From: a virus | UHGV virus genome: UHGV-0071757 | DNA: 38,572 bases | Strand: one strand, 5' to 3' | In this document: piece after piece, positions 1-38,572 of the stretch | How positions within the stretch are numbered: the first letter of the stretch is position 1 | Layout of the letters: every line of letters begins with the position of its first letter | Notes under the pieces: model-generated | Database searches by the model: none | What the model was told of the DNA's origin: nothing | Seen by the model: the letters and a program-made list of their open reading frames with translations, nothing else | Translations under genes and position numbers: made by a program

Positions 1-10318: not shown

Positions 10319-11019
10319 TGGCTGATTCGAATCTCAACACCCCTGTTATTGTGCAGGCGACGCGGCTCGATACATCAATCCTTCCACGCAATATATTCAG
10401 CCAGTCTTACCTGCTGTATGTCATTAATCAGGGGGCTGATGTCGGCGCAATTGCCGGGAAAGCAAATCAGGCTGGTCAGGGCGCTTACGATGCTCAGGTG
10501 AAAAACGATGAACAGGATGTCGAACTGGCTGACCACGATGCAAGAATCACCGCAAACACAAAAGCGATAAATCTCCTTGAGGTCAGGTTAACAACCGCCG
10601 AAGGGAAGATAGTTGTACTGCGTAGCGATGTTGATTACTTGCTGGATGAGGTTATCGATATTCAGGCGCATCTGGTCACTGTTGACCAAAGACTGGATGG
10701 CGTAGAAAGCGATATATCTGACATTAAGAGTGATTACGTATCGAAAACCGTAACAGAATCGCAGTCTCTTGCGTCACCGCTGGATGTAAAAACATCATAT
10801 TCAGTTGATGGAATTCAGGTCGTTGGAGCAAGGCAGACCGGATGGACAGCGGCCACAGGCACACCACTTCTTGGCTCATTCAACGCTAACCAGTCATACA
10901 CGGTCGGCACTACGTACACACAATCCGAAGTCGCAGCTATCGCTACAGGTTTGGAGCAGGCGCGGCAGCGTATTCTGGCGCTTGAAACAGCACTTAGATT
11001 ACATGGGCTGATTGACTGA
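10318..11019 (+). CDS. tail needle protein (P22 gp26-like)
   Basis: Start taken at the internal ATG 10318 ([25 protein letters not shown]...), giving 233 aa and a TAATG overlap with gp10. Strong resemblance to P22 gp26 N- and C-termini. The 10216 start in the ORF track is an upstream in-frame extension. Confidence 0.85.
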
Positions 11020-11474
11020 TGATTACATTCAAACCAACGCGAAACATCGACCTGATCGAAGCAGTAGGAAATCACCCTGACATCATCGCCGGGAGCAACA
11101 ACGGTGATGGATACGACTACAAACCTGATTGCCGTTACTTTGAGGTGAACGTGCACGGTCAGTTTGGCGGCATTGTTTACTATCAGGAGATTCAGCCGCT
11201 TACATTCGATTGCCACGCCATGTACCTGCCAGAGATTCGCGGCTTCAGCAAGGAAATAGGGCTGGCGTTCTGGCGATACATTCTGACTAACACCACCGTT
11301 CAGTGCGTCACATCGTTCGCCGCACGCAAATTCCGCCACGGTCAGATGTACTGCGCAATGATTGGCCTTAAGCGTGTAGGAACCATCAAGAAATACTTCA
11401 AAGGCGTGGATGACGTGACTTTTTACAGCGCCACACGCGAAGAACTAATCGACTTCCTGAATCACGGGAGATAG
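11019..11474 (+). CDS. head/tail stabilisation protein (P22 gp14-like)
   Basis: 151 aa directly after the tail needle, with a TGATGA overlap. Conserved position. Confidence 0.7.
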   Translation: MITFKPTRNIDLIEAVGNHPDIIAGSNNGDGYDYKPDCRYFEVNVHGQFGGIVYYQEIQPLTFDCHAMYLPEIRGFSKEIGLAFWRYILTNTTVQCVTSFAARKFRHGQMYCAMIGLKRVGTIKKYFKGVDDVTFYSATREELIDFLNHGR

Positions 11475-11476
11475 CC

Positions 11477-12169
11477 ATGTTATATGCATTTAAGCTGGGC
11501 AGAAAACTGCGCGGCGAGGAACCTTATTGCCCTGAAAAAGGCGGGAAAGGTGGCAGTTCTGATAAAAGTGCAAAGTATGCCGCAGAAGCTCAGAAGTATG
11601 CCGCAGACCTGCAAAATAAGCAGTTCAACACCATCATGAACAACCTGAAGCCGTTTACTCCTCTGGCTGATAAGTATCTCGGCAGCCTCGAGAACTTATC
11701 GTCTCTGGAAGGGCAAGGTCAGGCGCTTAACCAGTATTACAACTCTCAGCAGTATAAAGATCTTGCTGGTCAGGCTCGCTATCAGAGTCTGGCGGCAGCG
11801 GAAGCAACAGGTGGATTGGGTTCCACCGCAACCAGTAATCAGTTAGCAACAATCGCACCAACGCTTGGTCAGCAATGGCTATCTGGACAAATGAACAATT
11901 ACAACAACCTGGCAAATATCGGTCTTGGCGCTCTTCAGGGACAGGCAAACGCCGGGCAAACATATGCCAACAACATGAGTCAGATTTCGCAGCAAAGCGC
12001 AGCACTGGCGGCGGCAAACGCCAACCGACCGTCAGCATTGCAGCAGGGTGTTAGTGGTGCTGCATCCGGTGCGCTTTTGGGTGGTGGCATAGCCAGTGCT
12101 CTCGAGCTATCAACTCCGTGGGGGGCTGGTATTGGTGCTGGTCTTGGTCTGCTTGGTTCACTGTTTTAA
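11477..12169 (+). CDS. ejection (internal head) protein, P22 gp7-like
   Basis: 230 aa with a Gly/Ala-rich C-terminus. Position and size as P22 gp7. Confidence 0.75.
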   Translation: MLYAFKLGRKLRGEEPYCPEKGGKGGSSDKSAKYAAEAQKYAADLQNKQFNTIMNNLKPFTPLADKYLGSLENLSSLEGQGQALNQYYNSQQYKDLAGQARYQSLAAAEATGGLGSTATSNQLATIAPTLGQQWLSGQMNNYNNLANIGLGALQGQANAGQTYANNMSQISQQSAALAAANANRPSALQQGVSGAASGALLGGGIASALELSTPWGAGIGAGLGLLGSLF

Positions 12170-12179
12170 GGGTTAATCA

Positions 12180-13595
12180 ATGGCTACGTGGCAACAGGGT
12201 ATTAATTCTGGTGGTTTTCTGGCTGGCATTGGTACGCAAAATGAGAATGCACCAAAGGCAAGCGACATTAACGCAACGCTTGGTCTGATTCGCGAAAACA
12301 ATGAACTGGCTCGATCAGGTGCAAATAACGTTGGTCTGACCGCGTTACGTGGTCTGGCTGGAGTTGCTGATATTTACAATCAGGAACAGCAACAGAAAGC
12401 GATTAGTGCGTTCAATAAGGTTCATGCTGATGCATGGGCTTCTGGTGATCCATCGGGACTATTTAAGTTTGCCCAGGAAAATCCAGCGTTTGTTGCACAG
12501 GCACAACAGGCGTTTTCCGGTCTTAATGATCAGCAACGCAACGATATGGGCGATTTAGCCATGAGGGCTAACGTAGCTCTTTCTCAGGGACCGGAAGCCT
12601 ACAGTAAATTCATTACTGACAACAAGGACAGGTTAAATCGCGTTGGTGCTAATGCTGACTGGATGATTCAGACAGGTATCCAGAATCCAGAGCAGCTATC
12701 ACACATGCTGACTACTATGTCTCTCGGTGCACTTGGGCCAGAAAAGGCGTTTGCTGTTCAGGACAAGATGGCTGGTCGTGAAATTGACCGAGGCAGACTG
12801 GCAGAGACAATCCGCAGCAATCAGGCTGGAGAAGCACTTCAGGCGAGAGGCCAAAACCTTTCCTATCAGTCAGCAATGACTGGGCACAATATCGCAGCAC
12901 AACGTTTGGCTCTGGATCAGCAAGAGTTCGGGTTTAAGATGCAGCAAGCGCAGGAAAAGGCTCAGCAGTTGATTAGCGAAGCACCTAAGCTGTCAGTAAA
13001 CATGGAAAAAGGCATCGAGACGGCTGTAAACAATGCCACAGCATCATCAAACTCAGCCAATTCTATGAGTGCGCTTGCTCAACAGTTCAGAGCAGAAAAA
13101 CCAACGACAGGTTTGTTCGGTAACGCACAGAACATGTTCGCAAAACTTACCGGAAGCGATACGACATTGCGTGATTTGCGCATTCGCCAAAATGCCCTTG
13201 TTAACAGTCAGGTTCTTAAATTCCTACCTCCCGGCCCCGCAACGGATAAAGACGTTGAGATCGTTCGTCAGGGTGCACCAACTGACATGGATAACCCTGA
13301 GACGGTCGCAAGATGGCTTGATGCTATGGCAAACCTTGAGCGACGAAACGCGCAGTTTAATGAGTTTAAAGCCGAGTGGATGAGCGCGAATGGCAACCCT
13401 GGACAATCGCGTAATGGCGGTCAGATATTGGGGTTGGATGTTAAAAAAGGTGAATCATTGGGGAGTGCCGTTAAGCGGTATATGTCAATGAATACTGACG
13501 CAGCGCCAGCACAAGATTCGACACCTTCAGGAGAACCACGGAATCAGGTTGGATCATATACCTCAAAATCAGGCATTCAATTTACGGTGGAATGA
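12180..13595 (+). CDS. ejection protein, P22 gp20-like
   Basis: 471 aa, the same length as P22 gp20. Conserved order. Confidence 0.75.
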
Positions 13596-15433
13596 TGAAA
13601 GTAACTGCAAACGGTAAGACATTTACCTTTCCTGATGGTACGAGCACCGAAGATATTGGCACCGCCATTGATGAGTATTTTGCTGGTCAGGCTGTTCAGC
13701 AACAAACAGCTAATCAGGCCAATAATGCACCAACACGGGAAGAACCATCATTGATGCAACAAGCTGGCGATTGGCTTACTGGTAGTCAAAGTGCAGGGCA
13801 AATTGCAGAACAGGCTGGTCGTGGTCTGGTAAACATACCATTTGACGTATTGCAGGGCGGCGCAAGTCTGATTAATGCAATCAGTCAGGGGCTTGGTGGA
13901 CCCAAGGTTTTGGATGATGTTTATCGTCCAGTAGACAGACCGACAGACCCCTACGCGCAAGCCGGTGAAACAATTGGTGGGTATTTAGTTCCAGGAGTTG
14001 GAACAGCAGGAAGCATGGCTATTGGATCACTGGCAGAGGCAGCAAATCAGAAAGGCGATTTCGCACAAAATGCAGCTAAAAATGCCGGAGTTAACCTTGC
14101 CGCTCAGGGTGTTCTTTCCGCAGCAGCAAAGGGAATAGGGCGTGGAATAACGGCTATAAAAGGTGATATTGCGCCAGAAGTGGCGAAGAAAATTGCCACA
14201 TCAGAATCTATGGGCGTGACACCAATGACATCTGATGTTATCCCGCCGAAAAATGCTTTCACTCGCGGCCTTACTCAGGATGCCGAGGGGGCTTTGCTCG
14301 GGACAGGCTCAAAGCGAGCGGAGCAATATGCAACGCGTAGTAAGCTGGTAAGCAATTATTTTGACCGTTTTGGTGAGTACAACCCTGATGACGTGGTGAA
14401 ATCTCTGACCACCACGTTAAGGGGGCGGAAGGATGCCGCTGGCGCTGTTATCAATGACGTCACCAATAAAATGGGTAATGCCGCAGTTGATACCACAAAT
14501 ACCATGAATGCTCTGAATACAGCGATCGCAAGACAGGAACGGCTTGGGACGTCTGCCAATCAAAGCCTGCTTACATCCTTGCGTAACCTACGTGAAGAAT
14601 TAGCAGACCCTGCAACTGATTTGGATGTTACGTTTGATCTCTTGCGTCAGCACAGAACAGCATTTAGATCTAATGTTCAGGGAGATGCTATGGTCTTCCC
14701 CAACCAGGCAAAAGCAGCTACCAATATGGTAGAGAATGCAATGTCAAAAGACCTTCGTAACGCAGTTGCTAAAAACCTCGGTGCATCAGACGCAGCAAAA
14801 TACCTTAAAGCAAATTCCGATTATGCAAACGTTTATAATAAGGTGCTTAATAAAAACATTGCTAACAAGCTCAACAAGGCAAGCAGTGAAGCCAGTCCTG
14901 AACTTATAAATACCGTTGTATTAAGCAGAAAACCATCTGACGTGAAACGAATCTGGAGCGCATTGGATGATAAAGGGAAAGATGCTATGCGTGCAGCTTA
15001 CGTCAGCAAAATAGCGGAAAAGGCTGGTGACTCTCCAGCCAAGTTCATCACTGAAGTTAATAAGCTGAAATCTCAGTCAGGCGGTGAAATTTACAACACT
15101 ATTTTTTCTGGAAAGCACATGAAAGAGCTTGATGCTCTTCATGAAGTTCTACAGCAAACAGCAAGGTCAGACACCGCAAATGTAGTAACTCAGACGGGGC
15201 AATCGCAAGCCAACAGGATAAGGACGATTGGCGCAACTGCGACTCTTGGCGTATCAATGGGGCTTGAGGCTGGTTTCGGTGCAATGATGCGCTTGTATGA
15301 GTCCAAAGCAGCAAGGAATGCTCTCTTACGTTTGGCAAACACCAAAGCAGGAACGCCAGCCTATGAAAGAGCGTTGAGTAACGCTGCAAATGCCATCAGG
15401 CCGCTGCTTGCTACTGAGGCAACACAGCAGTAA
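13592..15433 (+). CDS. ejection protein, P22 gp16-like
   Basis: 613 aa, overlapping gp20 (ATGA). Size and order as P22 gp16. Confidence 0.75.
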
Positions 15434-15457
15434 CGTATGGGGAATGGGATTCAATCG

Positions 15458-15847
15458 TTAACATTTTCTTTTTACTTTTCCAACAAAAGCTTTGGTTGAA
15501 TCCATATTCCCATAACCAGAAATGGTTTTCGACATTAAAACTGTTCCATTAGGATGTATTACCCATGAGTCGATAACTCGTTGAGTTTCGCCATTCGCGC
15601 CGATTCCAATGATGGAGTTTTTAGACAATGCTTTGTAAGCCATGCCGCCCGCATCCGTCCCAGAATATGTGATACTGGCATCTTCACCGTTTGTCTTAAT
15701 GATGAATGTTCCACTAAAACCATCTTCTTCCGGTTGAAAATTATTTCGTTCTGAATAGCTTATTCCGTGCATATCGCCAACGACCCAGCACTCTGCTGTA
15801 GCCCCAAAAGATATGAATAAGAACATAGCAGCAAGAACTTTCTTCAC
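15458..15847 (-). CDS. secreted small protein (moron at sieA/immI position)
   Basis: 129 aa with GTG start, preceded by a strong SD (AAGGAGG). N-terminal signal peptide MKKVLAAMFLFISFGATA. Opposite strand to the late operon. Confidence 0.6.
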   Translation of the reverse strand: MKKVLAAMFLFISFGATAECWVVGDMHGISYSERNNFQPEEDGFSGTFIIKTNGEDASITYSGTDAGGMAYKALSKNSIIGIGANGETQRVIDSWVIHPNGTVLMSKTISGYGNMDSTKAFVGKVKRKC

Positions 15848-15952
15848 ACCAACCTCCTTAGTTTTGAGCAGGATACCATGAAAAAAGTAAACATCTTTTG
15901 CCTACTTCACATTTGAATGTTTTGTCATTAGGATGTTTCCGGTTTTTTAAAT

Positions 15953-16384
15953 ATGGAAATTGATATGAAGAGGATTATTAGCGTCGTTGCTGGCGCTATC
16001 ATGTTATCTGGGTGCGCAACTATTGTTGGTGATGAAACGCAACTTGTGCAAGTGAACAGCAATCCTTCCGGTGCGAGCTTTAAGGTAAAAGACGAATCAG
16101 GCGTGATTGTTGCGCAAGGTAAGACCCCGCAAGGAGTAACTCTTGCCAAGTCAGATGGTAGTTATTTTGGCAAAAAGAGCTACCAGATCACTATGGAGAA
16201 GGATGGGTACGAACCAGTTACCCTGCCAATCAAAGCCAATGCTAATGGTTGGTATATTGGTGGAAACCTTGTGTTTGGTGGGTTAATTGGTTGGCTTGCT
16301 GTAGATCCATTTAATGGTGGGATGTATACCTTGAAGCCTAAAGAGGCAAATGCATCCCTTATACCGTCCACAAAGCACGACTAA
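15953..16384 (+). CDS. lipoprotein (moron), possibly PEGA-like
   Basis: 143 aa. Lipobox AIMLSGC after a signal sequence (a likelier start is the ATG at 15965). Divergent from the secreted-protein gene. Confidence 0.6.
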   Translation: MEIDMKRIISVVAGAIMLSGCATIVGDETQLVQVNSNPSGASFKVKDESGVIVAQGKTPQGVTLAKSDGSYFGKKSYQITMEKDGYEPVTLPIKANANGWYIGGNLVFGGLIGWLAVDPFNGGMYTLKPKEANASLIPSTKHD

Positions 16385-16400
16385 TAAATGGAACCCACCA

Positions 16401-16652
16401 TCAGGTGGGTTTTTTGTACAAATCCTTCAGCGTATCAAACACCATCTTCTTAACAAGTTCGGACTGCTCATCAGCGATGCGTTCCGCATCGTCTCGATAG
16501 CCTGAAATTTTGGATGGCTTTGATACAGCATCAGTCACTATCTGAACTAATTCTGAATTAAGAGAGCGGCCATTGGATTTGGCTCGCTGTTTTAGTTTTT
16601 CCTTTAATTCGTAAGGTAGCCGCAGATTAAATTGCGGGTCATCTCTTCCCAT
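16401..16652 (-). CDS. mnt: Mnt-type ribbon-helix-helix repressor
   Basis: 83 aa. Arc/Mnt signature DDPQFNLRLPYELKEKLKQRAKSNGRSLNSELVQIV and C-terminus resemble P22 Mnt as I recall it. Confidence 0.85.
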   Translation of the reverse strand: MGRDDPQFNLRLPYELKEKLKQRAKSNGRSLNSELVQIVTDAVSKPSKISGYRDDAERIADEQSELVKKMVFDTLKDLYKKPT

Positions 16653-16715
16653 TCTTGATGCCTCGCTTTTGTGAGTGGATCGGCATCTTATTATCTGCTG
16701 GTTGCATCCTCAATA

Positions 16716-16730
16716 AGACCACAGTGGTCT
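16716..16730. promoter_or_regulatory. putative Mnt operator (palindrome AGACCACaGTGGTCT)
   Basis: Perfect 7-1-7 palindrome about 64 bp upstream of the mnt start, between mnt and the tailspike gene. Confidence 0.4.
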
Positions 16731-16798
16731 CTTTGTTTGATTAATAATACATCACTGTGGCAATGCTGCGGCGATTCCTTGTATCTGGAGCAAATTAA

Positions 16799-19744
16799 AT
16801 GACAGACATTACAGCCAATGTTGTAGTGAGTATGCCTTCGCAACTCTTCACTATGGCGCGTTCTTTTAAAGCCGTAGCCAATGGCAAAATTTATATCGGT
16901 AAAATTGACACTGACCCGGTAAATCCTGAAAACCAGATTCAGGTTTATGTAGAGAACGAAGACGGTTCTCACATTCCTGTTTCGCAACCAATAATCATTA
17001 ACGCTGCTGGATATCCGGTATATAACGGACAGATTGCCAAATTCGTAACCGTGCAAGGCCATTCTATGGCTGTTTATGATGCGTATGGTACACAGCAGTT
17101 CTATTTTCCGAATGTGCTGAAGTATGATCCTGATCAGTTACGACAGCAATTAGAAGACCCAGATGGAGCGAATAAATACCCAAAACTTCAGATAGCAAGA
17201 TGGAGAGACAGTTATGATGTAAGAGGTTGGGGGGCTATTGGTGATGGTGTTCATGATGATACATCAGCTCTATCAGAATTACTTTCTGTTGCAACAGGTG
17301 GTGAAAAGATAGATGGGCGAGGGCTTACTTTTAAAGTATCAACTCTTCCAGATGTCAGTCGATTTAAAAATGCTCGTTTTTTATTTGAGAGAATACCGGG
17401 TCAGCCTCTTTTTTATGCTTCTGAAGATTTTATCCAAGGAGAGTTATTTAAAATTACAGATACACCGTGGTACAACGCCTGGACGCAGGATAAAACGTTT
17501 GTATATGACAATGTCATCTATGCGCCTTTTATGGCTGGAGACCGCCATGGTGTAAATAACCTCCATGTTGCATGGGTTCGCTCAGGAGATGACGGGAAGA
17601 CCTGGACAACGCCGGAATGGCTTACAGATTTACATGAAAACTATCCCACAGTTAACTATCACTGCATGAGTATGGGGGTTGTCAGAAATCGCCTTTTTGC
17701 TGTAATTGAGACGCGGACCGTGAGCGGAAATAAACTGCAGGTTGCAGAGTTGTGGGATCGCCCAATGAGTCGCAGCCTTCGCGTTTATGGTGGTATAACG
17801 AAAGCAGCAAATCAGCAAGTCGCTTATATTCGCATTACTGATCACGGATTATTTGCTGGTGATTTTGTCAACTTCTCAAACTCTGGTGTTACAGGTGTTA
17901 CCGGGAATATGACGGTGACTACTGTCATTGATAAAAATACTTTTACAGTTACGACGCAAAATACCCAGGATGTGGATCAGAATAACGAGGGTAGATACTG
18001 GAGTTTTGGTACATCATTTCACTCGTCACCATGGAGAAAAACCAGTCTTGGAACTATTCCTTCTTTTGTTGACGGAAGCACTCCTGTTACTGAGATTCAC
18101 AGTTTTGCGACGATTAGCGATAACAGTTTTGCTGTTGGCTACCATAATGGTGATATTGATCCACGCGAGCTTGGGATACTCTATTTCTCTGATGCTTTCG
18201 GTTCTCCTGGTAGCTTTGTTCGCAGACGCATACCTGTAGAATATGAGGCGAATGCATCTGAGCCATGTGTAAAATATTATGATGGCATTCTGTATCTGAC
18301 GACCAGGGGGACATTAAGTACTCAACCCGGTAGTTCATTGCACAGAAGCTCTGATTTAGGTACATCATGGAATTCTCTTCGCTTCCCAAATAATGTTCAT
18401 CACTCAAACCTTCCTTTTGCCAAAGTTGGCGATGAGCTGATTATTTTTGGCAGTGAGCGCGCATTTGGTGAGTGGGAAGGAGGAGAACCTGATAACCGTT
18501 ATGCAGGAAATTATCCAAGAACATTTATGACCAGAGTTAACGTCAATGAGTGGAGTCTGGATAATGTAGAGTGGGTTAATGTTACTGATCAGATTTATCA
18601 GGGCGGAATAGTTAACTCTGCGGTTGGTGTTGGTTCAGTTTGTATCAAAGACAACTGGCTGTACTACATTTTCGGTGGGGAAGACTTTCTAAACCCATGG
18701 AGCATAGGGGATAACAACAGAAAATATCCTTATGTTCACGATGGTCACCCGGCTGATTTGTATTGTTTCAGGGTGAAAATTAAACAGGAAGAATTTGTTT
18801 CAAGGGATTTTGTCTACGGAGCCACTCCTAACAGAACGCTTCCTACTTTTATGTCGACGTCAGGCGTGAGGACGGTTCCTGTACCCGTTGATTTCACAGA
18901 TGATGTTGCCGTCCAGTCACTGACTGTCCATGCCGGTACATCAGGACAAGTTCGCGCGGAAGTCAAACTTGAGGGTAATTACGCCATTATTGCGAAGAAA
19001 GTACCGTCTGATGATGTTACCGCTCAGAGATTAATCGTTAGCGGCGGTGAAACAACGTCTTCAGCAGATGGCGCAATGATAACGTTGCATGGTTCCGGAA
19101 GCAGTACTCCACGTCGCGCGGTATATAACGCACTCGAACATCTTTTTGAGAACGGAGATGTTAAACCTTATCTTGATAATGTAAATGCTCTTGGTGGTCC
19201 GGGAAACAGGTTCTCGACAGTTTATCTTGGCTCCAATCCTGTGGTTACCAGTGACGGAACATTAAAGACAGAGGCGGTCTCTCCTGACGAAGCATTGCTG
19301 GATGCCTGGGGTGACGTCAGGTATATCGCTTATAAATGGCTGAACGCTGTCGCTATAAAGGGGGAAGAAGGGGCGAGGATACATCATGGTGTAATCGCGC
19401 AGCAACTTCGTGATGTTCTTATTTCTCACGGACTCATGGAAGAAGAAAGCACAACATGCCGCTATGCCTTTCTTTGCTATGACGATTATCCCGCAGTATA
19501 TGATGACGTCATTACTGGCCAAAGGGAAATACCGCTGACTGATAATGACGGGAGCATCATTGTTGATGAGGATGATAATCCAGTGATGGTAATGGAAGAC
19601 ATCATTGAGCGCGTTGAAATAACGCCAGCAGGATCTAGATGGGGGGTCAGACCTGATCTCTTATTCTATATCGAGGCGGCATGGCAGCGCAGAGAAATAG
19701 AAAGAATAAAAGCTAGGTTAGACTTAATAGAAGGGAAGCACTAA
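16799..19744 (+). CDS. tailspike: P22-like head-binding domain + sialidase-like (endosialidase) domain + C-terminal intramolecular chaperone domain
   Basis: 981 aa. N-terminus [11 protein letters not shown]...[21 protein letters not shown] like P22 gp9. Two Asp-box motifs ([16 protein letters not shown]). C-terminal ~150 aa resemble autoproteolytic chaperone domains of endosialidases and tail fibres. Confidence 0.85.
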
Positions 19745-19897
19745 ATGTTTCGTTGGCGTCAAAAATATGAACTGCTCACATAAAGAAGTAAGTACATTGG
19801 CAAAAAACATTGACGTCAACGAAATTAAATATAAAAATTTAAATGCTTTTTAATGACAAGAAAAGTAACTAGTGGTAAAATAACGTAGGATACTAAT

Positions 19898-20639
19898 ATG
19901 TCAAGACTCAAGACTCAAGACTCAAGACTCAAGACTCAAGACTCAAGACTCAAGACTCAAGACTCAAGACTCAAGACTCAAGACTCAAGACTCGTTTTCC
20001 GTTGATGATAATGGGTCAGGTAATATTTTTGTATGTGGAGATCTTGTAAATAGCAAAGAGAATAAAGTTCAGTTCAATGGAAACAATAACAAACTTATTA
20101 TAGAAGATGATGTTGAGTGTCGATGGCTTACCGTAATATTTAGGGGTGATAATAATTACGTAAGAATACATAAAAACAGTAAGATTAAAGGTGATATTGT
20201 CGCAACAAAAGGTTCAAAAGTTATTATCGGTAGAAGAACGACAATAGGTGCAGGTTTTGAAGTCGTCACTGATAAGTGCAATGTTACAATTGGCCATGAC
20301 TGCATGATAGCAAGAGATGTTATTTTGCGTGCATCAGATGGGCATCCTATATTTGATATTCATAGCAAAAAAAGGATTAATTGGGCAAAAGATATCATTA
20401 TATCTAGTTACGTATGGGTAGGGAGAAATGTCTCTATAATGAAAGGGGTATCTGTTGGAAGCGGATCTGTCATTGGGTATGGGAGTATTGTAACTAAAGA
20501 TGTGCCATCTATGTGTGCAGCAGCCGGTAATCCAGCAAAAATAATAAAAAGAAATATAATATGGGCAAGAACGGATAAAGCGGAGCTAATTAGTGATGAC
20601 AAGAGATGCTCCAGCTATCATGCGAAGCTCACGCAATAA
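19898..20639 (+). CDS. neuO: phase-variable polysialic acid O-acetyltransferase NeuO-like; out of frame (OFF) in this sequence
   Basis: ATG 19898 is followed by 13 AAGACTC heptads encoding RLKTQDS repeats. The ATG frame stops at TGA 20003-20005. The hexapeptide-repeat acyltransferase body (frame ending 20639) lies in a different frame from the ATG. Confidence 0.85.
19903..19993 (+). repeat. (AAGACTC)x13 heptanucleotide tandem repeat
   Basis: Counted directly: 91 nt, 13 perfect 7-nt units starting 5 nt after the neuO ATG. Confidence 0.95.
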
Positions 20640-20700
20640 ATATAAAACATCATGCAGACATATTACCAATATTAATATAAGGTAATAAAAATATAATTTA

Positions 20701-20727
20701 CAAAAAAGCCCGTTGGAAGCGACGGGC
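20701..20727 (-). terminator. hairpin terminator oriented for minus-strand transcripts
   Basis: gcccgt/acgggc stem. The U-tract is only on the minus-strand reading (plus strand has an A-tract 5' of the stem). Confidence 0.4.
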
Positions 20728-21016
20728 ATTAACCGCGGTAATGGATAAATTATTAATGTTTTTAGATTGTGAACGATATCATATTGTGCGGAAGTAGTGA
20801 AGTAACCATGTAAAATGATTGTTTCATAGCCTATGAGACACACAAGGCTTTGTGCTCTTCTGTGGATGTGTGGCTACATGTTTGAAGATCGTTGTGCCGT
20901 ATTTGTGACATACACATGGCAACATCATGCCTCAACTTTCTGTTTGTGCCATCAACTATAGATTAGTGAATGCGGTTAATGCTTGCTAAAACAGATAGTT
21001 ATGATTGGTGCTACAG

Positions 21017-21062
21017 ATTCGTAATGCGAAGGTCGTAGGTTCGACTCCTATTATCGGCACCA
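21017..21062 (+). other. att site: 3' 46 nt of a tRNA-Thr(CGU) (thrW-type) gene, partial, not a functional tRNA
   Basis: attcgtaatgcgaaggtcgtaggttcgactcctattatcggcacca has anticodon loop CGT, T-arm and acceptor 3' strand plus CCA. The 5' acceptor strand needed for a complete tRNA is absent upstream. Confidence 0.8.
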
Positions 21063-21567
21063 TTCTAATGTCTCCCCAAGTCTACTCAAGTATTTAAAAA
21101 CCTCTTATAATCCGCATGTTAGCGCCCCTTTTAGTCTTTTGACGTCTACTTAAGTACCCCAAAATCTACAGTCAATTGGGGGTACTTTTGGGGGTATTTG
21201 CTGTTCGGTTTAGTGGAGGTACCCCCAAGTGAAACTCAATGCCCGTCAAATAGACACTGCCAAGCCAAAAGAGAAGGCTTACAAGCTGGCTGATGGTGGT
21301 GGTCTGTATCTCCTGGTAAAACCTAGTGGAGGAAAATATTGGCGCTTCAAGTATCGTGTAGCTGGTAAAGAGAAGCTGTTAGCACTAGGTGTGTATCCTG
21401 AAGTTACCTTGGCTGATGCTCGTGCAAAACGTGAAGAAGCTAAAAGGGGTATCGCTGGGGGTATCGATCCGATGGAAGCGAAACGAGAGGAAAAGATTGC
21501 CCGGGAAACGCAGTTAAACAACACCTTCAAAGATATTGCCCTTGAGTGGCACAGCAGCAAATTAAAA
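21047..21567 (+). repeat. direct repeat copy A (att core + int promoter + first ~112 codons of int)
   Basis: About 90% identical by eye to 38013-38519. Contains GGGGGTACTTTTGGGGGTAT-type motifs. Confidence 0.85.
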
Positions 21568-22443
21568 AAATGGTCTGCTGGTTATGCTTCAGACATCCTC
21601 GAAGCCTTCAACAAAGATGTGTTCCCTTACATTGGCAAAAAACCAATCGCCGAAATCAAACCACTTGAACTGCTGAATGTGCTGCGGCGCATCGAGGGGC
21701 GCGGTGCTACCGAAAAAGCCAAAAAAGTGAGGCAGCGATGCGGGGAAGTTTTCCGCTATGCAATTGTCACTGGACGTGCTGAGTATAACCCTGCACCGGA
21801 TCTCACCAGCGCGATGCAAGGTCATGAATCTAATCATTATCCTTTCCTCACAGCCAAAGAATTACCTGATTTTTTCAAGGCATTGTCCAGTTACTCAGGA
21901 AGTGCATTGGTTGTTATGGCGGCTCGTCTACTGATTATCACCGGTTTGCGGACTGGCGAACTGCGCGGTGCATTATGGGATGAAATCGATCTCAACAAGG
22001 CTATCTGGGAGATACCTGCTTCACGGATGAAAATGCGTCGCCCTCATGTGGTGCCTTTGTCTAAGCAGGCTCTTTCGCTTATTGGGCAGATTAAAGAATT
22101 AACTGGCAATTATCCGCTTATGTTTCCCGGCCGTAATGATCCAAGGAAAACAATGAGCGAGGCTAGCATAAACCAAGTATTTAAACGCATCGGCTATAAC
22201 GGAAAGGTTACTGGTCATGGATTCCGGCACACCATGAGCACCATTTTGCATGAGCAGGGCTATAACACCGCGTGGATAGAGACACAGCTTGCACACGTCG
22301 ATAAAAACTCAATTCGTGGCACATACAACCATGCGCAATATCTGGATGGTCGCCGGGAGATGCTCCAGTGGTATGCCGACTATATGGATTCGCTCGAGCA
22401 TGGCGGTAACGTGGTGCATGGCAAGTTCGGAAAATGTGGATGA
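21229..22443 (+). CDS. int: P4-family tyrosine integrase
   Basis: 404 aa, GTG start. N-terminal arm-binding-type domain (GGGLYLLVKPSGGKYWRFKYR) and C-terminal catalytic residues (HGFRHT ... RGTYNHAQY). Directly downstream of the tRNA fragment. Confidence 0.9.
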   Translation: MKLNARQIDTAKPKEKAYKLADGGGLYLLVKPSGGKYWRFKYRVAGKEKLLALGVYPEVTLADARAKREEAKRGIAGGIDPMEAKREEKIARETQLNNTFKDIALEWHSSKLKKWSAGYASDILEAFNKDVFPYIGKKPIAEIKPLELLNVLRRIEGRGATEKAKKVRQRCGEVFRYAIVTGRAEYNPAPDLTSAMQGHESNHYPFLTAKELPDFFKALSSYSGSALVVMAARLLIITGLRTGELRGALWDEIDLNKAIWEIPASRMKMRRPHVVPLSKQALSLIGQIKELTGNYPLMFPGRNDPRKTMSEASINQVFKRIGYNGKVTGHGFRHTMSTILHEQGYNTAWIETQLAHVDKNSIRGTYNHAQYLDGRREMLQWYADYMDSLEHGGNVVHGKFGKCG

Positions 22444-22565
22444 CTGGTTGCGTATACAGTAGTAGACTTTGAGCGACGAAAGAAAAGGCTGTGTCTAGGG
22501 TCGCTCCCGAAAATCCGTACACCTCGACGGACTGGTACAGCCACTACAGTAGAGGACGCTGAGGT

Positions 22566-23369
22566 GTGCGTATGATTGATATTCATGCCGAATTAAACGA
22601 ATACAAAAAAGATTTTATTTCTTTACGTGAATTTCTTGAGGTCGTGCTTAAGGTCGCTGGTGATGATTATGATGTTTCAGATGTCATAACTTGGATACTC
22701 AGGAGAATAAGCGGAGAACATATCCGCCTGTACACAGTAAATGAATTTAAGCTGTTGGAATCTTTTTGTAACCCGTATCGGGATGAATTTGATTATGATG
22801 TTCTTTATAGAAATCTGAATGCGGTTCGGAAACGTGGTTGTTTACCTGGTGAGAGGGATGAAAATGGTTTTCTGGTGTCCGGTTATTGGGAAGATCCCGA
22901 ATTTGAGAACATTGGATTTATAAGGGGTGAAATTTTCGCAATTTTTCCCGATGTCCTTGACGCGTTAACGAAGCTGGAAGGCGCTAACTCTTCTGAAAAT
23001 GACGAGGCACAAGGACGCGATATTGAAAAGAAAGAGTTGCGTACAGAGGATGATTTATTATCCCAAATCGCAATGCTGGAAAAAGAAAACGCAGAGTTAA
23101 GGGCAAGGATAGAGCAGTTAGAGCAAGAGCGCCCGATACACTTATATAAATACTGGGATAAAGACCCATTAGCTAAGGCTATTGAGATTAGAAACAGAGA
23201 GTGGGCCAATTACGATCCAGAAAATGATTTTGCCACCAGGGGAAATCAAGAAGCGATAACCAGGGAGCTTAAGCAGTGGGGGGCAAGTAATGCACTTGCA
23301 ACGCTCATAGAGAGGACTGCCTGCCCTATTAACCGAGACAACAGCCAAAAGAACGCAAAGCCGGATTAA
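22566..23369 (+). CDS. hypothetical protein with coiled-coil segment
   Basis: 267-aa ORF (ATG at 22572 is better placed after GAGGTG). Coiled-coil LLSQIAMLEKENAELRARIEQLEQE. No recognisable catalytic motif. Confidence 0.55.
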   Translation: MRMIDIHAELNEYKKDFISLREFLEVVLKVAGDDYDVSDVITWILRRISGEHIRLYTVNEFKLLESFCNPYRDEFDYDVLYRNLNAVRKRGCLPGERDENGFLVSGYWEDPEFENIGFIRGEIFAIFPDVLDALTKLEGANSSENDEAQGRDIEKKELRTEDDLLSQIAMLEKENAELRARIEQLEQERPIHLYKYWDKDPLAKAIEIRNREWANYDPENDFATRGNQEAITRELKQWGASNALATLIERTACPINRDNSQKNAKPD

Positions 23370-23383
23370 CGCACCATACCGCA

Positions 23384-23530
23384 TACCCTGAGGGTGATTT
23401 ACTGTTACCCTGAGGGTATTTTTTTATCTTCCCCGTCAATTTTACCATCACCCTTAGGGTAGATTTCCTCCCGATTACCATCACCCTTAGGGTTAATTTC
23501 CTTCCGGTAACCATTAGGCCTGAGGGTATG
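23384..23530. repeat. five copies of ACCCT(G/T)AGGGT-type motif upstream of alpA
   Basis: Copies at about 23384, 23406, 23450, 23483 and 23517 in the intergenic region. Likely protein-binding sites. Confidence 0.6.
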
Positions 23531-23596
23531 AAAATATTCGTTATTTCTGTGCCAGGATTACCTCGTCAAATTGAGTAGACGTTATGAGGTAAATAT

Positions 23597-23794
23597 ATGT
23601 CAAATACGCTTATTCGTTTAACAGAAGTTCAGCGTAGAACTGGATATAGCAAGGCATGGATTTATCGCCTTATGGGGCAAGGTAAATTTCCTGCATCAGT
23701 TAAAATTGGCTCGCGAGCTATTGCTTTCGTTGAGAGTGAAATTGACGAGTGGATTAATCAGCGTATTGCGGAATCACGCGGAACAGCTACCTGA
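23597..23794 (+). CDS. alpA: AlpA-family transcriptional regulator (excisionase-like HTH)
   Basis: 65 aa. LTEVQRRTGYSKAWIYRLMGQGKFPASVKIGSRAIAFVESEIDEWI is the AlpA/Vis-type signature. SD GAGGT upstream. Confidence 0.8.
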   Translation: MSNTLIRLTEVQRRTGYSKAWIYRLMGQGKFPASVKIGSRAIAFVESEIDEWINQRIAESRGTAT

Positions 23795-23871
23795 TTAAAT
23801 GGCTACGGGGCTATTGCCCCCAGCTATCCACCAGCAAATAAAAGTAACTTAATTCGATAGCAGGAGTTTTT

Positions 23872-24672
23872 ATGAAATTTCCAAAAACGCCCGTACAGGG
23901 GCGGGGCTTCGTTCGGCCTGAAAACCAGAATCTGCAAAATTTCGGCGAAATTATCCCGATTATTTCCGGCGTTATTGGCGGGAGTGAAACCACTATTGTT
24001 AGCGCCAGAGCGTTACATAAGGCGTTAGGTGTAGGGCGCGTTTTCCGTTCGTGGATCAAGGGGCGCATTGAAGAATACGGGTTCACGGAAGGCGTGGATT
24101 ATGAGGTTGTTGAATATTTGAGCCGACCCGATCCGGTGAGCGCAAAATCTCGCCAGCAAACCGCTCTTGAGTACATCATCACAGTGAACATGGCGAAAGA
24201 ACTGGCGATGGTCGAACGTACCGAACAGGGCCGCGCCGTTCGCCAGTACTTTATCAAATGCGAGGAGGAGCTACACAAGGTAGCGCCAGTGCGTTCCGCA
24301 GCGTTACGCCGGGAACTGAAAGCCCGTATCTCCGTTGCCAGCTACTTTAAGCCGATGTGTGCCGCGCTGGAGGCGTACCGGGCTGAACTGGGTAAAAACA
24401 CACTCCAGCACCACTACACCACGGAAGCCAATATGCTGGCGCGTATCGTGCTGGGTGGCATGACTGCAAAACAGTGGACGCAGGCGAACGGCATCACAGG
24501 CGAACCACGCGACCACATGAGCACGTTGCAGCTTGAGCACCTTTCTTACCTTGAGCAGAGCAATATCACGCTGATTGAGTTAGGCCTGGACTACCACCAG
24601 CGGAAAGCTGAATTAATTCGTCTTTCGCAGCGTTGGTTAGCCCGTCGCATGGAGGAAAACAGCCATGTGTAA
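23872..24672 (+). CDS. AntA-like antirepressor-domain protein
   Basis: 266 aa. Motif ARALHKALGVGRVFRSWIKGRIEEYGFTEGVDYEV resembles the AntA/AntB N-terminal domain as I recall it. Confidence 0.55.
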   Translation: MKFPKTPVQGRGFVRPENQNLQNFGEIIPIISGVIGGSETTIVSARALHKALGVGRVFRSWIKGRIEEYGFTEGVDYEVVEYLSRPDPVSAKSRQQTALEYIITVNMAKELAMVERTEQGRAVRQYFIKCEEELHKVAPVRSAALRRELKARISVASYFKPMCAALEAYRAELGKNTLQHHYTTEANMLARIVLGGMTAKQWTQANGITGEPRDHMSTLQLEHLSYLEQSNITLIELGLDYHQRKAELIRLSQRWLARRMEENSHV

Positions 24673-25344
24673 CGCTCTGACCGTTACAAAAAGAGAAAGC
24701 GCCCCGTTGCCGGAGCGCCTTTGTGAACGAATAGCCTACTGCGCCATATTGCTTACTGTCTACGAGGCAGATTATAGCGTTGTGGTCGCACAGAGTGAAG
24801 GCGCTGATCACCGTTACTACAGCACGCCAGAAATGCAGAATATTTTGCTGCAAAATGTCGTTGGTCACGCTGTCCGGAAAGCAAAAAATTTTGCTGGTGG
24901 CGCGACTGATGCGATTTTGTCAGGTCGCAAGGTGATGATCAATCTGATGTCTAATTTCGTTCTGGATAAAACAAAGGCGACCGCAGAGGGCCACCAGTGG
25001 GAAAGCTACACACTTGAACACATCGCCAACAATGCCAGATTTGCGGCTGGTGGGCAATGTGATCAGTGTGTTGGCTTGCTGGTGGGCTATTCCTGCTCTT
25101 TAACATTGCCATGCCGCGATGTTTTCCAGGTATGCGACCCCATTTTTGTGCGCCTGTACTCTTTAAGGAATTTCTCAAGGATAAACGCACAGGGCGCGAA
25201 TCTGTCTGACTCATATTCGTACGTTATCTTTCTGCGCTGTCTTTTCCGTGCCGGTGATGGTGTATTGGTCGATTCTTTGTTGGTCATTCTGTGTACCTGT
25301 AAAGCAATGCGCCGGAGTTCCTCACACCACGGCGATGATAGTTA

Positions 25345-25650
25345 TTATTCTGATTCTTTGGCCTTGCGGCGCTGGAGTTCTTCACGTGCGACGGTGACGA
25401 GCTGCCCGATCTCCTCGACAGCTTTGACTCCGATTTTTTCCACCTGCGCCAGTGCATTGAGCGAAGAAACCAGGGGATTTTCTCCGCTTCCTTCTGCCTG
25501 GCGGCGGGCGATCTCACCACGCATGGCGGTTACTATGAATCCGGCGTTGCTTTCGCCGTCCAGTTTTACGGATTCCATGCCTTCAAAAGCATCATGTGGG
25601 ATACGAATTGAAATCTGTTTTGATTTGTCGTTGATAGTGTTTTTTGCCAT
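25345..25650 (-). CDS. putative ribbon-helix-helix transcriptional repressor
   Basis: Start taken at the ATG with SD TAGGAGA 7 nt upstream (MAKNTINDKSKQISIRIPHDAFEGMESVKL...). Beta-strand/helix pattern typical of RHH, helical C-terminus. Divergent from the downstream operon. Confidence 0.6.
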   Translation of the reverse strand: MAKNTINDKSKQISIRIPHDAFEGMESVKLDGESNAGFIVTAMRGEIARRQAEGSGENPLVSSLNALAQVEKIGVKAVEEIGQLVTVAREELQRRKAKESE

Positions 25651-25672
25651 GTGCATTCTCCTAAACAAAAGA

Positions 25673-25748
25673 TGTGATTCAGTATACACAAAAAAGAATC
25701 ACAAAAAATACTTGACCTGTGATTCAGTTAAATTTAATTTAAATCACA
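25673..25748. promoter_or_regulatory. two palindromic operators (TGTGATTCAG-N-GAATCACA) in a divergent promoter region
   Basis: O1 25673-25702 and O2 25719-25748, with a TTGACC -35-like hexamer between them. Located between the RHH gene and the 25838 operon. Confidence 0.55.
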
Positions 25749-25837
25749 CCTCAGTAAGAGGATATAAACGACAACGCCCCGAACTGTTTGCGGCAGTAGC
25801 GGGGCGTCTAACCAAACCGTTAAATGAGGTAACGATT

Positions 25838-26203
25838 ATGGCTGGGGCACAGCATACCCAAACTCACCCTAAATTTATATACACCTTCTTGGCGGTGCAC
25901 CGTGATTGCATGGCTGACGGTAAAAACACTGTTCATGTAGCCGCCGATACGCTGGTTGATGCCTGCGAGATGCTCAATGACATGGGCTATATCTCGGCAA
26001 CATGGAAAGGGCGCGAAGAAAACACGTTGTTTATTCAGAAATGCGAAAACAATTTTATCTGGCGTTTTATCGCCCTGAGTACGGCACAACCGCGCGTGAT
26101 TCACATCGAGGCCACCAGCGAACAGGAAGCACGCCAGCAATCTCCTGATGGCTGCGTGATGGTATTCGCTGCCCGTATTCGCCAGGAGGTGGAGCATGTG
26201 TAA
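25838..26203 (+). CDS. hypothetical protein (first gene of replication/regulatory operon)
   Basis: ATG 25838 with GAGG SD 8 nt upstream, 121 aa. It is the in-frame 3' part of the 512-aa ORF in the track. Confidence 0.55.
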   Translation: MAGAQHTQTHPKFIYTFLAVHRDCMADGKNTVHVAADTLVDACEMLNDMGYISATWKGREENTLFIQKCENNFIWRFIALSTAQPRVIHIEATSEQEARQQSPDGCVMVFAARIRQEVEHV

Positions 26204-26420
26204 TGCAACATGGCCTGATGCAGCGGTAGACGCTATCAAAACGCTGATGGATTCACTTATTGAGATTTCTGCTATCGCTGGTGTGGCGCATAAACACGCA
26301 GCCAGAGAATCAGAATGCATCTCCCATTATTTAGCATTTGTGCAGCTGAAAGCCGATCAGGCACTGGATAAGGCCGGAAAAATTATCATGGCTGATGTAC
26401 AGGAGGTGCACCATGCATAA
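26196..26420 (+). CDS. hypothetical small protein
   Basis: 74 aa. Start overlaps the upstream stop (ATGTGTAA). Confidence 0.45.
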   Translation: MCNATWPDAAVDAIKTLMDSLIEISAIAGVAHKHAARESECISHYLAFVQLKADQALDKAGKIIMADVQEVHHA

Positions 26421-26778
26421 CCTGTCAATTTCTGACCTTAACAGCATTCAGTTTGACGAGATATTTTCCGGGCAGCTACTGGTCAACGTGGAGAATGGAC
26501 GCGTGGTAAGTAATTATCACCTGCCGGATGGTGCAATTGCCGGAAGCGTTGAAGCATTGCTGGAACTGGCGGAACGTGCGCGACTGATTAAGCCGTCAAC
26601 GTGCCATCACGATGATGATCTGCATTTTACCGGGTGTATGGTGAGTCACTACGAAAACGGCGTTGAAGTATCCTGCGAACGTCTGCGTGATGATTGCTGT
26701 TTCGGCACACTGCCGGAATTTATCGAATTGCTGACCAGTTGCGGTTATCAGGTCATTCAGGGGGGTAAACATGCGTGA
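26413..26778 (+). CDS. hypothetical protein
   Basis: ATG 26413 with AGGAGG 7 nt upstream. Overlaps the previous stop (ATGCATAA). Confidence 0.55.
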   Translation: MHNLSISDLNSIQFDEIFSGQLLVNVENGRVVSNYHLPDGAIAGSVEALLELAERARLIKPSTCHHDDDLHFTGCMVSHYENGVEVSCERLRDDCCFGTLPEFIELLTSCGYQVIQGGKHA

Positions 26779-27004
26779 TGATCGTTTTAATTCCCTGAAA
26801 CAGGAGTTTGATGGCGCACCGGAAGATACATCGGGCGCATTGTTGAGCATTGCTGACATGATGAAAGCTGCATATTTTCTTATCAATACCATTGGCTACA
26901 AGTCAGAGGGTGAAATGATTCTTAGTATTGCGTCGGACTATGCTGAATATGTGGCAGAGACGCGTTACAGAAGAAAATCTCTGGAGGATGTAAGCCATGC
27001 ATAA
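26771..27004 (+). CDS. hypothetical small protein
   Basis: 77 aa. Start overlaps the upstream stop, suggesting translational coupling. Confidence 0.5.
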   Translation: MRDDRFNSLKQEFDGAPEDTSGALLSIADMMKAAYFLINTIGYKSEGEMILSIASDYAEYVAETRYRRKSLEDVSHA

Positions 27005-27197
27005 TCATGAAGCGCATGTACCCGTAGTGCTTAATGTGCCAGATGATTTCACCGGACGCGTGCTGGTTTACCTTGATAAAGAAAAAGTGAAATCACAATG
27101 CCGACTGAAAAGTAATGAGATTGTGGGTTCTCCTGAATTTTTTTCTGAACTCTGTATTCGTGCAGAAATAAAACCGGAACTGCTGACAGGAAAATAA
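26997..27197 (+). CDS. hypothetical small protein
   Basis: 66 aa. Start overlaps the upstream stop (ATGCATAA). Confidence 0.45.
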   Translation: MHNHEAHVPVVLNVPDDFTGRVLVYLDKEKVKSQCRLKSNEIVGSPEFFSELCIRAEIKPELLTGK

Positions 27198-27201
27198 AAC
27201 C

Positions 27202-27492
27202 ATGAAAAGGAAAAATTCTGGCTTTACTGCCAGCGGTCTCTCTCGGCCTGAAATCAGACACGGAGATATTTACCGCGACACCAGACGTGGGGGACGAGTG
27301 GTTATTCGTCACGTTACGCCAGGCAATATCACCTACCGCCGTGAGGCTTACGAATATGACTGCGTAATGCCGCGCCGTCAGTTTGAGCGTGATTTTATTC
27401 TGGTGGAAAACAAACAACAGGCAGTGGCGAGACGTGCAGCCACGAATATTAAAAAAATCCGGGCAATGTTGGTTGCGGGAGGTAAGAAGTGA
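27202..27492 (+). CDS. small basic protein, possibly DUF4222-like
   Basis: 96 aa. RGGRVVIRHVTPGNITYRREAYEYDCVMPRRQFERDFILV resembles small proteins found upstream of primases in P4-like islands (recall, low confidence). Confidence 0.5.
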   Translation: MKRKNSGFTASGLSRPEIRHGDIYRDTRRGGRVVIRHVTPGNITYRREAYEYDCVMPRRQFERDFILVENKQQAVARRAATNIKKIRAMLVAGGKK

Positions 27493-29294
27493 AAAACGCA
27501 CCGAATTTAAAATATCAGCCGAAGGATAAATTCACCGAGGTAATCATTTTTGCCGGGACGGATGCTTACGCCCATGCTCAACACTGGATTGAAAGCGAAG
27601 GACGAAAACACGGCGATAACGTGCCTCCTGTTTACCTGGGGCCAAAGCAACTGGCAGACCTGGCGAATATCCGCATTGTCGACGATGAACGCCGCTTTGC
27701 GCGTGTCTATCTCGCGGGGGAGATAGAGCCAATCCAGATCAATGCTATTGCTGAAAAGCTGGCGCTGGCTGGTGTACAGGACGCGAAATTATACAAAGGT
27801 ATCACCGACCGGGAGCCGGAAAACTGGCGCGACTACCTGCAACGGATCCGCGAACAGGCAGAGAGTGGGGAAGTTTCAGCGATGAAATTAGCCACAAAAA
27901 ATATTGACCTATCCAGGCCAGCACTAAATCAGATGGGAGCCAGCCAGAGAGGGGAAGTGTTACTTGAATATTATGGAAGAGCACTGGCTATAAATGATGA
28001 TTCTGATGTAGTTCACCATTACAACGGAATTGTCTGGGTGCCTGTATCTGATAAGGAACTCCAGCGGTCTATGGCGAAGATTTTTATTGATGCTGGAATC
28101 AGTTATTCGCAAAACGCCATTAAATTTGCCGTAGACACAATGAAATTGAGCCTGCCTGTTATGGGCGGGGCAGACAGGAATCTTATTGGATTCAGTAACG
28201 GGGTATTTGATACCCGGACGGGAAATTTTCGGGAGCATAACAAAAATGACTGGTTGTTAAATGCCAGTGAATTACCGTTCAGCCCACCAGCAGAGGGGGA
28301 AACGCTGGCAACACATGCGCCGAATTTCTGGAAGTGGCTGCGTCGTTCGGTGGCAGATAATGATCGTAAAGCTGATCGCGTACTGGCGGCATTATTCATG
28401 GTGCTGGCGAACCGGTACGACTGGCAGTTATTCCTTGAGGTAACAGGCCCAGGCGGAAGCGGTAAAAGTGTGATGGCTGAGATTTGTACCATGCTGGCGG
28501 GTAAGGCCAACACAGTATCGGCAAGCATGAAGGCTCTGGAAGACGCAAGGGAACGCGCGTTAGTAGTTGGCTTTTCGCTGATTATCATGCCGGATATGAC
28601 TCGCTACGCTGGCGATGGTGCAGGAATTAAGGCAATTACTGGCGGCGACAAGGTGGCAATTGATCCGAAACATAAAGCCCCCTACTCCACACGTATTCCG
28701 GCAGTAGTGCTTGCGGTAAACAATAACGCCATGTCATTCAGTGACCGAAGCGGGGGGATCTCGCGTCGTAGGGTGATATTTAATTTCTCTGAGGTCGTAC
28801 CGGAGAACGAACGCGATCCCATGCTGGCGGAAAAGATAGAAGGCGAACTGGCGGTAGTGATTCGCCATTTGCTAACACGATTTACCGACCAGGACGAAGC
28901 TAAAAGACTACTTTATGAGCAGCAAAAATCAGAAGAAGCGCTGTTGATAAAGCGCGAAGGTGATTCACTGGTGGACTTTTGCGGCTATCTGATGTCGTTG
29001 GTTAAATGTGAAGGAATGATGGTGGGCAATGCGGAAATAGTGCCATTTAGCCCGAGGCGATACCTGTATCATGCTTATTTAGCCTATATGTCAGCGCATG
29101 GCCTGGGAAAACCAGTATCACTGACACGCTTTGGTACTGATATGCCAGGAGCTATGGCGGAATACGGAAAGGAGTATAAGCGGGCTAAATGCACTAAAGG
29201 CCCGGATAAAGGGCGAGTGATAACAAATGTTCTGTTAGATGATGATGCTGATGGCTGGTTGCCAGCAGCTACAGGGATTAACGACAGAACATAA
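27489..29294 (+). CDS. primase/helicase-like replication protein (D5-N/P4-alpha C-terminal type, P-loop NTPase)
   Basis: 601 aa. Walker A TGPGGSGKS preceded by a region resembling D5_N/primase C-terminal domains. Followed immediately by the iteron array. Confidence 0.75.
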   Translation: MKNAPNLKYQPKDKFTEVIIFAGTDAYAHAQHWIESEGRKHGDNVPPVYLGPKQLADLANIRIVDDERRFARVYLAGEIEPIQINAIAEKLALAGVQDAKLYKGITDREPENWRDYLQRIREQAESGEVSAMKLATKNIDLSRPALNQMGASQRGEVLLEYYGRALAINDDSDVVHHYNGIVWVPVSDKELQRSMAKIFIDAGISYSQNAIKFAVDTMKLSLPVMGGADRNLIGFSNGVFDTRTGNFREHNKNDWLLNASELPFSPPAEGETLATHAPNFWKWLRRSVADNDRKADRVLAALFMVLANRYDWQLFLEVTGPGGSGKSVMAEICTMLAGKANTVSASMKALEDARERALVVGFSLIIMPDMTRYAGDGAGIKAITGGDKVAIDPKHKAPYSTRIPAVVLAVNNNAMSFSDRSGGISRRRVIFNFSEVVPENERDPMLAEKIEGELAVVIRHLLTRFTDQDEAKRLLYEQQKSEEALLIKREGDSLVDFCGYLMSLVKCEGMMVGNAEIVPFSPRRYLYHAYLAYMSAHGLGKPVSLTRFGTDMPGAMAEYGKEYKRAKCTKGPDKGRVITNVLLDDDADGWLPAATGINDRT

Positions 29295-29319
29295 TACGAA
29301 ATTTATAAGCTGAAACGTA

Positions 29320-29660
29320 AAGGTAGACGGTTGGTAGACAGATTCACTTAACCCTCTACCAACCATCTACCAATTAATATTTTGAATTATAAAGATATTT
29401 TCAATGTGGTAGAGAGGTAGACAGTTATTTCTATATTCCTAAACCACGGGGGGTATATAAAAAACAGATAGTTAAGGGGGCATTTTTTAAATTTCTCTTT
29501 TAACTGTCTACACTGTCTACCATTTAGTAAAAATCATTAATTATCAATGTATTAATGCGGTAGACCGTTGGTAGACAGTTTGCAGATTGTTTTTTTGTTA
29601 TGTGTTAATAACATTAAATAAATCAATCAATTATATCGGTAGACAGTTGGTAGACAGTTG
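29320..29660. repeat. putative island replication origin: ~12 GGTAGAC(N)G iterons in both orientations with AT-rich spacers
   Basis: Copies at about 29322, 29333, 29354(rc), 29364(rc), 29408, 29416, 29505(rc), 29514(rc), 29558, 29568, 29637 and 29648. AT-rich stretches lie between clusters. Confidence 0.6.
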
Positions 29661-29665
29661 TAACG

Positions 29666-30208
29666 ATGGGGCAAAGCATGACTAAGCTGACCATTAACAG
29701 AAAACCAAAAGGTATTTACGGCACGCCGCAGAAAACGACGCAGGCGGCACAGGAGCAGGATAAAACCACATCGGCGCATAAAGTGATGCCCGGTAACCAG
29801 AAAGCGCAGCAGAAGCCTACAGGGGCGACACCGTGGCGGCATATGACCAAACGCCAGCGCAAAAACCGCAGGCGCGTTAACCGCCTCACTGAGTTGTGGC
29901 CTGACTTATTCAGCCGGGAAGCACTGAAGCCGCTTAAGGTGGGGATATTCGACGACCTGATGCAGGATCTCGCCGTCAGGGGGCTGGCATTCGGGCCAGG
30001 GGCATTGCGTGCGACGCTGGCATCTTATGCGCAGTGTCCGCGCTATTACCGCGCCTTAATGGCTGGTGGGGTACGCTACGACCTGAAAGGCCAGCCGTGC
30101 GGCGAGGTGACACCACAGGAACAACAGGACGCAGAAACGCGGCTGGTGGCGCTGAATGAGAAGCGCAAACGCCAGCGCCGGGCAGCAAAGGAGACAATAG
30201 GCGCATGA
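29666..30208 (+). CDS. ProQ/FinO-family RNA-binding protein
   Basis: 180 aa. LTELWPDLFSREALKPLKVGIFDDLMQDL...RYDLKGQPCGEV matches the FinO/ProQ N-terminal domain pattern. Basic N- and C-terminal tails. Confidence 0.7.
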   Translation: MGQSMTKLTINRKPKGIYGTPQKTTQAAQEQDKTTSAHKVMPGNQKAQQKPTGATPWRHMTKRQRKNRRRVNRLTELWPDLFSREALKPLKVGIFDDLMQDLAVRGLAFGPGALRATLASYAQCPRYYRALMAGGVRYDLKGQPCGEVTPQEQQDAETRLVALNEKRKRQRRAAKETIGA

Positions 30209-30492
30209 TTCACGACAGCAAAGCGGAAGCACTGGAAGCGCGTGGTCTGTACCGGAGAGCGGCGGCGCGGTGGGCTGAGGTCATCATGCTGGCGAATGAT
30301 GACAAGGCACGGGAACAGGCGGCAAAACGTCGCGCGGAATGTATCCACAAGGCAGCACGCCCACCAGCAAGGCAGGATAATTTCGGGGAGATGCGCGAAA
30401 CCATCAGCCGGGCACATGCCGGGATGGGATTACATCAGCCCAATGGTGAGGCATTCAGGAAATACCAAAAAAAGAACAATTGTAGTCAGTAA
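30205..30492 (+). CDS. PerC-family transcriptional regulator
   Basis: 95 aa. SKAEALEARGLYRRAAARWAEVIMLANDDKAREQAAKRRAECI resembles PerC-type activators. Overlaps the upstream stop. Confidence 0.65.
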   Translation: MIHDSKAEALEARGLYRRAAARWAEVIMLANDDKAREQAAKRRAECIHKAARPPARQDNFGEMRETISRAHAGMGLHQPNGEAFRKYQKKNNCSQ

Positions 30493-30626
30493 CAGAGGAT
30501 GGGATTCTCTTGGTTTTTTGTTGATGCTTTCTGAGGAAATCTACTACGTTGCTGAGCAGATGAATATTCAATTGCATCTGGGTTCCTGATAAGATTAATC
30601 TGAATATTTTCATTTGGAATAGGGAT

Positions 30627-31769
30627 ATGAATAAAACTTTAATTGCAACATTAGTCGGTATAGTAATGTTAACCGGATGTGGGCCAGAAGAGTTAACTCC
30701 AGAACAGAAACAGGAAGTAGCTGCTCTTAAAGCTGAACTGTCGCAAACGGAAGGTGAAATATCAGCAGCTAAGGAAGTTGACCAGCAGTTTTCTGGTGGG
30801 TTGATAAAAAATCTGACAACAGCAAGACTGGAAATATTAGGAACTAATAAAGCGCTTTTGGAACAGCGTATTAATGCTATTGAATCAGGTGCCAAAATTG
30901 ATGTTGTTGTATCTGGAGTAAAACCTGATCCTGAGCTTGCGGCTTCAATTAAAACTGAAATTGACAGCTTAGATGCAAAAATCAACGAAGCCAAAGCTGA
31001 TGCTCGTCAGTATAGTGGTGGTCTGATAAAGGTACTAAAATTATCTACTGTTGCCACTGAAGAGCAGACCATGGCAATGTTGCAGCAAAAGTACCTCACA
31101 GCCAAGTATGGCCTCGCTGAAGTTAAGCTGGCATCAGTACAAGCTAATGACGCAAAAAACAGTACTGAAACGGAAGTAACAGCCAAAAATTCCCAAGAGC
31201 AACTTCCTTTACTCCCGCCAGCGGATGGTCCGTTTGGCTTAGAAGCCGGTCTTACACAGAAAAACATCGAAGATATGATCGGTGCTAAGCTCAAGCCACT
31301 ACCAGACAGTGTGAATCTGTATACTTCTGATAAATTACCGAAGCAAAACGCAGATTTTGAAATGTATGGTTTGCTGATCTCCCCGAAAGCTGGTTTATGT
31401 CAAATACGGGCTTTAGGAAAAAATATTGATACTGATAGCTATGGATTGGCTCTTAAATCCAAGTTTGAAGAATTGAGTAATTCTTTAAGTTCTCTGTATG
31501 GAAAGGCTGATACTACAGACTTTTTGCTGGCTGGTTCAATTTGGAAAGATCCTCAGGACTGGATGAGGGGGCTAAACAAAAAAGAACGCTTCTTATCTGC
31601 TACATGGAAGGGAACAAAAGAAATACCATTAAAAAACAATATTGATACTATATCTATTGAGGCCAGAGCGAACAATTCCACTCAGGGATATGTCTATCTG
31701 CAGTACTCATTTACAAATGACGAAATTTGTCAGGCAGAAATTGAAGGGGCGAAAAAAAGTTCCCTTTAA
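30627..31769 (+). CDS. lipoprotein with internal repeat, unknown function
   Basis: 380 aa. Signal peptide plus lipobox VMLTGCG. Duplicated (Q/R)Q(F/Y)SGGLIK segments. Strong terminator downstream. Confidence 0.7.
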   Translation: MNKTLIATLVGIVMLTGCGPEELTPEQKQEVAALKAELSQTEGEISAAKEVDQQFSGGLIKNLTTARLEILGTNKALLEQRINAIESGAKIDVVVSGVKPDPELAASIKTEIDSLDAKINEAKADARQYSGGLIKVLKLSTVATEEQTMAMLQQKYLTAKYGLAEVKLASVQANDAKNSTETEVTAKNSQEQLPLLPPADGPFGLEAGLTQKNIEDMIGAKLKPLPDSVNLYTSDKLPKQNADFEMYGLLISPKAGLCQIRALGKNIDTDSYGLALKSKFEELSNSLSSLYGKADTTDFLLAGSIWKDPQDWMRGLNKKERFLSATWKGTKEIPLKNNIDTISIEARANNSTQGYVYLQYSFTNDEICQAEIEGAKKSSL

Positions 31770-31780
31770 ACAATCCGTGC

Positions 31781-31806
31781 AAAGCCCCTTAGTAAGGGGC
31801 TTTTAT
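31781..31806 (+). terminator. rho-independent terminator
   Basis: agcccctt/aaggggct stem followed by TTTT. Confidence 0.7.
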
Positions 31807-31833
31807 ATATTAATGTTCAACGTGGGGGATTAG

Positions 31834-32157
31834 ATGAAAGATAATCTAGCAAAACTAATTGAAAATACTTTAAAAGATATTCTATTAGCTAATGCTGCTC
31901 TAACATTCATTTTTGCAATACCAATGGCTATTATCAGTAGGCATGGGATGGGCATCACAATCTGGTTTATAACTGTGCTCATTGCACCTGCTCTGTGTGC
32001 AGTAGGTGCATGGCTTGTATCTCGAACATCCGGCCATGCTGAGGAGTTCTTTCATCGTCGGTGGGCTAAGCGAATTTATGTTTTTTATACTCTTGCGGCT
32101 GCCGAGTTTTTGCTTGTGTACTCAATCGCGCAAATAATGAAAAATCTGATGAAATAA
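31834..32157 (+). CDS. small inner-membrane protein
   Basis: 107 aa with 2-3 predicted TM segments (LLANAALTFIFAIPMAII, ITIWFITVLIAPALCAVGAWLV). SD GGGGGA upstream. Confidence 0.55.
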   Translation: MKDNLAKLIENTLKDILLANAALTFIFAIPMAIISRHGMGITIWFITVLIAPALCAVGAWLVSRTSGHAEEFFHRRWAKRIYVFYTLAAAEFLLVYSIAQIMKNLMK

Positions 32158-32445
32158 TTAACAAGTTATTATCATGGAGCTTGTGGCTGTTAACCTGCAG
32201 TGAGGCGACAATCGTGTATTTATAAAAACTTCCCCTTTTCACTCCCCGCAGCTTCTTCTGCTATTGCCTTTATGTTTGCATGCACCAACATCTGCCATAC
32301 CTTTGCAGAAAAATCAGAGCATTCAGTGCCGAAGGTTGGTTTATTGATGCTTTTCGTTTCATTTATTGCAATTGTCTCTGGTATCATTTCAATTTGTGCA
32401 ATAATTGCAATAATTGCAATTATTGTCATTCAGAAGGGATCATCA

Positions 32446-32612
32446 TGAAAAATCACGGAGTAAAGCCAGTTTTACTTTCCCGGAGGCAGATCGAAGCCCT
32501 GCAACGCATCCAGGACGAAGAGCGTCAGAAATCTGTGCTTGGTGTGGCACCGTCGATTCATGTTATCGCTCGGCAACTGATGGATAAGGCACTTAAAGAG
32601 GTGAGACTGTGA
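32446..32612 (+). CDS. hypothetical small protein (possible DNA-binding/antitoxin-like)
   Basis: Taken from the internal ATG 32446 of the 32280-32612 ORF, with AAGGG upstream, giving 55 aa. Basic helical segment SRRQIEALQRIQDEERQ. Confidence 0.4.
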
Positions 32613-32881
32613 AATTAAATATCAGAGTGGATAAACGCCAGCTATGGCAGAAAAAAGAGAACAGCGAGGCATTCAGGGCGTTGCTGGTGGAAAATCTTCA
32701 GCATCGGTTCAGTGGAGAGTTGCCTGATGCTCTAGGGAAGAAACTGGAATCCCTGACGGTGGAAATTGGCGATTATGGCTTTGTTGATGTTGAAAGCACG
32801 ACTGCCAACACAGAAATCGTAAAACAGGTCGTCAATGATGTAATGAAAACCACGCTTAGCCAGCCATCCTGGCGCAACTGA
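32609..32881 (+). CDS. hypothetical protein
   Basis: 90 aa, GTG start overlapping the upstream stop (GTGA). Followed by a hairpin. Confidence 0.5.
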   Translation: MKLNIRVDKRQLWQKKENSEAFRALLVENLQHRFSGELPDALGKKLESLTVEIGDYGFVDVESTTANTEIVKQVVNDVMKTTLSQPSWRN

Positions 32882-32886
32882 ATCAG

Positions 32887-32912
32887 TAAGGGGCGGTTAT
32901 TGCCCCTTTCCT
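32887..32912 (+). terminator. putative terminator hairpin
   Basis: aaggggc/gcccctt stem. The U-tract is weak (tttcc). Confidence 0.45.
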
Positions 32913-32962
32913 CCATACCCACAACGCATTCCCTTTCCGCATGAAATTATTTTTTATCGTAT

Positions 32963-33508
32963 ATGCATGAGGTGAGCTACATGTTGATGAGTAAAGCCGA
33001 ATACGCCAAATACAAAGGCGTAAGCCGCCAGACAGTTTACGACTGGCTCGAGAAAGGCGAAGTGGTCATGTCCGGTAAAAAAATTGATGTGGAAGCGACA
33101 GAGCAGCGGAACAGCCCACCAGCACAGGGGAAAGACACCATTTCTGAAATGTGGCCAGAAAGAACGCTGGAAATGACATGGGGCGAGTTCTGGAAAGCAG
33201 TTAAGGCCAGAGACGGTAAAATTCCTGCGCCAGTAACGGACGAGGGCATACAGCAGCGTGTGCTGTATGCAGCCGGGGAATTAGGCTGGGAAGTGCACTT
33301 TCTTGATGATGGTGCTATCTGCCTTGAGGATGATGAAGGGCAGCATTACTTTGAAAAATACAATTTGCGAGGTAATGCCAGGCTGGCAATTCGTATGCTG
33401 CGTTGCGAACTCTGCTATGTTGCAGGTGATTATCCCGATGAACCGGAATCATGGAGTGAAGCCGGGTTAAACGCCCTGGCTGAGTGGGAAAAATCAGACC
33501 ATCAATGA
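32963..33508 (+). CDS. helix-turn-helix DNA-binding protein
   Basis: 181 aa (a likelier start is ATG 32981 after GAGG). N-terminal HTH SKAEYAKYKGVSRQTVYDWLEKGEV. Ends 3 nt before the repeat region. Confidence 0.65.
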   Translation: MHEVSYMLMSKAEYAKYKGVSRQTVYDWLEKGEVVMSGKKIDVEATEQRNSPPAQGKDTISEMWPERTLEMTWGEFWKAVKARDGKIPAPVTDEGIQQRVLYAAGELGWEVHFLDDGAICLEDDEGQHYFEKYNLRGNARLAIRMLRCELCYVAGDYPDEPESWSEAGLNALAEWEKSDHQ

Positions 33509-33510
33509 CA

Positions 33511-33810
33511 TCAAAAAGTGTCAAGTTGAGCAGCTTGCCAGCTTGCCAGCTTGCCAGCTTGCCAGCTTGCCAGCTTGCCAGCTTGCCAGGTTGACACTTT
33601 ACACTCTGAACGCGAAAAAGTGTCAACCTCGCTGTAAGCCCCGCAATTACTGGGTTTGTGCCAGATTTACCACGTCAAAAAGCCGAAAAAACCGCGAAAA
33701 ATGTCAAGTTGCCATGCTTAGAAATGCTAAGGTTTTTCGCGAAAAAGTGTCAAGTGTGTCAACCTGCGATATTAAGATTTATTAAGGTCTTAAGCCGGAA
33801 AGTGTCAACC
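33511..33810. promoter_or_regulatory. array of dispersed (A)AAGTGTCAA(G/C) motifs (about 7 copies, one inverted)
   Basis: Motif copies near 33517, 33590(rc), 33619, 33700 (variant ATGTCAAG), 33746, 33755 and 33801, several with a CGCGAAAAA prefix. Confidence 0.6.
33531..33586. repeat. (CAGCTTGC)x7 octanucleotide tandem repeat
   Basis: Counted directly: 7 perfect 8-nt units (56 nt), flanked by inverted half-sites AGTGTCAA (33516-33523) and TTGACACT (33591-33598). Confidence 0.95.
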
Positions 33811-33929
33811 AGCCCCCTAAGATTTCCTAAGGTGTGATTGGACGTGCTGTACCCTTCTTGTCGCAATGTGGATGAATGACTATAGTGCTGGTAGCTTTGA
33901 CAGCAGAATCAGATTACTGAAGGAAATGT

Positions 33930-34514
33930 GTGATGAGTTTTTTTAGTCTTTATGGGAAAGAACTATTTTCTTTTTTTATAACGATTTTAACATGGATACT
34001 GAATAACAGATTTAAAAGCAAGGCAAAGTTATCCTATGGTTATCAGCATGGATTTACTTTTCTTCTCAATGAACCCTTACGGAATGCCAATGGTGAGGTA
34101 ATATCTAATTCACAGTTGGTGTATACACGATCTATTATTCTTGTTAATGAAGGGCGAGAAAGTGCTACTAATATCTCATTGGTTTTTAACTATAAGCCAA
34201 TGCATATTAATTTTTGGCCTGTCCACCATTTTGAAGAAAATATTGAACAGGATGGTCGCTATATTATCAAGTTTGAAAGCCTTGCACCTGGTGAGTCTAT
34301 TCAATGTGAAATATTATCAATAAATAGAGAAGTTCCAAGTATTCTATCGATAAGATCTAAAGAGTGTGTGGCTGAGCCAGTGAATATCGTGATGCAAAAA
34401 TCGATTAGTAATATTGCCTTACGTTGCTATCAATTATTAATACTTCTTGGAACTGGCACATTAACATATTTAATTATCGTTATTCTGCAATGGTTAGTCA
34501 CTAAAACGGGATAA
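33930..34514 (+). CDS. AT-rich membrane-anchored protein, unknown function
   Basis: 194 aa. N-terminal TM (LFSFFITILTWIL) and C-terminal TM (LLILLGTGTLTYLIIVILQWLV). Markedly AT-rich codon usage by eye. Confidence 0.6.
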   Translation: MMSFFSLYGKELFSFFITILTWILNNRFKSKAKLSYGYQHGFTFLLNEPLRNANGEVISNSQLVYTRSIILVNEGRESATNISLVFNYKPMHINFWPVHHFEENIEQDGRYIIKFESLAPGESIQCEILSINREVPSILSIRSKECVAEPVNIVMQKSISNIALRCYQLLILLGTGTLTYLIIVILQWLVTKTG

Positions 34515-34536
34515 TCCATTGTATTGAACTTATTAA

Positions 34537-34746
34537 TTGGATATGAGTGCTGATAGGAAACCTATGACCATCACCGAAGCCGATATGCTGGAGATGATCC
34601 GCAGCATTGCCGGAATCAAACAACCAGCAAGCAAAATTAACAGGTGTTCAGCGCCTGTTTCCGTTGTGCTGCAACAGGAACGCCACCAGCGGCGGGAAAA
34701 CGAAAAGGCGTACCAATGGACGAAGCCAAACAAGTTACGGCGTTAA
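34537..34746 (+). CDS. hypothetical small protein (uncertain)
   Basis: 69-aa ORF followed by a good terminator. No motif. Confidence 0.35.
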   Translation: MDMSADRKPMTITEADMLEMIRSIAGIKQPASKINRCSAPVSVVLQQERHQRRENEKAYQWTKPNKLRR

Positions 34747-34752
34747 TTAGGG

Positions 34753-34778
34753 ATGCGGGCTGGGATAGCCCGCATTTT
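34753..34778 (+). terminator. rho-independent terminator (possibly bidirectional)
   Basis: atgcgggct/agcccgcat stem followed by TTTTG. Lies between convergent ORFs. Confidence 0.6.
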
Positions 34779-34780
34779 GC

Positions 34781-35038
34781 TCACAGCTTGTTATAAATTT
34801 TTCCAGCGAAGTCATGAACCGCCTGAGGAATATCCGACGGCGTACCTAGCATTGTTGGCGCATCGGAAACAAAGAACATGATCGCTTCTTTGATTTCTTT
34901 GAAAGATGGGGTAGGGGTAATGCGCTTGAGATTTGAAACAGCCCGTCGGAACTCCGCCGTATCCATTGGATGCCTGCTAAACCACGTTGGACTAGAAGCC
35001 CAACATTTTACTGCTTCTTTCACCTTAGTGTTCATCAT
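34781..35038 (-). CDS. hypothetical small protein
   Basis: 85 aa, tandem ATG start with SD AAGGAAAA upstream on the minus strand. Confidence 0.5.
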   Translation of the reverse strand: MMNTKVKEAVKCWASSPTWFSRHPMDTAEFRRAVSNLKRITPTPSFKEIKEAIMFFVSDAPTMLGTPSDIPQAVHDFAGKIYNKL

Positions 35039-35640
35039 TTTTCCTTTTGCTTATTACCATACAAAGCATGTGGAAAGAGAAGATTAACATGGAAAATATG
35101 GGGTTGGTGAGCAAATGGTACTGGTAGCCCGTCGACATCTATCAGCATGATGATGTGAGGCCGTATCAGTGGCGGAAACCGAACAGGCTGCGACGGTGAG
35201 CGGGGCGTTATAGTAAGCCAACAGCCAAGCCAAACATTAAGCCTAAGGGTAGGGCTTTTTTGTGGCTGGTGGCGTAATGCCAACATTTTTACATGATGTT
35301 TTGAGGTATTATCTGCATGTTCGTGGTGAGGAACCACCAGAACTGATGAGCTTTTGTTTATGCATGTACTGCATGAAAACTGTCCTATAAAGTGGGGGGT
35401 AGGTGTGCTGAGGAGAACATTGTGAGCTACGCCAAATTAAATTGTGTCGGGGGTGAACAAGTTTCTTGATAGGTGTCAGTAGGCACCTATAGTTATAGGC
35501 TTCTTCAATTTTGTGTGCACAATATTTTGTATTGATTGGGGATAGGGTTGCACGCAAAATTAAAAAATGTATATTTATTAACGTGTATTTGATAATTTTT
35601 AAATAAAATATTTCTCTATGTTTATCATAAAAGGTTTTTT

Positions 35641-37239
35641 ATGAGCGTGGCAATAAAAACAATGACACCAGTGTCATATTCTATAAAAGTTGATGCGATT
35701 AAGAAAAGATTGTCATATTTTAGTGATGTTTCTTTTTTGAGAAATTTTTATGAACACTTCCAAAAAGTAAGGGATGTCGAGGTGGGTATTGTTTCCAATT
35801 TCCCTTGGTGTTGCTATCTGGCAATGAAATGGAAGTTTTGCATGAAGGAAAAAAAGCCTGCAAAAGAAATGAGTAAAAATGATTTTGTTGATATTATCAA
35901 CTTAATCTATAACTTGCAACTAGAAGCATCTAATTTAATCGTTGATGATAAAGTTATGCTAAGCCTTAGACGAATGGTGATAAATCAGTTGCTTTATCAA
36001 TCAACTGATAAATTTAATGCCAATTCATTAACAAGACAGTATATTTGGTATTGCTTGAATGATGAATCATATTATAAAGATAAGTTTTTAGAATGTACTG
36101 GTTTACATTTGGAAAACTATTACAAAATGGCATGTTATTTTACCGCTATTTCATGTATTAATCCTGATATAGAATCAGAGGTTATTCCATTTAAACACTT
36201 GATAATAAACTTGGTTCCGATATTTGGTCCGGAACAAGTGAAAAGATTTTTGGAATTAACATGCTTAAAAATTGATGGTGTGAGAGATTTTATTGCCCCA
36301 TATAAATTGGATAAAAACATTACCGCTGAGTATTATGAAGATACACCATTCCTCAGTAAACCAATGTTTTTAGATGGCGATGGTGTAGTGATATTATGCA
36401 AAAGAATCATGAAGTCAGGGTTTGTCAACCTAGTTCCAGAATTGTTCAAGCAGGTCTATAAGGAATCTTATAAAGAAAAATTTGGTAAGACGATGGAACT
36501 TTATATTTCTCGCTTTCTTGATAAGTACAATTATAACTTTAAGACTGAAAGGGAGGTTAAGAGGATTTATAGTGATAATGCAATAAAAAATTGCAAGTCC
36601 GTAGATTTTGTTATTTCAGAGGGAGATTCAATAGTTTATATTGACTCGAAGGCAATAGAGCCTGCAAAGTTCGTTAAAACATCTAATAATGCTCAGTTGC
36701 TAAAGGAAAGGTTGAATAAGAGTTTTATTAAAGGGATTTATCAAGGTCAGGAATGTGCTTTTAACTTAAATAAAATAGAGATGAGAAAACCATCTTCGAA
36801 AGATTCAATGTTAATTGTGGTGCATCGGGATCATCATATATCAAATGCAATGGTTGTGCAGGATTTTATTAACCCTGATTTATCAACTGAGTTATCTGAA
36901 AAATATCATAGTATCCCCATTGATCTAAAAAGAATTTACTATATAACAATTGATGAGTTCGAATTATTACTTATGATGTGTAAACAGAAAGAACTATCTA
37001 TTAATGAGTTTATTGATATGTGTGTGGAAAAAGATTCATTCCCTCATACTCAGAAGTCTAATCTAAGCATGCACATATATGAATTTGCACCAGAGGGTAT
37101 TGATGATGATCAATTGATTGTAAAAGGAAGAGACTTACTGATTGATGATGTTATTGAAAATATGAAAGAGAGTGCATCAAAATGGTCTGGGAAAGTTGAT
37201 ATGTATCTTAAAATAAAAGATTATATTTTTAATTGGTAA
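35641..37239 (+). CDS. orphan 532-aa protein, possible PD-(D/E)xK-like nuclease motif; candidate defence/accessory protein
   Basis: Long ORF with strongly AT-rich codon usage, its own AT-rich upstream region and a strong terminator. Segment SVDFVISEGDSIVYIDSKA fits a beta-hairpin D ... (D/E)xK pattern. No other recognisable motif. Confidence 0.7.
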   Translation: MSVAIKTMTPVSYSIKVDAIKKRLSYFSDVSFLRNFYEHFQKVRDVEVGIVSNFPWCCYLAMKWKFCMKEKKPAKEMSKNDFVDIINLIYNLQLEASNLIVDDKVMLSLRRMVINQLLYQSTDKFNANSLTRQYIWYCLNDESYYKDKFLECTGLHLENYYKMACYFTAISCINPDIESEVIPFKHLIINLVPIFGPEQVKRFLELTCLKIDGVRDFIAPYKLDKNITAEYYEDTPFLSKPMFLDGDGVVILCKRIMKSGFVNLVPELFKQVYKESYKEKFGKTMELYISRFLDKYNYNFKTEREVKRIYSDNAIKNCKSVDFVISEGDSIVYIDSKAIEPAKFVKTSNNAQLLKERLNKSFIKGIYQGQECAFNLNKIEMRKPSSKDSMLIVVHRDHHISNAMVVQDFINPDLSTELSEKYHSIPIDLKRIYYITIDEFELLLMMCKQKELSINEFIDMCVEKDSFPHTQKSNLSMHIYEFAPEGIDDDQLIVKGRDLLIDDVIENMKESASKWSGKVDMYLKIKDYIFNW

Positions 37240-37243
37240 TTAA

Positions 37244-37275
37244 GCAAGGGTGTTATTATCAACACCCTTGCTCAT
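37244..37275 (+). terminator. rho-independent terminator
   Basis: 11-bp stem gcaagggtgtt/aacacccttgc with a 6-nt loop. Confidence 0.65.
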
Positions 37276-38012
37276 AGTCTTACAATATTAAATGTTGTGT
37301 TTTTTATTTATATATTTTATTGCCCATCAAGCTATTAATTCATCTCGTTGTTTGAGATAGGTTGAGCATTTGTATTTTTTTATCAATTTTATCTGTATGA
37401 GCTTAAGCAGCTTCAATAATATCTGCGTTAAATTACGCTTCATTCAGAGACGTGCTTGCTATTGACATGTAATCCATGTGCAACAAGATTCCTGCCATAA
37501 CTTATGCGTTTCAGATCCGAATCATGGACTGCTTTAAGTCATTTTTGTAGGGAAAACATGTTCACATGTCAGCACTGATTTGTTTCATCATATCCACTAT
37601 CTCGAATTTCTGTGTCGATAGATGAATGCAGACGGAAATATGTGAATTTTGTGCACGCTCTGCTATTAAGCGAAAACGAGCGTGGATATATCAACTAATA
37701 ATTGCCCTCATTAACATAGGTGGTGGCGGGTATAATCTCTGTAACCCAGTTGTTCGTGACTACCCACCTCGTCAAATTTTCACACCCGCGAAATGAAAAA
37801 TACTTCACGCTAGTGGTTATCCTTGGGCATCCACCAGCCCTTCATCATTGCCTGCCGGTGAGGCTGAGGCTCGAAGAAAAAGAGTGCTAGATAGTCGATT
37901 TTTGCCTGGTTTGGGATAAGGGAAAATTTATTGGGGGTACTTTTGGGGGTATCTATAAAAATGAAATATGAAAATATCATTAAATATCAATGTATTTTTT
38001 GTTTATGTTTTG

Positions 38013-38029
38013 TTCCTATTATCGCACCA
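38013..38029 (+). other. second att core: 16 nt matching the tRNA-Thr 3' end (tcctattatcg-cacca)
   Basis: Matches 21047-21062 with a 1-nt deletion, then continues into the duplicated int promoter region. Confidence 0.75.
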
Positions 38030-38519
38030 TTCTAACGTCTCCCCAAGTCTACTCAAGTATTTAAAAACCTCTTATAATCAGTATATTAATGCCCCTTTTA
38101 GTCTTTTGACGTCTATTTAAGTACCCCAAACTCTACAAGCAATTGAGGGGATTTGCTGTTCAGTTTAGTGGAGATACCCCCAAGTGAAACTCAATGCCCG
38201 TCAAATAGACACTGCCAAGCCAAAAGAGAAGGCTTACAAGCTGGCTGATGGTGGTGGTCTGTATCTCCTGGTAAAACCTAGTGGAGGAAAATATTGGCGC
38301 TTCAAGTATCGTGTAGCTGGTAAAGAGAAGCTGTTAGCACTAGGTGTGTATCCTGAAGTTACCTTGGCTGATGCTCGTGCAAAACGTGAAGAAGCTAAAA
38401 GGGGTATCGCTGGGGGTATCGATCCGATGGAAGCGAAACGAGAGGAAAAGATTGCCCGGGAAACGCAGTTAAACAACACCTTCAAAGATATTGCCCTTGA
38501 GTGGCACAGTAACAAATTA
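38013..38519 (+). repeat. direct repeat copy B (att core + int promoter + int 5' end)
   Basis: Aligns by eye with 21047-21567, with a ~12-nt deletion in the GGGGTAC motif region and scattered mismatches. Confidence 0.85.
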
Positions 38520-38522
38520 TAA
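38184..38522 (+). pseudogene. truncated P4-family integrase (N-terminal 112 codons only)
   Basis: Identical to int residues 1-109, then diverges (HSNKL-stop) into unrelated AT-rich sequence. No catalytic domain. Confidence 0.8.
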
Positions 38523-38572
38523 TCACAATAATAGTGTATATAATTATACATTGTATGCTTGGTAATCATATA

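What the first reader, a model, noticed from the sequence alone, without database searches (positions are those of the whole stretch)
15458..16384. Divergent moron pair (secreted protein + lipoprotein) at the sieA/immI position
In P22 the interval between gp16 and mnt carries superinfection-exclusion genes. Here that slot holds a minus-strand gene for a 129-aa signal-peptide protein with a very strong SD, and a plus-strand 143-aa lipoprotein (lipobox LSGC) with a possible PEGA-like motif (GYEPVTLPI). Both are predicted envelope proteins expressed independently of the late operon, so they are candidate lysogenic-conversion or exclusion factors.
Basis: inference. Interest (0 to 1): 0.5.

Follow-up and report, generated by a model that had tools for sequence, protein, structure and literature searches.

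The report
Two envelope-protein morons in sieA slot
Between the last DNA-ejection gene and the mnt repressor, this K1-capsule-specific P22-like prophage of E. coli carries two separately mobile accessory genes. One encodes a secreted small beta-barrel related to the phage 434 exclusion protein Hex, the other an outer-membrane lipoprotein, and both are ordinary but plausible candidates for blocking infection by other phages.

Summary
Both ORFs are real, intact and under purifying selection. The window is a CUS-3-like P22-family prophage, 100% identical to E. coli strain E1 over 15400-16700.

**ORF-A (15458-15847, minus strand, 129 aa):**
- GTG start, AAGGAGG Shine-Dalgarno and a Sec-type signal peptide.
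- Confident eight-stranded beta-barrel model, bracketed by conserved N- and C-terminal cysteines.
- It sits where P22 has sieA and keeps the sieA start codon, ribosome site and -10 region (96% identity over 50 bp).
- It belongs to the same family (PHROG 2651) as phage 434 Hex ("heterologous exclusion") and Sf6 gp38.

**ORF-B (best start 15965, 139 aa, ends 16384):**
- It is the epsilon34 gp15 lipoprotein: lipobox LSGC, transthyretin/PEGA-like sandwich and a conserved glycine-zipper segment.
- It has a predicted promoter and terminator of its own.
- Homologues recur in unrelated prophages, including the HK97 gp15 exclusion-moron slot.

**The pair:** the two genes assort independently. ORF-A is in 147, ORF-B in 124, and both adjacent in 42 of 5426 E. 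coli genomes, so they are not a functional pair.

**Verdict:** Function is inferred, not shown. These are new members of known kinds. Side insight: the Hex family looks periplasmic, which conflicts with the published cytoplasmic model.

The parts
13592..15433 (+). gp16-type DNA ejection protein; last gene of the virion/ejection block and left border of the slot
   Evidence: ORF list. PGAP names it 'P22-gp16 family phage DNA ejection protein' in the identical E. coli E1 prophage.
15458..15847 (-). ORF-A: 129-aa Hex-family (PHROG 2651) secreted protein; the mature 111-aa part is modelled as an eight-stranded beta-barrel
   Evidence: phrog_2651 E=2.3e-61. 29% full-length identity to 434 Hex. A family HMM built without Hex scores Hex at 124 bits. 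AF2 mean pLDDT 94.4. dN/dS 0.18.
15794..15847 (-). Codons of the predicted Sec signal peptide MKKVLAAMFLFISFGATA, with predicted cleavage before Glu19-Cys20
   Evidence: Hydrophobicity peak at residues 8-17. All 83 full-length family representatives have a hydrophobic N-terminus; 66 have an AxA-x-C motif. The Cys is invariant.
15853..15859 (-). Shine-Dalgarno AAGGAGG, 5 nt before the GTG start of ORF-A
   Evidence: Read directly from the sequence. Identical in P22 sieA, epsilon34 gene 14 and Emek orf129.
15845..15894 (.). Conserved cassette junction: start codon, ribosome site and promoter-proximal region shared with P22 sieA
   Evidence: blastn 96% identity over 50 bp to P22 locus positions 1829-1878, which begin at the sieA GTG. 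The annotated P22 sieA promoter overlaps this stretch.
15870..15878 (-). Extended -10-like element TGgTATCCT for ORF-A, conserved with P22 sieA; the -35 region is not conserved
   Evidence: My own scan finds TTCCAA-18-TG-n-TATCCT in P22. The same -10 is present here, without a good -35. This is a consensus match only.
15906..15934 (+). Promoter-like site TTCACA-17-TAGGAT for ORF-B; the -10 ends 30 nt before the ATG at 15965
   Evidence: A similarly placed site occurs upstream of ORF-B homologues in epsilon34, 720R6, Proteus, E. coli ED1a-type and Pseudescherichia prophages. The count in this region is not above the shuffle expectation.
15965..16384 (+). ORF-B: 139-aa lipoprotein of the epsilon34 gp15 family (PHROG 6823). 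The upstream ATG at 15953 would give the 143-aa form.
   Evidence: phrog_6823 E=3.8e-86. 98.6% identical to epsilon34 gp15. 715 homologues. dN/dS 0.03-0.16.
15965..16015 (+). Lipoprotein signal peptide with lipobox LSGC; Cys17 codon at 16013-16015; Ala at position +2
   Evidence: Sequence. Cys17 and Ala18 are invariant and Gly16 at least 90% conserved in 61 homologues.
16034..16246 (+). Transthyretin-like / PEGA-like beta-sandwich, residues about 24-94, including GYEPVTLPI
16247..16321 (+). Highly conserved glycine-zipper hydrophobic segment GWYIGGNLVFGGLIGWLAVDPFNGG, residues 95-119
   Evidence: Most of the invariant columns of the family lie here. Moderate hydrophobicity peak at 104-109. AF2 confidence is low, 52-66.
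16392..16411 (.). GC-rich hairpin followed by a T-run on the plus strand; a two-way terminator shared by ORF-B and mnt
   Evidence: and the sequence. epsilon34 annotates a Rho-independent terminator at the same place.
16401..16652 (-). mnt (Arc/Mnt repressor), right border of the slot; arc and ant are absent
   Evidence: Pfam Arc 2.8e-22 and Repressor_Mnt 2.2e-18. The tailspike gene follows directly.

Best explanation
The interval holds two independent, self-contained prophage accessory genes ('morons') in the hypervariable slot between ejection gene 16 and mnt of a CUS-3-like P22-family prophage.

ORF-A:
- It has replaced sieA behind the same start codon, ribosome site and -10 region.
- It is made as a 129-aa precursor and exported by the Sec pathway.
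- It is cleaved before Glu19 and folds into a soluble periplasmic eight-stranded beta-barrel of 111 aa, probably closed by a Cys20-Cys129 disulfide.
- It is a member of the phage 434 Hex / Sf6 gp38 family. Most likely it acts in the periplasm of the lysogen to stop a superinfecting phage at the entry stage (heterologous exclusion). A plausible way is by binding a component that the incoming virion releases into the periplasm.

ORF-B:
- It is the epsilon34 gp15-type lipoprotein.
- It is lipidated on Cys17 and sorted to the outer membrane (Ala at +2).
- It carries a periplasmic transthyretin/PEGA-like sandwich and a conserved glycine-zipper segment that probably dips into the membrane.
- It is transcribed from its own promoter and ends at its own terminator.
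- Its role is most likely also envelope-level, either exclusion of other phages or a change of the host surface.

Shown here: gene integrity, family membership, slot and 5'-signal conservation, predicted folds, and independent mobility.

Inferred: export, lipidation, expression in the lysogen, and the exclusion function.
For: Slot:
- P22 sieA lies at the same place and in the same orientation.
- Window 15845-15894 is 96% identical to the sieA GTG, Shine-Dalgarno and upstream region.
- The window has no SieA homologue.
- Every alternative occupant of the slot is an envelope protein: SieA has three transmembrane segments, epsilon34 gp14/hkcB has an N-terminal membrane anchor, and the 720R6 161-aa protein is a lipoprotein.

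ORF-A family:
- tblastn hits to 434, Sf6, HK446, HK633, Sf101 and Huey lie directly downstream of cI.
- Pairwise E=2e-15 to Hex; same PHROG 2651; family HMM 124 bits.
- Hex is co-transcribed with cI in lysogens and was named for exclusion of P22 (PMC3564112).
- The signal peptide and the terminal cysteines are conserved family-wide.
- Other members sit in the same gp16-convergent slot of other P22-like phages, once as a tandem pair.
- Others sit in a slot after the lysis genes on the opposite strand, and next to RexA/RexB morons in tail-gene clusters.

ORF-B:
- Lipobox conservation, fold, and a promoter plus terminator in six contexts.
- Homologues lie between the tail chaperone and tape-measure genes of HK97-like and Proteus prophages and between tail genes I and J.
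- The chaperone/tape-measure site is the HK97 gp15 moron slot. gp15 is a published superinfection-exclusion protein (Cumby et al. 2012, cited in PMC10883804).

Other:
- GC content is lower than in the neighbouring virion genes.
- Independent assortment: ORF-A in 147, ORF-B in 124, and both adjacent in 42 of 5426 E. coli genomes.
Against: - No expression or phenotype data exist for either gene.
- The only biochemical study of a family member assigns Hex a cytoplasmic role, blocking RecA-stimulated repressor autocleavage (PMC3564112).
- The ORF-A promoter has only a conserved extended -10 and no good -35. Promoter-like sites in the region are no more frequent than in shuffled sequence.
- ORF-B homologues also occur as lone chromosomal genes outside prophages. 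They are 55-80% identical across genera and phage types. That fits a general envelope role better than blocking of one particular phage receptor.
- PADLOC has no match for either protein.
- No signal-peptide predictor was run.
Confidence: 0.6

Rival explanations
1. ORF-A works like the published model of 434 Hex. In that model it is a cytoplasmic protein that stabilises lysogeny by protecting the prophage repressor from RecA-stimulated autocleavage. It would not be an envelope exclusion factor.
For: - Family membership with Hex.
- Deletion of hex raises spontaneous induction 30-fold in recA+ cells only.
- A Hex fragment blocks cleavage of the 434 and P22 repressors in vitro (PMC3564112).
Against: - All 83 full-length family representatives have a hydrophobic N-terminal signal-like segment, and 76 have a C-terminal Cys partner for the invariant Cys after the cleavage site.
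- The active fragment 'sHex' (E43-N103 of a 158-aa reading) corresponds to E19-N79 of the 134-aa form. It therefore begins exactly at the predicted signal-peptidase site and covers only about half the barrel.
- Full-length Hex was toxic when over-produced.
- Here the gene is not linked to the repressor gene.
- Family members occur in phages with unrelated immunity regions and in tail or lysis-gene slots.
Confidence: 0.08
2. One or both genes are lysogenic-conversion factors that benefit the bacterial host, for example in serum or antimicrobial-peptide resistance, envelope robustness or adhesion, in the manner of lambda Bor or Lom. They would not be anti-phage functions.
For: - The host is an avian/extraintestinal K1-type E. 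coli, and the prophage lies next to vat.
- ORF-B homologues are widespread, highly conserved and sometimes chromosomal.
- One ORF-A relative sits after the lysis genes on the opposite strand, as bor does in lambda (the position of bor is from my own knowledge).
Against: - No sequence similarity to Bor, Lom, Ail or TraT was reported by Pfam, NCBIfam or PHROGs.
- ORF-A's only characterised relative has a phage-related phenotype.
- The slots in which both genes recur hold proven exclusion genes: sieA, HK97 gp15 and rexAB.
Confidence: 0.22
3. ORF-A is a small integral outer-membrane beta-barrel of the OmpX/Ail/Lom/PagP kind, as one phage record annotates its Hex homologue. It would not be a soluble periplasmic protein.
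For: - The phage Huey record names its homologue 'PagP'.
Against: - The mature protein has only 111 residues, and several modelled strands are 6-7 residues long.
- The C-terminus is KVKRKC, not an aromatic-ended beta-signal.
- A conserved Cys pair brackets the barrel.
- No Pfam outer-membrane-protein family is hit by any of 78 members.
- Soluble barrels (NHBA, Cap15, fHbp, avidins) score equally well.
Confidence: 0.08
4. ORF-A is a periplasmic inhibitor or immunity protein against an incoming enzyme, such as a cell-wall hydrolase delivered by a phage virion or a secretion-system effector, in the style of the MliC/PliC lysozyme inhibitors. This is a specific version of the main explanation.
For: - It is a small periplasmic barrel with a conserved Cys pair.
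- Distant family members lie in arrays of small same-strand ORFs and near a Tse2/Tsi2 toxin-immunity pair.
- Some P22-like ejection proteins in this position are annotated as lytic transglycosylases (hit H24).
Against: - There is no sequence match to MliC or PliC in Pfam.
- The fold match is generic.
- No target has been identified.
Confidence: 0.15

Closest known systems
Phage 434 Hex ('heterologous exclusion' / 'repressor protection protein') and Sf6 gp38
   Same: - Same protein family: PHROG 2651, 29% identity over the full length.
- Same size, and same signal-peptide-like N-terminus followed by E-C-W.
- Same C-terminal FVG-x-V-x-x-x-C ending.
- It is a prophage accessory gene in a slot known for exclusion genes.
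   Different: - Hex lies directly downstream of cI on the PRM transcript, in the place of lambda rexAB. ORF-A lies downstream of gene 16 behind the sieA expression signals.
- Hex has been described as a cytoplasmic 158-aa protein (PMC3564112). The family features seen here point to a 134-aa secreted precursor.
Phage P22 SieA
   Same: Same genomic position and orientation, the same GTG start, Shine-Dalgarno sequence and -10 region, and an envelope location. In P22 it is expressed from the prophage (PMC10883804).
   Different: No sequence similarity. [quoted passage not shown] ORF-A has a cleavable signal peptide and a soluble barrel.
Salmonella phage epsilon34 gp15
   Same: ORF-B is 98.6% identical to it, in the same slot, with the same intergenic region and terminator.
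   Different: None of substance. In epsilon34 the divergent neighbour is an hkcB homologue rather than a Hex-family gene. The epsilon34 paper lists gene 15 as being of unknown function (PMC2629481).
HK97 gp15 superinfection-exclusion moron
   Same: ORF-B homologues occupy exactly the gp15 slot, between the tail chaperone and the tape-measure gene, in HK97-like E. coli prophages. Each has a promoter and terminator of its own.
   Different: The proteins are unrelated. gp15 is a 62-aa product, reported as an inner-membrane protein (my recollection of Cumby et al. 2012). ORF-B is a 139-aa lipoprotein.
Exclusion lipoproteins Cor (phi80/N15) and Llp (T5); lambda Bor
   Same: They are small phage-encoded outer-membrane lipoproteins made in the lysogen or early in infection.
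   Different: Similarity to Cor is limited to the signal peptide and lipobox: PHROG 1119 matches residues 5-24 only, and the NCBIfam Cor model gives 13.3 bits against a cutoff of 31. Pfam reports no Bor match.

Membership tests
Hex family (PHROG 2651: 434 Hex, Sf6 gp38) | Significant full-length sequence similarity to 434 Hex / Sf6 gp38 | tested here: met
   phrog_2651 E=2.3e-61 for ORF-A and 1.4e-58 for Hex. BLASTP E=2e-15. A family HMM built without Hex scores Hex at 124 bits.
Hex family (PHROG 2651: 434 Hex, Sf6 gp38) | Signal-peptide-like N-terminus followed by x-C-[WY], plus a C-terminal Cys | tested here: met
   The Cys after the predicted cleavage site is invariant and the C-terminal Cys is at least 90% conserved. 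Of 83 representatives, 83 have a hydrophobic N-terminus and 76 a C-terminal Cys.
Hex family (PHROG 2651: 434 Hex, Sf6 gp38) | Location directly downstream of cI on the PRM transcript | tested here: not met
   ORF-A lies after gene 16, not in the immunity region. This is a property of the 434-type locus, not of the protein family.
Hex family (PHROG 2651: 434 Hex, Sf6 gp38) | Excludes heterologous phage (P22) and/or lowers spontaneous induction | not testable with these tools
   Needs plating and induction assays.
SieA superinfection-exclusion proteins | Sequence similarity to SieA | tested here: not met
   tblastn of P22 SieA against the window finds nothing at E<=1. Only the P22 type of SieA was used as query.
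SieA superinfection-exclusion proteins | Inner-membrane protein with several transmembrane segments | tested here: not met
   ORF-A has one N-terminal hydrophobic stretch only. P22 SieA shows three.
SieA superinfection-exclusion proteins | Position convergent with gene 16, and the sieA 5' expression signals | tested here: met
Bacterial lipoproteins (Lgt/LspA substrates) | Lipobox [LVI][ASTVI][GAS]C at the end of a signal peptide | tested here: met
   ORF-B has LSGC with Cys17, conserved across the family. ORF-A has E at position -1 and is not a lipoprotein.
Bacterial lipoproteins (Lgt/LspA substrates) | Actual lipid modification and outer-membrane sorting | not testable with these tools
   Ala at +2 predicts outer-membrane sorting by the E. 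coli Lol rule (established knowledge). This needs labelling and fractionation.
Pfam PEGA domain (PF08308) | Score at or above the Pfam gathering threshold | tested here: not met
   17.5 bits against 20.8. Only 9 of 61 homologues hit at E<=0.01, best 4e-4.
Transthyretin-like / carboxypeptidase-regulatory-like beta-sandwich fold | Structural match of a confident model | tested here: met
Cor / Llp exclusion lipoproteins | Sequence similarity beyond the signal peptide | tested here: not met
   The PHROG 1119 match covers residues 5-24 only. The NCBIfam Cor model is below its cutoff.
Moron (autonomous accessory transcription unit in a phage operon) | Own promoter and terminator, inserted between genes that are adjacent in related phages, and different base composition | tested here: met
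   Promoter-like site plus terminator at ORF-B homologues in six contexts. Slot content varies between P22, epsilon34, Emek, 720R6 and CUS-3. GC is 0.38-0.46 here against 0.47-0.51 in the neighbouring genes. These are predictions from sequence only.
Moron (autonomous accessory transcription unit in a phage operon) | Transcription in the repressed prophage | not testable with these tools
   Needs RNA-seq or 5'-RACE on a lysogen.
Integral outer-membrane 8-stranded barrels (OmpX/Ail/Lom/PagP) | Family sequence match, membrane-spanning strand length and a C-terminal aromatic beta-signal | tested here: not met
   No Pfam hit in 78 members. The mature protein is 111 aa with 6-9-residue strands. The C-terminus is KVKRKC.
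Known anti-phage defence systems (PADLOC) | Match to a PADLOC model | tested here: not met
   No family for either protein at E<=1.

The most novel reading that the evidence does not exclude
Hex-family proteins, including 434 Hex itself, would be periplasmic disulfide-closed beta-barrels that block entry of heterologous phages from within the periplasm.

On this reading the published cytoplasmic 'repressor protection' model rests on two things. One is an over-long 158-aa reading frame. The other is a half-barrel fragment whose N-terminus is really the signal-peptidase cleavage site.

ORF-A would then be a soluble periplasmic replacement for the membrane protein SieA, in the same expression cassette of P22-like phages.
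Probability: 0.35. Interest if true: 0.6.

Novelty: new member of a known kind. Interest (0 to 1): 0.4.

Why it matters
- The gene 16-mnt slot of P22-like phages is a known swap site for prophage-expressed genes. This window adds a case in which sieA is replaced, precisely at the start codon, by a member of the Hex family.
- That links two classical but poorly understood exclusion loci: P22 sieA and 434 hex.
- It makes one question directly testable: does Hex-type exclusion act in the periplasm? This would revise the only mechanistic paper on the family.
- The lipoprotein is a widespread, strongly conserved moron found in about 2% of complete E. coli genomes and in many Enterobacterales prophages. 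It sits in slots that hold proven exclusion genes, yet it has no assigned function.
- Both genes are cheap to test by expression in a non-lysogen.

Tried and rejected
Searches that gave nothing useful:
- PDB sequence searches with single proteins and with family profiles.
- PADLOC. NCBIfam gave only sub-threshold hits.
- Foldseek of the ORF-A model against BFVD viral structures: no match at E<=0.001.
- Rfam on 15300-16900: only a chance-level hit.
- Pfam on 78 ORF-A family members: no family.
- Literature searches found no paper that links Hex to a signal peptide, and none on the ORF-B family.

Ideas considered and rejected:
- The two genes form an operon-like functional pair. They assort independently.
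- ORF-B is a Cor or Llp homologue. The match covers the signal peptide only.
- ORF-A is a lipoprotein. It has Glu at position -1.
- ORF-A is an OmpX/PagP-type membrane barrel.
- The 143-aa start for ORF-B and the 122-aa PGAP start for ORF-A.
Full report
**What the window is.** Positions 15400-16700 are 100% identical to a prophage in the chromosome of E. coli strain E1 from a broiler, where the prophage lies beside vat. The gene order is that of a P22-like phage: capsid, gp4, gp10, gp7, gp20, gp16, then mnt and the tailspike. The tailspike (16799-19744) is an endosialidase with a P22-type head-binding domain and is 98.8% identical to that of CUS-3. Downstream lies a neuO-type heptanucleotide repeat. 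The element is therefore a CUS-3-like, K1-capsule-specific member of Lederbergvirus.

**The observation.** Both ORFs are present as described.

ORF-A:
- It spans 15458-15847 on the minus strand and begins at GTG, five bases after AAGGAGG.
- It encodes MKKVLAAMFLFISFGATA|ECW..., which has a basic n-region, a hydrophobic core and an A-x-A cleavage motif.
- PGAP chose Met8 as the start.
- Homologues keep the full N-terminus, for example MERFLAGVFLFISFGATAEC and MKRLIVGALMLASFGASAEC.
- The GTG and Shine-Dalgarno sequence are shared with P22 sieA, so the 129-aa form is preferred.

ORF-B:
- It is best started at 15965 (139 aa, MKRIISVVAGAIMLSGC), as in epsilon34, PGAP and the family alignment.
- The ATG at 15953 has no ribosome site.

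Both genes evolve under purifying selection. dN/dS is 0.18 for ORF-A against Emek, and 0.03-0.16 for ORF-B against epsilon34 and 720R6.

**The slot.**
- In P22 the minus-strand gene that follows gene 16 after 22 bp is sieA, with an annotated promoter just upstream. Here ORF-A follows gp16 after 24 bp.
- blastn shows that window 15845-15894 is 96% identical to P22 from the sieA GTG outward. The shared stretch contains the GTG, the AAGGAGG site and a TG-n-TATCCT extended -10-like element.
- The same 5' block precedes epsilon34 gene 14 (an hkcB homologue) and Emek orf129.
- Different coding sequences have thus been exchanged exactly at the start codon, behind a shared expression block.
- SieA is prophage-expressed and blocks DNA injection by P22-like phages (PMC10883804).
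- The window has no SieA homologue.
- Slot content differs in every phage examined:

| Phage | Content of the slot |
|---|---|
| P22 | sieA, orf59a, mnt, arc, ant |
| epsilon34 | gene 14, gene 15, mnt, arc, ant |
| Emek | orf129 and five other ORFs |
| 720R6 | a 161-aa gene, ORF-B, mnt |
| CUS-3 | hkcB, two ORFs, two mnt copies, ant |

- The epsilon34 genome paper already calls this the variable 'ant moron' and lists genes 14 and 15 as being of unknown function (PMC2629481).
- All the alternative minus-strand occupants are envelope proteins. SieA has three hydrophobic segments, gp14/hkcB has an N-terminal anchor, and the 720R6 protein has the lipobox LAGC.

**ORF-A: family.**
- Pfam, NCBIfam, PADLOC and PDB sequence searches give nothing. 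PHROGs places it in phrog_2651, of unknown function.
- Close homologues are few, 22 clusters from E. coli and Salmonella. An exhaustive phmmer search finds 94 cluster representatives, nearly all 120-150 aa.
- tblastn against phage genomes finds full-length matches of about 29% identity in 434, lambda imm434, Sf6 (gene 38), HK446, HK633, Sf101 and Huey.
- In the three records examined (434B, Sf6, Huey) the match lies immediately downstream of the cI-type repressor.
- In the 434 records this gene is 'repressor protection protein', that is, hex.
- The pairwise alignment (E=2e-15) runs end to end and keeps the E-C-W after the signal peptide and the FVG-x-V...C ending.
- Hex and Sf6 gp38 fall in the same PHROG. 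An HMM built from 78 family members without Hex scores Hex at 124 bits.

**ORF-A: structure and location.**
- AlphaFold2 with that alignment gives mean pLDDT 94.4. The model has an N-terminal helix (the signal peptide) followed by nine DSSP strands.
- I favour a soluble periplasmic barrel for four reasons:
  - The mature protein is 111 aa with short strands.
  - The C-terminus is KVKRKC rather than an aromatic beta-signal.
  - The Cys after the cleavage site is invariant and the C-terminal Cys nearly so. These lie at the start of the first strand and the end of the last. In a closed antiparallel barrel those ends are neighbours, so a disulfide is likely; this is inference.
  - No outer-membrane-protein family is hit.

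**What is known about Hex, and a discrepancy.**
- Shkilnyj et al. (PMC3564112) report that hex is co-transcribed with cI from PRM in lysogens.
- The gene was named for exclusion of P22 by lambda imm434 lysogens of Salmonella.
- A hex deletion raises spontaneous induction 30-fold in recA+ cells, and a fragment called sHex inhibits RecA-stimulated cleavage of the 434 and P22 repressors in vitro.
- They read the ORF as 158 aa from the 5'-most AUG.
- Translating the 434 sequence shows that this is a 24-aa extension (MAYDSYQRELQDYRCCRGSEGKIR) in front of the 134-aa form that the 434B record annotates with its own ribosome site.
- Their sHex runs from E43 to N103. Subtracting 24 gives E19 to N79, so the fragment starts exactly at the predicted cleavage site ANS|ECW. 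It ends about half-way through the barrel.
- They also found full-length Hex lethal on over-production, and the paper never mentions a signal sequence.
- Together with the family-wide signal peptide and Cys pair, this suggests that Hex-family proteins are exported. That is my inference, not a demonstrated fact, and the cytoplasmic model is kept as a rival.

**ORF-A: other contexts.**
- A 50%-identical member sits in the same gp16-convergent slot of another P22-like phage, as a tandem pair of paralogues that are 36% identical to each other.
- A 37%-identical member sits in the same slot next to an Arc-family gene and a P22-type tailspike.
- A 36%-identical member lies after the lysis genes on the opposite strand.
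- A 33%-identical member lies between the tail chaperone and tape-measure genes, in one case beside RexA/RexB genes.
- More distant members lie in arrays of small same-strand ORFs and near a Tse2/Tsi2 pair.
- The family is thus a recurrent moron in several slots that are known or suspected to hold lysogen-expressed defence genes.

**ORF-B: family and contexts.**
- It is 98.6% identical to epsilon34 gp15 and about 97-98% identical to genes in phages Gally and 720R6. It falls in phrog_6823, of unknown function.
- There are at least 715 homologues across Enterobacterales, and the 120 best-scoring are 55-97% identical.
- The lipobox Cys and the following Ala are invariant. The most conserved stretch is NGWYIGGN-x-x-FGG-x-IG-x-x-VDPFNGGMY.
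- Homologues occur in these places:
  - between the tail chaperone and tape-measure genes of HK97-like E. coli prophages and of Proteus prophages;
  - between tail genes I and J in Pseudescherichia;
  - as lone chromosomal genes in Kosakonia and one other bacterial genome assembly.
- The chaperone/tape-measure site is where HK97 has its gp15 'moron product', a published superinfection-exclusion gene (reference 8 in PMC10883804).

**ORF-B: structure and expression signals.**
- AlphaFold2 (mean pLDDT 78.7) gives a confident beta-sandwich for residues about 24-94, a low-confidence segment at 95-119, and two further strands that rejoin the sandwich.
- In six contexts the gene is preceded by a sigma-70-like site whose -10 ends 29-35 nt before the ATG. 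In the five contexts whose downstream sequence was examined, plus the Kosakonia chromosomal copy, a GC-rich hairpin and T-run follow.
- This is the textbook anatomy of a moron. The promoter calls are consensus matches only.

**Are the two genes a unit?** No.
- Emek shares only the ORF-A module (window 15300-15878). epsilon34 shares 15845-16499, which covers the intergenic region and ORF-B. 720R6 shares the window from 15955 onward.
- Among 5426 complete E. coli genomes, ORF-A is in 147, ORF-B in 124, and both adjacent in 42.

**Mechanism, with degrees of support.**
- Shown: gene integrity, family links, slot and 5'-signal conservation, predicted folds, and modular mobility.
- Inferred with good support: ORF-A is exported and ORF-B is a lipoprotein, and both are transcribed independently of the late operon. 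ORF-B would also be read through from it.
- Inferred with moderate support: ORF-A excludes heterologous phages at the entry step. The basis is its Hex homology, its position in the sieA cassette and its periplasmic location.
- Weakly supported: ORF-B acts in exclusion rather than in host fitness. Its high conservation across phage types and its chromosomal copies argue for a general envelope partner.

**Novelty and score.**
- Both genes are already present, as hypothetical proteins, in published phage genomes. The slot is a known variable moron, so this is a new member of known kinds.
- Three things appear not to be in the searched literature:
  - the link between the sieA-slot gene and 434 Hex;
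  - the evidence that the Hex family is secreted;
  - the observation that sHex starts at the predicted signal-peptidase site.
- Interest is 0.4.

Noticed in passing
window 19901-19993 and 19995-20639: There are 13.3 perfect copies of the heptanucleotide TCAAGAC (= AAGACTC) directly after an ATG, followed by a hexapeptide-repeat acetyltransferase body in a different frame. This is the neuO-type phase-variable K1-capsule O-acetyltransferase of CUS-3, which has 19 copies. With 13 copies the ATG frame runs into stop codons, so the gene appears to be phase-OFF. PGAP annotates only a 111-aa 'acyltransferase'.
   Followed up: partly
window 16401-16798: The immI region is reduced to mnt alone; arc, sar and ant are absent. 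The tailspike gene therefore lies directly downstream of the mnt-tailspike intergenic region, where P22 has Pant/Pmnt. CUS-3 itself has two mnt copies plus ant.
   Followed up: partly
L013 2429-2905 (phage 434B) and PMC3564112: The published 158-aa Hex reading frame equals a 24-aa upstream extension plus the 134-aa form. The 'active fragment' sHex (E43-N103) begins exactly at the predicted signal-peptidase site of the 134-aa form and covers only about half of the predicted barrel.
   Followed up: yes
L015 2501-2905 (phage Huey): The Hex homologue is annotated as 'antimicrobial peptide resistance and lipid A acylation protein PagP'. This is probably a fold-level mis-annotation of a small beta-barrel.
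   Followed up: partly
L004 8059-8427 (E. coli E1, PGAP): The RefSeq start for ORF-A (122 aa, Met8) removes the basic n-region of the signal peptide. The GTG start seven codons upstream, with AAGGAGG, is supported by homologues and by P22 sieA.
   Followed up: yes
L025 3359-4164: Two tandem Hex-family paralogues, 36% identical to each other, lie in the gp16-convergent slot of an uncultured P22-like phage. This suggests diversification within the slot.
   Followed up: partly
L029 1047-7428 and L030: A distant Hex-family member lies in a long array of small same-strand ORFs separated by about 70-140 bp (including HEPN, DUF4272, DUF1761 and DUF6678). The array resembles an integron cassette array or an immunity-gene island. 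It was not examined for attC sites.
   Followed up: no
L034 5559-6822: RexA and RexB homologues sit as morons inside a siphophage tail-gene cluster, next to a Hex-family gene. This points to a defence hotspot between the tail chaperone and the tape-measure gene.
   Followed up: no
L009 and L011 10261-11424: The HK97-like E. coli prophages that carry the ORF-B homologue also carry a porin gene (Porin_1/Porin_4) inserted between the minor tail genes M and L.
   Followed up: no
window 13592-15433: The gp16-type ejection protein gives no Pfam hit at E<=0.001, although PGAP names it as P22-gp16 family. This fits the extreme divergence of gp16 reported for P22-like phages (PMC10883804).
   Followed up: no

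Follow-up and report, generated by a model that had tools for sequence, protein, structure and literature searches.

What protein is encoded at positions 16799-19744 of this viral genome, which polymer does it attack, and how did its gene come to lie beside a gene for a capsule-modifying enzyme? The window considered here is the whole stretch of UHGV virus genome UHGV-0071757, 38,572 nucleotides long; all features are given in its coordinates and lie on the plus strand unless stated otherwise. We conclude, with a probability of about 95%, that the gene product is the receptor-binding and receptor-destroying protein of a CUS-3-like, P22-type temperate podovirus of Escherichia coli K1, and that it belongs to the endosialidase family, which we take to be family GH58 of the CAZy classification. 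Every part of the earlier note's interpretation is upheld, and no sequence result speaks against this reading. What we observe directly is the domain architecture, a sequence almost identical to that of the assayed CUS-3 enzyme, and conserved catalytic and cleavage residues; the last two of these suggest that the present allele would also trimerise, cleave itself and be active. The chimera itself is already known, as the CUS-3-type K1 endosialidase described in 2006. According to PMC5380687, which cites Stummeyer 2006, the CUS-3 tailspike joins an N-terminus of the P22, Sf6 and HK620 type to a catalytic domain of the K1F type, and that source presents it as a clear case of tailspikes evolving through the exchange of modules.

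An intact siaK1-type gene in a P22-like late operon

The ORF lies exactly where it had been reported (16799..19744), is intact, starts with ATG and encodes 981 amino acids followed by a stop codon. We assign it as a siaK1-type endosialidase tailspike CDS on the basis of the ORF and of its nucleotide identity to siaK1 of CUS-3 (CP000711; 98.8% over the full length), to the corresponding gene of vB_EcoP-720R6 (99.8%) and to that of the poultry isolate E. coli strain E1 (100%). Compared with CUS-3 SiaK1, the protein carries 13 substitutions in 981 residues (98.7% identity) and no insertions or deletions, and the key residues that we checked are untouched by these changes. Six Pfam families follow one another along the protein in the canonical order, each scoring far above its gathering threshold. 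At least 80% of the tailspike gene is present in 181 of 5426 complete E. coli genomes. The GenBank record describes CUS-3 siaK1 as "endosialidase tailspike protein", with endo-alpha-sialidase activity assigned by direct assay (IDA; PMID 16689790). The specificity for K1-type polysialic acid that the earlier note had predicted from motifs thus gains support from 98.8% nucleotide identity to a gene annotated as an endo-alpha-sialidase. A minus-strand ORF of 123 amino acids (16691..17062) overlaps the start of the tailspike gene; we rejected it as spurious because it runs opposite to the conserved coding sequence of the head-binding domain and because the annotation of strain E1 has no gene there.

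Upstream of the tailspike gene, the window contains matches to P22_portal, P22_CoatProtein, Phage_stabilise (gp10), P22_gp7 and Inj_translocase, and the locus in strain E1, from which the gp4, gp10 and gp16 annotations are taken, is 99.6% identical to window positions 8000-21567. This setting bears on whether the tailspike is in use. The gene could be an intact but idle relic of a cryptic or defective prophage, its product unassembled and its sequence kept by recent acquisition or by hitch-hiking with neuO. Such a relic would be in keeping with the propensity of CUS-3-like phages to decay, their tail and coat genes often being pseudogenised (PMC9659370), and with the location of the prophage at thrW, where mobile elements are arrayed in tandem; moreover, the window covers the late genes and does not extend to the early and lysogeny region. 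However, the terminase, portal, coat, gp10 and three ejection protein genes are all full-length and match their families strongly, the tailspike ORF is as long as that of the functional CUS-3 protein and keeps all key residues, and near-identical genes occur in records of phage collections (720R6 and ZX5). We consider an idle relic unlikely, and we prefer to read the gene as encoding a receptor-destroying tailspike that may still be assembled into virions.

The catalytic centre is an endosialidase beta-propeller

The centre of the protein, earlier described as sialidase-like, proves to be a true endosialidase, with matches to four End_ Pfam families and to the endoNF structures 1V0E and 3GVL, which match aa 145-817 at E=0 and stop at aligned residue 817. 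The catalytic six-bladed beta-propeller (aa 213-662; 17435..18784) is defined by End_beta_propel (PF12217), which matches over its entire length (model positions 1-367 of 367, E=8e-233), by the endoNF structures and by the catalytic residues. Inserted in the propeller is a beta-barrel (aa 324-406; 17768..18016; Pfam End_beta_barrel PF12195, E=1.2e-46), and the propeller is followed by the stalk, or tailspike domain (aa 663-817; 18785..19249; Pfam End_tail_spike PF12219, E=7.4e-78).

A motif search with the strict Asp box pattern S-x-D-x-G-x-[TS]-W finds two boxes, SGDDGKTW at aa 262-269 (17582..17605) and SSDLGTSW at aa 517-524 (18347..18370), against a mean of 0.00095 per shuffle of the protein. 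Both boxes had been noticed before and both are present, but their positions needed correction: 17586-17609 is shifted by 4 nt, which breaks the codon register, and about 18346-18369 is shifted by 1 nt.

The catalytic residues of endoNF are H350, R549, E581, R596 and R647 (PMC12632334). In the alignment of the two proteins, H250, R456, E488, R503 and R554 of the present tailspike stand opposite these five residues, respectively, and are identical to them. The mutant chain 3GVJ has an alanine at the position aligned with R554, which, going by the chain numbering of 1V0E, is presumably R647.

The C-terminus is a chaperone of the S74 type with a predicted autocleavage site

The intramolecular chaperone (Peptidase S74) spans aa 818-981 (19250..19741), as judged from Pfam, the structure 3GW6 and the alignment with K1F gp17. 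Peptidase_S74 (PF13884) matches aa 818-878 with E=2.4e-10 and 41 bits, the cutoff being 22. The structure of the endoNF stalk and chaperone, 3GW6, matches aa 698-979 with E=5.5e-94 when the whole protein is the query and with E=3.8e-95 when aa 698-981 are used alone; the C-terminal query also matches the neck appendage protein 3GUD (E=2.3e-10). A chaperone at this end of the protein had been proposed with a length of about 150 residues, and the domain stands, whereas its length is 164 residues.

The alignment with K1F also places the predicted autocleavage site. S818 (codon 19250-19252) and its partner K823 (codon 19265-19267), within VVTSDGTLK, align with S911 and K916 of K1F, within IVTSNGERK, and in the K1F record mature gp17* gives way to gp17-CTD, the released chaperone, at S911. 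In endoNF, S911 and K916 reportedly form a catalytic Ser-Lys dyad. In 3GW6, the position of S818 is occupied by alanine, which fits a non-cleaving mutant made for crystallisation.

The neighbouring neuO gene is genuine and out of frame

The neighbour that the earlier note had called neuO is indeed a gene for a polysialic acid O-acetyltransferase, as its match to NeuO 3JQY (E=7e-142) shows, though it is out of frame. It runs from an ATG at 19898 to a stop at 20639 (19898..20639) and belongs to the same 4.1-kb module as the tailspike gene. The ATG is followed by TC and then by 13 AAGACTC repeats at 19903-19993, and the frame that continues after the repeats matches all 214 amino acids of 3JQY with a single substitution. 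Translation of full-length NeuO requires a repeat number divisible by three (PMC13001214). Because 13 is not divisible by three, the gene is out of frame and in phase OFF; translation from the ATG stops directly after the repeat tract. A promoter-like site lies just upstream of neuO, at 19853-19881. The scan for promoters and terminators over 16300-21300 gave counts near the shuffled expectation.

The pairing with neuO raises the question of whether the specificity of the enzyme has shifted, either to O-acetylated polysialic acid or to a different polymer of sialic acid, for example K92 or alpha-2,9. Co-inheritance with a gene that modifies the substrate would agree with such a shift, as would the 13 substitutions relative to CUS-3 and the per-domain identity of 56-78% to endoNF. 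However, the catalytic residues are invariant, and the protein is 98.7% identical to a CUS-3 enzyme that is annotated as an endo-alpha-sialidase by direct assay. In addition, O-acetylation reduces, rather than enables, the attack of K1 phages, an effect shown with lytic K1 phages and not with the present enzyme (PMC13001214). We regard a shifted specificity as very improbable and retain K1 polysialic acid as the substrate.

The P22-type head-binding domain ends at a recombination junction

The virion-attachment domain of the P22 gp9 type occupies aa 1-113 (16799..17137). It is identified by Pfam Head_binding (PF09008; aa 1-113, model positions 1-113 of 113, E=1.6e-66), by matches in the PDB and by 76.1% identity to P22 gp9 over the same residues, in agreement with the head-binding domain of about 110 residues recognised before. 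Among the structures, aa 1-118 match the N-terminus of the Sf6 tailspike (7SG7, E=8.5e-65) and the P22 tailspike chains 1LKT, 2XC1 and 8TVR, with E values of about 1e-45 to 1e-51 (1LKT, E=8.6e-45).

Beyond aa 113, the identity to P22 gp9 is only about 23-36%, in short gapped stretches. The homology to K1F gp17 starts at aa 114, which corresponds to K1F residue 214, and continues to the C-terminus. Because the identity to P22 gp9 falls at the very point at which the homology to K1F gp17 starts, we place the junction at aa 113/114, between YDPDQ and LRQQ. In the search of complete E. coli genomes, about 1000 have in common with the gene no more than its first ~334-355 nt, within other P22-like tailspikes, and the end of homology at this point is independent support for the junction. 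A beta-helix depolymerase centre, as in the tailspikes of P22, Sf6 and HK620, had already been considered in the earlier note and has in its favour nothing but the N-terminal domain shared with those tailspikes; it is excluded here for practical purposes by the drop in identity to P22 gp9 from 76% to about 23-36% past aa 113, by endosialidase Pfam matches down to 8e-233 and by the match to the endoNF propeller at E=0. Between the head-binding domain and the endosialidase propeller lies a linker with the endosialidase N-terminal extension (aa 114-212; 17138..17434), assigned by homology to K1F gp17 and by the Pfam family End_N_terminal, which covers aa 146-212 with E=8.8e-37 and is the weakest of the four endosialidase families.

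A model for the action of the tailspike

The steps of the following model are established for the endosialidase family, and we infer them for the present allele. The tailspike protein would fold as a homotrimer, in which the S74 chaperone domain (aa 818-981) would nucleate the folding of the triple-beta-helix stalk and would then remove itself by autoproteolysis involving Ser818 and Lys823. The P22 gp9-type domain (aa 1-113) is predicted to attach the mature trimer to the tail hub of gp4 and gp10, whose genes lie upstream in the window. The stalk and the beta-barrel would grip the polymer, so that the virion could tunnel to the outer membrane. The product of the phase-variable neuO gene O-acetylates the same polymer that the tailspike attacks. 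Published work indicates that this acetylation makes cells less susceptible to K1 phages, so that the two genes travel as a single capsule-directed module.

The prophage ends at a fragment of thrW

The mnt gene lies directly upstream of the tailspike gene, and no integrase gene follows neuO. BLAST against annotated E. coli tRNA-Thr genes reveals 46 nt of a tRNA-Thr 3' end at 21017-21062. ARAGORN finds no tRNA over the whole window, and Rfam at E<=1 returns only chance miRNA and sRNA matches in 20600-21300, neither method being able to recognise so short a thrW remnant. The tRNA-Thr fragment matches a P22-type attR at thrW, which is an integration site of P22-like phages (PMC2629481). The insertion sites described for CUS-3-like phages are argW and pgl-bioA (PMC9659370), and thrW would be a third site beside them.

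A P4-like island of about 17 kb follows beyond the thrW fragment, in tandem with the prophage. Direct repeats of 522 bp (21046-21567 and 38014-38522) flank the island, which strain E1 lacks. PADLOC, run on nine unannotated ORFs (seven from this island and two from upstream of the tailspike gene), returned no match.

The presence of siaK1-neuO on a P22-like, non-CUS-3 backbone at thrW, in tandem with the P4-like island, together with the presence of the same catalytic module on an unrelated Uetakevirus tail fibre, leads us to propose that a 4-kb K1-capsule module has very recently reached several lineages of temperate phages and several chromosomal sites, a proposal to which we give roughly even odds.

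Implications for annotation

In RefSeq, the tailspike gene is labelled "phage tailspike protein" and the remnant of neuO is labelled "acyltransferase". The first should read K1-specific endosialidase tailspike, and the second phase-OFF neuO. As a pair, the two genes probably mark the host as a K1-capsulated ExPEC or APEC strain. The tailspike is an ordinary and known finding, and its modular origin is used in reviews as an example of domain swapping. Its context is a small data point on the movement of capsule modules, comprising a non-CUS-3 backbone, the thrW junction and a relative without neuO.

Comparison with known systems

The closest characterised relative is CUS-3, whose SiaK1, or endoNK1 (ABQ88383), resembles the present tailspike in its length of 981 amino acids, in the order of its domains and in having neuO next to its gene. 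The present prophage is nevertheless not CUS-3 itself, and its backbone differs: over the stretch compared, the two genomes share only the block at 16752-20860 (98.0% identity) and a weak match to mnt. In CUS-3, ant lies upstream of siaK1, whereas in the present prophage mnt adjoins the tailspike gene and ant is absent. CUS-3 carries int next to neuO and integrates at argW, whereas the present element has no integrase there and ends at the thrW fragment. The neuO genes also differ in their repeats, of which the CUS-3 record has 19 and the present gene has 13. In vB_EcoP-720R6, the same tailspike occurs without exactly the segment corresponding to window positions 19859-20666, which is the neuO cassette.

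EndoNF (K1F gp17; AM084414) is homologous to the present tailspike from aa 114 to its end, with 56-78% identity per domain. It has the same propeller with an inserted barrel, the same stalk and S74 chaperone, the same catalytic residues and the same Ser/Lys pair. The first 213 residues of the K1F protein, an N-terminus that resembles T7 tail fibres (PMC5380687), cannot be aligned, and the present tailspike has its 113-residue P22-type head-binding domain in their place. Relative to endoNF, the present tailspike also carries an insertion of seven residues, FVDGSTP, after aa 422 (about aa 423-429).

The likeness to P22 gp9, and also to Sf6 gp14 and the HK620 tailspike, lies in the head-binding domain, which in P22 is 76% identical over aa 1-113. 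The position of the P22 gp9 gene also matches, since in both cases the gene follows those for the ejection proteins and mnt in a late operon of the P22 type. Past aa 113, the two proteins have no meaningful similarity. The body of P22 gp9 is a right-handed beta-helix endorhamnosidase without a cleaved chaperone.

The tail fibre of vB_EcoP_ZX5 (Uetakevirus; MW722083, QTH80017) is 97-100% identical to aa 174-971 of the present tailspike. It is 1039 amino acids long, has an unrelated N-terminal attachment region, differs in the last ~10 residues and comes from a phage of another genus. This identity suggests that the module of catalytic and chaperone domains was exchanged very recently.

The thrW junction and a P4-like island

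Directly beyond the prophage end lies the 46-nt 3' end of a tRNA-Thr gene (thrW, 21017-21062). This fragment is consistent with a P22-type attR; the window does not extend to the left prophage end. Because PMC9659370 gives only argW and pgl-bioA as sites of CUS-3-like phages, thrW may be a third insertion site for this group.

An integrative island of ~17 kb (21046-38522) has 522-bp direct repeats on both sides (21046-21567 and 38014-38522), which are 94% identical. With genes for a P4-type integrase (21229-22443), a protein with an AntA domain (23872-24672), a primase-helicase of the D5 type (27489-29294) and a ProQ/FinO protein (29666-30208), the island looks like a P4-like satellite. The poultry E. 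coli strain E1 lacks the ~17-kb island, and the vat toxin island comes next in its place. The cargo end of the island (35000-38000) is low in GC (31-37%) and contains a 532-aa ORF (35641-37239). Defence genes are often found at such positions in P4-like satellites. The ORF has no match in Pfam or PADLOC, and no defence gene was identified at this end.

The tailspike, neuO and neighbouring ORFs

Two small ORFs (15458-15847, minus strand, and 15953-16384, plus strand) separate mnt from the last of the ejection-protein genes and occupy the 'ant moron' slot of P22-like phages. Neither has a Pfam or PADLOC match, and their N-termini look like signal or lipoprotein leaders. In strain E1, the homologue of the second ORF is labelled 'peptidase associated/transthyretin-like domain-containing protein' in RefSeq.

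The window neuO (19898-20639) contains 13 copies of the AAGACTC heptanucleotide (19903-19993). Since 13 is not divisible by three, the O-acetyltransferase is out of frame and the gene is in phase OFF. RefSeq-style annotation of the region gives only an 'acyltransferase' remnant of 111 aa (20304-20639).

Comparison with phage CUS-3 shows that the only stretch in common with the window is a 4.1-kb block (16752-20860, 98%) comprising the tailspike and neuO. The tailspike is the same in phage vB_EcoP-720R6, from which precisely window 19859-20666 is missing, so neuO behaves as a discrete ~0.8-kb cassette 3' of the tailspike gene. The catalytic and chaperone module of the window protein (aa 174-971) recurs at 97-100% identity in the 1039-aa tail fibre of the Uetakevirus vB_EcoP_ZX5 (803-3922 of its sequence, L006), where it follows an unrelated N-terminus. 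Such identity behind an unrelated N-terminus indicates a very recent swap of this module between phage genera.

Follow-up and report, generated by a model that had tools for sequence, protein, structure and literature searches.

A neuO phase-variation locus with a 13-copy AAGACTC tract downstream of an endosialidase tailspike gene

An acetyltransferase reading frame which is preceded by a start codon, a Shine-Dalgarno-like sequence and a run of perfect heptanucleotides, and which is out of frame with that start codon, raises the question of which gene it is and whether it has been switched off reversibly or has been lost. Such a locus is found at positions 19898 to 20639 of UHGV virus genome UHGV-0071757 (the whole stretch of 38,572 nucleotides that was analysed is referred to here as the window).

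Repeat tract, reading frames and identity of the gene

The 5' end of the gene was found to consist, on the plus strand, of an ATG (19898-19900), the dinucleotide TC (19901-19902) and 13 AAGACTC units without a mismatch (19903-19993), after which the sequence continues as GTTTTCCGTTGATGA; a Shine-Dalgarno-like AGGA was read from the sequence of the same strand at 19887-19890, 7 nt upstream of the ATG. A tract that begins two nucleotides past the start codon is how neuO's poly-psi domain, its phase-variation switch, has been defined (PMC3046976), and in the record of CUS-3, a phage from E. coli RS218, the same tract is annotated as 'poly(psi) domain; 19 copies of heptanucleotide repeat AAGACTC' of neuO. 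Tandem Repeats Finder (TRF) returned a period of 7, 13.3 copies, a 100% match and a score of 186, the figure being 13.3 rather than 13 because the TC before the first unit extends the register. As AAGACTC occurs at just one further position of the 38.5-kb window (7659), 13 perfect tandem copies are far beyond chance. The initiation context TACTAATATG is kept in CUS-3 and in EC21GDE043, a complete genome which also carries 13 copies. Codon 2 is TCA (serine) in the window and TTA (leucine) in those two sequences; elppa4 and phage phiv205-1 have TCA as in the window, as judged from identical flanks or from the TC-extended repeat register, and it is the C of the TC at 19901-19902 that lengthens the register by two bases.

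Translation from ATG 19898 would give a peptide of 35 amino acids (MSRLKTQDS...RLVFR) ending at a TGA at 20003-20005, and this shortened OFF-state frame occupies 19898-20005 of the plus strand. The body of the acetyltransferase lies in a different frame, which is open from 19884 to a TAA at 20637-20639. Between 19884 and 20304 that frame contains no ATG, GTG, TTG or CTG, only ATT, ATA and ATC codons, and its first conventional start is the ATG at 20304. When neuO was rebuilt in silico with 8 to 21 AAGACTC units, a single ORF from ATG to TAA was obtained at each copy number divisible by three (237 aa with 9 units, 244 with 12, 251 with 15, 258 with 18 and 265 with 21), and the remaining copy numbers gave peptides of 28 to 66 aa. 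Natural ON alleles match the simulation, the annotated CDS being 258 aa long in phiv205-1, with 18 copies, and 265 aa long in elppa4, with 21; in the simulation and in these annotated alleles alike the full ORF is found solely at multiples of three. A sequence-only reading of the window had placed 13 perfect units at 19903-19993 behind ATG 19898, a TGA at 20003-20005 after 35 codons and an out-of-frame body ending at 20639 with no start before 20304, and had expected 12 or 15 copies to restore a single ORF of about 245 aa; the recount and TRF reproduced the tract exactly, the coordinates of the stop hold, the codon scan agrees and the restored lengths are those given above.

The NeuO catalytic body, of 215 amino acids and a stop codon, was located at 19992-20639 (plus strand, off the ATG frame at 13 copies) and is of the left-handed beta-helix O-acetyltransferase type (Pfam Hexapep, 4.1e-11). 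Compared with residues 30-244 of PDB entry 3JQY ('Polysialic acid O-acetyltransferase', NeuO), the post-repeat protein was identical at 214 of 215 positions (E=1.9e-142), the sole difference being one substitution, I for V. The residues His147, Trp171 and Arg137, which are discussed as catalytic in the paper on the NeuO structure (PMC3046976), align identically with 3JQY, and the body downstream of the tract is a hexapeptide-repeat NeuO body with its catalytic residues in place. At the DNA level positions 19600-20800 match CUS-3 at 99.6% identity and phiv205-1 at 99.9%, and identities of the locus to CUS-3 and CUS-3-like prophages lie between 99.6 and 100%. The gene is identified by its sequence as neuO itself, the polysialic-acid O-acetyltransferase gene of E. 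coli K1 prophages, and not merely as neuO-like; the description of it as a neuO-like acetyltransferase in the earlier reading was right and, in view of the match to 3JQY and the DNA identity to CUS-3, understated.

In OFF alleles annotation pipelines call an ORF of 111 aa from the internal ATG (20304-20639, plus strand), which has no Shine-Dalgarno motif before it and is unlikely to be a genuine product. In EC21GDE043 the only call made by PGAP is a 111-aa 'acyltransferase' (WP_011478229.1); positions 2205-2540 of that locus (L003) correspond to 20304-20639 of the window, and the RefSeq entry carries no pseudogene or frameshift flag, so that the phase state is invisible in the annotation. The 111-aa ORF is an artefact that the OFF state creates in annotation, and it gives no evidence for a shorter protein. 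In practice the phase state of neuO should be taken from the repeat count, since OFF alleles are mis-called in this way.

Phase state and copy number across genomes

Full-length translation of neuO needs an AAGACTC copy number that is a multiple of three, and slipped-strand mispairing changes the length of the tract (PMC3046976, PMC13001214, PMC8653822), most commonly by the gain or loss of one unit (PMC3046976). This literature bears out the appeal of the sequence-only reading to the slipped-strand phase variation known for K1 capsule O-acetylation, and its view that the allele was captured OFF stands, 13 not being divisible by three and the frame ending after 35 codons. It is held with very high confidence that the locus is neuO, a translational phase-variation (contingency) locus, and that its 13 copies constitute an OFF genotype.

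Slipped-strand mispairing at replication would gain or lose whole units of 7 nt, each step would shift the reading frame by one, and solely a tract whose copy number is divisible by three would join the ATG to the catalytic body. At 13 units translation would break off after 35 codons and no NeuO would be made, leaving the K1 capsule essentially without O-acetylation; the gene would be turned ON by a change to 12 copies (loss of one unit; 4 heptads) or to 15 copies (gain of two; 5 heptads). Three units encode one RLKTQDS heptad, and catalytic efficiency climbs linearly as the heptad count goes up (PMC3046976). Given this published trend, the 12- and 15-copy ON alleles, with no more than 4 and 5 heptads, are probably relatively weak. 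A further layer of control over neuO is provided by the DsdC regulator (PMC9659370). Experiments on other strains have shown tract length to shift inside clonal populations and capsule O-acetylation to shift with it (PMC13001214, PMC8653822), little O-acetylation being obtained from tracts that are not divisible by three. K1 polysialic acid is assumed to be the substrate, the capsule genes (kps/neu) lying outside the window, and we infer that this strain does switch and that its host is K1; for a K1 host the endosialidase tailspike is no more than indirect support.

Most of the neuO locus was found in 157 of 5,426 complete E. coli genomes. Copy number was derived from the span between the two flanks, which were aligned as separate pieces; 88 of the 157 records were listed, and after three with spans that were not whole units had been set aside 85 were counted. 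The counts derived from spans agree with direct counts for CUS-3 (19), EC21GDE043 (13), elppa4 (21) and phiv205-1 (18), and the count for strain MS7163 equals the published 21 (PMC13001214). Copy number is polymorphic between isolates: these 85 listed records span 8 to 60 copies, and lengths of 2 to 93 copies have been published (PMC3046976). An ON number, divisible by three, was present in 29 of the 85 (34%), in agreement with the 34.4% ON found among 64 genomes in a 2026 survey (PMC13001214). The three residue classes held 29, 22 and 34 of the listed records, no class being excluded, and no enrichment of ON alleles was observed among the matches listed (29/85 against 1/3, P =0.91). The 85 include duplicate assemblies (UTI89 four times and F11 twice); without them 29 of 81 (36%) are ON, and the conclusion is unchanged.

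The OFF call applies to the assembled consensus copy number alone. Cultures are mixtures: fragment analysis of MS7163 assigned 93% of cells to the modal 21 repeats, with minor fractions of 1.9% (20 repeats) and 5.4% (22 repeats) (PMC13001214). Mixed lengths of this kind, and the standing of tandem repeats as a classic spot for assembly miscounts, speak for an artefact of assembly or consensus in which the majority allele has another length, perhaps one divisible by three, and the strain is not OFF. We consider this unlikely, as the tract is just 91 nt long with unique flanks and can be spanned by ordinary reads, all 13 units are perfect with the flanks intact, and, with roughly two thirds of complete genomes likewise OFF, such a count is what would be expected. 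A miscounted tract would in any case alter the state and not the mechanism.

It is less likely still, indeed very improbable, that the enzyme is made whatever the repeat number, by downstream initiation or by ribosomal or transcriptional slippage, and that the tract merely tunes the amount. NeuO without repeats has been reported as active (PMC3046976), so initiation immediately 3' of the tract would yield a working enzyme, but the body frame offers no start codon between 19884 and 20304, and a product begun at ATG 20304, which lacks a Shine-Dalgarno motif, would be without the initial 104 residues of the beta-helix, among them Arg73 and Lys95, which have been proposed to bind polySia. A strain with 38 repeats still had 3% O-acetylated polysialic acid, compared with 44% in a 39-repeat variant isolated after four passages (PMC8653822); the residual 3% speaks for such production, but the two values fit a true switch with a small switched subpopulation. 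That neuO is a decaying pseudogene, permanently dead, can hardly be credited: it is frameshifted as it stands and pipelines call just the 111-aa fragment in such alleles, but the body is free of stop codons and indels, with a single difference from the crystallised enzyme in 215 residues, none of the repeat units has a mismatch, a change of one unit restores the ORF, and conservation extends to the start codon and its Shine-Dalgarno context. Reversible translational phase variation is the preferred reading, and no feature of the sequence is at odds with it; OFF is the commoner state and the usual finding, and the 13-copy locus is already known and a textbook neuO switch.

Neighbouring genes and integration site

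The first 17 kb of the window consist of P22-like late genes, and CUS-3 covers 55% of window positions 1-20860 at 97.8% identity, a mosaic of the kind usual for the group. Directly 5' of neuO lies a siaK1-type gene for an endosialidase tailspike of 981 aa (16799-19744, plus strand), in which the Pfam domains End_beta_propel (8e-233), End_tail_spike, Head_binding and Peptidase_S74 were identified. The order siaK1-neuO is identical to that of CUS-3, and as in that phage a P22-like (Lederbergvirus) late region leads into the endosialidase tailspike and then neuO. In a consensus scan the best sigma-70-like promoter candidate upstream of neuO was ATGACA-17-TAAAAT with a TG (19853-19881, plus strand), and a second candidate was located at 19810-19838 of the same strand; the scan found 8 promoter-like sites against 5.8 expected from shuffled sequence, which is not significant, and no promoter is claimed. 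On the minus strand at 20708-20727, 3' of neuO, a GC-rich hairpin followed by a T-run resembles a terminator; the sequence is common to CUS-3, where a convergent int lies beyond it.

The window parts from CUS-3 at about 20862. In CUS-3 and EC21GDE043, neuO is followed by intS and then by the argW end of the prophage (the attL core is annotated in CUS-3 and a tRNA-Arg in EC21GDE043); neither an intS-type integrase adjoining neuO nor integration at argW, as in CUS-3 in the strict sense, was found in the window. Alignment with the intact thrW of elppa4 showed instead that the neuO prophage ends in an attR made up of the 46-nt 3' end of tRNA-Thr (thrW) at 21013-21058 on the plus strand; ARAGORN predicted no complete tRNA at the prophage end, where only this fragment is present. 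The junction between neuO and the thrW fragment is the same through 21063 in elppa4, VTB96933v, GPEC856 and GPEC403-625, with neuO flanks that are 100% identical, and is also present in strain E1 at 96.7%. Tract lengths in the first four are 21 copies (in agreement with a direct count), 24, 23 and 38, respectively. The elppa4 genome has an intact tRNA-Thr and a site-specific integrase adjoining proA, 41.7 kb upstream of the neuO-thrW junction; the elppa4 prophage is integrated at thrW with neuO at its attR end and the integrase at its far end. The arrangement resembles that of phage P22, which likewise integrates at thrW.

The window continues beyond the thrW fragment into a separate integrative element of approximately 17 kb at the same thrW site (21063-38023, boundaries taken from repeats). 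A P4-type tyrosine integrase (21229-22443, plus strand; Pfam Arm-DNA-bind_3, Phage_int_M and Phage_integrase) belongs to this element and is not part of the switch. The element also encodes an AntA-like protein (23872-24672), a D5-type primase-helicase (27489-29294), a ProQ/FinO-like protein (29666-30208) and, in addition, several ORFs that matched no Pfam family, among them one of 532 aa (35641-37239). A partial att repeat near 38010-38028 closes the element, and a second copy starts at about 38024; the 5' region of the integrase recurs at 38143-38442 (99% identical), which indicates that elements are arranged in tandem. The element found 3' of thrW in elppa4, VTB96933v, GPEC856 and GPEC403-625 differs from that of the window, and that of E1 is partly alike. 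The exact junction of neuO, thrW and the integrase at 21229 was absent at high identity from complete E. coli genomes, the best match being E1 at 96.7%.

Further repeats were noted within the element. The octamer CAGCTTGC occurs seven times, perfectly, at 33531-33593, an intergenic position just 3' of the ORF at 32963-33508, and the array sits among repeated GTGTCAAC motifs (33517-33815); the length at this spot differs in related loci of 166 E. coli genomes, and this tract may vary in copy number too. Between the primase-helicase and ProQ/FinO-like genes (29350-29660) the 11-mer GGTAGACAGTT and its reverse complement are clustered in both orientations; these clusters look like iterons and are possibly a candidate replication origin of the element. 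A 33-nt unit is present in 2.2 copies (87% match) at 23442-23514, between the ORFs at 22566-23369 and 23872-24672.

On an evenly balanced judgement, siaK1-neuO is carried here not by canonical CUS-3 at argW but by a P22-like prophage of the thrW site, with its integrase at the opposite end and in tandem with another thrW-targeting element, a lineage that is perhaps undescribed. Full-text literature searches returned no description of it, and the papers found on CUS-3 and thrW concern, by their titles and abstracts, other phages and intS. If the lineage is undescribed, it would show that a phase-variable cassette for capsule modification passes from one phage backbone and integration site to another, and screens for neuO which rely on a siaK1-int or argW context would miss such strains. 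The thrW context shows that neuO also occurs outside argW prophages. This variant integration context is the only mildly unusual point of the locus, and a minor curiosity.

Comparison with known systems

The closest known system is that of CUS-3 (E. coli K1 RS218, CP000711), with which the window shares AAGACTC repeats two bases after the ATG, the same Shine-Dalgarno and ATG context and the same divisible-by-three logic, as well as the same enzyme (one amino acid difference in 215) and a neuO directly after the endosialidase tailspike. The two differ in copy number, with 19 in CUS-3 and 13 in the window, although both leave a remainder of one on division by three and both are OFF, and in what follows neuO, which is intS and an argW att site in CUS-3 and a thrW attR fragment without an adjacent phage integrase in the window. 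The biological weight of the neuO locus is already established: O-acetylation of the K1 capsule alters antigenicity, resistance to K1 phages and to neutrophils, serum sensitivity and Siglec recognition (PMC13001214, PMC9659370, PMC8653822).

The nearest solved relative after NeuO is OatWY of Neisseria meningitidis W-135/Y (PDB 2WLC, E=3.7e-31), a member of the same left-handed beta-helix family, and OatWY and NeuO share conserved active-site residues (PMC3046976). OatWY is nevertheless distant in sequence, and no N-terminal repeat domain of the AAGACTC type was found described for it.

The tract itself has counterparts in other repeat-based contingency loci, such as the CAAT repeats of Haemophilus lic1 and the CTCTT repeats of Neisseria opa. 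These loci and neuO have in common an intragenic repeat near the 5' end, with a unit length that is not a multiple of three, at which slippage toggles translation. In neuO, unlike lic1 and opa, the unit is a heptamer and the repeats are translated in the ON state into a domain that grades activity (PMC3046976), so that the neuO switch also acts as a dimmer.

Follow-up and report, generated by a model that had tools for sequence, protein, structure and literature searches.

A 46-nt 3' fragment of thrW, very probably the attR of a P22-like neuO prophage, adjoins a P4-integrase island

The analyzed window (the whole stretch of 38,572 nt) corresponded to the first 38,572 nt of the ENA metagenome scaffold BAEC15-1_SAMEA2580147_METAG-scaffold_1 (910 kb), and the retrieved locus was identical to it over window positions 1-10724. 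The scaffold starts within a prophage, a left truncation that comes from the assembly and is not biological, and attL, the phage int/xis genes and the intact tRNA would therefore lie outside the source scaffold. The features recognized along the window, from the late part of the prophage to the remnant of an older integrase gene, are compiled in Table 1.

Table 1. Features of the window, with their positions, strand and the basis of each assignment.
Feature	Position	Strand	Basis
P22-like prophage, right-hand late part (lysis, terminase, portal, coat, DNA-ejection)	1..20860	+	similarity to phage genomes
Tailspike	16799-19744	+	features of best match include CUS-3 siaK1 endosialidase
neuO acetyltransferase	19898-20639	+	CUS-3/phiv205-1 similarity
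Phage-derived P arm (SfX/HK75/HK446/mEp043 type)	20861..21016	+	sequence similarity to attP regions
46-nt att core, putative prophage attR core	21017..21062	+	equals thrW 3' part, anticodon loop to CCA
Nested 17-nt segment TCCTATTATCGGCACCA, putative island attL core	21046..21062	+	repeated at island right end
Island left arm, tRNA tail to int	21063..21228	+	1 mismatch to EC5 DNA after intact thrW
P4-family tyrosine integrase, full length, 404 aa	21229..22443	+	Arm-DNA-bind_3, Phage_int_M, Phage_integrase
int-alpA RNA motif, directly 3' of int	22488..22555	+	RF02996, 45.5 bits, gathering score 35.8
Small helix-turn-helix gene	23597..23794	+	helix-turn-helix regulator annotation in EC5, IMT5155 and K56-43-un
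D5/P4-alpha-like primase-helicase	27489..29294	+	Pfam / PHROGs
Iteron cluster GGTAGACNGTTGGTAGACAG, GGTAGAC(A/C)GTTGGTAGACAG, just downstream of primase	29322-29660		
Putative island attR core, thrW-tail copy TCCTATTATC-GCACCA, 16 nt	38014..38029	+	17-nt tail minus one G
Left arm and first ~335 nt of truncated integrase gene, remaining from an older island of the same family	38030..38522	+	sequence similarity

Within the prophage, the head and DNA-ejection genes were closest to those of HK620 and vB_EcoP-611R6, and the tailspike and neuO to those of CUS-3 and phiv205-1. Similarity to the latter two phages ended at position 20860, and similarity to the thrW attP regions of SfX/HK446 type began at 20843, placing a joint between modules at 20843-20860. 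The joint of neuO with the thrW arm and core was found, with 100% identity, in 5 of 5,426 complete E. coli genomes (elppa4, E1, VTB96933v, GPEC856 and GPEC403-625), the hosts of which were poultry in four cases and human in one; in the other neuO genomes, among the matches listed, similarity stopped at 20860. The integration site of CUS-3 is argW, and a 2022 PNAS paper mentions a rarer site between pgl and bioA and names no further one (PMC9659370). No published neuO phage at thrW was found, either in that paper, which gives argW and pgl-bioA only, or in a 2026 paper on NeuO, which is without integration sites. The single mildly new and mildly unusual point of the locus is that a CUS-3-like neuO phage carries an integration module for thrW and not for argW. 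This point is of modest epidemiological interest: a capsule-modifying phage mostly reported from argW occurs in a thrW variant as well.

Expression of neuO takes place when the number of heptad copies in the gene is a multiple of three. The tract at 19903-19993 was composed of 13 AAGACTC copies; the frame opened by the ATG at 19898 stops right after it, out of phase with the frame of the acetyltransferase. On the basis of the multiple-of-three rule, the neuO copy of the window is predicted to be phase-OFF because of its 13 heptads. An 819-nt ORF annotated as an acyltransferase occupies the neuO position in VTB96933v.

To the right of the prophage, an island of approximately 17 kb extends from 21063 to about 38029. 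Its integrase gene starts 166 nt past the CCA, on the same strand as the tRNA tail, and the features that characterize islands with P4-family integrases were both present: an Arm-DNA-bind_3 integrase directly after a tRNA tail, and a repeat of that tail at the distal boundary. From its translation and its position after int, we read the small helix-turn-helix gene as AlpA-type, and the iterons following the primase gene are the probable replication origin of the island. Further genes encoded AntA-domain, ProQ/FinO and PerC-like products. Combined, an integrase, a regulator read as AlpA-type and a primase with a probable origin are traits of phage satellites. Searches of the island against Pfam and PHROGs detected no helper capsid or packaging hijack genes (sid/psu/delta, rpp/terS/capsid-remodelling), several ORFs being without any match; a weak small-terminase-like helix-turn-helix match was obtained for 32963-33508 (E = 2e-6).

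Three further observations concern the gene content of the island. The 532-aa ORF at 35641-37239 has as its counterpart in K56-43-un, within an island of 99.4% identity, a 1599-nt gene annotated by RefSeq as GapS1 family, and its product is probably anti-phage cargo at the island distal end; the ORF had no Pfam or PADLOC-2023 match and matched only a PHROG of unknown function, and PADLOC returned no defence-system match for the nine island proteins scanned, the GapS1-annotated one included. The 512-aa frame at 24665-26203 is unannotated in the 99%-identical island of K56-43-un; its last ~70 residues matched a 'transcriptional repressor' in PHROGs and coincide with an Icd-like gene annotated in relatives, so that the long ORF is probably an over-extension. 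Lastly, an intergenic tandem octamer, CAGCTTGC, was repeated seven times at 33531-33586 and flanked by an inverted repeat (GTGTCAAGTTGAG ... CAGGTTGACAC). Five copies were found at the same place in K56-43-un; copy number thus varies, and the tract could be a phase-variable spacer.

The prophage and the island meet at a short sequence, ATTCGTAATGCGAAGGTCGTAGGTTCGACTCCTATTATCGGCACCA (21017-21062), that was identical at all 46 positions to the last 46 nt of the intact 76-nt tRNA-Thr(CGT) gene thrW of E. coli EC5, a reference recognized by ARAGORN and annotated by RefSeq beside proA. The sequence spans the last pair of the anticodon stem, the anticodon loop, the variable loop, the T arm, the 3' acceptor strand and CCA, and in the alignment with thrW its boundary falls one base before the anticodon loop. 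The 30 nt located immediately 5' of it (20987-21016) agreed with thrW at 9 of 30 positions, which is chance level, and pairing with the upstream DNA was possible for only 2 of the 7 pairs of the acceptor stem and 2 of the 5 of the anticodon stem. ARAGORN detected no tRNA gene in the whole window, and no tRNA was detected there by Rfam at its curated threshold; in a relaxed scan of the junction, the Rfam tRNA model aligned to 20991-21059 with 15.7 bits (E = 2.2) against a gathering score of 29, and the low-threshold scan otherwise yielded miRNA and DicF matches at chance level only. The 46-mer occurred once in the window, even with three mismatches allowed, and never in 100 shuffled sequences, and no second long copy of the core (46-mer or 25-mer, up to three mismatches) was found in the window. 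The first-pass annotation, made from the letters of the window, had described this stretch as a 46-nt 3' fragment of a thrW-type tRNA-Thr (CGT) without a 5' acceptor stem upstream; both its coordinates and its description proved exact, and its expectation that no intact tRNA would be called at the junction agreed with the ARAGORN and Rfam results. It had also regarded the lack of a match to any host tRNA 3' end as a reason to reject its reading, and such a match is present in the E. coli thrW.

The flanks of the fragment differ in origin. A four-way alignment placed the DNA to the left of the core with the attP of HK446 and the DNA to the right with the sequence that follows thrW in EC5, the core itself being common to all. 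The left arm was identical to the HK446 attP immediately left of the core and over most of the aligned arm, and shared 96-97% identity over 226 nt with HK75, HK446, mEp043, mEp213 and SfX, whereas the match of P22 (BK000583) covered exactly 21017-21062, annotated in that record as attP core. On the right, a single mismatch, located just past the core, separated the window from the EC5 DNA after the intact thrW over 3.1 kb. Including the TT at 21063-21064, 48 nt were common to attP, attB and the junction. Approximately 100 phage records matched the 46-nt core, and the depositors of HK446 annotated its attP region as "attP; similar to thrW tRNA gene and ptwF". The same 46-mer has been printed as the common core of SfI, SfII, SfV, SfX and P22, all of which integrate in thrW beside proA (PMC3636060). 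At every locus examined, the 46-nt copy was preceded by ...gattggtgctacag, and at the loci bearing a prophage the intact thrW was followed by a phage P' arm, tttaaatcaataagtt, as in the HK446 attP.

With a phage attP arm to its left and the DNA that follows the intact thrW to its right, the junction has the P-O-B' structure of an attR, and we consider it very probable (roughly 0.93) that the 46-nt piece is the attR of a P22-like prophage integrated into thrW by tyrosine-integrase recombination. The integration module is of the SfX/HK446 type and not P22's own, since P22 shares the core only and HK75, HK446, mEp043, mEp213 and SfX share the arm as well. An att duplication left by integration into a tRNA gene, as had been proposed from the sequence, was thus borne out by the identity of the core with the P22 attP core and by the flanks.

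The opposite end of the prophage was located in complete genomes. Strain E1 matched window positions 1-21564 in a single alignment (21.5 kb, 99.7% identity) that spans the junction, and its prophage begins with proA, the intact 76-nt thrW, an integrase gene and a helix-turn-helix gene in the excisionase position. In VTB96933v, proA precedes an intact thrW followed by int, xis and, at the far end, the tailspike, neuO, the 46 nt and an island with a P4-type integrase. The earlier annotation had expected an intact tRNA at the opposite end of the prophage, and this held in E1 and VTB96933v (proA-thrW-int-xis); for the genome of the window itself, the source scaffold starts inside the prophage.

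The right boundary of the island carries a short copy of the thrW tail, detected only by a repeat finder and alignment as it is short and has a 1-nt deletion, and the same variant with one G missing was found at the island right end in IMT5155 and ZF8-1. Repeats of GGGGGTAC, candidate arm-type sites for the integrase, were present both in the left arm (21175-21197) and close to the right end (37930-37952). In EC5, IMT5155 and K56-43-un, the intact thrW is followed directly by the same integrase gene (98.6-99.9% identity), with no prophage between, and the island of K56-43-un was 99.4% identical to window positions 24186-38572. Since the island right end repeats the last 17 nt of the fragment, the island att core lies within the phage core, at its 3' end. 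The earlier suggestion that the fragment doubles as the left att of the downstream island is therefore retained in a narrower form: it applies to the last 17 nt only, as indicated by the copy at the right end and by the position of the island directly after an intact thrW elsewhere. An imperfect direct repeat of ~510 nt, composed of tRNA tail, arm and integrase 5' end, was also observed to bracket the island (21046-21562 and 38014-38517), its coding part being almost identical in both copies; homologous recombination between them would delete the island and leave exactly the E1 arrangement.

Beyond the island lie the remains of an older one belonging to the same family, and then unrelated DNA. 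In E1, IMT5155 and K56-43-un, the integrase remnant stands directly before a MarR gene and vat. The vat island was placed at thrW by Parreira and Gyles (2003), as cited in PMC9781279 and PMC7545054. Three elements are thus stacked at thrW in this ExPEC/APEC-like genome: the neuO phage, the P4-integrase island and an older integrase remnant, the one that precedes vat in related genomes. As a separate observation, the right-end tRNA-tail copy of ZF8-1 (~4660-4710, minus strand) was followed by tttaaatcaagtagttacccca, which resembles the int-side (P') arm of thrW phages; this suggests a still older thrW-prophage scar at the island right end of that strain, and would be another sign of the repeated reuse of the thrW locus.

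A sequence of events that would generate the locus can be proposed. The attP of the phage would include 46 nt that duplicate the 3' part of thrW, beginning at the anticodon loop and ending with CCA, so that recombination within the 46-nt identity block would rebuild a complete tRNA at the int-proximal end (attL), and the displaced original 3' part of thrW would remain at the other prophage end as the 46-nt fragment. The DNA to the right of the fragment would have been downstream of thrW before the arrival of the phage, or would have been inserted there afterwards. An ancestor with the thrW-vat-island arrangement would have gained both the 17-kb island and the phage, with the 46-nt block serving as the substrate of the phage Int and its last ~17 nt as that of the island Int. 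Either order of insertion is compatible with the sequence, because both intermediates exist in other strains (E1 without the island, K56-43-un without the phage) and both routes would lead to an identical final sequence. Sequence identities, boundaries and the matching architecture in closed genomes were read directly, whereas which sites may still recombine, at which point of the core strands were exchanged and in what order the elements inserted are matters of inference. Integrase sites of the anticodon-loop type give identity blocks that extend from the anticodon loop to the tRNA 3' end, and for P4-type integrases the site comprises about 17-20 nt of that end; the 46-nt phage block and the ~17-nt island core both fit these expectations.

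Other origins of the fragment were weighed against attR formation. The window opens a metagenome scaffold that breaks inside the prophage, and the junction sits on a 48-nt exact attP/attB repeat, a place for assembler mis-joins, which favours an assembly chimera in which phage DNA (P-core-P') was joined to chromosomal thrW (B-core-B') through the shared 46-48-nt repeat. Such a chimera is nevertheless very improbable, given that the same P-core-B' hybrid junction was present in 11 complete genomes, that E1 is collinear across it, and that the core is followed by the same flank variant, TTCTAATGTCTCCCC, in ZF8-1. We regard as slightly less probable still that the fragment was made only by the P4-type island, as a ptwF-like pseudo-tRNA, with the prophage merely adjacent to it: the island does use the thrW tail, and a thrW pseudo-copy, ptwF, lies at the far end of CP4-6 in K-12 and is referred to in the annotations of HK446 and mEp043, yet the island's own repeat measures just 16-17 nt and would stand at the distal end, not at the int-proximal one, whereas the limit of the 46 nt is exactly that of the phage attP core, with the phage attP arm to its left. 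The least probable origin, with a likelihood close to negligible, is mutational decay in the 5' half of a second thrW copy, with no site-specific recombination. The weak full-length alignment to the Rfam tRNA model (20991-21059) would agree with decay of this kind, but the break is sharp, with 46/46 identity beside 9/30, and the 5' side is identical to a phage arm and not to a degraded tRNA.

A different question is whether the prophage, read as having its attR at the fragment, and the adjoining island form a functional unit and not an accidental stack. Direct copies of the thrW tail are found at three places (in the intact gene, in the 46-nt fragment and, over 16 nt, at the right end), and with their use the P4-type integrase of the island could excise either the island alone or a single circle comprising prophage and island; it may also be that the upstream neuO P22-like phage mobilizes the island as a satellite. 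A functional unit is unlikely in our view: the island is without recognisable packaging-hijack genes, and the two elements occur separately in other strains.

Read as attR, the fragment defines exactly where the prophage ends on the right (21062/21064) and where the island begins on the left. Its main value is correct annotation, which keeps the 46-mer from being taken for a tRNA pseudogene.

The arrangement of a thrW attR is ordinary, textbook, already known biology, and each of the elements at the locus has counterparts among known systems. CUS-3 and phiv205-1 have in common with the window the tailspike, neuO including the tract of AAGACTC heptads, and the DNA that follows up to 20860 (~98-100%), but CUS-3 is integrated at argW and the phage described here has a thrW-type att arm. 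In common with CP4-6/ptwF of K-12 and with P4-family islands, the island has an integrase that immediately follows the tRNA and is oriented like it, a short tRNA-tail repeat at the distal boundary, a regulator read as AlpA-type and a primase. It differs in that it abuts a tRNA fragment and not an intact gene, since the phage would have inserted between the intact thrW and the island; the resemblance to CP4-6 is presumed, in part from the HK446/mEp043 annotation notes. The location at thrW is shared with the VAT pathogenicity island, as is, in related genomes, an integrase remnant directly before the MarR gene and vat, although vat itself lies past the right end of the window and is known here from those genomes. 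The closest parallel to the junction is the thrW att of P22 and the Sf-type phages, which has the identical 46-nt core and the same host target beside proA, even if P22 shares with the window only that core and not the arm. The layout of these prophages is also the same, with a gene that modifies the cell surface on one side of attP and int/xis on the other, but the gene adjacent to att is gtrABC or oac in P22/Sf-type prophages and neuO, for the O-acetylation of the K1 capsule, in the prophage described here.

Follow-up and report, generated by a model that had tools for sequence, protein, structure and literature searches.

Organization of the thrW locus

The window analysed here (UHGV virus genome UHGV-0071757, the whole stretch of 38,572 nucleotides) is the thrW locus of Escherichia coli, at which three elements are found in tandem, namely a prophage, an island and the stub of a vat island. 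In relatives, the order of the locus is proA-thrW-int...island...stub-MarR-vat-IS1-yagU. The exact arrangement of prophage, island and stub was found in no complete genome of the collection, and the order of integration events given below is for this reason inferred. Features of the upstream element were identified from PHROG hits and phage matches (HK620, CUS-3, Sf6 and Kapi1):

1-21016, + strand: late half of a P22-like (CUS-3/HK620/Sf6-type) prophage, including ejection proteins
266-724, + strand: Rz
2047-2487, + strand: TerS
2484-3896, + strand: TerL
3890-6025, + strand: portal
6935-8206, + strand: coat
16799-19744, + strand: tailspike
19897-20639, + strand: neuO-like acetyltransferase locus, within the late half
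21017-21062, + strand: 46-nt copy of the thrW (tRNA-Thr) 3' end, the prophage attR

The prophage was 99.9% identical to that of strain E1 across 21.1 kb, and the 46-nt copy was identical to the last 46 nt of E1 thrW, with its last 17 nt forming the attL core of the island. No complete tRNA was detected at 21017-21062 by ARAGORN, the DNA upstream being that of the prophage. This element resembles P22/CUS-3-type prophages at thrW in its 46-nt thrW 3' identity and P22-type late genes. With a longer att identity of its own, it is distinct from the island, of which it is the upstream neighbour and a candidate helper.

The features of the island are as follows (strand given where assigned):

21046-38029: island, 16,968 bp, with att cores, int, AlpA, AntA, primase-helicase, iteron origin, ProQ, PerC and GapS1
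21046-21062, + strand: attL core, TCCTATTATC followed by GGCACCA (alignment, thrW comparison)
21178-21226: candidate arm-type Int binding sites, P' arm (GGGGGTAY clustering; predicted binding)
21229-22443, + strand: intact tyrosine integrase, 404 aa (Pfam Arm-DNA-bind_3, Phage_int_M and Phage_integrase)
22488-22555, + strand: int-alpA RNA motif (Rfam RF02996, 45.5 bits; gathering score 35.8)
23597-23794, + strand: AlpA-family regulator, 65 aa (Pfam PF05930, 69.4 bits)
23872-24672, + strand: AntA/AntB-type anti-repressor, 266 aa (Pfam, PHROG)
25345-25689, - strand: YlcI/YnfO-family gene (NCBIfam NF041551; RefSeq annotation of relatives)
27202-27492, + strand: DUF4222 protein (Pfam)
27489-29294, + strand: D5_N/DUF5906/Pox_D5 primase-helicase, 601 aa (Pfam; PHROG DNA primase, E 1e-156)
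29322-29655: putative replication origin with an AT-rich stretch amid eight GGTAGAC iterons (motif count; predicted function)
29666-30208, + strand: ProQ/FinO-family protein (Pfam)
30205-30492, + strand: PerC-family regulator (Pfam)
30627-35038: accessory region with no or weak family hits (family and motif searches)
32963-33508: 181-aa protein with an N-terminal HTH, within the accessory region
33517-33808: AGTGTCAA motif array with a CAGCTTGC x7 VNTR, within the accessory region
35641-37239, + strand: 532-aa anti-phage protein of the GapS1 family (NCBIfam NF047931 at 440.7 bits, cut-off 320)
37933-37952, + strand: candidate arm-type sites, P arm (GGGGGTACTTTTGGGGGTAT), with the right core 62 nt downstream
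38014-38029, + strand: attR core, TCCTATTATC followed by GCACCA with one G missing, the same as the EcCIMP1 attR

Two 33-nt direct repeats (23442-23507) lie ahead of the AlpA gene. A 512-aa + strand ORF at 24665-26203, overlapping the YlcI/YnfO-family gene, is probably spurious. The accessory region holds small ORFs, a 194-aa ORF and a 380-aa ORF resembling a lipoprotein (lipobox LTGC), and the GapS1 gene lies in low-GC cargo DNA (GC 0.31-0.37).

Attachment sites and the direct repeat

Pairwise alignment placed the left core TCCTATTATCGGCACCA (17 nt) at 21046-21062 and the right core TCCTATTATC-GCACCA (16 nt) at 38014-38029, the two being identical at 16 of 17 nt with one G absent from the right, which bears out the recurrence of an att core at the right edge claimed in an earlier note on this sequence. 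That note had also described about 500 bp of roughly 90% identity after each core. The long similarity, of about 510 bp, was upheld, extending from the core over 509 alignment columns (21046-21554 and 38014-38509), and identity was found to be 94.7% (482 identical columns, 14 mismatches and 13 gap columns). Between the core and the start of int (columns 1-174), 147 matches, 14 mismatches and 13 gap columns were counted, the gaps including a 12-nt deletion in the right copy; in columns 175-509 (21220-21554 and 38175-38509), 335 of 335 positions were identical. The same blocks were recovered by a repeat search (300 nt at 99% and 131 nt at 90%), and a perfect repeat of 335 nt cannot have arisen by chance. 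The starts of the two copies are 16,968 bp apart, and from 21555 and 38510 onward their sequences are unrelated. The second int ORF (38184-38522) runs for 112 codons to a stop, as had been noted.

The motif GGGGGTAY occurs nine times against 0.71 expected, grouped at both ends of the island, in an arm layout common to this island, EcCIMP1, 537-20 and K56-43-un. Candidate P'-arm sites are GGGGGTAC, found at 21178 and again in inverted orientation at 21219-21226, and GGGGGTAT at 21190; the inverted copy is situated between the int Shine-Dalgarno GGAGG and the GTG start. The motif GGGGGTACTTTTGGGGGTAT, earlier ascribed to the repeat as such, is present in its left copy (21178-21197) and was removed from the right copy by the 12-nt deletion; the second perfect match, at 37933-37952, is upstream of the right core and hence inside the island. 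The G missing from attR might lower excision if its position falls within the crossover region. Small deletions directly after TCCTATTATC were found at all 15 of the attR junctions examined for this island family, a pattern that appears to be new.

Classification of the island

The island was assessed by the PICI criteria of Fillol-Salom 2018 and the SatelliteFinder core genes. Its integrase gene starts 167 nt past the attL core, placing it at the island end beside att, and the gene for AlpA, a predicted regulator, lies downstream of int in the same orientation. The primase gene is directly followed at its 3' side by eight of the nine GGTAGAC matches in the window (2.1 expected), consistent with the PICI pattern of a replicase gene with adjoining iterons. 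Scans of 26 island ORFs, each against Pfam and/or PHROGs, identified no phage structural or lysis genes, several of these ORFs being without hits. The island exceeds the PICI size criterion of approximately 12-15 kb, as does the verified PICI EcCIMP1 (19,963 bp). It departs from the criterion of an att never occupied by prophages, as the adjoining P22-like prophage uses this tRNA 3' end as its att too (46-nt identity).

Profile searches of the island identified no packaging or capsid-redirecting module, and a lambda- or P2-type cos was likewise absent. The N-terminal HTH of the 181-aa protein has weak TerS similarity (PHROG E 2e-6), with no similarity of this protein to the TerS of the neighbouring prophage or to PDB entries. 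As a packaging module was not found, the island is categorized as a Type C PICI in the SatelliteFinder scheme, in which Types A and B need a packaging or capsid-hijacking module and Type C also takes in defective or unrelated elements.

The closest verified element is EcCIMP1, a PICI of E. coli MP1 (Pick, Stadel and Raivio 2025, ISME J, PMC11773190), which is situated in tRNA-Thr between proA and yagU, is flanked by the 10-nt core TCCTATTATC, and requires int, alpA and the Kapi1 helper for excision (PMC11773190). The adjoining MarR/vat island does not excise (PMC11773190). The island of the window shares with EcCIMP1 the insertion site, the TCCTATTATC repeat, an identical attR core, the arm motifs in the same layout, an orthologous integrase (96.5% identical in amino acids), AlpA (81%), DUF4222 and Icd-like genes, the absence of structural genes, Type C status, and a non-excising MarR/vat neighbour that begins with a truncated integrase. 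Less similar are AntA (59%) and PerC (48%). The most conserved genes reported among EcCIMP1-like elements encode the antirepressor, an Ash-family protein and a TOPRIM-DUF927 primase; of these only AntA, at 59%, was found here. EcCIMP1 is larger (20.0 kb against 17.0 kb), has the TOPRIM-DUF927 replication protein in place of the 601-aa D5_N/DUF5906 primase-helicase, and possesses DNA-ejection and DUF2824-like genes and a second alpA that this island lacks. The latter instead carries ProQ, a lipoprotein-like gene and GapS1, which are not features of EcCIMP1, and its primase and all genes downstream gave no tblastn match in EcCIMP1. As the replication module and most cargo are unrelated, helper dependence is not automatically transferable from EcCIMP1. 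The helper of EcCIMP1 is P22-like and mobilises it; here, unlike in EcCIMP1, the tRNA site also has a P22-like prophage in tandem, which is a candidate helper.

PICIs of the EcCICFT073/EcCIEDL933 type (Fillol-Salom et al. 2018, PMC6092414) share the int-alpA-replication gene order, an iteron origin beside the replication gene and the absence of structural and lysis genes, and some of them have PerC-family cargo. The island of the window differs from them in having no lambda-type cos site or recognised packaging-interference genes, and in an attachment site used by prophages too; EcCIMP1-type elements have been reported to be phylogenetically distant from this type. Satellite phage P4 is similar in its P4-type integrase architecture at a tRNA 3' end, AlpA-family gene, D5/P4-alpha-like helicase region and defence cargo near the element end. 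Identification as a P4-like satellite was rejected: the psu-delta-sid operon and epsilon were not among the Pfam/PHROG hits of the island, no P2-type cos was matched within 3 mismatches, and the P4 primase C-terminal model TIGR01613 scored 95.8 bits, below its cut-off of 108.7.

The earlier description of an att-bounded, satellite-like element is supported by int, AlpA, the primase-helicase, the iteron origin and the Int/AlpA/att system common to EcCIMP1. The region 21046-38029 is best explained as a PICI-type integrative island related to EcCIMP1, in the middle of three thrW elements, and to this explanation as a whole, including the origin of the stub and the gene conversion described below, a probability of about 85% is given. 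The arrangement of island and stub has already been described for the sister element EcCIMP1, so that the finding, though real, is largely ordinary.

The integrase stub is the left end of a vat island

At the right edge of the window, the following features were identified:

38014-38522, + strand: left end of the decayed vat island, P' arm and int codons (comparison with relatives)
38241-38438 (minimum) to 38175-38509 (maximum), + strand: gene-conversion tract (stub-allele comparison)
38510-38572, + strand: AT-rich vat-island DNA past the truncation point, identical in K56-43-un and E1

Parreira and Gyles are said to have described, in 2003, a vat island (VAT-PAI) at thrW of APEC/UPEC strains. 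The stub is homologous to the left end of the island (P' arm and int codons 1-109), its P' arm differing by 14 substitutions and the 12-nt deletion, with loss of the arm motif. Its RefSeq annotation in relatives is that of a pseudogene named 'Arm DNA-binding domain-containing protein, missing C-terminus'. The stub and the next 50 nt occur at the same position and junction in K56-43-un, E1, MP1, SCU-176 and MS8345, and the window junction and last 63 nt match K56-43-un and E1 exactly, with MarR and vat coming next in both strains; relatives with the identical flank continue through MarR (vatX), vat and IS1 up to yagU. The unrelated AT-rich DNA into which the second copy was said to run is thus vat-island DNA, and beyond this point no intact second integrase was found in five relatives. 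The window contains only the first ~560 bp of the vat island (38014-38572), the MarR and vat genes themselves lying beyond it, and its stub differs from that of the relatives by the conversion patch.

The earlier note had left a choice between a decayed third element and a recombination scar. Stub and MarR-vat-IS1 in relatives establish the former: the 0.5-kb 'duplicate' is the truncated integrase end of an older, fixed and immobile toxin (vat) island of B2/ExPEC E. coli. Local duplication of the island's own left end, or a scar of it, could explain the 100% identity of the two copies over 335 bp, yet it is highly improbable and is contradicted by the presence of the same stub, truncation point and downstream MarR-vat directly beside thrW in hundreds of island-free genomes. 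Matches to the stub at 96.8-97.1% identity were found in approximately 546 of 5,426 complete genomes, and a thrW-stub junction query matched 424 genomes at 99% or more, including CFT073, UTI89 and Nissle 1917 (among the matches listed, two were at 100% and the other 58 at 99.2%). In island-free genomes, 17 sites separate the stub from the island int and the P' arms differ as well, whereas the stub of the window is island-like in its middle only, with both flanks stub-type. Strain E1 has the same prophage followed directly by the 46-nt att, stub and vat and lacks the island; the island occurs in other strains that lack the prophage. On comparison of these sequences, the stub is older than and independent of the island.

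Gene conversion between the two copies

At all 17 diagnostic sites separating the stub of other genomes from the island int (38241-38438), the stub of the window carries the island allele. This allele was found in none of the approximately 546 stub-bearing genomes (best full-length identity 97.1%), including the 56 records with two matching places; MP1 and K56-43-un, for instance, have both an island-type int and a stub. A stretch of 198-335 bp of the stub has been overwritten by the adjoining live int through gene conversion, an event that appears to be new, and the perfect identity over 335 bp is due to this patch. An assembly or polishing artefact concealing an ordinary stub would fit an allele unique among those genomes, and repeats are prone to consensus errors; it is nevertheless improbable, since an ordinary stub would differ from int at 17 sites in 198 bp, enough for unambiguous read mapping, and the patch forms one clean block flanked on either side by stub-type sequence, as a conversion tract would give.

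Recombination between the two copies is indicated by this conversion patch, and the RecA-mediated deletion of the island proposed earlier is plausible. The predicted product of such a deletion was found in none of the 5,426 complete genomes. The island-free variant E1 has pure stub-type sequence, which fits an unoccupied or precisely excised site and not a RecA deletion.

Proposed history and life cycle

Two related elements probably took the same site in succession, leaving their left ends in direct repeat. The integrase of the vat island was truncated by an old deletion. The P4-type tyrosine integrase of the younger island probably inserted it at the thrW 3'-end sequence, with the 46-nt attR copy of the prophage supplying its attL core.

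Induction of a helper phage, plausibly P22-like such as the adjoining prophage, would turn on alpA, upon which Int and AlpA would recombine attL with attR. The excised circle could then replicate from the GGTAGAC iteron origin by means of the D5-type primase-helicase, and packaging of its DNA in helper capsids would carry GapS1, PerC and ProQ to new hosts. The anatomy of the locus, the homologies, the variants among genomes and the conversion patch were observed in the sequences, while for this island we infer induction, excision, replication, helper identity, packaging and high-frequency transfer from EcCIMP1 and other Gram-negative PICIs.

Alternatively, it may be an integrative defence and regulatory island that is no longer, or never was, helper-dependent, spreading by homologous recombination or by passive lateral transduction from the adjoining pac-type prophage. 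This is unlikely, though it has several observations on its side: searches for hijacking genes, packaging genes and a cos site found none, the published criteria give Type C, all 15 attR junctions of the family have deletions beside the core, and the transduction rate of EcCIMP1 itself is very low. Furthermore, terS and terL of the prophage lie upstream on the + strand, with the packaging direction aimed at the island, and a first headful of ~44 kb from near 2.3 kb would hold the entire island; P22 packages unidirectionally from a pac in terS in ~44-kb headfuls and performs lateral transduction (PMC8575938). Set against this, the island retains intact Int, AlpA and primase-helicase, together with an intact iteron origin and intact arm-site clusters at both ends, and attR is identical to that of EcCIMP1, which excises and transfers. 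The Int/att system was moreover found with many different cargoes at thrW, which argues for ongoing site-specific turnover. Passive lateral transduction is also compatible with the preferred reading of a PICI-type island and could act in addition. Of the 5,426 genomes, 92 carry the island core (alpA to perC) with a coverage of at least 80%.

Direct repeats and tandem elements at thrW

The window covers the thrW (tRNA-Thr) region of Escherichia coli, where three elements were found in tandem; the homologous left ends of two of them are the source of a repeat of ~0.5 kb.

Features of the thrW region
1-21016: late half of a P22-like prophage (Rz, TerS, TerL, portal, coat, ejection proteins, tailspike)
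21017-21062: last 46 nt of thrW, with prophage DNA upstream
21046-21062: attL core, TCCTATTATCGGCACCA
21175-21197 and 37930-37952: 23-nt motif ATTGGGGGTACTTTTGGGGGTAT
38014-38029: attR core, TCCTATTATC-GCACCA, with one G missing relative to the left core
38184-38522: right int ORF of 112 codons, with its stop 13 nt into unrelated AT-rich DNA

The segments that follow the attL and attR cores (left and right copy) had been described in the earlier note as homologous, and pairwise alignment over 509 columns from the core bore this out, with 482 columns identical (94.7%) and an abrupt end of homology at 21555 and 38510. Columns 1-174, from the core to the start of int, showed 14 mismatches along with 13 gap columns, among which is a 12-nt deletion of the right copy, while the next 335 columns (21220-21554 and 38175-38509) showed no differences. 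The second copy of ATTGGGGGTACTTTTGGGGGTAT lies inside the island, as it is upstream of the right core, and the corresponding position of the right repeat has lost the motif. The island was confirmed as a real and well-delimited element, as first interpreted.

ARAGORN identified no complete tRNA in the window, thrW being present only as the 46-nt fragment. As this fragment is preceded by a P22-like prophage, it is the attR of that prophage, and an intact thrW must be located further upstream than the prophage and beyond the window, at the prophage's other end, as in strain E1.

Origin of the truncated integrase

Among 5,426 complete genomes searched, the truncated integrase (stub) was found in about 546. 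A query spanning the junction of thrW and stub matched 424 genomes at an identity of at least 99% (among the matches listed, two at 100% and the other 58 at 99.2%), including CFT073, UTI89 and Nissle 1917, and in Nissle 1917 and many others the matched feature covers both the tRNA-Thr and the stub. Therefore, most carriers have the stub immediately next to an intact thrW, without an intervening island, and the stub is consequently the left end of an older, fixed element and not a by-product of the 17-kb island. Strains K56-43-un and E1 are identical to the window across and beyond the truncation point, after which follow MarR (vatX) and vat. The earlier suggestion of a decayed third element accordingly holds, given that stub, MarR and vat continue in relatives and that the stub occurs without the island. 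The stub has lost its arm sites, has no right-hand core, and its codons differ from those of the live int by 10 synonymous and 8 non-synonymous changes, R65P, R68L and P81L among them. This puzzling half-integrase is explained as the remnant of the oldest layer at thrW, and annotation pipelines should not count it as part of the island.

Natural variants of the locus were also identified. In strain E1, the same prophage (99.9% identity over 21.1 kb) is present and the stub comes directly after it, representing the site without the 17-kb island, while in 537-20 and K56-43-un the island is situated directly at thrW with no prophage. The stub is absent from 537-20, where the island adjoins the native flank. 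The E1 junction consists of pure stub-type sequence from the core onward, which fits an unoccupied site or precise excision and not a RecA crossover inside the repeat. The locus shows how mobile elements of several kinds gather at one tRNA gene: a prophage of the helper type, an island of the satellite type that carries an anti-phage gene, and the fossil of a toxin island.

Gene conversion and recombination between the copies

The stubs of E1 and K56-43-un differ from the island int at 17 positions in columns 241-438, and at all 17 of these the window stub possesses the island allele, while stub-type sequence is kept in columns 1-174 and at the junction from column 510. The best full-length identity of any other genome to the window stub was at most 97.1%, including 56 records with two matches each, among them MP1 and K56-43-un, where island-type int and stub are both present. 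A search for the window stub allele in an intact integrase or any other genome returned nothing above 96.8% full-length identity. A conversion patch is present in the stub, and its simplest explanation is that the live int served as the donor of a 198-335 bp tract to the stub in the lineage of the window. Other origins were considered. Homologous integration of the Campbell type through the stub predicts a hybrid left copy and was rejected because the left copy is purely island-type. An assembly artefact could also, though with low probability, account for the island-type alleles of the window stub.

Conversion lengthens the longest uninterrupted identity of the two copies to 335 bp. Given the substrate requirements of RecA, longer uninterrupted identity should raise the chance of island deletion, and this perfect repeat is a plausible hotspot for island loss, in keeping with the RecA-dependent deletion envisaged in the earlier note. 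The predicted product was sought with a synthetic sequence in which the left copy is joined to the truncation junction; full-length matches in the 5,426 genomes did not exceed 93%, leaving no deletion of this kind on record.

Comparison with EcCIMP1

A counterpart at the same site has been published, the 19,963-bp PICI EcCIMP1 of E. coli MP1 (Pick, Stadel and Raivio 2025; PMC11773190). EcCIMP1 is integrated in the tRNA-Thr between proA and yagU with TCCTATTATC on both flanks, excises only with the P22-like helper Kapi1, for which it requires its own integrase and the adjacent alpA, and is transduced by Kapi1 at a low rate (PMC11773190). Its neighbour was described as an 'unclassified', non-excising island of ~7 kb with a MarR gene and four pseudogenes (PMC11773190). 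At the MP1 locus, the same truncated pseudogene ('Arm DNA-binding domain') was found to come after EcCIMP1, and then MarR, vat, IS1 and yagU. The tandem arrangement of island, truncated integrase and vat is already published for EcCIMP1 and the concepts are unchanged; small additions that appear to be new are the conversion patch and the series of deletions at attR described below.

The window island shares with EcCIMP1 its Int (96.5% identity), AlpA (81%), AntA (59%) and PerC (48%), as well as the arm motifs and the single-G attR core, with no other matches; the replication module and cargo differ. With matches limited in this way, the two share a module while their other parts are different, and on sequence grounds the window island is classed as a new member of the group with the EcCIMP1 integration and regulation module. 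Its core from alpA to perC was present in 92 of the 5,426 genomes. In the phage collection, nothing island-like was found except a primase with 77% identity in the 16.5-kb 'induced prophage' vB_KppS-Ant. E. coli MS8345 carries at the same site an island with the same P-arm motif and attR core but with cargo that differs completely (a DNA methyltransferase, a DUF262 protein and a HEPN-like nuclease), which makes the Int and att module a platform for varied defence cargo.

By analogy with EcCIMP1 and other PICIs, a helper would induce expression of alpA, upon which the island would be excised in an Int- and AlpA-dependent manner, replicated from its iteron origin and packaged by a P22-like helper.

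Deletions at attR

The sequence after TCCTATTATC at the right end was surveyed in 15 genomes with islands possessing the arm motif. None retained an intact GGCACCA at attR (0/15), with losses of 1, 4, 6, 7, 9 or 17 nt directly after TCCTATTATC.

Sequence lost at attR
1 nt (GCACCA): 7 genomes (window, MP1, MS8345, EC36, T309.Ta3, APEC E123, EC23-1020)
4 nt (CCA): 3 genomes (NGF1, 537-20, SCU-104)
4 nt, and a further small loss directly after CC: 3 genomes (UPEC132, YP3, ECAMP047)
exactly 7 nt: 1 genome (K56-43-un)
17 nt: 1 genome (ABU 83972)

These variants recur on three different chromosomal flanks, and a cluster of secondary deletions is situated after CCA, at a distance of 7 nt. GGCACCA was present in all attL cores examined (window, MP1, 537-20, K56-43-un) and at the unoccupied site of E1. 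A tentative reading, which we consider rather unlikely, is that the deletions are integrase-made scars at two cleavage points that progressively lock islands into the chromosome, with recombination with the stub as a second route to loss or fixation. The 7-bp crossover would then be GGCACCA, the last 7 nt of thrW, as opposed to the TCCTATTATC published for EcCIMP1. It is also possible that the attP of the islands carries a single G and that crossover takes place 3' of it. The missing G alone is no argument against mobility of the window island, because its attR is the same as that of EcCIMP1, which excises.

The thrW gene itself was single-G (TCCTATTATCGCACCA), and hence a 75-nt tRNA gene, only in SCU-176 (2442-2516) and VTB96815v, in both of which the stub follows it without a gap. 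Excision from an attR that had lost one G seems to have left this chromosomal product, a tRNA gene with a damaged acceptor stem.

Gene content of the island

The middle element was found to possess an intact set of integration, regulation and replication genes.

Genes and elements of the island
integrase, intact, 404 aa (Arm-DNA-bind_3, Phage_int_M, Phage_integrase)
22488-22555: int-alpA RNA motif (Rfam RF02996, 45.5 bits), between int and the next ORF
ORF of 267 aa without assigned function
AlpA and AntA
YlcI/YnfO gene (opposite strand); several small ORFs; DUF4222
primase-helicase, 601 aa (D5_N/DUF5906/Pox_D5)
29322-29655: eight GGTAGAC iterons directly after the primase-helicase (9 matches in the window, 2.1 expected)
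ProQ/FinO, PerC and a lipoprotein-like ORF
HTH protein of 181 aa, followed by an array of AGTGTCAA motifs
GapS1 anti-phage protein, in low-GC DNA

The int-alpA RNA motif is a conserved structure typical of such elements. At 90 nt upstream of alpA there are two tandem 33-nt direct repeats (23442-23507, 88% identical), which may act as a promoter or operator element when a helper induces alpA. The + strand ORF of 512 aa at 24665-26203 is probably spurious. It has no family matches and overlaps two genes that are annotated in relatives, the YlcI/YnfO gene and a small one on the - strand.

For GGGGGTAY, 9 copies were counted in the window (0.71 expected), of which all but one are at the island ends: two in direct and one in inverted orientation lie between attL and the start codon of int, and two direct copies 62-81 nt before the attR core. 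An integrase that has an arm-binding domain would be expected to have its arm-type sites laid out in this way and to bind there.

Structural, lysis, psu/sid/delta and terminase genes were not found among the island ORFs, nor were lambda cosN or a P2/P4 cos site. The 181-aa HTH protein was considered as a packaging protein and rejected, as it resembles neither the neighbouring TerS nor a solved structure. Just after its gene, the intergenic segment 33517-33808 contains five AGTGTCAA motifs (6 in the window, 1.45 expected) enclosing seven copies of the octamer CAGCTTGC (33531-33586), of which there are two in 537-20 and five in K56-43-un. This could be a binding-site array or a packaging or regulatory site. 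GapS1 was recognised by NCBIfam only, and PADLOC 2023 models gave no significant match to the island cargo proteins. The island could be a carrier of GapS1, PerC and ProQ among ExPEC/APEC strains.

The upstream prophage

The prophage is closest to HK620, CUS-3 and Sf6 and has late genes in common with Kapi1. Its terS and terL (2047-3896) are on the + strand, ~19 kb upstream of the island and pointing toward it. P22 packages unidirectionally from pac in terS in headfuls of ~44 kb, with lateral transduction (PMC8575938). Given this gene direction and packaging mode, the first in-situ headful could take in the entire island together with the beginning of the vat island, whether or not the island has satellite functions, the geometry being that needed for lateral transduction.

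At 19897-20639, an ATG and 13 AAGACTC heptads are followed by the body of a hexapeptide acetyltransferase in another frame, the ORF comprising only the C-terminal 111 aa. We take this to resemble neuO, the phase-variable locus for a capsule O-acetyltransferase in CUS-3-type prophages. Judging from its repeat number, the gene appears to be in the off state, as 13 is not a multiple of three.

Follow-up and report, generated by a model that had tools for sequence, protein, structure and literature searches.

A probable mosaic phage-inducible chromosomal island in the thrW 3' end, beside a P22-like prophage

Results

Organisation of the locus

The window analysed here is the whole 38,572-nucleotide stretch of virus genome UHGV-0071757 (Table 1). 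It covers only the right half of a prophage, which runs from the lysis end over TerS-TerL and the portal to the ejection proteins and the tailspike (16799-19744) and holds neuO with an AAGACTC repeat. A preliminary description of this DNA had placed a complete P22-like morphogenesis module upstream of a satellite-like gene set, and we indeed found this module, consisting of TerS, TerL, portal, scaffold, coat, gp4, gp10, needle, gp14, three ejection proteins and tailspike. A near-identical prophage is located at thrW in strain E1, where it is complete from int to tailspike.

Table 1. Features of the thrW island and its flanks (positions in the window)
Feature	Position	Strand	Remarks
CUS-3/HK620-like P22-like prophage, right half	1-21016	+	context, outside the island
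thrW (tRNA-Thr) 3'-end copy, 46 bp	21017-21062	+	prophage attR; identical to strain 537-20 thrW from 21017 on
Island attL core, TCCTATTATCGGCACCA	21046-21062	+	last 17 bp of prophage attR
P4-family tyrosine integrase, 404 aa	21229-22443	+	full-length; Pfam Arm-DNA-bind_3, Phage_int_M, Phage_integrase; phrog_1
int-alpA RNA motif	22488-22555	+	Rfam RF02996, full-length model match
Coiled-coil protein, 267 aa	22566-23369	+	between int and alpA; 99% conserved in strain 537-20
33-bp tandem repeat, 2.2 copies	23442-23514	+	~80 bp upstream of alpA
AlpA	23597-23794	+	position of Gram-negative PICI master activator; PF05930, E 2.4e-19
AntA/AntB-type antirepressor, 266 aa	23872-24672	+	intact; PF08346; phrog_5817
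Leftward unit with YlcI/YnfO-family gene (25345-25689)	24696-25689	-	NF041551; phrog_6522
Icd-like small protein	25985-26203	+	first gene of rightward replication operon; phrog_6196
Five small overlapping genes	26196-27492	+	74, 127, 77, 66 aa and DUF4222 protein of 96 aa
Replication initiator/SF3 helicase, 'pri-rep' type, 601 aa	27489-29294	+	D5_N, DUF5906, Pox_D5
Iteron replication origin, GGTAGAC(A/C)GTT repeats	29322-29660	.	two sets around AT-rich DNA
ProQ/FinO-family protein (180 aa) and PerC-family regulator (95 aa)	29666-30492	+	PF04352, PF06069
Predicted lipoprotein (380 aa) and membrane protein (107 aa)	30627-32157	+	
Conserved trio: 56-aa, 90-aa and 175-181-aa winged-helix protein ('h181')	32442-33508	+	
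Array of 7 (A)AAGTGTCAA(C/G) sites	33509-33813	.	both orientations
(CAGCTTGC)7-8 VNTR	33531-33593		inside site array; 2 copies in strain 537-20
Membrane protein, 194 aa	33930-34514	+	without family matches
GapS1-family antiphage protein (PD-(D/E)xK), 532 aa	35641-37239	+	intact; NF047931
Island attR core, TCCTATTATCG-CACCA	38014-38029	+	boundary supported by E1 empty-site alignment
Truncated integrase, 112 aa	38184-38522	+	remnant; same remnant heads vat island in other strains

The island that follows was delimited by direct repeats of the thrW 3' end with the core TCCTATTATC, which give a span of 16,968 bp (21046-38023). The preliminary description had ended the element at 29660; based on these repeats and on the empty site of strain E1, it is twice as long. 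Indeed, strain E1 provides an exact empty site, to which the predicted excision junction aligns over 1305 bp with 98.6% identity and one gap. Strain 537-20 carries the same island alone beside an intact thrW with 99.5% identity, the homology stopping at 38026 at the right boundary. In the window, genome matches begin at 21017 (query position 18), and no complete tRNA was found in its 38.6 kb. That prophage and island share an att core holds only approximately, as the prophage attR comprises 46 bp and the island core the last 10-17 bp thereof. The locus thus contains a discrete element with a specific att site and bounding direct repeats, and its size falls within the approximate range of 10-20 kb described for phage-inducible chromosomal islands (PICIs; PMC6092414). 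The remnant integrase to the right precedes MarR-vat in strains E1 and MP1 and forms, together with its upstream DNA, a ~430-bp direct repeat of the island left end (21057-21487 vs 38024-38442). Such a long flanking repeat would also permit loss of the island through homologous recombination instead of through the integrase.

Integrase, regulatory region and replication operon

At the left end we found an integrase followed by alpA, an arrangement characteristic of PICIs (PMC6092414), with Pfam matches for both proteins and an int-alpA RNA whose score of 45.5 bits (E 2e-6) exceeded the gathering score of 35.8. The domain matches bear out both the P4-family integrase and the AlpA of the preliminary description. 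The integrase is 49% identical to the segment at the integrase gene coordinates of phage Kapi1. For the coiled-coil protein, family searches gave no match above threshold. The tandem repeat upstream of alpA is a candidate operator or activator site, a function that we infer. The leftward unit ends at a strong terminator-like hairpin (24721-24696, terminator scan). A 512-aa ORF at 24665-26203 was discarded as an artefact, as it has homologues only for its last ~70 codons, which are Icd-like.

The Icd-like gene product aligns with its C-terminal ~50 aa to the Icd-like protein of CFT073 (DNA 93% identical), and the five small genes downstream match phrogs 5146, 340, 24341 and 285 and PF13973. The pri-rep protein had been described as a primase/helicase-like P-loop protein. 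Its helicase part stands, with D5/SF3 domains and a Walker A motif (GPGGSGKS), but the label of primase finds no domain support: the first 164 residues gave no Pfam match, with no Zn-ribbon, TOPRIM or Prim-Pol, and no primase catalytic domain was detected. Immediately 3' of this gene, where an iteron origin had been proposed, 8 of the 9 exact GGTAGAC heptamers of the 38.6-kb window are clustered (29322-29655). Only 2.1 would be expected in the whole window, and none of 100 shuffles reached 9. The iterons are spaced by 11 bp, occur in both orientations and flank AT-rich DNA. Thus, the iteron cluster of the proposed origin was confirmed, and its position behind pri-rep and its layout of two iteron sets around AT-rich DNA match those of Gram-negative PICIs (PMC6092414, Fig. 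2 legend).

Cargo genes and the h181 module

The N-terminus of the 380-aa protein appears signal- or lipobox-like (LTGC) when judged by eye. Family searches gave no matches for this protein and the 107-aa membrane protein; two ORFs of an Enterobacter island agree with them in length (380 and 107 aa) and order, and the 107-aa protein has a homologue with 43% identity in a Rouxiella island. Further downstream, in a region of low GC (0.31-0.37), the GapS1 protein matched NCBIfam NF047931 with 440.7 bits (cut-off 320) over 455 of 455 model positions. It is therefore full-length and above the curated cut-off, and we read a PD-(D/E)xK motif (VDFVI...YIDSK) by eye in the translation, without alignment to the published active site. 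The family has antiphage function (Mahata et al., bioRxiv 10.1101/2023.03.28.534373); the GAPS1 system resides on a GMT island, whereas GapS1 is found here on a PICI, with predicted activity. PHROGs, Pfam and NCBIfam scans revealed no capsid, tail or lysis families in plausible island ORFs, as the preliminary description had stated and as is typical of PICIs (PMC6092414). Capsid, portal, protease and terminase genes of its own were likewise absent from the island, which sets it apart from capsid-forming PICIs (cf-PICIs).

Between the lipoprotein and GapS1 genes lies the conserved trio with the site array. All five exact AGTGTCAAS sites of the window fall into the array (33509-33813), where 0.5 would be expected. 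The array 11-mer is always clustered beside the h181 gene, and downstream of homologues in other genera no 8-mer is more enriched than AGTGTCAA (148-fold, 12 of 17 loci). We predict that the array is probably bound by h181. Trio and array accompany int/AlpA islands in about ten enterobacterial genera, across three replicase types. For h181 itself we found only a generic winged-helix fold of the TerS-N/Rpp/Xis class and no sequence homologue of packaging genes.

Comparison with validated PICIs

We compared the island with EcCICFT073, the validated PICI of E. coli CFT073 (Fillol-Salom et al. 2018, PMC6092414; 2019, PMC6739421), and with EcCIMP1, the validated PICI of E. coli MP1, for which the P22-like phage Kapi1 serves as mobilising helper (Pick et al. 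2025, PMC11773190). With EcCICFT073 it shares the order int, alpA, leftward YlcI/YnfO, Icd-like gene, small genes, DUF4222, pri-rep, iteron origin and PerC. The pri-rep proteins are 44% identical over 596 aa and the DUF4222 and PerC proteins 52% each, five small genes are collinear with 35-53% identity, and the DNA is 82-93% identical in the regulatory region and 82-91% in the leftward YlcI/YnfO unit. The integrases, however, are only 25% identical, and EcCICFT073 sits between roxA and phoQ. Moreover, EcCICFT073 uses cos helpers (lambda, phi80) and has capsid/head-decoration homologues, RppA and lambda-type cosN sites, none of which was found in the thrW island. The latter, with 17 kb somewhat bigger, carries in addition AntA/B, ProQ, the h181 module and GapS1.

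With EcCIMP1 the island has in common the thrW site upstream of the truncated-integrase/vat island and the TCCTATTATC core. The integrases are 96% identical, AlpA 81%, AntA/B 58% and PerC 48%, and no terminase or capsid gene could be recognised in either element. EcCIMP1 encodes a TOPRIM/DUF927 primase where the thrW island has a D5-type initiator, shares P22-like ejection-protein/DUF2824 genes with Kapi1 that the thrW island lacks, possesses an additional, Xis-like alpA_1 and is without known defence systems. It measures 19,963 bp against 16,968 bp for the thrW island, which includes the h181 module and GapS1. The thrW island is thus not EcCIMP1 itself: the int/att module is common to both, but the primase and ejection-like genes of EcCIMP1 have no homologue in the thrW island. 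Excision and transfer of EcCIMP1 require its alpA (PMC11773190). Since the alpA promoter DNA is not conserved between the two elements, the same inducing signal should not be assumed.

Discussion

Based on these comparisons, we consider it likely that the island is a Gram-negative-type PICI inserted in the thrW 3' end, with a CUS-3-like prophage on one side and the remnant vat-island integrase on the other. This agrees with the preliminary proposal of a PICI, as the features expected at the sequence level were found and the genes are homologous to those of the validated EcCICFT073 and EcCIMP1. The island belongs to a known E. coli kind and combines known PICI parts in a mosaic. Its EcCIMP1-type parts are the thrW-specific integrase, the att core and AlpA; its EcCICFT073-type parts are the divergent regulatory region, the Icd-like/DUF4222/pri-rep operon, the iteron origin and PerC. 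Full-length copies of the replication module were found in 102 complete E. coli genomes as well as in E. ruysiae, a spread that fits a horizontally moving element. In the scoring scheme quoted in PMC11773190, such elements form a low-confidence class that may include defective ones.

P4-like satellites had been named beside PICIs in the preliminary description, but a P4-like satellite dependent on a P2-like helper is hardly credible here. The island does have a P4-family integrase, AlpA and an Icd-like gene, and the C-terminal region of P4 alpha is a relative of its D5-type helicase (TIGR01613, which scores below its cut-off on this protein). However, psu, sid and ogr/delta, all present in the positive control L004, matched no island ORF, a P2/P4 cos-like sequence was not found in the island in a search with a cos query sequence, and no TOPRIM or Zn-ribbon domain of an alpha-type primase was detected in it. 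A genuine P4-like element, with psu, ogr/delta and a TOPRIM/DUF927 protein, occupies the same att site in strain VTB96933v. It resembles the island in its P4-family integrase at a tRNA, AlpA-type HTH, Icd-like gene, alpha-C-terminus-related helicase and defence cargo at the distal end, yet what the two share is confined to the integrase, with 72% identity, and a weak match of AlpA. We regard the P4-like reading as close to refuted. It is also unlikely that the island no longer works as a satellite, being either a decaying, chromosomally fixed PICI remnant kept for its cargo (GapS1, PerC) or an element moved otherwise, e.g. by conjugative mobilisation. Such a reading would suit an island whose packaging or interference module is not identifiable, whose ProQ/FinO protein is a plasmid-style feature and whose carriers mostly lack this helper type, and its relative in strain 537-20 shows decay, with antA/B frameshifted, the GapS1 gene broken and the Icd-like gene partial. 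In the window, however, the backbone genes are all intact and both att cores are present, the exact empty site of strain E1 exists, and the same island recurs in E. ruysiae, while diverse lineages of E. coli carry it at thrW. Furthermore, no relaxase or oriT-associated gene was found among the island ORFs, and EcCIMP1 proved mobilisable although it also lacks an obvious packaging module.

Is the neighbouring prophage the helper of this PICI? That the CUS-3-like prophage is its specific helper, that the two are co-induced and that the tandem layout is functionally meaningful is possible, but we find it doubtful. EcCIMP1, with its closely similar integrase and AlpA, was excised, induced and transduced only with the P22-like Kapi1 (PMC11773190). 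Kapi1 and the prophage fall into one phage group, the TerL and gp10 of the prophage are 100% and 99% identical to segments at the corresponding Kapi1 gene coordinates, and its near-identical counterpart in strain E1 is complete. On the other hand, thrW is used by P22-type integrases (PMC2629481), and the island lies beside the prophage because both elements insert in thrW, which accounts for the adjacency. The same prophage type adjoins the P4-like satellite in VTB96933v and the vat island in E1. In MP1, the Kapi1 att sequence differs from the thrW site of EcCIMP1; by sequence, this helper and its PICI are presumably not adjacent. Island and prophage type occur together in 183 genomes versus 166 expected, i.e. 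near chance (TerL type in 647 genomes, replication module with any match in 1394, union 1858), and a second matching place was found in only 6 of the 60 best island carriers. In comparison with Kapi1, the prophage TerS matches over its last 31 aa only, the portals share 56% identity, and for the coat no match was obtained at E 1e-3. Island and visible prophage half have no DNA of at least 17 nt and no protein in common, nor did we find there the common pac/cos-like site that the preliminary description had envisaged; the ejection-protein-like genes that link EcCIMP1 to Kapi1 are missing from the island, and its alpA promoter region is unlike that of EcCIMP1. No sequence link between the island and this particular prophage was thus found, and adjacency alone does not make the prophage the helper. 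By analogy with EcCIMP1, a P22-like phage as helper is plausible.

By homology to EcCICFT073 and EcCIMP1, from which all mechanistic steps are taken, the likely life cycle is as follows. A helper phage in lytic growth would turn on alpA, whereupon AlpA would activate its own gene and the rightward operon, and the integrase would cut out the island at its TCCTATTATC cores. Concatemers would then arise from the GGTAGAC iteron origin, fired by the SF3-helicase initiator, and the helper terminase would package island DNA into helper capsids; a headful P22-like helper would, as a rough estimate, take up ~2.5 island copies per head. The distal half would comprise cargo (PerC, ProQ/FinO, lipoprotein, GapS1) and an uncharacterised conserved module, and the intact GapS1 abortive-infection gene may shield host and island from other phages.

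How could such an island be packaged? A packaging or interference module belongs to the PICI architecture (PMC6092414), but we found none of TerS, Rpp, Ppi, Cpm, a capsid homologue, lambda cosN or P2 cos in the island; the validated EcCIMP1 is likewise without such a module. For the packaging or hijack function that is missing, h181 with its AAAGTGTCAAC site array is the best candidate. It is a long shot, but the trio and the inverted AAAGTGTCAAC array may form an undescribed DNA-recognition module, perhaps the island's own packaging-initiation site that would recruit the helper terminase. If so, the h181 module would be a functional analogue of Rpp/cosB for helpers such as headful P22-like phages.

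Boundaries of the island and a three-element stack at thrW

The window DNA is that of E. coli; its bases 21000-30000 are 99.5% identical to strain 537-20 and are matched in 88 complete genomes across 80% or more of their length. No complete tRNA lies within the window. The 3' end of thrW is present as a 46-bp copy, whose last 17 bp, TCCTATTATCGGCACCA, recur minus one G at the far end of the island (see table), and the 10-bp core TCCTATTATC is the att core published for EcCIMP1 (PMC11773190), a validated phage-inducible chromosomal island (PICI) of strain MP1. The att cores are 16,968 bp apart, which makes the island twice as long as the stretch 21229-29660 assigned to it in the preliminary description. 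Two natural genomes fix these boundaries. In strain 537-20 the island stands alone beside an intact thrW and homology to the window stops at 38026, and in strain E1 the prophage is present and the island absent. The predicted junction (21056-38023 deleted) and E1 gave a 1305-bp alignment that was 98.6% identical and contained one 1-bp gap.

To the left of the island, a P22-like prophage of the CUS-3/HK620 type is represented by its right half, and this visible half bears out the complete P22-like morphogenesis module noted earlier, with the whole set from TerS to an endosialidase-type tailspike, plus neuO. A near-identical prophage is complete in E1, where its integrase abuts thrW; the use of thrW by P22-type phages is known (PMC2629481). 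To the right, a truncated integrase follows attR. As this remnant also stands at the head of the MarR-vat island in E1 and MP1, the locus is a three-element stack, in the order thrW, P22-like prophage, island and vat-island remnant.

Some further features of the stack were observed. The neuO-type O-acetyltransferase gene (19898-20639) has 13 copies of the heptanucleotide AAGACTC at its start. The enzyme body reads open to 20639 in the frame of 19899, whereas the ATG at 19898 belongs to another frame, so that the gene is phase-OFF; the annotation of strain VTB96933v gives neuO at full length. A direct repeat of about 430 bp, comprising att-proximal DNA plus integrase codons 1-112, flanks the island (21057-21487 and 38024-38442; 90%, then 99% identical). 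The distal copy is 99% identical to the island int over 300 nt, compared with 91-92% at the amino acid level for the MP1 and E1 remnants, and this higher similarity suggests gene conversion. The repeat also offers a substrate for a RecA-dependent route to island deletion.

Gene content

The gene set reported before (P4-family integrase, AlpA, P-loop replication protein, adjacent iteron origin) is present, as judged by domains and iterons, and the absence of capsid, tail and lysis genes agrees with zero family matches among the island ORFs, terminase being likewise absent. The exact heptamer GGTAGAC occurs nine times in the window; eight of these copies lie directly 3' of the replication ORF stop, with 11-bp spacing and in both orientations, around AT-rich DNA; 2.1 were expected in the whole window, and nine were reached in 0 of 100 shuffles. 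Origins of Gram-negative PICIs have been described with such an iteron layout (PMC6092414). The label 'primase' had to be given up, as the first 164 residues of the protein have no Pfam match and the P4 primase C-terminal model stays below its cut-off. The protein is best called a predicted SF3-helicase replication initiator of the 'pri-rep' type of EcCICFT073, a validated PICI of strain CFT073.

Features of the window. Positions are those of the window; a cell is empty where no value applies.
Feature	Position	Remarks
CUS-3/HK620-like prophage, right half	1-21016	
thrW 3' end copy	21017-21062	46 bp
TCCTATTATCGGCACCA	21046-21062	recurs at 38014-38029 minus one G
P4-family tyrosine integrase	21229-22443	full-length
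int-alpA RNA motif (Rfam)	22488-22555	45.5 bits
Coiled-coil protein	between int and alpA	267 aa
Tandem repeat	just upstream of alpA	33 bp
AlpA	23597-23794	
AntA/AntB antirepressor	after alpA	intact
YlcI/YnfO unit	after antA/B	leftward; ends in strong terminator-like hairpin
Icd-like gene, four small genes, DUF4222 gene	upstream of replication gene and origin	in this order
Replication gene	27489-29294	D5_N, DUF5906 and Pox_D5 domains, Walker A motif
GGTAGAC iterons	29322-29655	
ProQ/FinO and PerC genes	beyond 29660	past the end point of the preliminary description
Predicted lipoprotein, then small membrane protein	after ProQ/FinO and PerC	
Small-gene trio		last is winged-helix h181 (175-181 aa)
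Repeat array	33509-33813	directly after h181 gene; then membrane protein
GapS1-family protein		532 aa; low-GC DNA; 440.7 bits, cut-off 320 (NCBIfam)
Truncated integrase	38184-38522	112 codons; follows attR

Between antA/B and the Icd-like gene, the DNA at 24688-26190 is 82-93% identical to EcCICFT073, compared with 35-52% for the flanking proteins. This conservation could reflect a regulatory switch or a recent module exchange; a search of the highly conserved 24.6-26.3 kb for regulatory RNA in Rfam at E <= 1 returned no family. We do not regard a 512-aa open frame at 24665-26203 as a gene: only its last ~70 codons (Icd-like) have homologues and it overlaps the leftward YlcI/YnfO unit, which makes it an ORF-caller artefact. 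The antA/B copy of strain 537-20 is frameshifted (22856-23585 of its locus), that of the window intact.

GAPS1 has been described as a PD-(D/E)xK protein that is triggered by a phage capsid protein, dormancy being the result (bioRxiv 10.1101/2023.03.28.534373). PADLOC, whose library is older than GapS1, gave no defence match on 10 island proteins. In 537-20 GapS1 (34496-36090 of its locus) is in pieces, one of them annotated as 'orthopoxvirus A36R protein', and the window copy is intact.

Relationship to known satellites

The proposed assignment to PICIs is well supported by homology to the two validated members. Like EcCIMP1, the island occupies thrW upstream of the same truncated-integrase/vat remnant, and the two share integrase (96% identity), AlpA (81%), AntA/B (58%) and PerC (48%), whereas the TOPRIM/DUF927 primase and P22-like ejection-protein genes of EcCIMP1 have no counterpart. 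EcCICFT073, in contrast, has an unrelated integrase and another insertion site, but is collinear through alpA, leftward YlcI/YnfO, the Icd-like gene, the small genes, DUF4222, pri-rep, the origin and PerC. Here, identity is 44% over 596 residues for pri-rep, 52% for DUF4222 and for PerC, and up to 82-93% at the nucleotide level in regulatory DNA; the capsid and head-decoration homologues, Rpp and lambda-type cosN of EcCICFT073 are absent. With an EcCIMP1-type integrase joined to an EcCICFT073-type core, the island is a recombinant of known PICI modules and, by these comparisons, joins a known PICI family, with close relatives already characterised experimentally, as a new mosaic member. Within the literature on PICIs at thrW, we found EcCIMP1 only.

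The description as 'P4-like' does not fit, as psu, sid, ogr/delta, a P2-type cos and the TOPRIM alpha domain are all missing; searches of the island for lambda cosN and P2/P4 cos found neither. A P4-like satellite at the same site in VTB96933v does possess psu, ogr/delta and a TOPRIM/DUF927 protein. There (locus L004, 22305-34121), this classical satellite, whose cargo includes a retron St85 system, stands in tandem with the same CUS-3-like prophage at thrW.

Is the neighbouring prophage the helper?

That the neighbour serves as helper would be a reasonable hypothesis, given that EcCIMP1 was excised, induced and transduced only when the P22-like phage Kapi1 was present (PMC11773190), and that the neighbour is 100% identical in TerL and 99% in gp10 to the segments at the Kapi1 gene coordinates. 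We nevertheless consider it rather unlikely for this particular prophage. Adjacency says little about partnership: the same prophage type adjoins a P4-like satellite in VTB96933v and the vat remnant directly in E1, and in MP1 the att of the proven helper Kapi1, AATGGTGTCCCCTGCAG, differs from the thrW core of EcCIMP1, so that the pair is presumably not adjacent. P4-like satellites require P2-type helpers. Co-occurrence, too, is at chance level. Among 5426 complete genomes, 647 carry this TerL type, 1394 any match to the replication module and 1858 either one, so that 183 hold both, with 166 expected; these are megablast any-match totals that ignore phylogeny and count this TerL type only. Likewise, a second matching place was present in just 6 of the 60 best carriers of the island.

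The packaging proteins also diverge from those of Kapi1, with TerS matching in its last 31 residues only, the portal 56% identical and the coat without match. The island and the part of the prophage inside the window share no DNA stretch of 17 nt or more and, by tblastn, no protein; a shared pac/cos-like site, suggested earlier as a check, did not emerge, as short-word blastn matches stayed at chance level, the best being 16 nt (E 0.07) outside terS. Finally, the alpA promoter region that responds to Kapi1 shows no conservation: the alignment with EcCIMP1 covers the alpA coding sequence only.

The identity of TerL to that of Kapi1 (window 2047-3896; 18704-20544 of the Kapi1 locus) extends over 453 residues, and the confinement of the TerS match suggests an abrupt mosaic junction at the C-terminus, which we take to be the part that contacts TerL.

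Directly evident from the sequence are the two att cores and an exact empty site, integrase and GapS1 genes that are intact, AlpA, and a replication gene adjoining the predicted iteron origin. By analogy with EcCICFT073 and EcCIMP1, induction of a helper would activate alpA, AlpA would sustain its own expression by autoactivation, excision would depend on the integrase, the iterons would start replication and the helper terminase would package island DNA into helper capsids.

A winged-helix protein and an adjoining site array

Homologues of h181, the winged-helix protein of the right half, occur at 36-96% identity in Escherichia ruysiae, Klebsiella, Enterobacter, Pantoea, Rouxiella, Serratia, Raoultella, Buttiauxella, Erwinia, Lelliottia and Pseudocitrobacter. 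Loci with visible flanks show a primase/helicase, belonging to one of three different types, upstream of the homologue, and int and AlpA further upstream still. The array after the h181 gene comprises seven (A)AAGTGTCAA(C/G) sites in both orientations, and all five exact AGTGTCAAS sites of the window fall inside it (0.5 expected). Within 500 bp downstream of 17 homologues, AGTGTCAA was the top enriched 8-mer, with 35 occurrences in 12 of the 17 loci, 148-fold over the remainder of the same loci. The 11-mer AAAGTGTCAAS is clustered beside an h181-type gene in every locus possessing it and absent from Kapi1, the CUS-3-like loci, EcCIMP1 and EcCICFT073.

The module of winged-helix protein and AAAGTGTCAAC array (32442-33813; loci L008-L027) is kept in int/AlpA/primase islands of about 10 enterobacterial genera, independent of replicase type, and is absent from EcCICFT073, EcCIMP1 and Kapi1. 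An octanucleotide repeat, (CAGCTTGC)n at 33531-33593, has 7-8 copies in the window versus 2 in the 99.5% identical island of 537-20; as it lies between inverted AAAGTGTCAAG sites, its copy number alters the spacing of putative h181 binding sites. We also observed tail/baseplate-type Pfam genes beside the h181 homologue in Klebsiella pneumoniae (L008, 7441-16567) and Pantoea stewartii (L011, 7170-9982), namely Baseplate_J (weak match), Phage_Wedge1, Gp10_C, Dit_like and a GDSL-lipase protein. These related islands are without capsid genes and could represent satellites equipped with tail-tip or receptor-binding parts of their own.

What could the array do? A DNA-binding protein, a multi-site cognate array and a position at the border of backbone and variable cargo would fit a packaging-initiation or terminase-recruitment site, which we regard as a long shot. 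A transcriptional control region also fits, as does a second cis-acting site for replication or partition.

Implications

As an instance of the PICI family the island is ordinary; the h181/array module and the GapS1 cargo are most worth follow-up. The former could repay work, since how PICIs exploiting P22-like phages come to be packaged has yet to be explained (PMC11773190). One tRNA gene can hold three stacked mobile elements, and the union of an EcCIMP1-type integrase with an EcCICFT073-type core indicates that integration, replication and cargo modules of PICIs recombine freely. The island lies in a hotspot of the ExPEC type: at thrW it is next to a prophage that modifies the K1 capsule and to the vat toxin island. 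Among its genes are GapS1, a defence gene that is intact, and a regulator of the PerC family. PICIs carry virulence regulators and antiphage systems from enterobacterium to enterobacterium.

Follow-up and report, generated by a model that had tools for sequence, protein, structure and literature searches.

A YlcI/YnfO-family protein as a candidate repressor of the replication operon in an AlpA-containing phage satellite of E. coli

The window analyzed here, the whole stretch of 38,572 bp of the virus genome UHGV-0071757, contains an island which has a tRNA-Thr 3′ fragment on its left side and shows the gene order of Gram-negative PICIs, namely integrase, alpA and primase (Table 1). The same order was found in the related loci. 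Capsid, portal and terminase genes were not detected between 21 kb and 37 kb, as is characteristic of a PICI, and a second copy of the tRNA fragment (the right att) was not found in the window, even with three mismatches allowed. A CUS-3/HK620-like (P22-type) prophage resides in tandem at the same tRNA site, which is circumstantial as to the helper. While alpA and the AntA/AntB-type gene have the same direction as the replication operon, with no plus-strand terminator predicted between 24672 and 25838, the opposite strand of the island harbors as its only gene the one for a 101-aa protein. A 66-aa ORF downstream of it, which is probably co-transcribed, matched phrog_21027 and recurred with unchanged spacing in 46 related loci, mainly from E. 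coli and IMG/VR (49-100% identity), often in truncated form; it gave neither a Pfam nor a toxin-family match. The terminator-like hairpin further downstream is likely the end of the leftward transcript.

Divergently from the 101-aa gene, an operon extends on the plus strand from 25838 to 29294, beginning with an icd-like gene and continuing with five small ORFs, the last of which encodes a DUF4222 protein, up to the primase/helicase gene. In every related locus that was examined, a homologue of the icd-like gene stands first among the ORFs. A preliminary description of this DNA had reported such an operon of overlapping small genes ending in the primase/helicase gene, a minus-strand RHH-like gene with a textbook Shine-Dalgarno sequence, and the coexistence with AlpA. 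We recovered each of these elements, the RHH fold as a structure prediction. The leader of the rightward transcript contains two hairpins. The first one exhibited fold z-scores of -2.9 (sense) and -3.3 (antisense) as well as base-pair covariation, with a U-rich tract behind it when read on the minus strand. The loop of the second one contains the ribosome-binding site GAGG (25826-25829), and compensatory changes were seen in three of the four pairs of this hairpin, with 98.6% of the cells paired. The Rfam models of the immunity RNAs C4 and isrK did not reach the gathering threshold anywhere in the window or in 17 related loci, and both were absent from 25640-25900 at E values up to 10; a CI immunity RNA was likewise not found. 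The model of the R1162 antisense RNA matched weakly (19 bits, E 0.4). AT-rich stretches between the sites described below and a structured leader in front of replication genes also resemble plasmid copy-control regions.

Table 1. Location of genes, putative control elements and other features within the window
Feature	Position	Strand	Remarks
tRNA-Thr 3′ fragment, attL side	21017-21062		46 nt; on the left of the island
Tyrosine integrase of island	21229-22443	+	
alpA	23597-23794	+	points towards 3′ end of repressor gene
AntA/AntB-type antirepressor gene	23872-24672	+	points towards 3′ end of repressor gene
Terminator-like hairpin	24696-24721	minus	strong; 11 pairs and T-run
66-aa small ORF	25087-25287	minus	basic N-terminus; 57 bp downstream of repressor gene; annotated in locus L001
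Candidate repressor gene, 101-aa YlcI/YnfO-family protein	25345-25650	minus	ATG 25650-25648
Shine-Dalgarno AGGAGA of repressor gene	25657-25662 (+ strand coordinates)	minus	7 nt before ATG; read from sequence
Half-site D, TGTGATTC	25673-25680	+	inside 11-bp repeat TGTGATTCAGT; position kept in 19 loci
-10 TATACT, leftward (ylcI-like) promoter	25681-25686	minus	alignment
Half-site C, GAATCACA on + strand	25696-25703	minus	between leftward -35 and -10
-35 TTGACC, rightward (icd-like to primase) promoter	25712-25717	+	alignment
Half-site B, TGTGATTC	25718-25725	+	in 11-bp repeat 25718-25728; adjoins -35, fills rightward spacer
Putative -10 TAATTT, rightward promoter	25735-25740	+	17 bp after -35; weak, 3/6; read from sequence
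Half-site A, AAATCACA on + strand	25741-25748	minus	directly past -10, over predicted rightward transcript start
Leader hairpin 1, rightward transcript	25774-25807	+	inverted repeat; GC-rich outer stem and inner stem
Leader hairpin 2, CGTTA/TAACG	25818-25834	+	just before icd-like ATG at 25838
icd-like gene, first of rightward operon	25838-26203	+	121 aa; C-terminal Icd-like domain (NCBIfam NF033153, 81 bits)
Five overlapping/abutting small ORFs	26196-26420, 26395-26778, 26771-27004, 26997-27197, 27202-27492	+	
Primase/helicase gene, last in operon	27489-29294	+	D5_N, DUF5906, Pox_D5; P4-family primase C-terminal domain

The 101-aa protein belongs to the YlcI/YnfO family (NCBIfam NF041551; 64.9 bits versus a cut-off of 30), residues 9-50 spanning all 42 positions of the model, and its RefSeq orthologue WP_001526649.1 carries this name. 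Its predicted fold, strand-helix-helix within approximately 45 residues, is that of an RHH protein, the DNA-binding domain being N-terminal (about residues 10-55) and followed by a long helix at 59-100 in the C-terminal part. A significant match to a curated RHH profile was not obtained; only PF07704 (Rv0623-like) scored, with 15.9 bits versus a cut-off of 28.3, and the same profile was weakly matched by ten of 19 homologues. Sequence and profile searches of the PDB revealed no RHH protein among the matches. The sole near-match there was a helix-hairpin-helix segment of Hef aligned to residues 45-86 (E 0.011), for which AF2 predicts a continuous helix. With hhalign, QISIRIP was paired with QFNLRWP of Arc (probability 23%) and HFNFRMP of Mnt (2%), both of which are low values. 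In single-chain models the 'ribbon' appears as coil, as expected for a strand that pairs only within a dimer. Mean column entropy amounted to 1.65 bits at positions 11-15 and 17 of the predicted recognition strand (KQISIRI, K11 to I17) versus 0.73 bits in the rest of the fold, while R16 and P18 are invariant; the variation thus concentrates on those residues that are predicted to read the DNA. The C-terminal part is strongly conserved across genera and helpers. Short 59-aa forms made up of the RHH domain alone fill the same slot in other loci, together with matching sites. Domain searches of the 101-aa protein disclosed no recognizable self-cleavage domain, and neither a second YlcI-like gene nor extra operator copies were found in the neighboring prophage. 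Our literature searches found no functional study of YlcI/YnfO or of an RHH repressor in PICIs or cf-PICIs. The protein is a candidate for the repressor of Gram-negative satellites of this kind, which had not been identified previously.

The spacer between the divergent genes extends from 25651 to 25837 and comprises 187 bp, slightly less than the 190 bp given before. It contains two copies of the 11-bp repeat TGTGATTCAGT (25673-25683 and 25718-25728) and two of AATCACA (25697-25703 and 25742-25748). The two palindromic units that had been described are present, though with ends shifted by one position (25673-25703 and 25718-25748 instead of 25673-25702 and 25719-25748). Together they make up four TGTGATTY half-sites starting at 25673(+), 25696(-), 25718(+) and 25741(-), with spacings of 23, 22 and 23 bp. 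On both strands of the window this motif occurs five times compared to 4.5 expected copies, but four of the five lie within 76 bp, a clustering that is not due to chance. Outside of 25673-25748 the window harbors no further site except for one isolated TGTGATTT at 27090.

Both promoters of the spacer were read by eye, as a consensus scan called neither of them. The rightward -35 column shows TTGAC in 13 of the 19 loci, the others having TTGnn or TTAAC; the orthologous -10 regions in loci L004, L008 and L002 are TAACAT or TAAAGT (four of six positions). At the leftward -10 position, TATACT, TATAAT, TATATT or TATAGT was found in 13 of 19 loci, whereas the corresponding -35 region (ATTTTT, 25704-25709) is poor, which is why the scan missed this promoter. 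Half-site D is situated immediately past the leftward -10, at or near the predicted transcription start; the places of the other half-sites are given in Table 1. Sites inside the spacers and over the predicted starts of both promoters constitute, as far as the promoters are correctly placed, a geometry of repression. The two palindromes had been suggested as operators of a switch controlling the replication operon. Not both of them, however, belong to the rightward promoter: each pair of half-sites brackets the -10 region of one of two putative back-to-back promoters, and the unit 25673-25703 was therefore assigned to the repressor's own promoter, suggesting autoregulation.

The same architecture was encountered in 18 related loci of Escherichia, Klebsiella, Enterobacter, Edwardsiella, Serratia, Yersinia, Erwinia, Xenorhabdus, Photorhabdus and Phytobacter. 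In the segment scanned for each locus (132 nt, from nt -135 to -4 before the start codon), four repeats are located at approximately 34, 57, 79 and 102 nt, and the -35 TTGAC and -10 TATAMT hold their positions. Approximately 830 of 5,426 complete E. coli genomes match this region, and the module is also present in Klebsiella, Enterobacter, Yersinia, Serratia, Xenorhabdus and others. A comparison of 44 distinct control regions, drawn from related loci in about ten genera, showed fixed promoter elements and a half-site sequence that varies together with the beta-strand. The strand KQISIRI is paired with TGTGATTY (E. coli, Edwardsiella, Klebsiella), QLTTVRV with TGTGTTTC (E. coli, Xenorhabdus, Photorhabdus), QSLTARI with TGTAAG (Enterobacter, Klebsiella), QQ(L/I)NARF with GG(T/G)ATTCA and Q(L/V)KN(I/V)RI with TGTGTATTTA. 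This relationship was evaluated by an alignment-free categorical test with label permutation, in which pairs of loci were examined for a common 7-mer repeated three or more times. In the first set such a 7-mer was shared by 18 of 27 same-class pairs but by none of 144 different-class pairs. After addition of IMG/VR loci (44 distinct regions) the figures were 109 of 173 versus 4 of 773, a contrast reached by none of 2000 label permutations. The test replaced a partial Mantel test on naive residue-by-residue identity, which was not significant (r 0.11; reached by 741 of 5000 permutations), because a per-residue measure was judged unsuitable when site classes may differ by one base and beta-strands by six residues. 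The beta-strand codons and the sites share one cassette of approximately 170 bp, and part of the co-variation could reflect linkage. The orientation of the half-sites differs by class, being + - + - in the window, + + - - in Erwinia and + + - + in Yersinia, and site C is degenerate or absent in some loci, which is unusual for a fixed protein-DNA assembly. The fact that the site sequence follows the beta-strand across genera while the promoters stay the same argues for the earlier assumption that the repeats are operators of the RHH protein.

Taken together, we consider it likely that the 101-aa protein is an RHH repressor that acts through the four half-sites to shut off the replication operon and its own gene. 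That the protein binds these sites, that it represses instead of activating, and in which oligomeric state it acts are inferred. Repressor dimers would insert the N-terminal beta-strand K11-I17 into the major groove at the TGTGATTY half-sites, which at distances of 22-23 bp (about two helical turns) would be presented on approximately one side of the double helix, and the long C-terminal helix probably joins the dimers into a higher oligomer. Occupation of sites B and A would fill the spacer and cover the rightward start, so that the RNA polymerase would be excluded from the icd-like-DUF4222-primase/helicase operon and the integrated satellite kept from replicating. Sites C and D around the -10 TATACT would provide negative autoregulation. 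Standing alone on its strand, the repressor gene could remain active in an otherwise silent island. Together, the beta-strand and the four half-sites may represent an exchangeable specificity ('immunity') cassette, of which at least seven types would exist among satellites of Enterobacterales. Repression might be lifted by helper-inducible alpA-antA transcription that crosses the convergent repressor gene and enters the operon, i.e., by a bypass combined with antisense interference, or else by an antirepressor protein.

More tentatively, and with clearly less confidence, it is conceivable that RHH proteins of the YlcI/YnfO type are the missing immunity repressors of many Gram-negative PICIs and cf-PICIs. 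The cassette of approximately 170 bp (N-terminal arm, beta-strand and four operators) might then set at least seven immunity types and replace the RNA-based immunity of the P4 type. The helper would act by inducing AlpA and not by binding to the repressor, with AlpA-driven antisense transcription running through the repressor gene into the operon, and the leader with its two covarying hairpins, perhaps aided by an antisense RNA, would provide an additional block of the icd-like gene at the level of translation.

The preliminary description had gone further, proposing a master repressor of the satellite analogous to those that are inactivated by helper-phage proteins, in effect an Stl-like model. 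Control of the replication operon agrees with our reading. However, as no further sites exist in the island, control should be limited to this operon and the repressor's own gene, leaving int and alpA outside. In favor of the Stl-like model, the gene is divergent from the replication operon, as in SaPIs (PMC6092414), the apparent lack of a self-cleavage domain would require an SOS-independent inducer, and a P22-type prophage is present in tandem at the same tRNA site. On the other hand, the C-terminal part of the protein is well conserved across genera and helpers, whereas Stl proteins are very diverse, and induction of Gram-negative PICIs has been shown to proceed via helper-dependent expression of the activator AlpA (PMC6092414). 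We therefore regard the full Stl-like model as unlikely; a bypass by AlpA-driven read-through is at least as plausible as inactivation by a helper protein.

A protein that binds the same sites as an activator or architectural factor in replication, excision or packaging, or that governs copy number like CopG in the lytic phase only, is distinctly improbable. Positive or architectural roles are known for the RHH proteins AmrZ, TraM and ParG, and the AT-rich DNA between the sites, the structured leader and the weak R1162 match would suit copy control. But the sites occupy the spacers and predicted starts of both promoters, a geometry that fits repression, and the gene, as the only one on its strand, could be active in the silent island. 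Even less probable is an autoregulated antitoxin of an addiction pair, with the 66-aa ORF as the toxin and control of the replication operon as a mere side effect. For a type II toxin-antitoxin system a cognate toxin gene would be expected always to adjoin in the same operon, whereas this ORF is often truncated, has no toxin-family match and is missing from most of the non-E. coli loci (Xenorhabdus, Klebsiella, Edwardsiella, Serratia, Enterobacter). Moreover, two of the four sites occupy the divergent operon's promoter and would be superfluous for an antitoxin, and the module always faces a replication operon in the related loci.

Least probable of all is that another factor, be it AlpA, a host protein reading TGTGA such as CRP or a replicase recognizing origin iterons, binds the repeats and the small protein is unrelated to them: TGTGA...TCACA resembles CRP half-sites, but the gap amounts to 21 instead of 6 bp, site sequences as different as TGTAAG, GGTATTCA and GAGATAC would be intolerable to a host factor, the same sites occur beside three unrelated types of replicase, and the site sequence changes in step with the beta-strand of the neighboring protein. 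PICI origins do consist of iterons on either side of AT-rich DNA (PMC6092414). Replicase iterons were rejected as the same site type accompanies D5_N/DUF5906 in the window and Toprim/DUF927 in loci L013 and L014. The Icd-like protein was likewise discarded as site binder, being nearly identical in loci L015, L016, L019 and L020, which harbor four different site types.

If the 101-aa protein is indeed the repressor, a widespread module is governed by a simple repressor protein whose recognition code can be read, and the uncharacterized YlcI/YnfO family would receive its first function. Satellites of this kind could be sorted by sequence into immunity groups, and a natural set of orthogonal repressor/operator pairs would become available. 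The cooperation of the repressor with AlpA in satellite induction would become testable.

In E. coli K-12, YlcI (DLP12) and YnfO (Qin) share the N-terminal domain family NF041551. Unlike the protein studied here, they are short and encoded in late regions of lambdoid prophages. CopG of pMV158 is an RHH repressor of a replication-gene promoter next to a structured leader or antisense element, a situation that recalls the one in the window. However, copG is co-transcribed with repB and not divergent, CopG comprises 45 aa without a C-terminal domain, and its system possesses the antisense RNA II, whereas an antisense RNA at our locus is conjecture. Stl proteins are larger helix-turn-helix proteins, and the stl/rpr genes are co-directional with int; here, int and alpA are opposite to the repressor gene and an RHH fold is predicted. 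Inactivation by helper proteins has been shown for Stl/Rpr. What the two systems share is a gene divergent from the primase/replication operon and, in our reading, an island kept quiescent (PMC6092414). Among the AlpA-based Gram-negative PICIs, EcCICFT073 and EcCIMP1 are of the same island type (int-alpA-(Bro/AntA)-primase-PerC) and contain AlpA. EcCIMP1 is moreover integrated in the same region, at thrW next to proA, but has been described with an Ash-family protein, a YlcI-like gene being unmentioned (PMC11773190).

In terms of position, the proposed repressor takes the place of RNA-based immunity. In P4-type satellites, the segment separating the alpA/Bro zone from the replication operon carries an immunity RNA (PMC10111431). 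The CI RNA of P4 and the c4 RNA of P1 occupy the same slot with the same presumed role of keeping the early or replication operon off, but at our locus a protein and DNA operators are found in their stead. In P1 the c4 RNA is located directly upstream of the icd gene. The nearest parallel among protein repressors is provided by Mnt and Arc of the immI region of P22. Neither shows significant sequence similarity to the 101-aa protein, they use one compact operator instead of four half-sites two helical turns apart, and they control an antirepressor instead of an Icd-like and replication proteins. Nevertheless, as proposed for our protein, they are small RHH repressors with operators within a divergent promoter pair, a repressor gene facing the controlled operon and autoregulation; in Mnt the RHH domain is followed by a C-terminal helical oligomerization domain, and the prophage neighboring our island is itself of the P22 type.

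The 187-bp spacer between the ATG of the candidate repressor gene and the first plus-strand ATG (25838) was searched for repeats, which yielded two copies each of TGTGATTCAGT (25673 and 25718) and AATCACA (25697 and 25742). These repeats define four TGTGATTY half-sites (A-D). The motif has five copies in the whole window, against a chance expectation of 4.5, and all but one of them fall inside 76 bp. Thus, the gene, its Shine-Dalgarno sequence and the repeats noticed in the preliminary description are real and not a product of chance, albeit the coordinates had to be shifted by one base. Two promoters lying back to back in the spacer were read from the sequence and from an alignment of 19 orthologous control regions. 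In other loci the counterpart of the rightward -10 region is TAACAT or TAAAGT. As neither was called by a consensus promoter scan, their assignment is based on conservation and reading by eye. The 76-bp unit as a whole is twofold symmetric about position ~25710, and the location of the half-sites in the spacers and over the starts of both promoters implies that both are repressed.

Features of the satellite island, its control region and the adjoining prophage
Feature	Position	Strand	Remarks
P22-type prophage late region	1-21000		close to CUS-3 and HK620; upstream of island
Endosialidase (K1-capsule) tailspike and hexapeptide acetyltransferase genes	16799-19744; 20304-20639		prophage genes
tRNA-Thr 3′ fragment (46 nt)	21017-21062		prophage-island junction
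Integrase gene	21229-22443	+	first in island gene order, followed by an unknown ORF
int-alpA RNA motif (RF02996)	22488-22555	+	just 3′ of integrase gene
alpA	23597-23794	+	after unknown ORF
antA (AntA/AntB-type antirepressor)	23872-24672	+	after alpA
Predicted terminator	24696-24721	-	strong
66-aa ORF	25087-25287	-	57 bp downstream of repressor gene; phrog_21027; basic N-terminus KRQRRK
Candidate repressor gene	25345-25650	-	single opposite-strand gene of island
C-terminal half of repressor (residues 57-101)	25345-25480	-
Half-site D	25673-25680	+	over leftward start
Leftward -10, TATACT	25681-25686 (+ strand coordinates)	-	conserved
Half-site C	25696-25703	-	in leftward promoter spacer
Leftward -35, ATTTTT	25704-25709	-	poor
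Rightward -35, TTGACC	25712-25717	+	TTGAC in 13/19 loci
Half-site B	25718-25725	+	in rightward promoter spacer
Rightward -10, TAATTT	25735-25740	+	weak; 17-bp spacer after -35
Half-site A	25741-25748	-	over rightward start
icd-like leader	25774-25845	+
icd-like ORF	25838-26203	+	121 aa
Array of overlapping small ORFs	25838-27492	+	between repressor and primase-helicase genes
D5_N/DUF5906/P4-type primase-helicase gene	27489-29294	+	after small-ORF array
ProQ/FinO-family RNA-binding protein and PerC-family regulator genes	29666-30492	+	after primase gene

Homologues of the repressor fell into 214 clusters, all from Enterobacterales or metagenomes. We compared 11 loci from reference genomes, 8 obtained by exact-protein look-up and 80 from IMG/VR. 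Wherever gene calls were available, the YlcI/YnfO-type gene faced an operon that comprises small ORFs, DUF4222 and a replicase, and had alpA and int behind it; the replicases belong to three unrelated types (D5_N/DUF5906, Zn-ribbon/Toprim/DUF927 and AAA_25). A de novo repeat search of a 132-nt segment (-135 to -4 relative to the start codon) revealed an 8-mer that nearly all loci carry in four (at times three or five) copies, positioned at ~34, 57, 79 and 102 nt of the segment. The repeat sequence varies from locus to locus and tracks the beta-strand (residues ~11-17) of the YlcI/YnfO-type protein, by which the loci were grouped into classes. The same slot is also taken, with matching sites, by short 59-aa forms that comprise no more than the RHH domain.

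Beta-strand classes of YlcI/YnfO-type proteins and their half-sites
Beta-strand	Half-site	Found in
KQISIRI	TGTGATTY	E. coli, Edwardsiella, Klebsiella
QLTTVRV or QLFTVRV	TGTGTTTC	E. coli, Xenorhabdus, Photorhabdus, Serratia
QSLTARI	TGTAAG	Enterobacter, Klebsiella
QMTT(I/L)RV	GAG(A/G)TAC or GATATAC	E. coli, Yersinia, IMG/VR contigs
QQ(L/I)NARF	GG(T/G)ATTCA	E. coli-like metagenome contig, Phytobacter
Q(L/V)KN(I/V)RI	TGTGTATTTA	Erwinia, contig labelled Martelella
QMKNIRF	GTGTAC-like	E. coli

Pairs of loci were compared without alignment for a common 7-mer that occurs three or more times in both. Among 19 loci such a 7-mer was present in 18 of the 27 same-class pairs and in none of the 144 different-class pairs; same-class pairs across genera scored 15/21, different-class pairs within a genus 0/7. 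With 44 distinct regions the values were 109/173 and 4/773, respectively, which none of 2000 label permutations reached. A naive Mantel test of per-residue identity against sites was not significant, its measure being unsuited to these data because some classes differ by one base but six residues. Since the beta-strand codons are only ~60-150 bp away from the sites, linkage contributes to the association. Linkage leaves unexplained why only the DNA-reading residues and the 8-10-bp sites vary. Alignment across loci is still possible at the promoter hexamers, at the ribosome-binding site and in the flanks on either side. The Icd-like protein was discarded as specificity partner, as a near-identical first ORF accompanies four site types in four E. 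coli loci, and so was the replicase, as one site type was found with different replicases. The preliminary description had proposed a repressor acting on two palindromic operators. Its repressor-operator part is well supported by the comparative evidence and probably correct, whereas the two palindromes have given way to four half-sites on two promoters.

The orientation of the half-sites differs between classes (+ - + - in the window, + + - - in Erwinia, + + - + in Yersinia; control regions L003, L005, L018 and L020), while a spacing of 22-23 bp is kept in all patterns. The related locus L018 shares its beta-strand heptad with the E. coli QMTTIRV group, but has a different N-terminal arm and the half-site GAGGTAC instead of GAGATAC, a change of one base. 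In E. coli ECA64 (L101, 1945-3126) two tandem cassettes were found, each comprising a 59-aa YlcI/YnfO protein, a 67-75-aa ORF and only three sites of its own type, GTGTATTTCA and TGTAAGACA. The first cassette has kept a leader remnant, and the arrangement suggests duplication or stacking of an immunity module.

The repressor gene starts with ATG at 25650, 7 nt downstream of AGGAGA. Its product was assigned to the YlcI/YnfO family (NCBIfam NF041551; 64.9 bits, cut-off 30) and to phrog_6522 and phrog_949, for neither of which a function is known; the sole Pfam match, to an RHH antitoxin family, was below threshold. The full-length AF2 model, with which Foldseek gave no match, shows an extended N-terminus, helices 19-28 and 35-54, and a long helix 59-100. 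By hhalign, QISIRIP was placed onto QFNLRWP of Arc with low probability; in this register Q12, S14 and R16 would point to the DNA. We thus regard the protein as a probable member of the RHH superfamily on account of its predicted fold, not of sequence statistics. Among the homologues, variability peaks in the N-terminal arm and at positions 11-15 and 17, the latter with 1.65 bits (mean of the rest, 0.73 bits), R16 and P18 being invariant. The C-terminal half is strongly conserved across genera (invariant L60, S62, S63, L64, L67, E71, I73 and G74) and shows similarity to a helix-hairpin-helix segment in the Hef nuclease (E 0.011), while the AF2 model makes it one long helix; it is a candidate oligomerisation helix or a candidate second DNA-binding motif.

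According to the mechanism we propose, RHH dimers would sit on the four half-sites, two helical turns apart, probably joined by the 42-residue C-terminal helix, whose ~60 Å are about the distance of neighbouring sites. Occupancy would shut the rightward promoter of the operon from the icd-like gene to the primase gene as well as the repressor's own promoter. Being the single gene on the opposite strand, the repressor gene could be expressed while the rest of the island is silent. Its transcript probably takes in the 66-aa ORF and ends at the minus-strand terminator. This ORF has no Pfam match; it lies at the same distance from the repressor gene in 46 related loci (49-100% identity, some copies truncated) and is missing from most non-E. 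coli loci.

The suggestion of a master repressor inactivated by helper proteins is speculation. Between the stop codon of antA and the operon, no plus-strand terminator was predicted. In P4, transcripts that start at the late promoter upstream of the alpA homologue continue across the Bro-zone gene into the replication operon (PMC10111431), and in EcCICFT073, AlpA, expressed in a helper-dependent manner, activates the island (PMC6092414). We therefore regard relief of repression by AlpA-driven read-through as at least as likely as relief by an Stl-style antirepressor. Such a transcript would skirt the repressed promoter, crossing the repressor gene in the antisense direction.

The icd-like leader contains two conserved hairpins, also at the equivalent place in the related loci L002-L020, with an invariant CTAACC between them and the ribosome-binding site in the loop of hairpin 2. 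Compensatory changes affect 8 of 13 pairs (reached by 0/500 shuffles; slid controls ≤3). A U-rich tract comes after hairpin 1 on the minus strand, where this hairpin could thus end an ~85-nt antisense RNA across the icd start. The leader weakly matches the R1162 plasmid antisense RNA model (RF00043; 19 bits, E 0.4) and also occurs alone in E. coli islands lacking the long YlcI-like gene. ProQ/FinO proteins typically have antisense RNAs as partners, and the ProQ/FinO gene of the island may be relevant to this structured leader; its position with the PerC gene behind the primase gene is common to other E. coli PICIs. In most related loci the icd-like ORF encodes ~62-72 aa; here only the last ~50 residues match the Icd-like model, and RefSeq treats the orthologue in the E. 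coli locus L001 as a partial pseudogene. The PHROGs label 'transcriptional repressor' of the matching families seems to be an inherited annotation, not evidence.

By gene content (int-alpA-pri, structural genes being absent) the island is a classical Gram-negative PICI. The int-alpA RNA motif scored 45.5 bits (gathering score 35.8) and was also detected in the related loci L006, L007, L013 and L018. Near-identical islands in other E. coli (L001) adjoin tRNA-Thr (thrW) downstream of proA, the region occupied by the published PICI EcCIMP1 (PMC11773190). Within the window, a P22-type prophage of the CUS-3/HK620 kind precedes the island; as the tRNA-Thr fragment joins them, prophage and satellite form a tandem at thrW. 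A P22-type phage is likewise the published helper of the similar EcCIMP1.

We found no paper giving YlcI/YnfO a function or reporting that Gram-negative PICIs have an RHH repressor; in a 2026 survey, 'YlcI/YnfO, prophage-associated protein' is no more than an entry in a list of cf-PICI genes (PMC13612085). The region is matched by about 15% of complete E. coli genomes, by some of them partially. An autoregulated RHH repressor at divergent promoters is a familiar kind of mechanism; here it would occur in a family without assigned function and in an element class without identified repressor. The module has no obligate adjacent toxin as toxin-antitoxin systems do, and its protein differs from Stl-type repressors in two defining features, strand arrangement and fold. 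It takes the slot of the CI/c4 RNA immunity of P4 and P1, and in P1, too, RNA immunity precedes icd; a C4 or isrK RNA was not found by an Rfam search of the window and 17 related loci. In biological role, that immunity and the Stl/Rpr repressors of Gram-positive PICIs come nearest, while in architecture the nearest analogue is the Mnt/Arc immI switch of P22.

Follow-up and report, generated by a model that had tools for sequence, protein, structure and literature searches.

A paired-iteron region is the probable replication origin of a PICI-type phage-satellite island at thrW

A PICI-type island at thrW

We analysed a 38,572-nucleotide stretch of the virus genome UHGV-0071757, referred to throughout as the window. 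Much of its right half, from about 21017 to 38045, is a ~17-kb int-alpA-pri/rep island at a tRNA-Thr gene, that is, a phage satellite of the Gram-negative PICI type, and it stands in tandem with a P22-like headful-packaging prophage. Its left junction is marked by a tRNA-Thr fragment, the 3′ 46 nt of thrW (21017–21062, + strand), and the last ~17 nt of this fragment (TCCTATTATCGGCACCA) form the att core, copies of which lie at about 21046 and 38030, giving both junctions partial tRNA-Thr sequence; no intact tRNA was found by ARAGORN. Reading rightward on the + strand, the island encodes a tyrosine integrase (21229–22443; Pfam Phage_integrase, Arm-DNA-bind_3 and Phage_int_M), an AlpA-family regulator (23597–23794; Pfam PF05930, E 2.4e-19), which is the hallmark activator of Gram-negative PICIs, and an initiator-helicase annotated as a ‘DNA primase family protein’ (27489–29294; Pfam, PHROGs). 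The intergenic region considered here (29295–29665) follows, bounded on its right by the gene for a ProQ/FinO-domain protein (29666–30208, + strand; Pfam PF04352), the start of which is placed at 29678 in RefSeq. Other island genes encode an AntA-domain protein and a DUF4222 protein, and beyond the ProQ/FinO gene lie a PerC gene, several unknown ORFs, a GapS1 defence gene and a gene for an HTH protein with a weak small-terminase match (32963–33508; PHROG E 2e-6). Among the island ORFs that were scanned, none matched a structural protein or a partition gene.

This gene order identifies the element as a Gram-negative PICI in the sense of Fillol-Salom et al. 2018 (PMC6092414): int, alpA and pri-rep run rightward, integration is at a specific att site, and the scanned ORFs do not include a complete set of structural and lysis genes. 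Its size falls at the upper end of the PICI range (roughly 8–17 kb). The thrW site is absent from the eight E. coli PICI sites in Table S1 of that study; for a Cedecea PICI, the table gives TCCTATTATC as the att core.

The adjacent initiator-helicase

The gene immediately upstream of the intergenic region encodes a protein of 601 aa in which Pfam recognizes D5_N, DUF5906 (an SF3 ATPase) and Pox_D5 C-terminal domains. Its Walker-A motif, GSGKS, occupies residues 323–327. Residues 232–434 match the SaPI5 PriRep helicase (7OLA), residues 141–592 are 49% identical over 453 aa to residues 322–769 of P4 alpha, and the protein as a whole is 44% identical to the Pri-Rep of EcCICFT073. In a phmmer search of solved structures, residues 491–592 (encoded at 28959–29264, + strand) match 1KA8_A at E 6.4e-19, aligning to alpha residues ~680–769. 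The depositors of 1KA8 titled it ‘putative P4-specific DNA primase’; we take it to be the origin-binding domain of P4 alpha. Judged by these similarities, the protein is certainly an initiator-helicase. The earlier note on this DNA had spoken of a primase/helicase, and its helicase half stands, given the SF3 ATPase, whereas ‘primase’ overstates the case: residues 1–140 show no similarity to the N-terminal 321 residues of alpha, which presumably hold the alpha primase domain, and residues 1–154 have no Pfam match at E ≤ 0.1. With no recognizable primase domain in the N-terminal 140 aa, the module may not be self-sufficient.

AlphaFold models were poor for both the whole protein (pLDDT 41.6) and the C-terminal domain (44.6), because the 21 aligned sequences were all close to the query, none falling below 66% identity (79% in the case of the full-length model), and we used the models for tentative secondary structure only. 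A small alpha/beta fold at residues 15–125 was the one confident part; Foldseek returned no significant PDB match for the full model (best E 0.05, generic alpha/beta folds) and none for the residue 15–125 fold. Within the C-terminal domain, residues 564–580 read KRAKCTKGPDKGRVITN, the counterpart of which in P4-type proteins is QKRKTKHGIRSN. The last seven of these residues, KGRVITN (residues 574–580; codons 29208–29228, + strand), probably lie in the wing of a winged helix, a tentative label based on the 1KA8 alignment and on secondary structure from the low-confidence model.

Layout of the iteron array

The heptamer GGTAGAC occurs nine times in the window, both strands counted, against 2.1 expected, a number reached in 0 of 100 shuffles. 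All of these copies but one (at 26225) fall within 29322–29655. Allowing up to two mismatches to GGTAGACNGTT, we count 12 copies of the repeat GGTAGAC(N)GTT in 29322–29659, eight of them exact and four degenerate; the + strand carries eight and the − strand four. The core of the repeat is GTAGA and its full form GGTAGAC-A-GTT. These results bear out the earlier note, which had reported about a dozen copies of GGTAGAC(N)G at 29320–29660, in direct and inverted orientation and often as tandem pairs: the eight exact copies all fit that pattern, the two tandem strings it quoted are both present, and its coordinates are accurate.

The copies form six pairs, with spacings along the array of 11, 11, 8, 9, 11 and 11 bp. 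The first pair (29322–29343, +; copies at 29322 and 29333, GGTAGACGGTT GGTAGACAGAT) and the inverted second pair (29350–29371, −; copies at 29350 and 29361, GGTAGAGGGTT and GGTAGATGGTT) together make up a 17-nt inverted repeat that is 94% complementary. In the third pair (29408–29426, +; copies at 29408 and 29416), a degenerate copy, GGTAGAGAGGT, overlaps GGTAGACAGTT. The fourth pair is again inverted (29502–29521, −; copies at 29502 and 29511; reverse complement GGTAGACAGTGTAGACAGTT), while the fifth (29559–29580, +; copies at 29559 and 29570, GGTAGACCGTT GGTAGACAGTT) and the sixth (29638–29659, +; copies at 29638 and 29649, GGTAGACAGTT GGTAGACAGTT) are direct. Only 6 bp separate the end of the sixth pair from the first ATG of the next gene. 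The island holds no second GGTAGAC-type cluster, loose matches outside the region being at or below chance.

Among E. coli variants of this region (90–100% identical), variation affects 4 of the 60 columns of the GTAGA core, compared with 53 of the 244 columns outside the repeats (Fisher p = 0.0055). Repeat positions 1, 7 and 8 are free to vary, and the third pair is the most variable of the six. Three further repeats containing GTCTAC, at 21076–21170, were not counted as iterons: neither the GG nor the AGTT flank is present, and their location in the att arm makes them probable arm sites of the integrase.

AT-rich DNA and other signals

The intergenic region measures 371 bp and is ~30% GC, and its first repeat begins 27 bp beyond the stop of the 601-aa ORF at 29294. 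Across 29300–29660 the GC content drops from 45–55% to 28–34%, and the repeat sets are separated by three troughs of low duplex stability (about −41 kcal/mol per 40-mer); relative to the window mean (−53.3 ± 4.3 per 40-mer), these troughs are ~3 SD less stable. AT-rich stretches among the repeats, also reported earlier, are thus borne out. The first trough (29372–29407; 40-mer from 29360, dG −41.3) is a candidate unwinding element. The second (29522–29558) and the third (29581–29637), which is the least stable of the three (−41.2), each hold a match to the IHF consensus, at 29542–29554 and 29621–29633 respectively. The number of IHF matches across the window is that expected by chance; these two immediately precede the fifth and sixth repeat pairs, and in the E. 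coli variants substitutions in them are confined to N positions.

We found neither a DnaA box (at ≤1 mismatch) nor a GATC in 29295–29665, and the region is therefore not an oriC-like or Dam-controlled origin. An Rfam scan of 28800–30300 at E ≤ 1 returned two sub-threshold chance matches only (plastid psbM 3′UTR and a miRNA), attributable to the inverted repeats. By analogy with SaPI Reps (PMC9371898), the absence of an Rfam family, a DnaA box and GATC would fit a self-loading, DnaA-independent initiator. The region contains no strong promoter (three sigma-70-like matches versus 1.9 ± 1.5 expected, the best scoring no higher than 9/12), and no + strand terminator is predicted after the 601-aa gene.

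Repeat class covaries with a heptad of the initiator

For comparison we assembled 80 loci encoding relatives of the initiator from the Enterobacterales, taking one genome per species, and added P4 and CFT073. The 450 bp after the gene are low in GC in all 80 loci, and in nearly all of them a repeated 7–8-mer dominates, present in about 10 copies in the gap after the gene and differing by lineage. Loci encoding relatives of ~600 aa have a single repeat cluster within ±3 kb. The repeats fall into four classes, all of which fit GG(T/C)nnAnAGT. GGTGAAC, the P4 iteron, is found in the majority of loci; GGTAGAC is found in the window, in CFT073 and in L004, L008, L013, L016, L028 and L083; GGTGGAG or GGTGGAC occurs in Yersinia, Rahnella, Erwinia and some Serratia; and GGCGGAC is found in three Serratia loci. 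Origins of different classes can be aligned, with repeats at identical positions and their letters switched in concert, although the layout in the window (371 bp, opening with a + + − − arrangement) departs from the 250–290-bp scaffold of most relatives.

The C-terminal domains of the initiators align well, save for a short segment after the third helix. Repeat class matches the heptad in this domain wherever both could be called in the 80 loci, P4 and CFT073; L075 had too few repeats to be classed, and L025 is frameshifted in the segment. GGTAGAC goes with KG[RV]xx[TS]N (8 of 8 loci), GGTGAAC with KxG[IML]x[ST]N (P4 included), GGTGGA(G/C) with [KR]GN[MIY][RQ]SN (9 of 9) and GGCGGAC with RGRIQSN (3 of 3). 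The sequences behind these counts are related to one another, and we estimate that they represent at least six independent joint switches rather than 80.

Shared ancestry by itself does not account for the match. Outside the segment, the C-terminal domains encoded by L005–L012 are 77–81% identical to that of the window protein, but these loci are of the P4 class; the domains of CFT073 and L083 are only 37–40% identical to it, yet these two loci share the repeat class of the window. In a neighbour-joining tree built from the helicase core, wing and tail excluded, the GGTAGAC class arises in six separate places: L013 is sister to L009 and L010, which are of the GGTGAAC class, and L008 is sister to L007. 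Likewise, L026 of the GGTGGAC class is nested within the GGCGGAC clade. P4-class repeats also accompany an initiator 73% identical to that of the window in vB_KppS-Ant, a 16.5-kb element recovered from an induced lysate. Taken together, the comparisons among loci and variants argue strongly, if indirectly, for recognition of the repeats by the C-terminal domain, and they suggest that the end of the gene and the origin are exchanged as one unit. A bolder reading, which we put forward tentatively and hold at somewhat less than even chances, is that the last ~30 codons, with the wing heptad, and the origin constitute a swappable specificity cassette, in which repeat positions 3–5 and 7 correspond to the K/R-G-x heptad and which sorts satellites into compatibility groups.

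Comparison with known replication modules

The closest experimental precedent is EcCICFT073. In Gram-negative PICIs the origin is the region directly 3′ of the initiator gene, in which iteron sets flank AT-rich DNA (PMC6092414). A plasmid carrying pri-ori of EcCICFT073 was maintained at the restrictive temperature, deletion of pri left no colonies, and deletion of ori left significantly fewer; the primer used for deletion on the 3′ side of pri includes GGTAGACAGGGTAGACAG (PMC6092414). In the CFT073 island (L002 in our set), the 288 bp that follow pri contain 11 GGTAGA(C/T/G) repeats, distributed over the two strands, and the rest of the 13 kb contains none, so that the repeat core of the window equals that of an experimentally tested origin. 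The two islands share the order int, alpA, DUF4222, pri-rep, origin, PerC, and in both the origin directly follows the initiator gene and carries 11–12 paired copies of the GGTAGA(C/T/G) core on both strands; the heptad is KGVTQTN there and KGRVITN here, of the same class. They differ in that the initiators are only 44% identical and the origins give no BLAST alignment. The origin of the window is also longer (371 versus 288 bp) and more AT-rich, and begins with the + + − − palindrome. The gene that follows encodes a ProQ/FinO protein here and a hypothetical protein plus SSB there, and thrW lies outside the eight E. coli sites in Table S1 of PMC6092414.

For P4 we relied on the annotation of its GenBank record, which gives the ‘ori type 1 repeats’ as GGTGAACA (= TGTTCACC) and one-mismatch variants thereof. 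Of the type-1 repeats, ten are in crr, which occupies the 300 bp adjoining the end of alpha, and six are in ori, 4.7 kb away; according to the record, crr is an accessory cis site and not the start site. The helicase and origin-binding domains of the two proteins are homologous (49% identity over 453 aa, with the 1KA8 match), a relationship between Pri-Rep and alpha that Fillol-Salom et al. called ‘distant homology’ (PMC6092414). In both systems a repeat cluster directly follows the gene, and the repeats share the frame GGTnnAcAGT, such that the 9-bp pair GGTAGACAGTGTAGACAGTT of the window and the crr pair GGTGAACAGTGTGAACAGTT differ only at positions 4–5 of each repeat. These positions are AG in the window and GA in P4, and the iteron of the window is thus not the type-1 GGTGAACA. 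The window protein has the heptad KGRVITN plus a 5-residue insertion where alpha has KQGIQTN. Other differences are the single cluster of the window island as against the bipartite ori and crr of P4, the 321 N-terminal residues of alpha that have no counterpart in window residues 1–140, the lack of a predicted terminator between gene and repeats where P4 has t-alpha, and the lack of sid, psu or delta homologues among the scanned island ORFs. A literature search for the P4 iteron string gave unrelated primer matches only.

The Rep of SaPIs is an SF3 helicase that loads itself and carries a winged helix at its C-terminus; the 6–12 short iterons that it reads lie directly after rep (PMC9371898). 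As in PICI- and SaPI-type origins, the region of the window lies 3′ of pri-rep and has at least six iterons in opposite sets, with an SF3 initiator that carries a C-terminal winged helix. Further likenesses to the SaPI module are the AT-rich DNA between oppositely oriented iteron sets and the match of the ATPase to 7OLA. The similarity in sequence is distant and limited to the ATPase, however, and SaPI iterons are 5–6 nt long and unrelated in sequence; a SaPI origin has a single AT-rich region at its centre, while the window has three such stretches, which alternate with six repeat pairs.

The iterons of plasmids such as pSC101, R6K, RK2, P1 and F are 17–22 bp long and direct, and their RepA-family (WH1-WH2) proteins recruit DnaA and DnaB. 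The window region resembles such origins in having repeated putative initiator-binding sites beside AT-rich DNA, but its repeats measure 7–11 bp and occur in either orientation, a helicase serves as the initiator, and DnaA boxes are absent.

Assignment as a replication origin and alternative readings

We conclude that 29295–29665 is very probably the vegetative replication origin of the PICI-type phage-satellite island integrated at thrW. That an iteron origin here is read by the adjacent initiator had been proposed in the earlier note, and support for it now comes from the SF3 helicase with its 1KA8-like domain, from the EcCICFT073 precedent and from the covariation across the 80 loci. As to the exact initiation point, we infer that it lies within 29295–29665, position alone being no proof of an ‘ori’ since the equivalent position in P4 is crr.

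For the same reason, the only serious rival is that the cluster is a crr-like accessory cis site, bound by the initiator while synthesis starts elsewhere in the island. P4, the alpha protein of which is 49% identical to that of the window, has its ten crr repeats in the 300 bp after alpha, and six more in an ori 4.7 kb off. The island, however, has no second GGTAGAC-type cluster, only the lone exact copy at 26225, and the ~600-aa relatives likewise have a single cluster within ±3 kb. Moreover, EcCICFT073 pri together with its one region sufficed for plasmid maintenance (PMC6092414), and we regard an accessory site of this kind as improbable. Still less probable is an operator role, in which a transcription factor would control the ProQ/FinO-PerC operon through the repeats and these would not be replication sites. 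The last pair does end close to the next gene, 6 bp from its first ATG, and weak sigma-70-like matches are present in the region, but their number is at chance (3 versus 1.9 ± 1.5) and none is better than 9/12. Repeat class, furthermore, tracks the C-terminal heptad of the initiator and not the downstream gene, which varies among relatives, and the homologous P4 repeats are annotated as ori and crr repeats. Autoregulation by the initiator at these repeats may occur and would be an added role, not a competing explanation.

One might also read the region as a packaging (pac/cos) or partition site recognized by a TerS-like or ParB-like protein, with the HTH protein that weakly matches small terminases and the adjoining P22-like headful-packaging prophage in its favour. 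The scanned ORFs include no partition genes, however, and the repeats are homologous to the P4 type-1 replication repeats and covary with the DNA-binding domain of a helicase. The cluster, moreover, always adjoins the helicase gene, whichever packaging genes follow, and we give a packaging or partition role almost no weight.

Proposed mechanism and implications

Replication from this origin may proceed as follows. A helper phage would induce the island, and AlpA would drive rightward transcription. On the model of P4 alpha and SaPI Rep, initiator subunits would bind the repeats through the winged-helix domain, with the 7-residue wing segment (KGRVITN here) setting the repeat class that is read, and the paired sites, 8–11 bp apart, would bring subunits close to one another along the DNA. 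The initiator would then assemble as a self-loading hexameric helicase, melt a flanking AT-rich stretch, perhaps 29372–29407 or 29581–29637, without DnaA and unwind the DNA; priming would fall to a putative activity of the initiator's N-terminal domain or to the host primase. The island would replicate as an excised circle and then be packaged. The 3′ end of the gene and the origin would act as one exchangeable specificity cassette.

Should the cassette reading hold, PICIs, capsid-forming PICIs and P4-like satellites would share a few ‘replication compatibility groups’. The thrW island and islands of the EcCICFT073 type, the initiators of which are 44% identical, would belong to one group, and the two could cross-fire or compete at each other's origins within one cell. 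Swapping the heptad should then re-target the initiator from GGTAGAC to GGTGAAC origins. The correspondence between a 7-residue protein segment and the origin sequence is a testable rule that holds across PICI-like and P4-like satellites of the Enterobacterales, and from it one might predict interference between satellites that reside in the same cell.

This kind of origin is already known, a sister origin with the same repeat having been tested in CFT073, and the established picture of how such origins work is unchanged. New here is this copy, at a PICI site (thrW) not among the E. coli sites of PMC6092414. In the literature that we examined, including PMC6092414 and PMC9371898, we did not find stated the four-class match of repeat and heptad, the cassette-like exchange or the homology between PICI repeats and P4 type-1 repeats; the comparison blurs the supposed divide between PICI and P4 replication modules. 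The assignment also locates a cis-acting replication site for an island that carries PerC, a ProQ/FinO protein and the GapS1 defence gene; any attempt to understand or engineer helper-induced amplification and transfer of the island requires knowledge of this site. The island is widespread in E. coli: the 371-bp sequence is present in 105 of 5426 complete genomes (~2%), always in the chromosome and never annotated.

Probable origin and its initiator

Within the probable origin (29295-29665), the IHF consensus WATCAANNNNTTR has two matches, at 29542-29554 and 29621-29633. They immediately precede, on the 5′ side, the last two iteron pairs and lie within a 38-nt repeated module. Where six E. coli/E. 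ruysiae variants carry substitutions within these 13-mers, the changes are confined to N positions. A few genomes match the origin only up to query position 255 (approximately 29549 in the window). In the one genome inspected, E. coli FDAARGOS_1302 (positions 1756-3100 of the locus), the origin is interrupted by an IS3-family element, and the ProQ/PerC genes that normally follow are absent; this copy of the origin would be naturally disabled.

The N-terminal part of the annotated primase (aa 1-140, 27489-27910) showed no similarity to the N-terminal 321 residues of phage P4 alpha and no match to a Pfam family. AlphaFold confidently predicts a small alpha/beta domain at aa 15-125, for which Foldseek returned no significant match. 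The protein may lack the primase activity that its annotation implies. An initiator with 73% identity, followed by P4-class GGTGAACA iterons, is found at 9938-11960 of vB_KppS-Ant (LR881103.1), a 16.5-kb ‘phage’ obtained from an induced lysate. This genome has capsid, portal and terminase genes, and the gene for a tape-measure protein is its sole annotated tail-related gene; on these grounds it resembles a capsid-forming PICI.

Island cargo and integration site

Based on RefSeq annotation of identical islands, the cargo encoded at 29666-30492 and 35641-37239 includes an RNA-binding protein with a ProQ/FinO domain, whose gene is the first one past the origin, along with an activator of the PerC family and a defence protein of the GapS1 family. 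The 512-aa ORF at 24665-26203 is probably not a real gene: it has no family match, and in sister islands it overlaps small genes on both strands (YlcI/YnfO and Icd-like in RefSeq).

The stretch from the att core to the integrase gene holds three direct repeats containing GTCTAC (GTCTACTCAAGTA, GTCTACTTAAGTA and ATCTACAGT; 21076-21170), which are probably arm-type sites of the integrase rather than iterons. Past the right att copy of the island, 38014-38519 has 94% identity to the island’s own attL and integrase start, and a second integrase ORF starts at 38184. This arrangement, seen in 38014-38572, suggests that thrW carries yet another, third element in the tandem array. ARAGORN found no intact tRNA in the entire window.

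To the left of the island, a P22-like prophage has its late region at 1-21016, encoding a large terminase (2484-3896), a P22 portal (3890-6025), scaffold, coat (6935-8206), ejection proteins and a tailspike with endosialidase domains (16799-19744), whose target is taken to be the K1 capsule. As the right end of this late region falls at a partial tRNA-Thr, the prophage and the satellite island are in tandem at thrW. PICIs and prophages in E. coli have been described as having no common attC sites (Fillol-Salom et al. 2018, PMC6092414). The adjoining P22-like prophage is a possible helper of the satellite island.

Follow-up and report, generated by a model that had tools for sequence, protein, structure and literature searches.

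A coupled pair of FinO-domain and PerC-family genes beside the replication origin of an Escherichia coli phage satellite

The gene pair and its island

Two adjacent genes on the plus strand of the window analysed here (the whole 38,572-nucleotide stretch of virus genome UHGV-0071757) encode a FinO/ProQ-domain protein (29666..30208) and a PerC-family protein (30205..30492). The stop codon of the first and the start codon of the second overlap by 4 nucleotides (ATGA), and the AAGGAG Shine–Dalgarno sequence of the PerC-like gene lies inside the FinO-like gene, an arrangement of translational coupling. As called, the FinO-like open reading frame (ORF) encodes 180 amino acids. Translation probably starts instead at the second ATG (29678), for a product of 176 amino acids: nearly all homologues and RefSeq use this codon, which follows a GGGG sequence, and position 29666 lacks a ribosome-binding site. 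The PerC-like ORF encodes 95 amino acids.

Both genes are held by a phage satellite of the phage-inducible chromosomal island (PICI) type, 17.0 kb in length, which bears out their placement on a mobile element by the first-pass annotation. The island is a PICI of E. coli integrated at thrW. Its left end is an attL core (21039..21062, plus strand), read from the sequence as the 3′ end of tRNA-Thr (thrW) and a unique exact match; only a fragment of the tRNA remains here, following the neighbouring prophage, and the whole window contains no complete tRNA. Its right end is an attR core (38014..38035, plus strand) that repeats the att sequence minus one base, owing to a deletion. E. coli 537-20 and E. 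coli MP1 carry the same island at tRNA-Thr/proA.

Reading rightward from attL, the island encodes a P4-type tyrosine integrase with an arm-binding domain (21229..22443, plus strand; Pfam Phage_int_M, Arm-DNA-bind_3 and Phage_integrase), followed by the int-alpA RNA motif (22488..22555, plus strand; Rfam RF02996, 45.5 bits; gathering score, 35.8) and alpA, a homologue of the PICI activator (23597..23794, plus strand; Pfam Phage_AlpA, 69.4 bits). Antirepressor-like genes (AntA) and a DUF4222 gene precede the replication gene, a primase/helicase with D5_N, DUF5906 and Pox_D5 matches and a P4-family primase C-terminal region (27489..29294, plus strand). The replication origin comes next (29295..29665). 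Here GGTAGACNG iterons, present in both orientations, form two clusters around an AT-rich centre (31.5% GC); all 8 exact copies fall within 29322–29657, against 0.39 expected across the whole window, and they reach to 8 nucleotides from the first ATG of the FinO-like ORF. Published origins of Gram-negative PICIs have the same layout (PMC6092414). The FinO-like and PerC-like genes are the first genes 3′ of this origin.

This is the usual PICI gene order, and the genes by which Gram-negative PICIs are recognized (PMC6092414) are all found here: int, alpA, a primase and an iteron origin, arranged rightward, in 17.0 kb as against about 15 kb. Among the island ORFs scanned, none matched phage structural genes, and no recognized packaging or redirecting gene was found in the island, as is also the case for the related satellite EcCIMP1. 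A P4-like satellite was considered and rejected, as the scanned ORFs gave no match to psu, delta or sid and C4 RNA was not detected in the island even at E ≤ 1, a threshold at which IsrK was also absent. A P22-like prophage adjoins the island. Dependence on a helper for induction, replication and packaging has been demonstrated only for a relative, EcCIMP1, whose helper was phage Kapi1.

Two predicted regulators

The FinO/ProQ assignment made from the letters alone is upheld by profile, fold and residues. Pfam ProQ/FinO (PF04352) matches residues 68–172 with 82.6 bits (cut-off, 27), covering profile positions 5–108 of 109, and the protein opens with a basic and disordered stretch of about 55 amino acids, followed by the FinO core and a basic C-terminal helix. 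Sequence matches among solved structures are to the N-terminal domain of ProQ (the best, E = 1e-11), NMB1681, FinO and RocC. In the AlphaFold model the core, of helices and two short strands, has a pLDDT of about 90, and the best 27 Foldseek matches in the PDB are all FinO-domain proteins, including RocC (TM score 0.84, r.m.s.d. 2.3 Å) and FinO (r.m.s.d. 1.9 Å). The predicted structure is thus the mostly α-helical FinO fold with its β-hairpin.

Residues that contact RNA in RocC are Tyr87 and Arg97 of the 3′-nucleotide pocket, Gly52 of the turn and Arg75 of the N-cap helix (PMC9674577). In phmmer alignments, RocC Gly52, Arg75, Tyr87 and Arg97 correspond to G93, R115, Y127 and R137 of the satellite protein, and across 25 homologues each of these is either invariant or conserved to at least 90%; the N-cap serine (RocC Ser70) is replaced by Gly110. 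Purifying selection is indicated by a median pairwise dN/dS of 0.24 across 101 distinct sequences. Scores against FinO proper (NCBIfam NF010317, 58.6 bits; cut-off, 136) and ProQ proper (NF003434, 56.1 bits; equivalog cut-off, 127) fall below threshold. As judged from its sequence, this is a genuine FinO-domain protein of its own subfamily, an orthologue of neither FinO nor ProQ, and is predicted to bind RNA.

The subfamily is mostly limited to Escherichia and close relatives. Some DNA match to the gene occurs in 1,895 of 5,426 complete E. coli genomes, and these relatives are almost always on chromosomal islands; only 4 phage records match the protein, none at more than 40% identity. Among species-representative genomes, three loci alone were informative for synteny, the others being chromosomal ProQ-like genes of Burkholderiaceae. 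We also considered whether the protein might be RgdR, a regulator said to occur in all E. coli PICIs, under another name; RgdR has 99 amino acids and no similarity to FinO, which rules this out. No PADLOC defence model matched the FinO-like gene, the PerC-like gene or their neighbours.

The PerC-family call is upheld as well: Pfam PerC (PF06069) matches residues 1–89 with 109.1 bits (cut-off, 22.6), covering profile positions 1–89 of 90, and the invariant residues D4, A7, E8, E11, G14, R17, R18, A19, R22, V26 and C46 are all kept. This gene, too, is under purifying selection (median pairwise dN/dS of 0.29 across 54 distinct sequences). Its product is modelled as a three-helix bundle over residues 5–51 (helices 5–13, 16–29 and 33–51; pLDDT 83–91). 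The model contains no DNA-binding fold and has no significant PDB match, the weak ones all being helical hairpins of the TPR or MIT type.

Similarity to the ANR regulators is evident at the family level. Of 28 PerC-family members, 25 match the NCBIfam ANR model (NF033650) at E ≤ 0.1, the best at 1.6e-7; the protein encoded in the window matches it weakly (E = 0.017, 14.9 bits, under the cut-off of 32). The ANR signature A-x3-E-x7-A-x3-W (PMC4983702) is kept as A7, E11, A19 and W23, with the spacing of ANR residues A10, E14, A22 and W26. The PerC family therefore reads as related to ANR by sequence, but not as a member of it. ANR proteins act by protein–protein contact with AraC-type regulators, H-NS and Ler (PMC4983702).

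The first-pass annotation had cast the PerC-like protein as an activator of chromosomal virulence loci, a role that published work does not favour. The nearest tested PICI homologue, EcCIMP1_025 (48% identical), silenced LEE1-lux in Citrobacter rodentium, when expressed from a plasmid under IPTG control in this heterologous host (PMC11773190), and the PerC-like proteins of the PICIs EcCIEDL933 and EcCICFT073 had no effect on LEE1, as reported in PMC11773190. Together with the position of the genes and the ANR-like fold, which lacks a DNA-binding domain in our model, these results of repression or no effect suggest that it is unsafe to call PICI PerC genes ‘virulence activators’.

Both genes already have names in RefSeq, and the presence of PerC and ProQ/FinO genes on PICIs has been described before. 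Relatives of the FinO-like gene are present in about one-third of complete E. coli genomes, yet no island-borne member is known to have been studied.

Linkage, transcription and candidate RNA partners

We compared related loci drawn from metagenome and IMG/VR scans. The two genes are adjacent in 89 of 131 related satellite loci (FinO then PerC in 86, PerC then FinO in 3), counts that are not independent, as the loci were chosen by similarity to this FinO-like protein and many islands are near-identical. The replication modules ahead of the pair vary, comprising D5_N primases, DUF927 primases or RepA helicases, with or without a gene for single-stranded DNA-binding protein (SSB). A FinO-like gene without PerC occurs in 25 satellite loci and in 25 CP4-57-type loci, the latter with no adjoining replication module; in 17 loci a 49-amino-acid remnant of PerC stands beside an intact FinO-like gene. 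The converse, PerC without a FinO-like gene, is seen in OI-51 and EcCIMP1. In the commonest variant, a 138-amino-acid ORF follows the FinO-like gene. It is not a divergent PerC, as it matches the N-terminal PHROG of an anti-repressor (Ant), and the N-terminal half of PerC has given way to it. Capsid-forming PICIs have the FinO-like gene directly 5′ of their capsid and protease genes. The two genes thus behave as a portable cassette whose members frequently, though not invariably, stay together, and their GC content (58.6% and 55.6%) departs from that of the island (44%).

Downstream, a weak hairpin with a run of U residues directly follows the PerC stop codon (30493..30520, plus strand; ΔG −8.5 kcal/mol, z = −1.17). 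It is not significant alone, and we rejected it, in this window, both as a terminator and as a candidate FinO ligand. Many related islands have a canonical terminator directly 3′ of PerC, and other loci carry GGCCGGGATTTTTCCCGGCTTTTTT at the homologous position; the hairpin here is, by sequence comparison, a degenerate version of that terminator, which marks the end of the pair in those islands. Beyond it lies a gene for a predicted lipoprotein of 380 amino acids with an LTGC lipobox (30627..31769, plus strand; an ORF call without a family match), which accompanies the pair in islands of the type found in the window and is probably co-transcribed with it. The first strong plus-strand terminator 3′ of the primase gene is an intrinsic terminator at 31781..31803 (plus strand; ΔG −14.5 kcal/mol, z = −2.8), where none of 200 shuffled sequences folded as well.

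Promoter-like sites in or near the pair number 5, against a mean of 9.9 in shuffled sequence, and the origin region holds a single plus-strand promoter-like site, which is weak. In islands with an upstream SSB gene, the gap from SSB to the FinO-like gene is only about 36 nucleotides. PICI transcription is unidirectional and activated by AlpA (PMC6092414). With the two genes coupled and no terminator between them and the primase gene, they most likely form the distal part of an AlpA-driven early or replication transcript.

Action on pairs of small RNA and mRNA, as first proposed for the FinO-like protein, is a fair expectation at the level of the family; searches with Rfam, in the window and in related islands, identified no partner RNA. 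In the window Rfam reports only the int-alpA motif, which is absent from the other FinO-bearing islands. Some related islands encode C4 antisense RNA and IsrK, those with a FinO-like gene and those without alike, and no Rfam family co-varies with that gene among related islands. Opposite the primase gene and origin we found no antisense RNA gene, promoter–terminator pair or Rfam family, only weak 5-bp hairpins on the minus strand.

Possible roles and relation to known systems

We think it somewhat more probable than any other account, and slightly more so than not, that the pair consists of the distal genes of an AlpA-driven early or replication transcript of the satellite, which encode a FinO-domain RNA binder and an ANR-like PerC protein and travel as a portable cassette. 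On this model, induction of the island by a helper phage would lead to transcription of the pair. By analogy with its family, the FinO-like protein would grip a terminator hairpin and the 3′ tail through its pocket and phosphate-binding arginine, and may bind one or a few RNAs, protecting them or speeding their pairing with a target. The PerC-like protein would most likely alter transcription through another regulator, of the H-NS/Ler or AraC type, rather than by binding DNA, and the direction of its effect may depend on the allele.

Alternatively, the pair could be accessory (‘moron’) regulators expressed in lysogeny from a promoter of their own, in keeping with the first-pass suggestion that together they can rewire host or helper gene expression. 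The PerC-like protein would then affect transcription, and the FinO-like protein the small-RNA networks of the host, reprogramming host genes such as virulence loci with a fitness effect on the carrier strain that is separate from the satellite life cycle; we consider this possible, but unlikely. Papers on PICIs class PerC genes as accessory or virulence genes, and a plasmid-expressed PICI PerC-like gene did alter LEE1 expression, but that change was repression, not activation, and was seen in a heterologous host. The distinct GC content and, in many islands, a terminator of its own recall imported cargo cassettes, and the lone FinO-like genes of CP4-57-type islands have no replication module nearby; the pair, however, sits between the replication module and the packaging or capsid genes rather than at the cargo end. 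A promoter inside the origin region could express the two genes in lysogeny, but there is no room for one where SSB lies upstream, and here the iterons end so close to the first ATG. The pair is also found in blood, avian and O104:H4 isolates, which argues against this role; to our knowledge, O104:H4 lacks the LEE.

A third proposal is that, much as the plasmid protein FopA helps the antisense RNA Inc to pair with repZ mRNA, the FinO-like protein and an antisense RNA of the island limit primase synthesis or origin firing, with PerC a passenger or co-regulator. The gene does adjoin the origin and primase or SSB genes in four replication-module contexts, and a brake would be useful, as uncontrolled PICI replication is toxic (PMC6092414). 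Plasmid FinO-family proteins are reported to control replication through antisense RNAs (PMC9977716; PMC8136791). Control of copy number is nevertheless improbable here: the strand opposite the primase gene and origin yielded no antisense RNA, CP4-57-type islands have no adjoining replication gene to control, and the association of one subfamily with unrelated D5_N, DUF927 and RepA modules argues against a target-specific partner in the replication gene.

Interference with the helper, in which the FinO-like protein would bind helper RNAs, such as P22-type antisense or late-operon RNAs, and the PerC-like protein would act on a helper or host regulator to favour satellite packaging or superinfection exclusion, is very improbable in our estimate: PICI genes beyond the origin typically have interference or packaging functions (PMC6092414), the FinO-like gene directly precedes capsid and protease genes in capsid-forming PICIs, EcCIMP1 changes superinfection immunity to its P22-like helper (PMC11773190) and a prophage of that type adjoins this island, but EcCIMP1 has its immunity phenotype without a FinO-like gene, and the FinO-like protein matches no PADLOC model and has few relatives in true phages.

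Returning to the AlpA-driven cassette, we offer as a speculative extension, itself rather unlikely, that an RNA chaperone and an anti-regulator made upon induction control an RNA switch of the helper or satellite, for instance one that times replication against packaging or silences helper genes. If true, this would be the first RNA-chaperone layer described in the conflict between satellites and helpers, and would give the whole PICI PerC family a role in the life cycle rather than in ‘virulence’.

Among known satellites, EcCIMP1 (Pick et al. 2025, PMC11773190), which has been mobilised experimentally, is a close counterpart. It occupies the same thrW/proA site with a near-identical integrase, belongs to the type of island that has AlpA, AntA and DUF4222, as here, and carries a PerC-family gene; its helper is a P22-like phage, the type of prophage found next to the present island. 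EcCIMP1 differs in having a TOPRIM/DUF927 primase, P22-like ejection-protein genes and C4 and IsrK RNAs, both of which this island lacks. In EcCIMP1 the PerC and primase genes are far apart, and a FinO-like gene is absent; a tblastn search for a FinO remnant in the 700-bp gap 5′ of that PerC gene returned nothing.

Within the PerC family, PchE of enterohaemorrhagic E. coli (EHEC), borne by the capsid-forming PICI OI-51, shares the invariant N-terminal motif (48% identity in alignment) and is found in the equivalent position, downstream of the replication module and SSB. PerC of enteropathogenic E. coli and PchABC of EHEC activate LEE1, whereas PICI-borne PerC-like proteins are reported to be inactive or, for EcCIMP1_025, repressing. 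The ANR proteins Aar, Rnr and Cnr have the same three-helix architecture of about 50 residues, to which PerC proteins add a C-terminal region of about 40 amino acids.

ProQ shares K35, G37, R58, Y70 and R80, equivalent to K91, G93, R115, Y127 and R137 here, but its K54 and R62 are replaced by P111 and A119, and its linker and C-terminal Tudor-like domain are missing from the FinO-like protein. ProQ is chromosomal and global; the FinO-like gene is island-borne and patchy in distribution. In layout the protein resembles FinO and FopA. FinO of F-like plasmids has 186 amino acids, compared with 176 here, and in both FinO and FopA the core is flanked by a disordered, basic N-terminal region and a C-terminal helix that is also basic, with the 3′-end pocket residues and phosphate-binding arginine that are also kept in the satellite protein. 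All are encoded on mobile elements beside replication functions, but those of FinO and FopA are conjugative plasmids (F-like and IncI, respectively) and the present one is a chromosomal phage satellite, in which a search of the window with Rfam found no FinP-, Inc- or RepX-like antisense RNA. FinO, FopA and RocC, which have narrow target ranges, have each led to a specific RNA switch governing the transfer or replication of DNA, and a FinO-like protein carried by a satellite is a reasonable place to seek another.

The FinO-like and PerC-like genes

The two open reading frames (ORFs) lie exactly where the first-pass annotation had placed them, at 29666–30208 (+ strand, 180 amino acids) and 30205–30492 (+ strand, 95 amino acids). 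The Pfam search that it had proposed matched both expected families well over the curated cut-offs: ProQ/FinO (PF04352; 82.6 bits) for the first and PerC (PF06069; 109.1 bits, full length) for the second. We make one small correction, placing the probable start of the FinO-like gene at 29678 (176 amino acids) rather than 29666: this second ATG is preceded by GGGG and is the start in nearly all homologues and in the identical gene as annotated by RefSeq, and the ATG at 29666 has no ribosome-binding site. The FinO-like stop and PerC-like start share four bases (ATGA), and the AAGGAG ribosome-binding site of the PerC-like gene sits within the 3′ end of the FinO-like gene, together the usual mark of translational coupling. 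Both genes are under purifying selection, with a median pairwise dN/dS of 0.24 for the FinO-like gene (N-terminal region, 0.28; domain, 0.20; C-terminal helix, 0.17) and 0.29 for the PerC-like gene (N-terminal half, 0.20; C-terminal half, 0.40).

The FinO-like sequence matches the solved N-terminal domain of ProQ (E = 1e-11), as well as NMB1681, FinO and RocC. An AlphaFold model built with 25 homologues comprises a disordered, basic N-terminal stretch of around 55 residues (10 Lys/Arg versus 2 Asp/Glu), a core with a pLDDT of around 90 and a long basic C-terminal helix. In a Foldseek search of the PDB, its 27 best matches all have a FinO domain (RocC: TM 0.84, r.m.s.d. 2.3 Å). In the structure of RocC with a terminator, Tyr87, Arg97 and the turn residue Gly52 form the 3′-nucleotide pocket and Arg75 is the arginine of the N-cap helix (PMC9674577). 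Sequence alignments place these at Y127, R137, G93 and R115 of the window protein, each either invariant in its subfamily or conserved there to at least 90%; the N-cap serine position is a glycine (G110). The FinO/ProQ assignment of the first-pass annotation is thus borne out by Pfam, fold and RNA-contact residues: judged by sequence and model, this is a genuine FinO-domain protein of FinO-like build (core plus basic flanks) that is predicted to bind RNA. It falls under both NCBIfam cut-offs (FinO, 58.6 bits versus 136; ProQ, 56.1 bits versus 127), which sets it apart as a separate subfamily, mostly restricted to Escherichia and close enterics. Our literature search turned up no work on the function of a FinO-domain protein encoded by a satellite, and the residue-level conservation of the predicted RNA-binding pocket is an incremental addition to the searched literature.

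Membership of the 95-amino-acid protein in the PerC family, also proposed at first pass, is upheld by the full-length Pfam match and the presence of all invariant family residues. Its model has a three-helix bundle at residues 5–51 (pLDDT 83–91) and a poorly defined C-terminal part. Comparison with solved structures gave no significant match, the weak ones being TPR- or MIT-type helical hairpins, so that no DNA-binding fold is visible in the model. The NCBIfam ANR model is matched by 25 of 28 PerC-family members (best E = 1.6e-7), the window protein reaching only E = 0.017. The ANR signature, A-x3-E-x7-A-x3-W (PMC4983702), is present as A7, E11, A19 and W23; ANR proteins bind AraC-type regulators, H-NS and Ler rather than DNA (PMC4983702). 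This putative PerC–ANR link, in sequence and predicted structure, likewise extends the searched literature incrementally. EcCIMP1_025, the PerC-like gene of the phage satellite (PICI) EcCIMP1 of Escherichia coli MP1, has a product 48% identical to the window protein and silenced LEE1-lux in Citrobacter rodentium, and its authors suspected an ANR-like function (PMC11773190); the PerC-like genes of the EDL933 and CFT073 PICIs are reported there to have no LEE1 effect. As published tests of PICI PerC-like genes show repression or no effect, never activation, the label 'activator' is unsafe for the window gene. What the first-pass annotation observed stands, and its interpretation holds for the two families and is not supported for activation.

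A recurring cassette behind the replication origin

The origin region is the 371-bp stretch (29295–29665) that separates the FinO-like gene from the primase gene. It contains eight exact GGTAGACNG iterons plus degenerate copies, compared with 0.39 expected by chance across the whole window; the iterons, in both orientations, flank an AT-rich centre (31.5% GC), and the last ends 8 nt short of the upstream ATG (29666) of the FinO-like ORF. Gram-negative PICIs have origins of the same layout directly downstream of their replication gene (PMC6092414).

We evaluated 159 loci with an enteric FinO-like gene from complete genomes, metagenomes and IMG/VR, 131 of which have a replication gene upstream of it. 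The FinO-like gene is directly followed by PerC in 86 of these 131, nearly always with the stop/start overlap seen in the window, and the order is reversed (SSB–PerC–FinO) in 3; these counts and those that follow describe a sample picked by similarity to the query and rich in near-identical islands, rather than independent observations. In a further 17, the FinO-like gene is intact and accompanied by a 138-amino-acid ORF with an Ant-like N terminus, and only a 49-amino-acid C-terminal remnant is left of PerC. PerC is missing from the remaining 25, which are capsid-forming PICIs; its place, directly before the capsid and protease genes, is taken there by an unrelated 82-amino-acid ORF (phrog_1957). 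Two such PICIs (L163, 4010–6850; L070, 4010–6808) read SSB, FinO-like gene, 82-amino-acid ORF, major capsid protein and prohead protease, the small ORF overlapping the 3′ end of its FinO-like neighbour in the manner of PerC. The commonest FinO-like variant, P0046, occurs in more than 4000 collection blocks; in loci carrying it (L035, 6479–7129; also L036–L042 and L089–L094), the 138-amino-acid Ant-like ORF stands in place of the N-terminal half of PerC.

Upstream of the pair are D5_N primases, DUF927 primases or RepA helicases, with or without SSB. Outside the 131, 25 loci are CP4-57-type islands with a lone FinO-like gene beside a YagK/YfjJ gene, and PerC occurs without FinO in EcCIMP1 and in OI-51, the PICI carrying PchE. 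The GC content of the FinO-like (58.6%) and PerC-like (55.6%) genes, against 44% for the island, 31.5% for the origin and 40% for the downstream lipoprotein gene, fits a cassette of separate origin. A canonical terminator closes the pair in many islands, of which the window retains only a decayed copy. Together, order, context, GC content and terminator point to a portable cassette of two genes that are often together and not obligate partners.

RefSeq already names the products 'ProQ/FINO family protein' and 'PerC family transcriptional regulator'; PerC variants were noted on Gram-negative PICIs in 2018, a PICI PerC-like gene was tested experimentally in 2025 (PMC11773190) and a 2026 survey counts PerC and ProQ/FinO genes among the accessory genes of PICIs. 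To the searched literature we add, incrementally, the recurrence of the cassette in a fixed slot behind the origin across different replication modules.

Expression and candidate RNA partners

Rightward transcription of Gram-negative PICIs is under AlpA, itself switched on by the helper phage (PMC6092414). No + strand terminator was found between the primase gene and 31781–31803, where one is predicted (+ strand; ΔG −14.5 kcal/mol, z −2.8, no shuffle folding as well), and in islands with an upstream SSB that gene lies only around 36 nt ahead of the FinO-like gene. On the simplest reading, the pair and the lipoprotein gene behind it would form the tail of an early/replication transcript produced on induction; alternatively, a promoter inside the origin may drive the pair. 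The lipoprotein gene is probably co-transcribed with the pair, which it accompanies in window-type islands. Its predicted product (30627–31769, + strand; 380 amino acids, signal peptide, LTGC lipobox) matches no family in Pfam, NCBIfam, PHROG or PADLOC; as EcCIMP1 alters superinfection immunity, a role in surface exclusion is worth considering.

A search of the island with Rfam returned the int-alpA RNA motif alone (22488–22555, + strand; 45.5 bits versus a gathering score of 35.8), between int and the next ORF. Its fold energy is not better than that of shuffled sequence, and the motif was not found in the other FinO-bearing islands checked. C4 antisense RNA and IsrK occur in FinO-bearing relatives (L003 and L011) and in the FinO-less EcCIMP1; neither was found in the island, even at E ≤ 1, so its early regulatory region differs from that of related PICIs. 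In L003 (5252–5440), L011 (4242–4430) and L007 (25600–25827), IsrK and then C4, the P1/P4-type immunity RNA, lie upstream of icd. No antisense gene signal stands out in a search around the pair.

The island among known satellites

An HK620/CUS-3/Sf6-like (P22-like) prophage occupies the window from 1 to around 20860 with its late region, which is followed by a tRNA-Thr 3′ end (21017–21062; no complete tRNA is present), a tyrosine integrase (21229–22443), alpA (23597–23794), a gene with an AntA domain, one with DUF4222 and a D5_N primase of the P4 family (27489–29294). The att core recurs, with a one-base deletion, at 38014–38035, giving an island length of 17.0 kb; to its right lie a second copy of the int leader and another, truncated integrase (38184–38522; arm-binding domain only). 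The prophage late region, partial tRNA-Thr, PICI, att repeat and int remnants thus form a tandem array at thrW (left part, 1–21062; right part, 38014–38572).

A 512-amino-acid ORF at 24665–26203 (+ strand) has no Pfam match, and similarity to PHROG 'transcriptional repressor' families is confined to roughly its last 50 residues; it is probably not one real gene, as RefSeq divides the matching stretch of a 99.4%-identical island into several small genes that lie on both strands. The right end (35000–38000) has a low GC content (31–37%) and looks like a variable cargo/defence hotspot: a 532-amino-acid ORF (35641–37239) has phrog_14259 (unknown function) as its only match and none among the PADLOC models, and other strains carry GapS1, DUF4747 or a Clp-fold protease at its position.

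At the level of sequence, the island has the defining features of a PICI. Unlike P4, it lacks the psu–delta–sid module and C4 RNA. The 99.4%-identical island of E. coli 537-20 sits at thrW beside proA. The insertion site is shared with EcCIMP1, whose integrase is near-identical and which is an experimentally characterised PICI mobilised by the P22-like phage Kapi1 (PMC11773190); the array at thrW thus makes the satellite the immediate neighbour of a phage of the kind by which this relative is mobilised.
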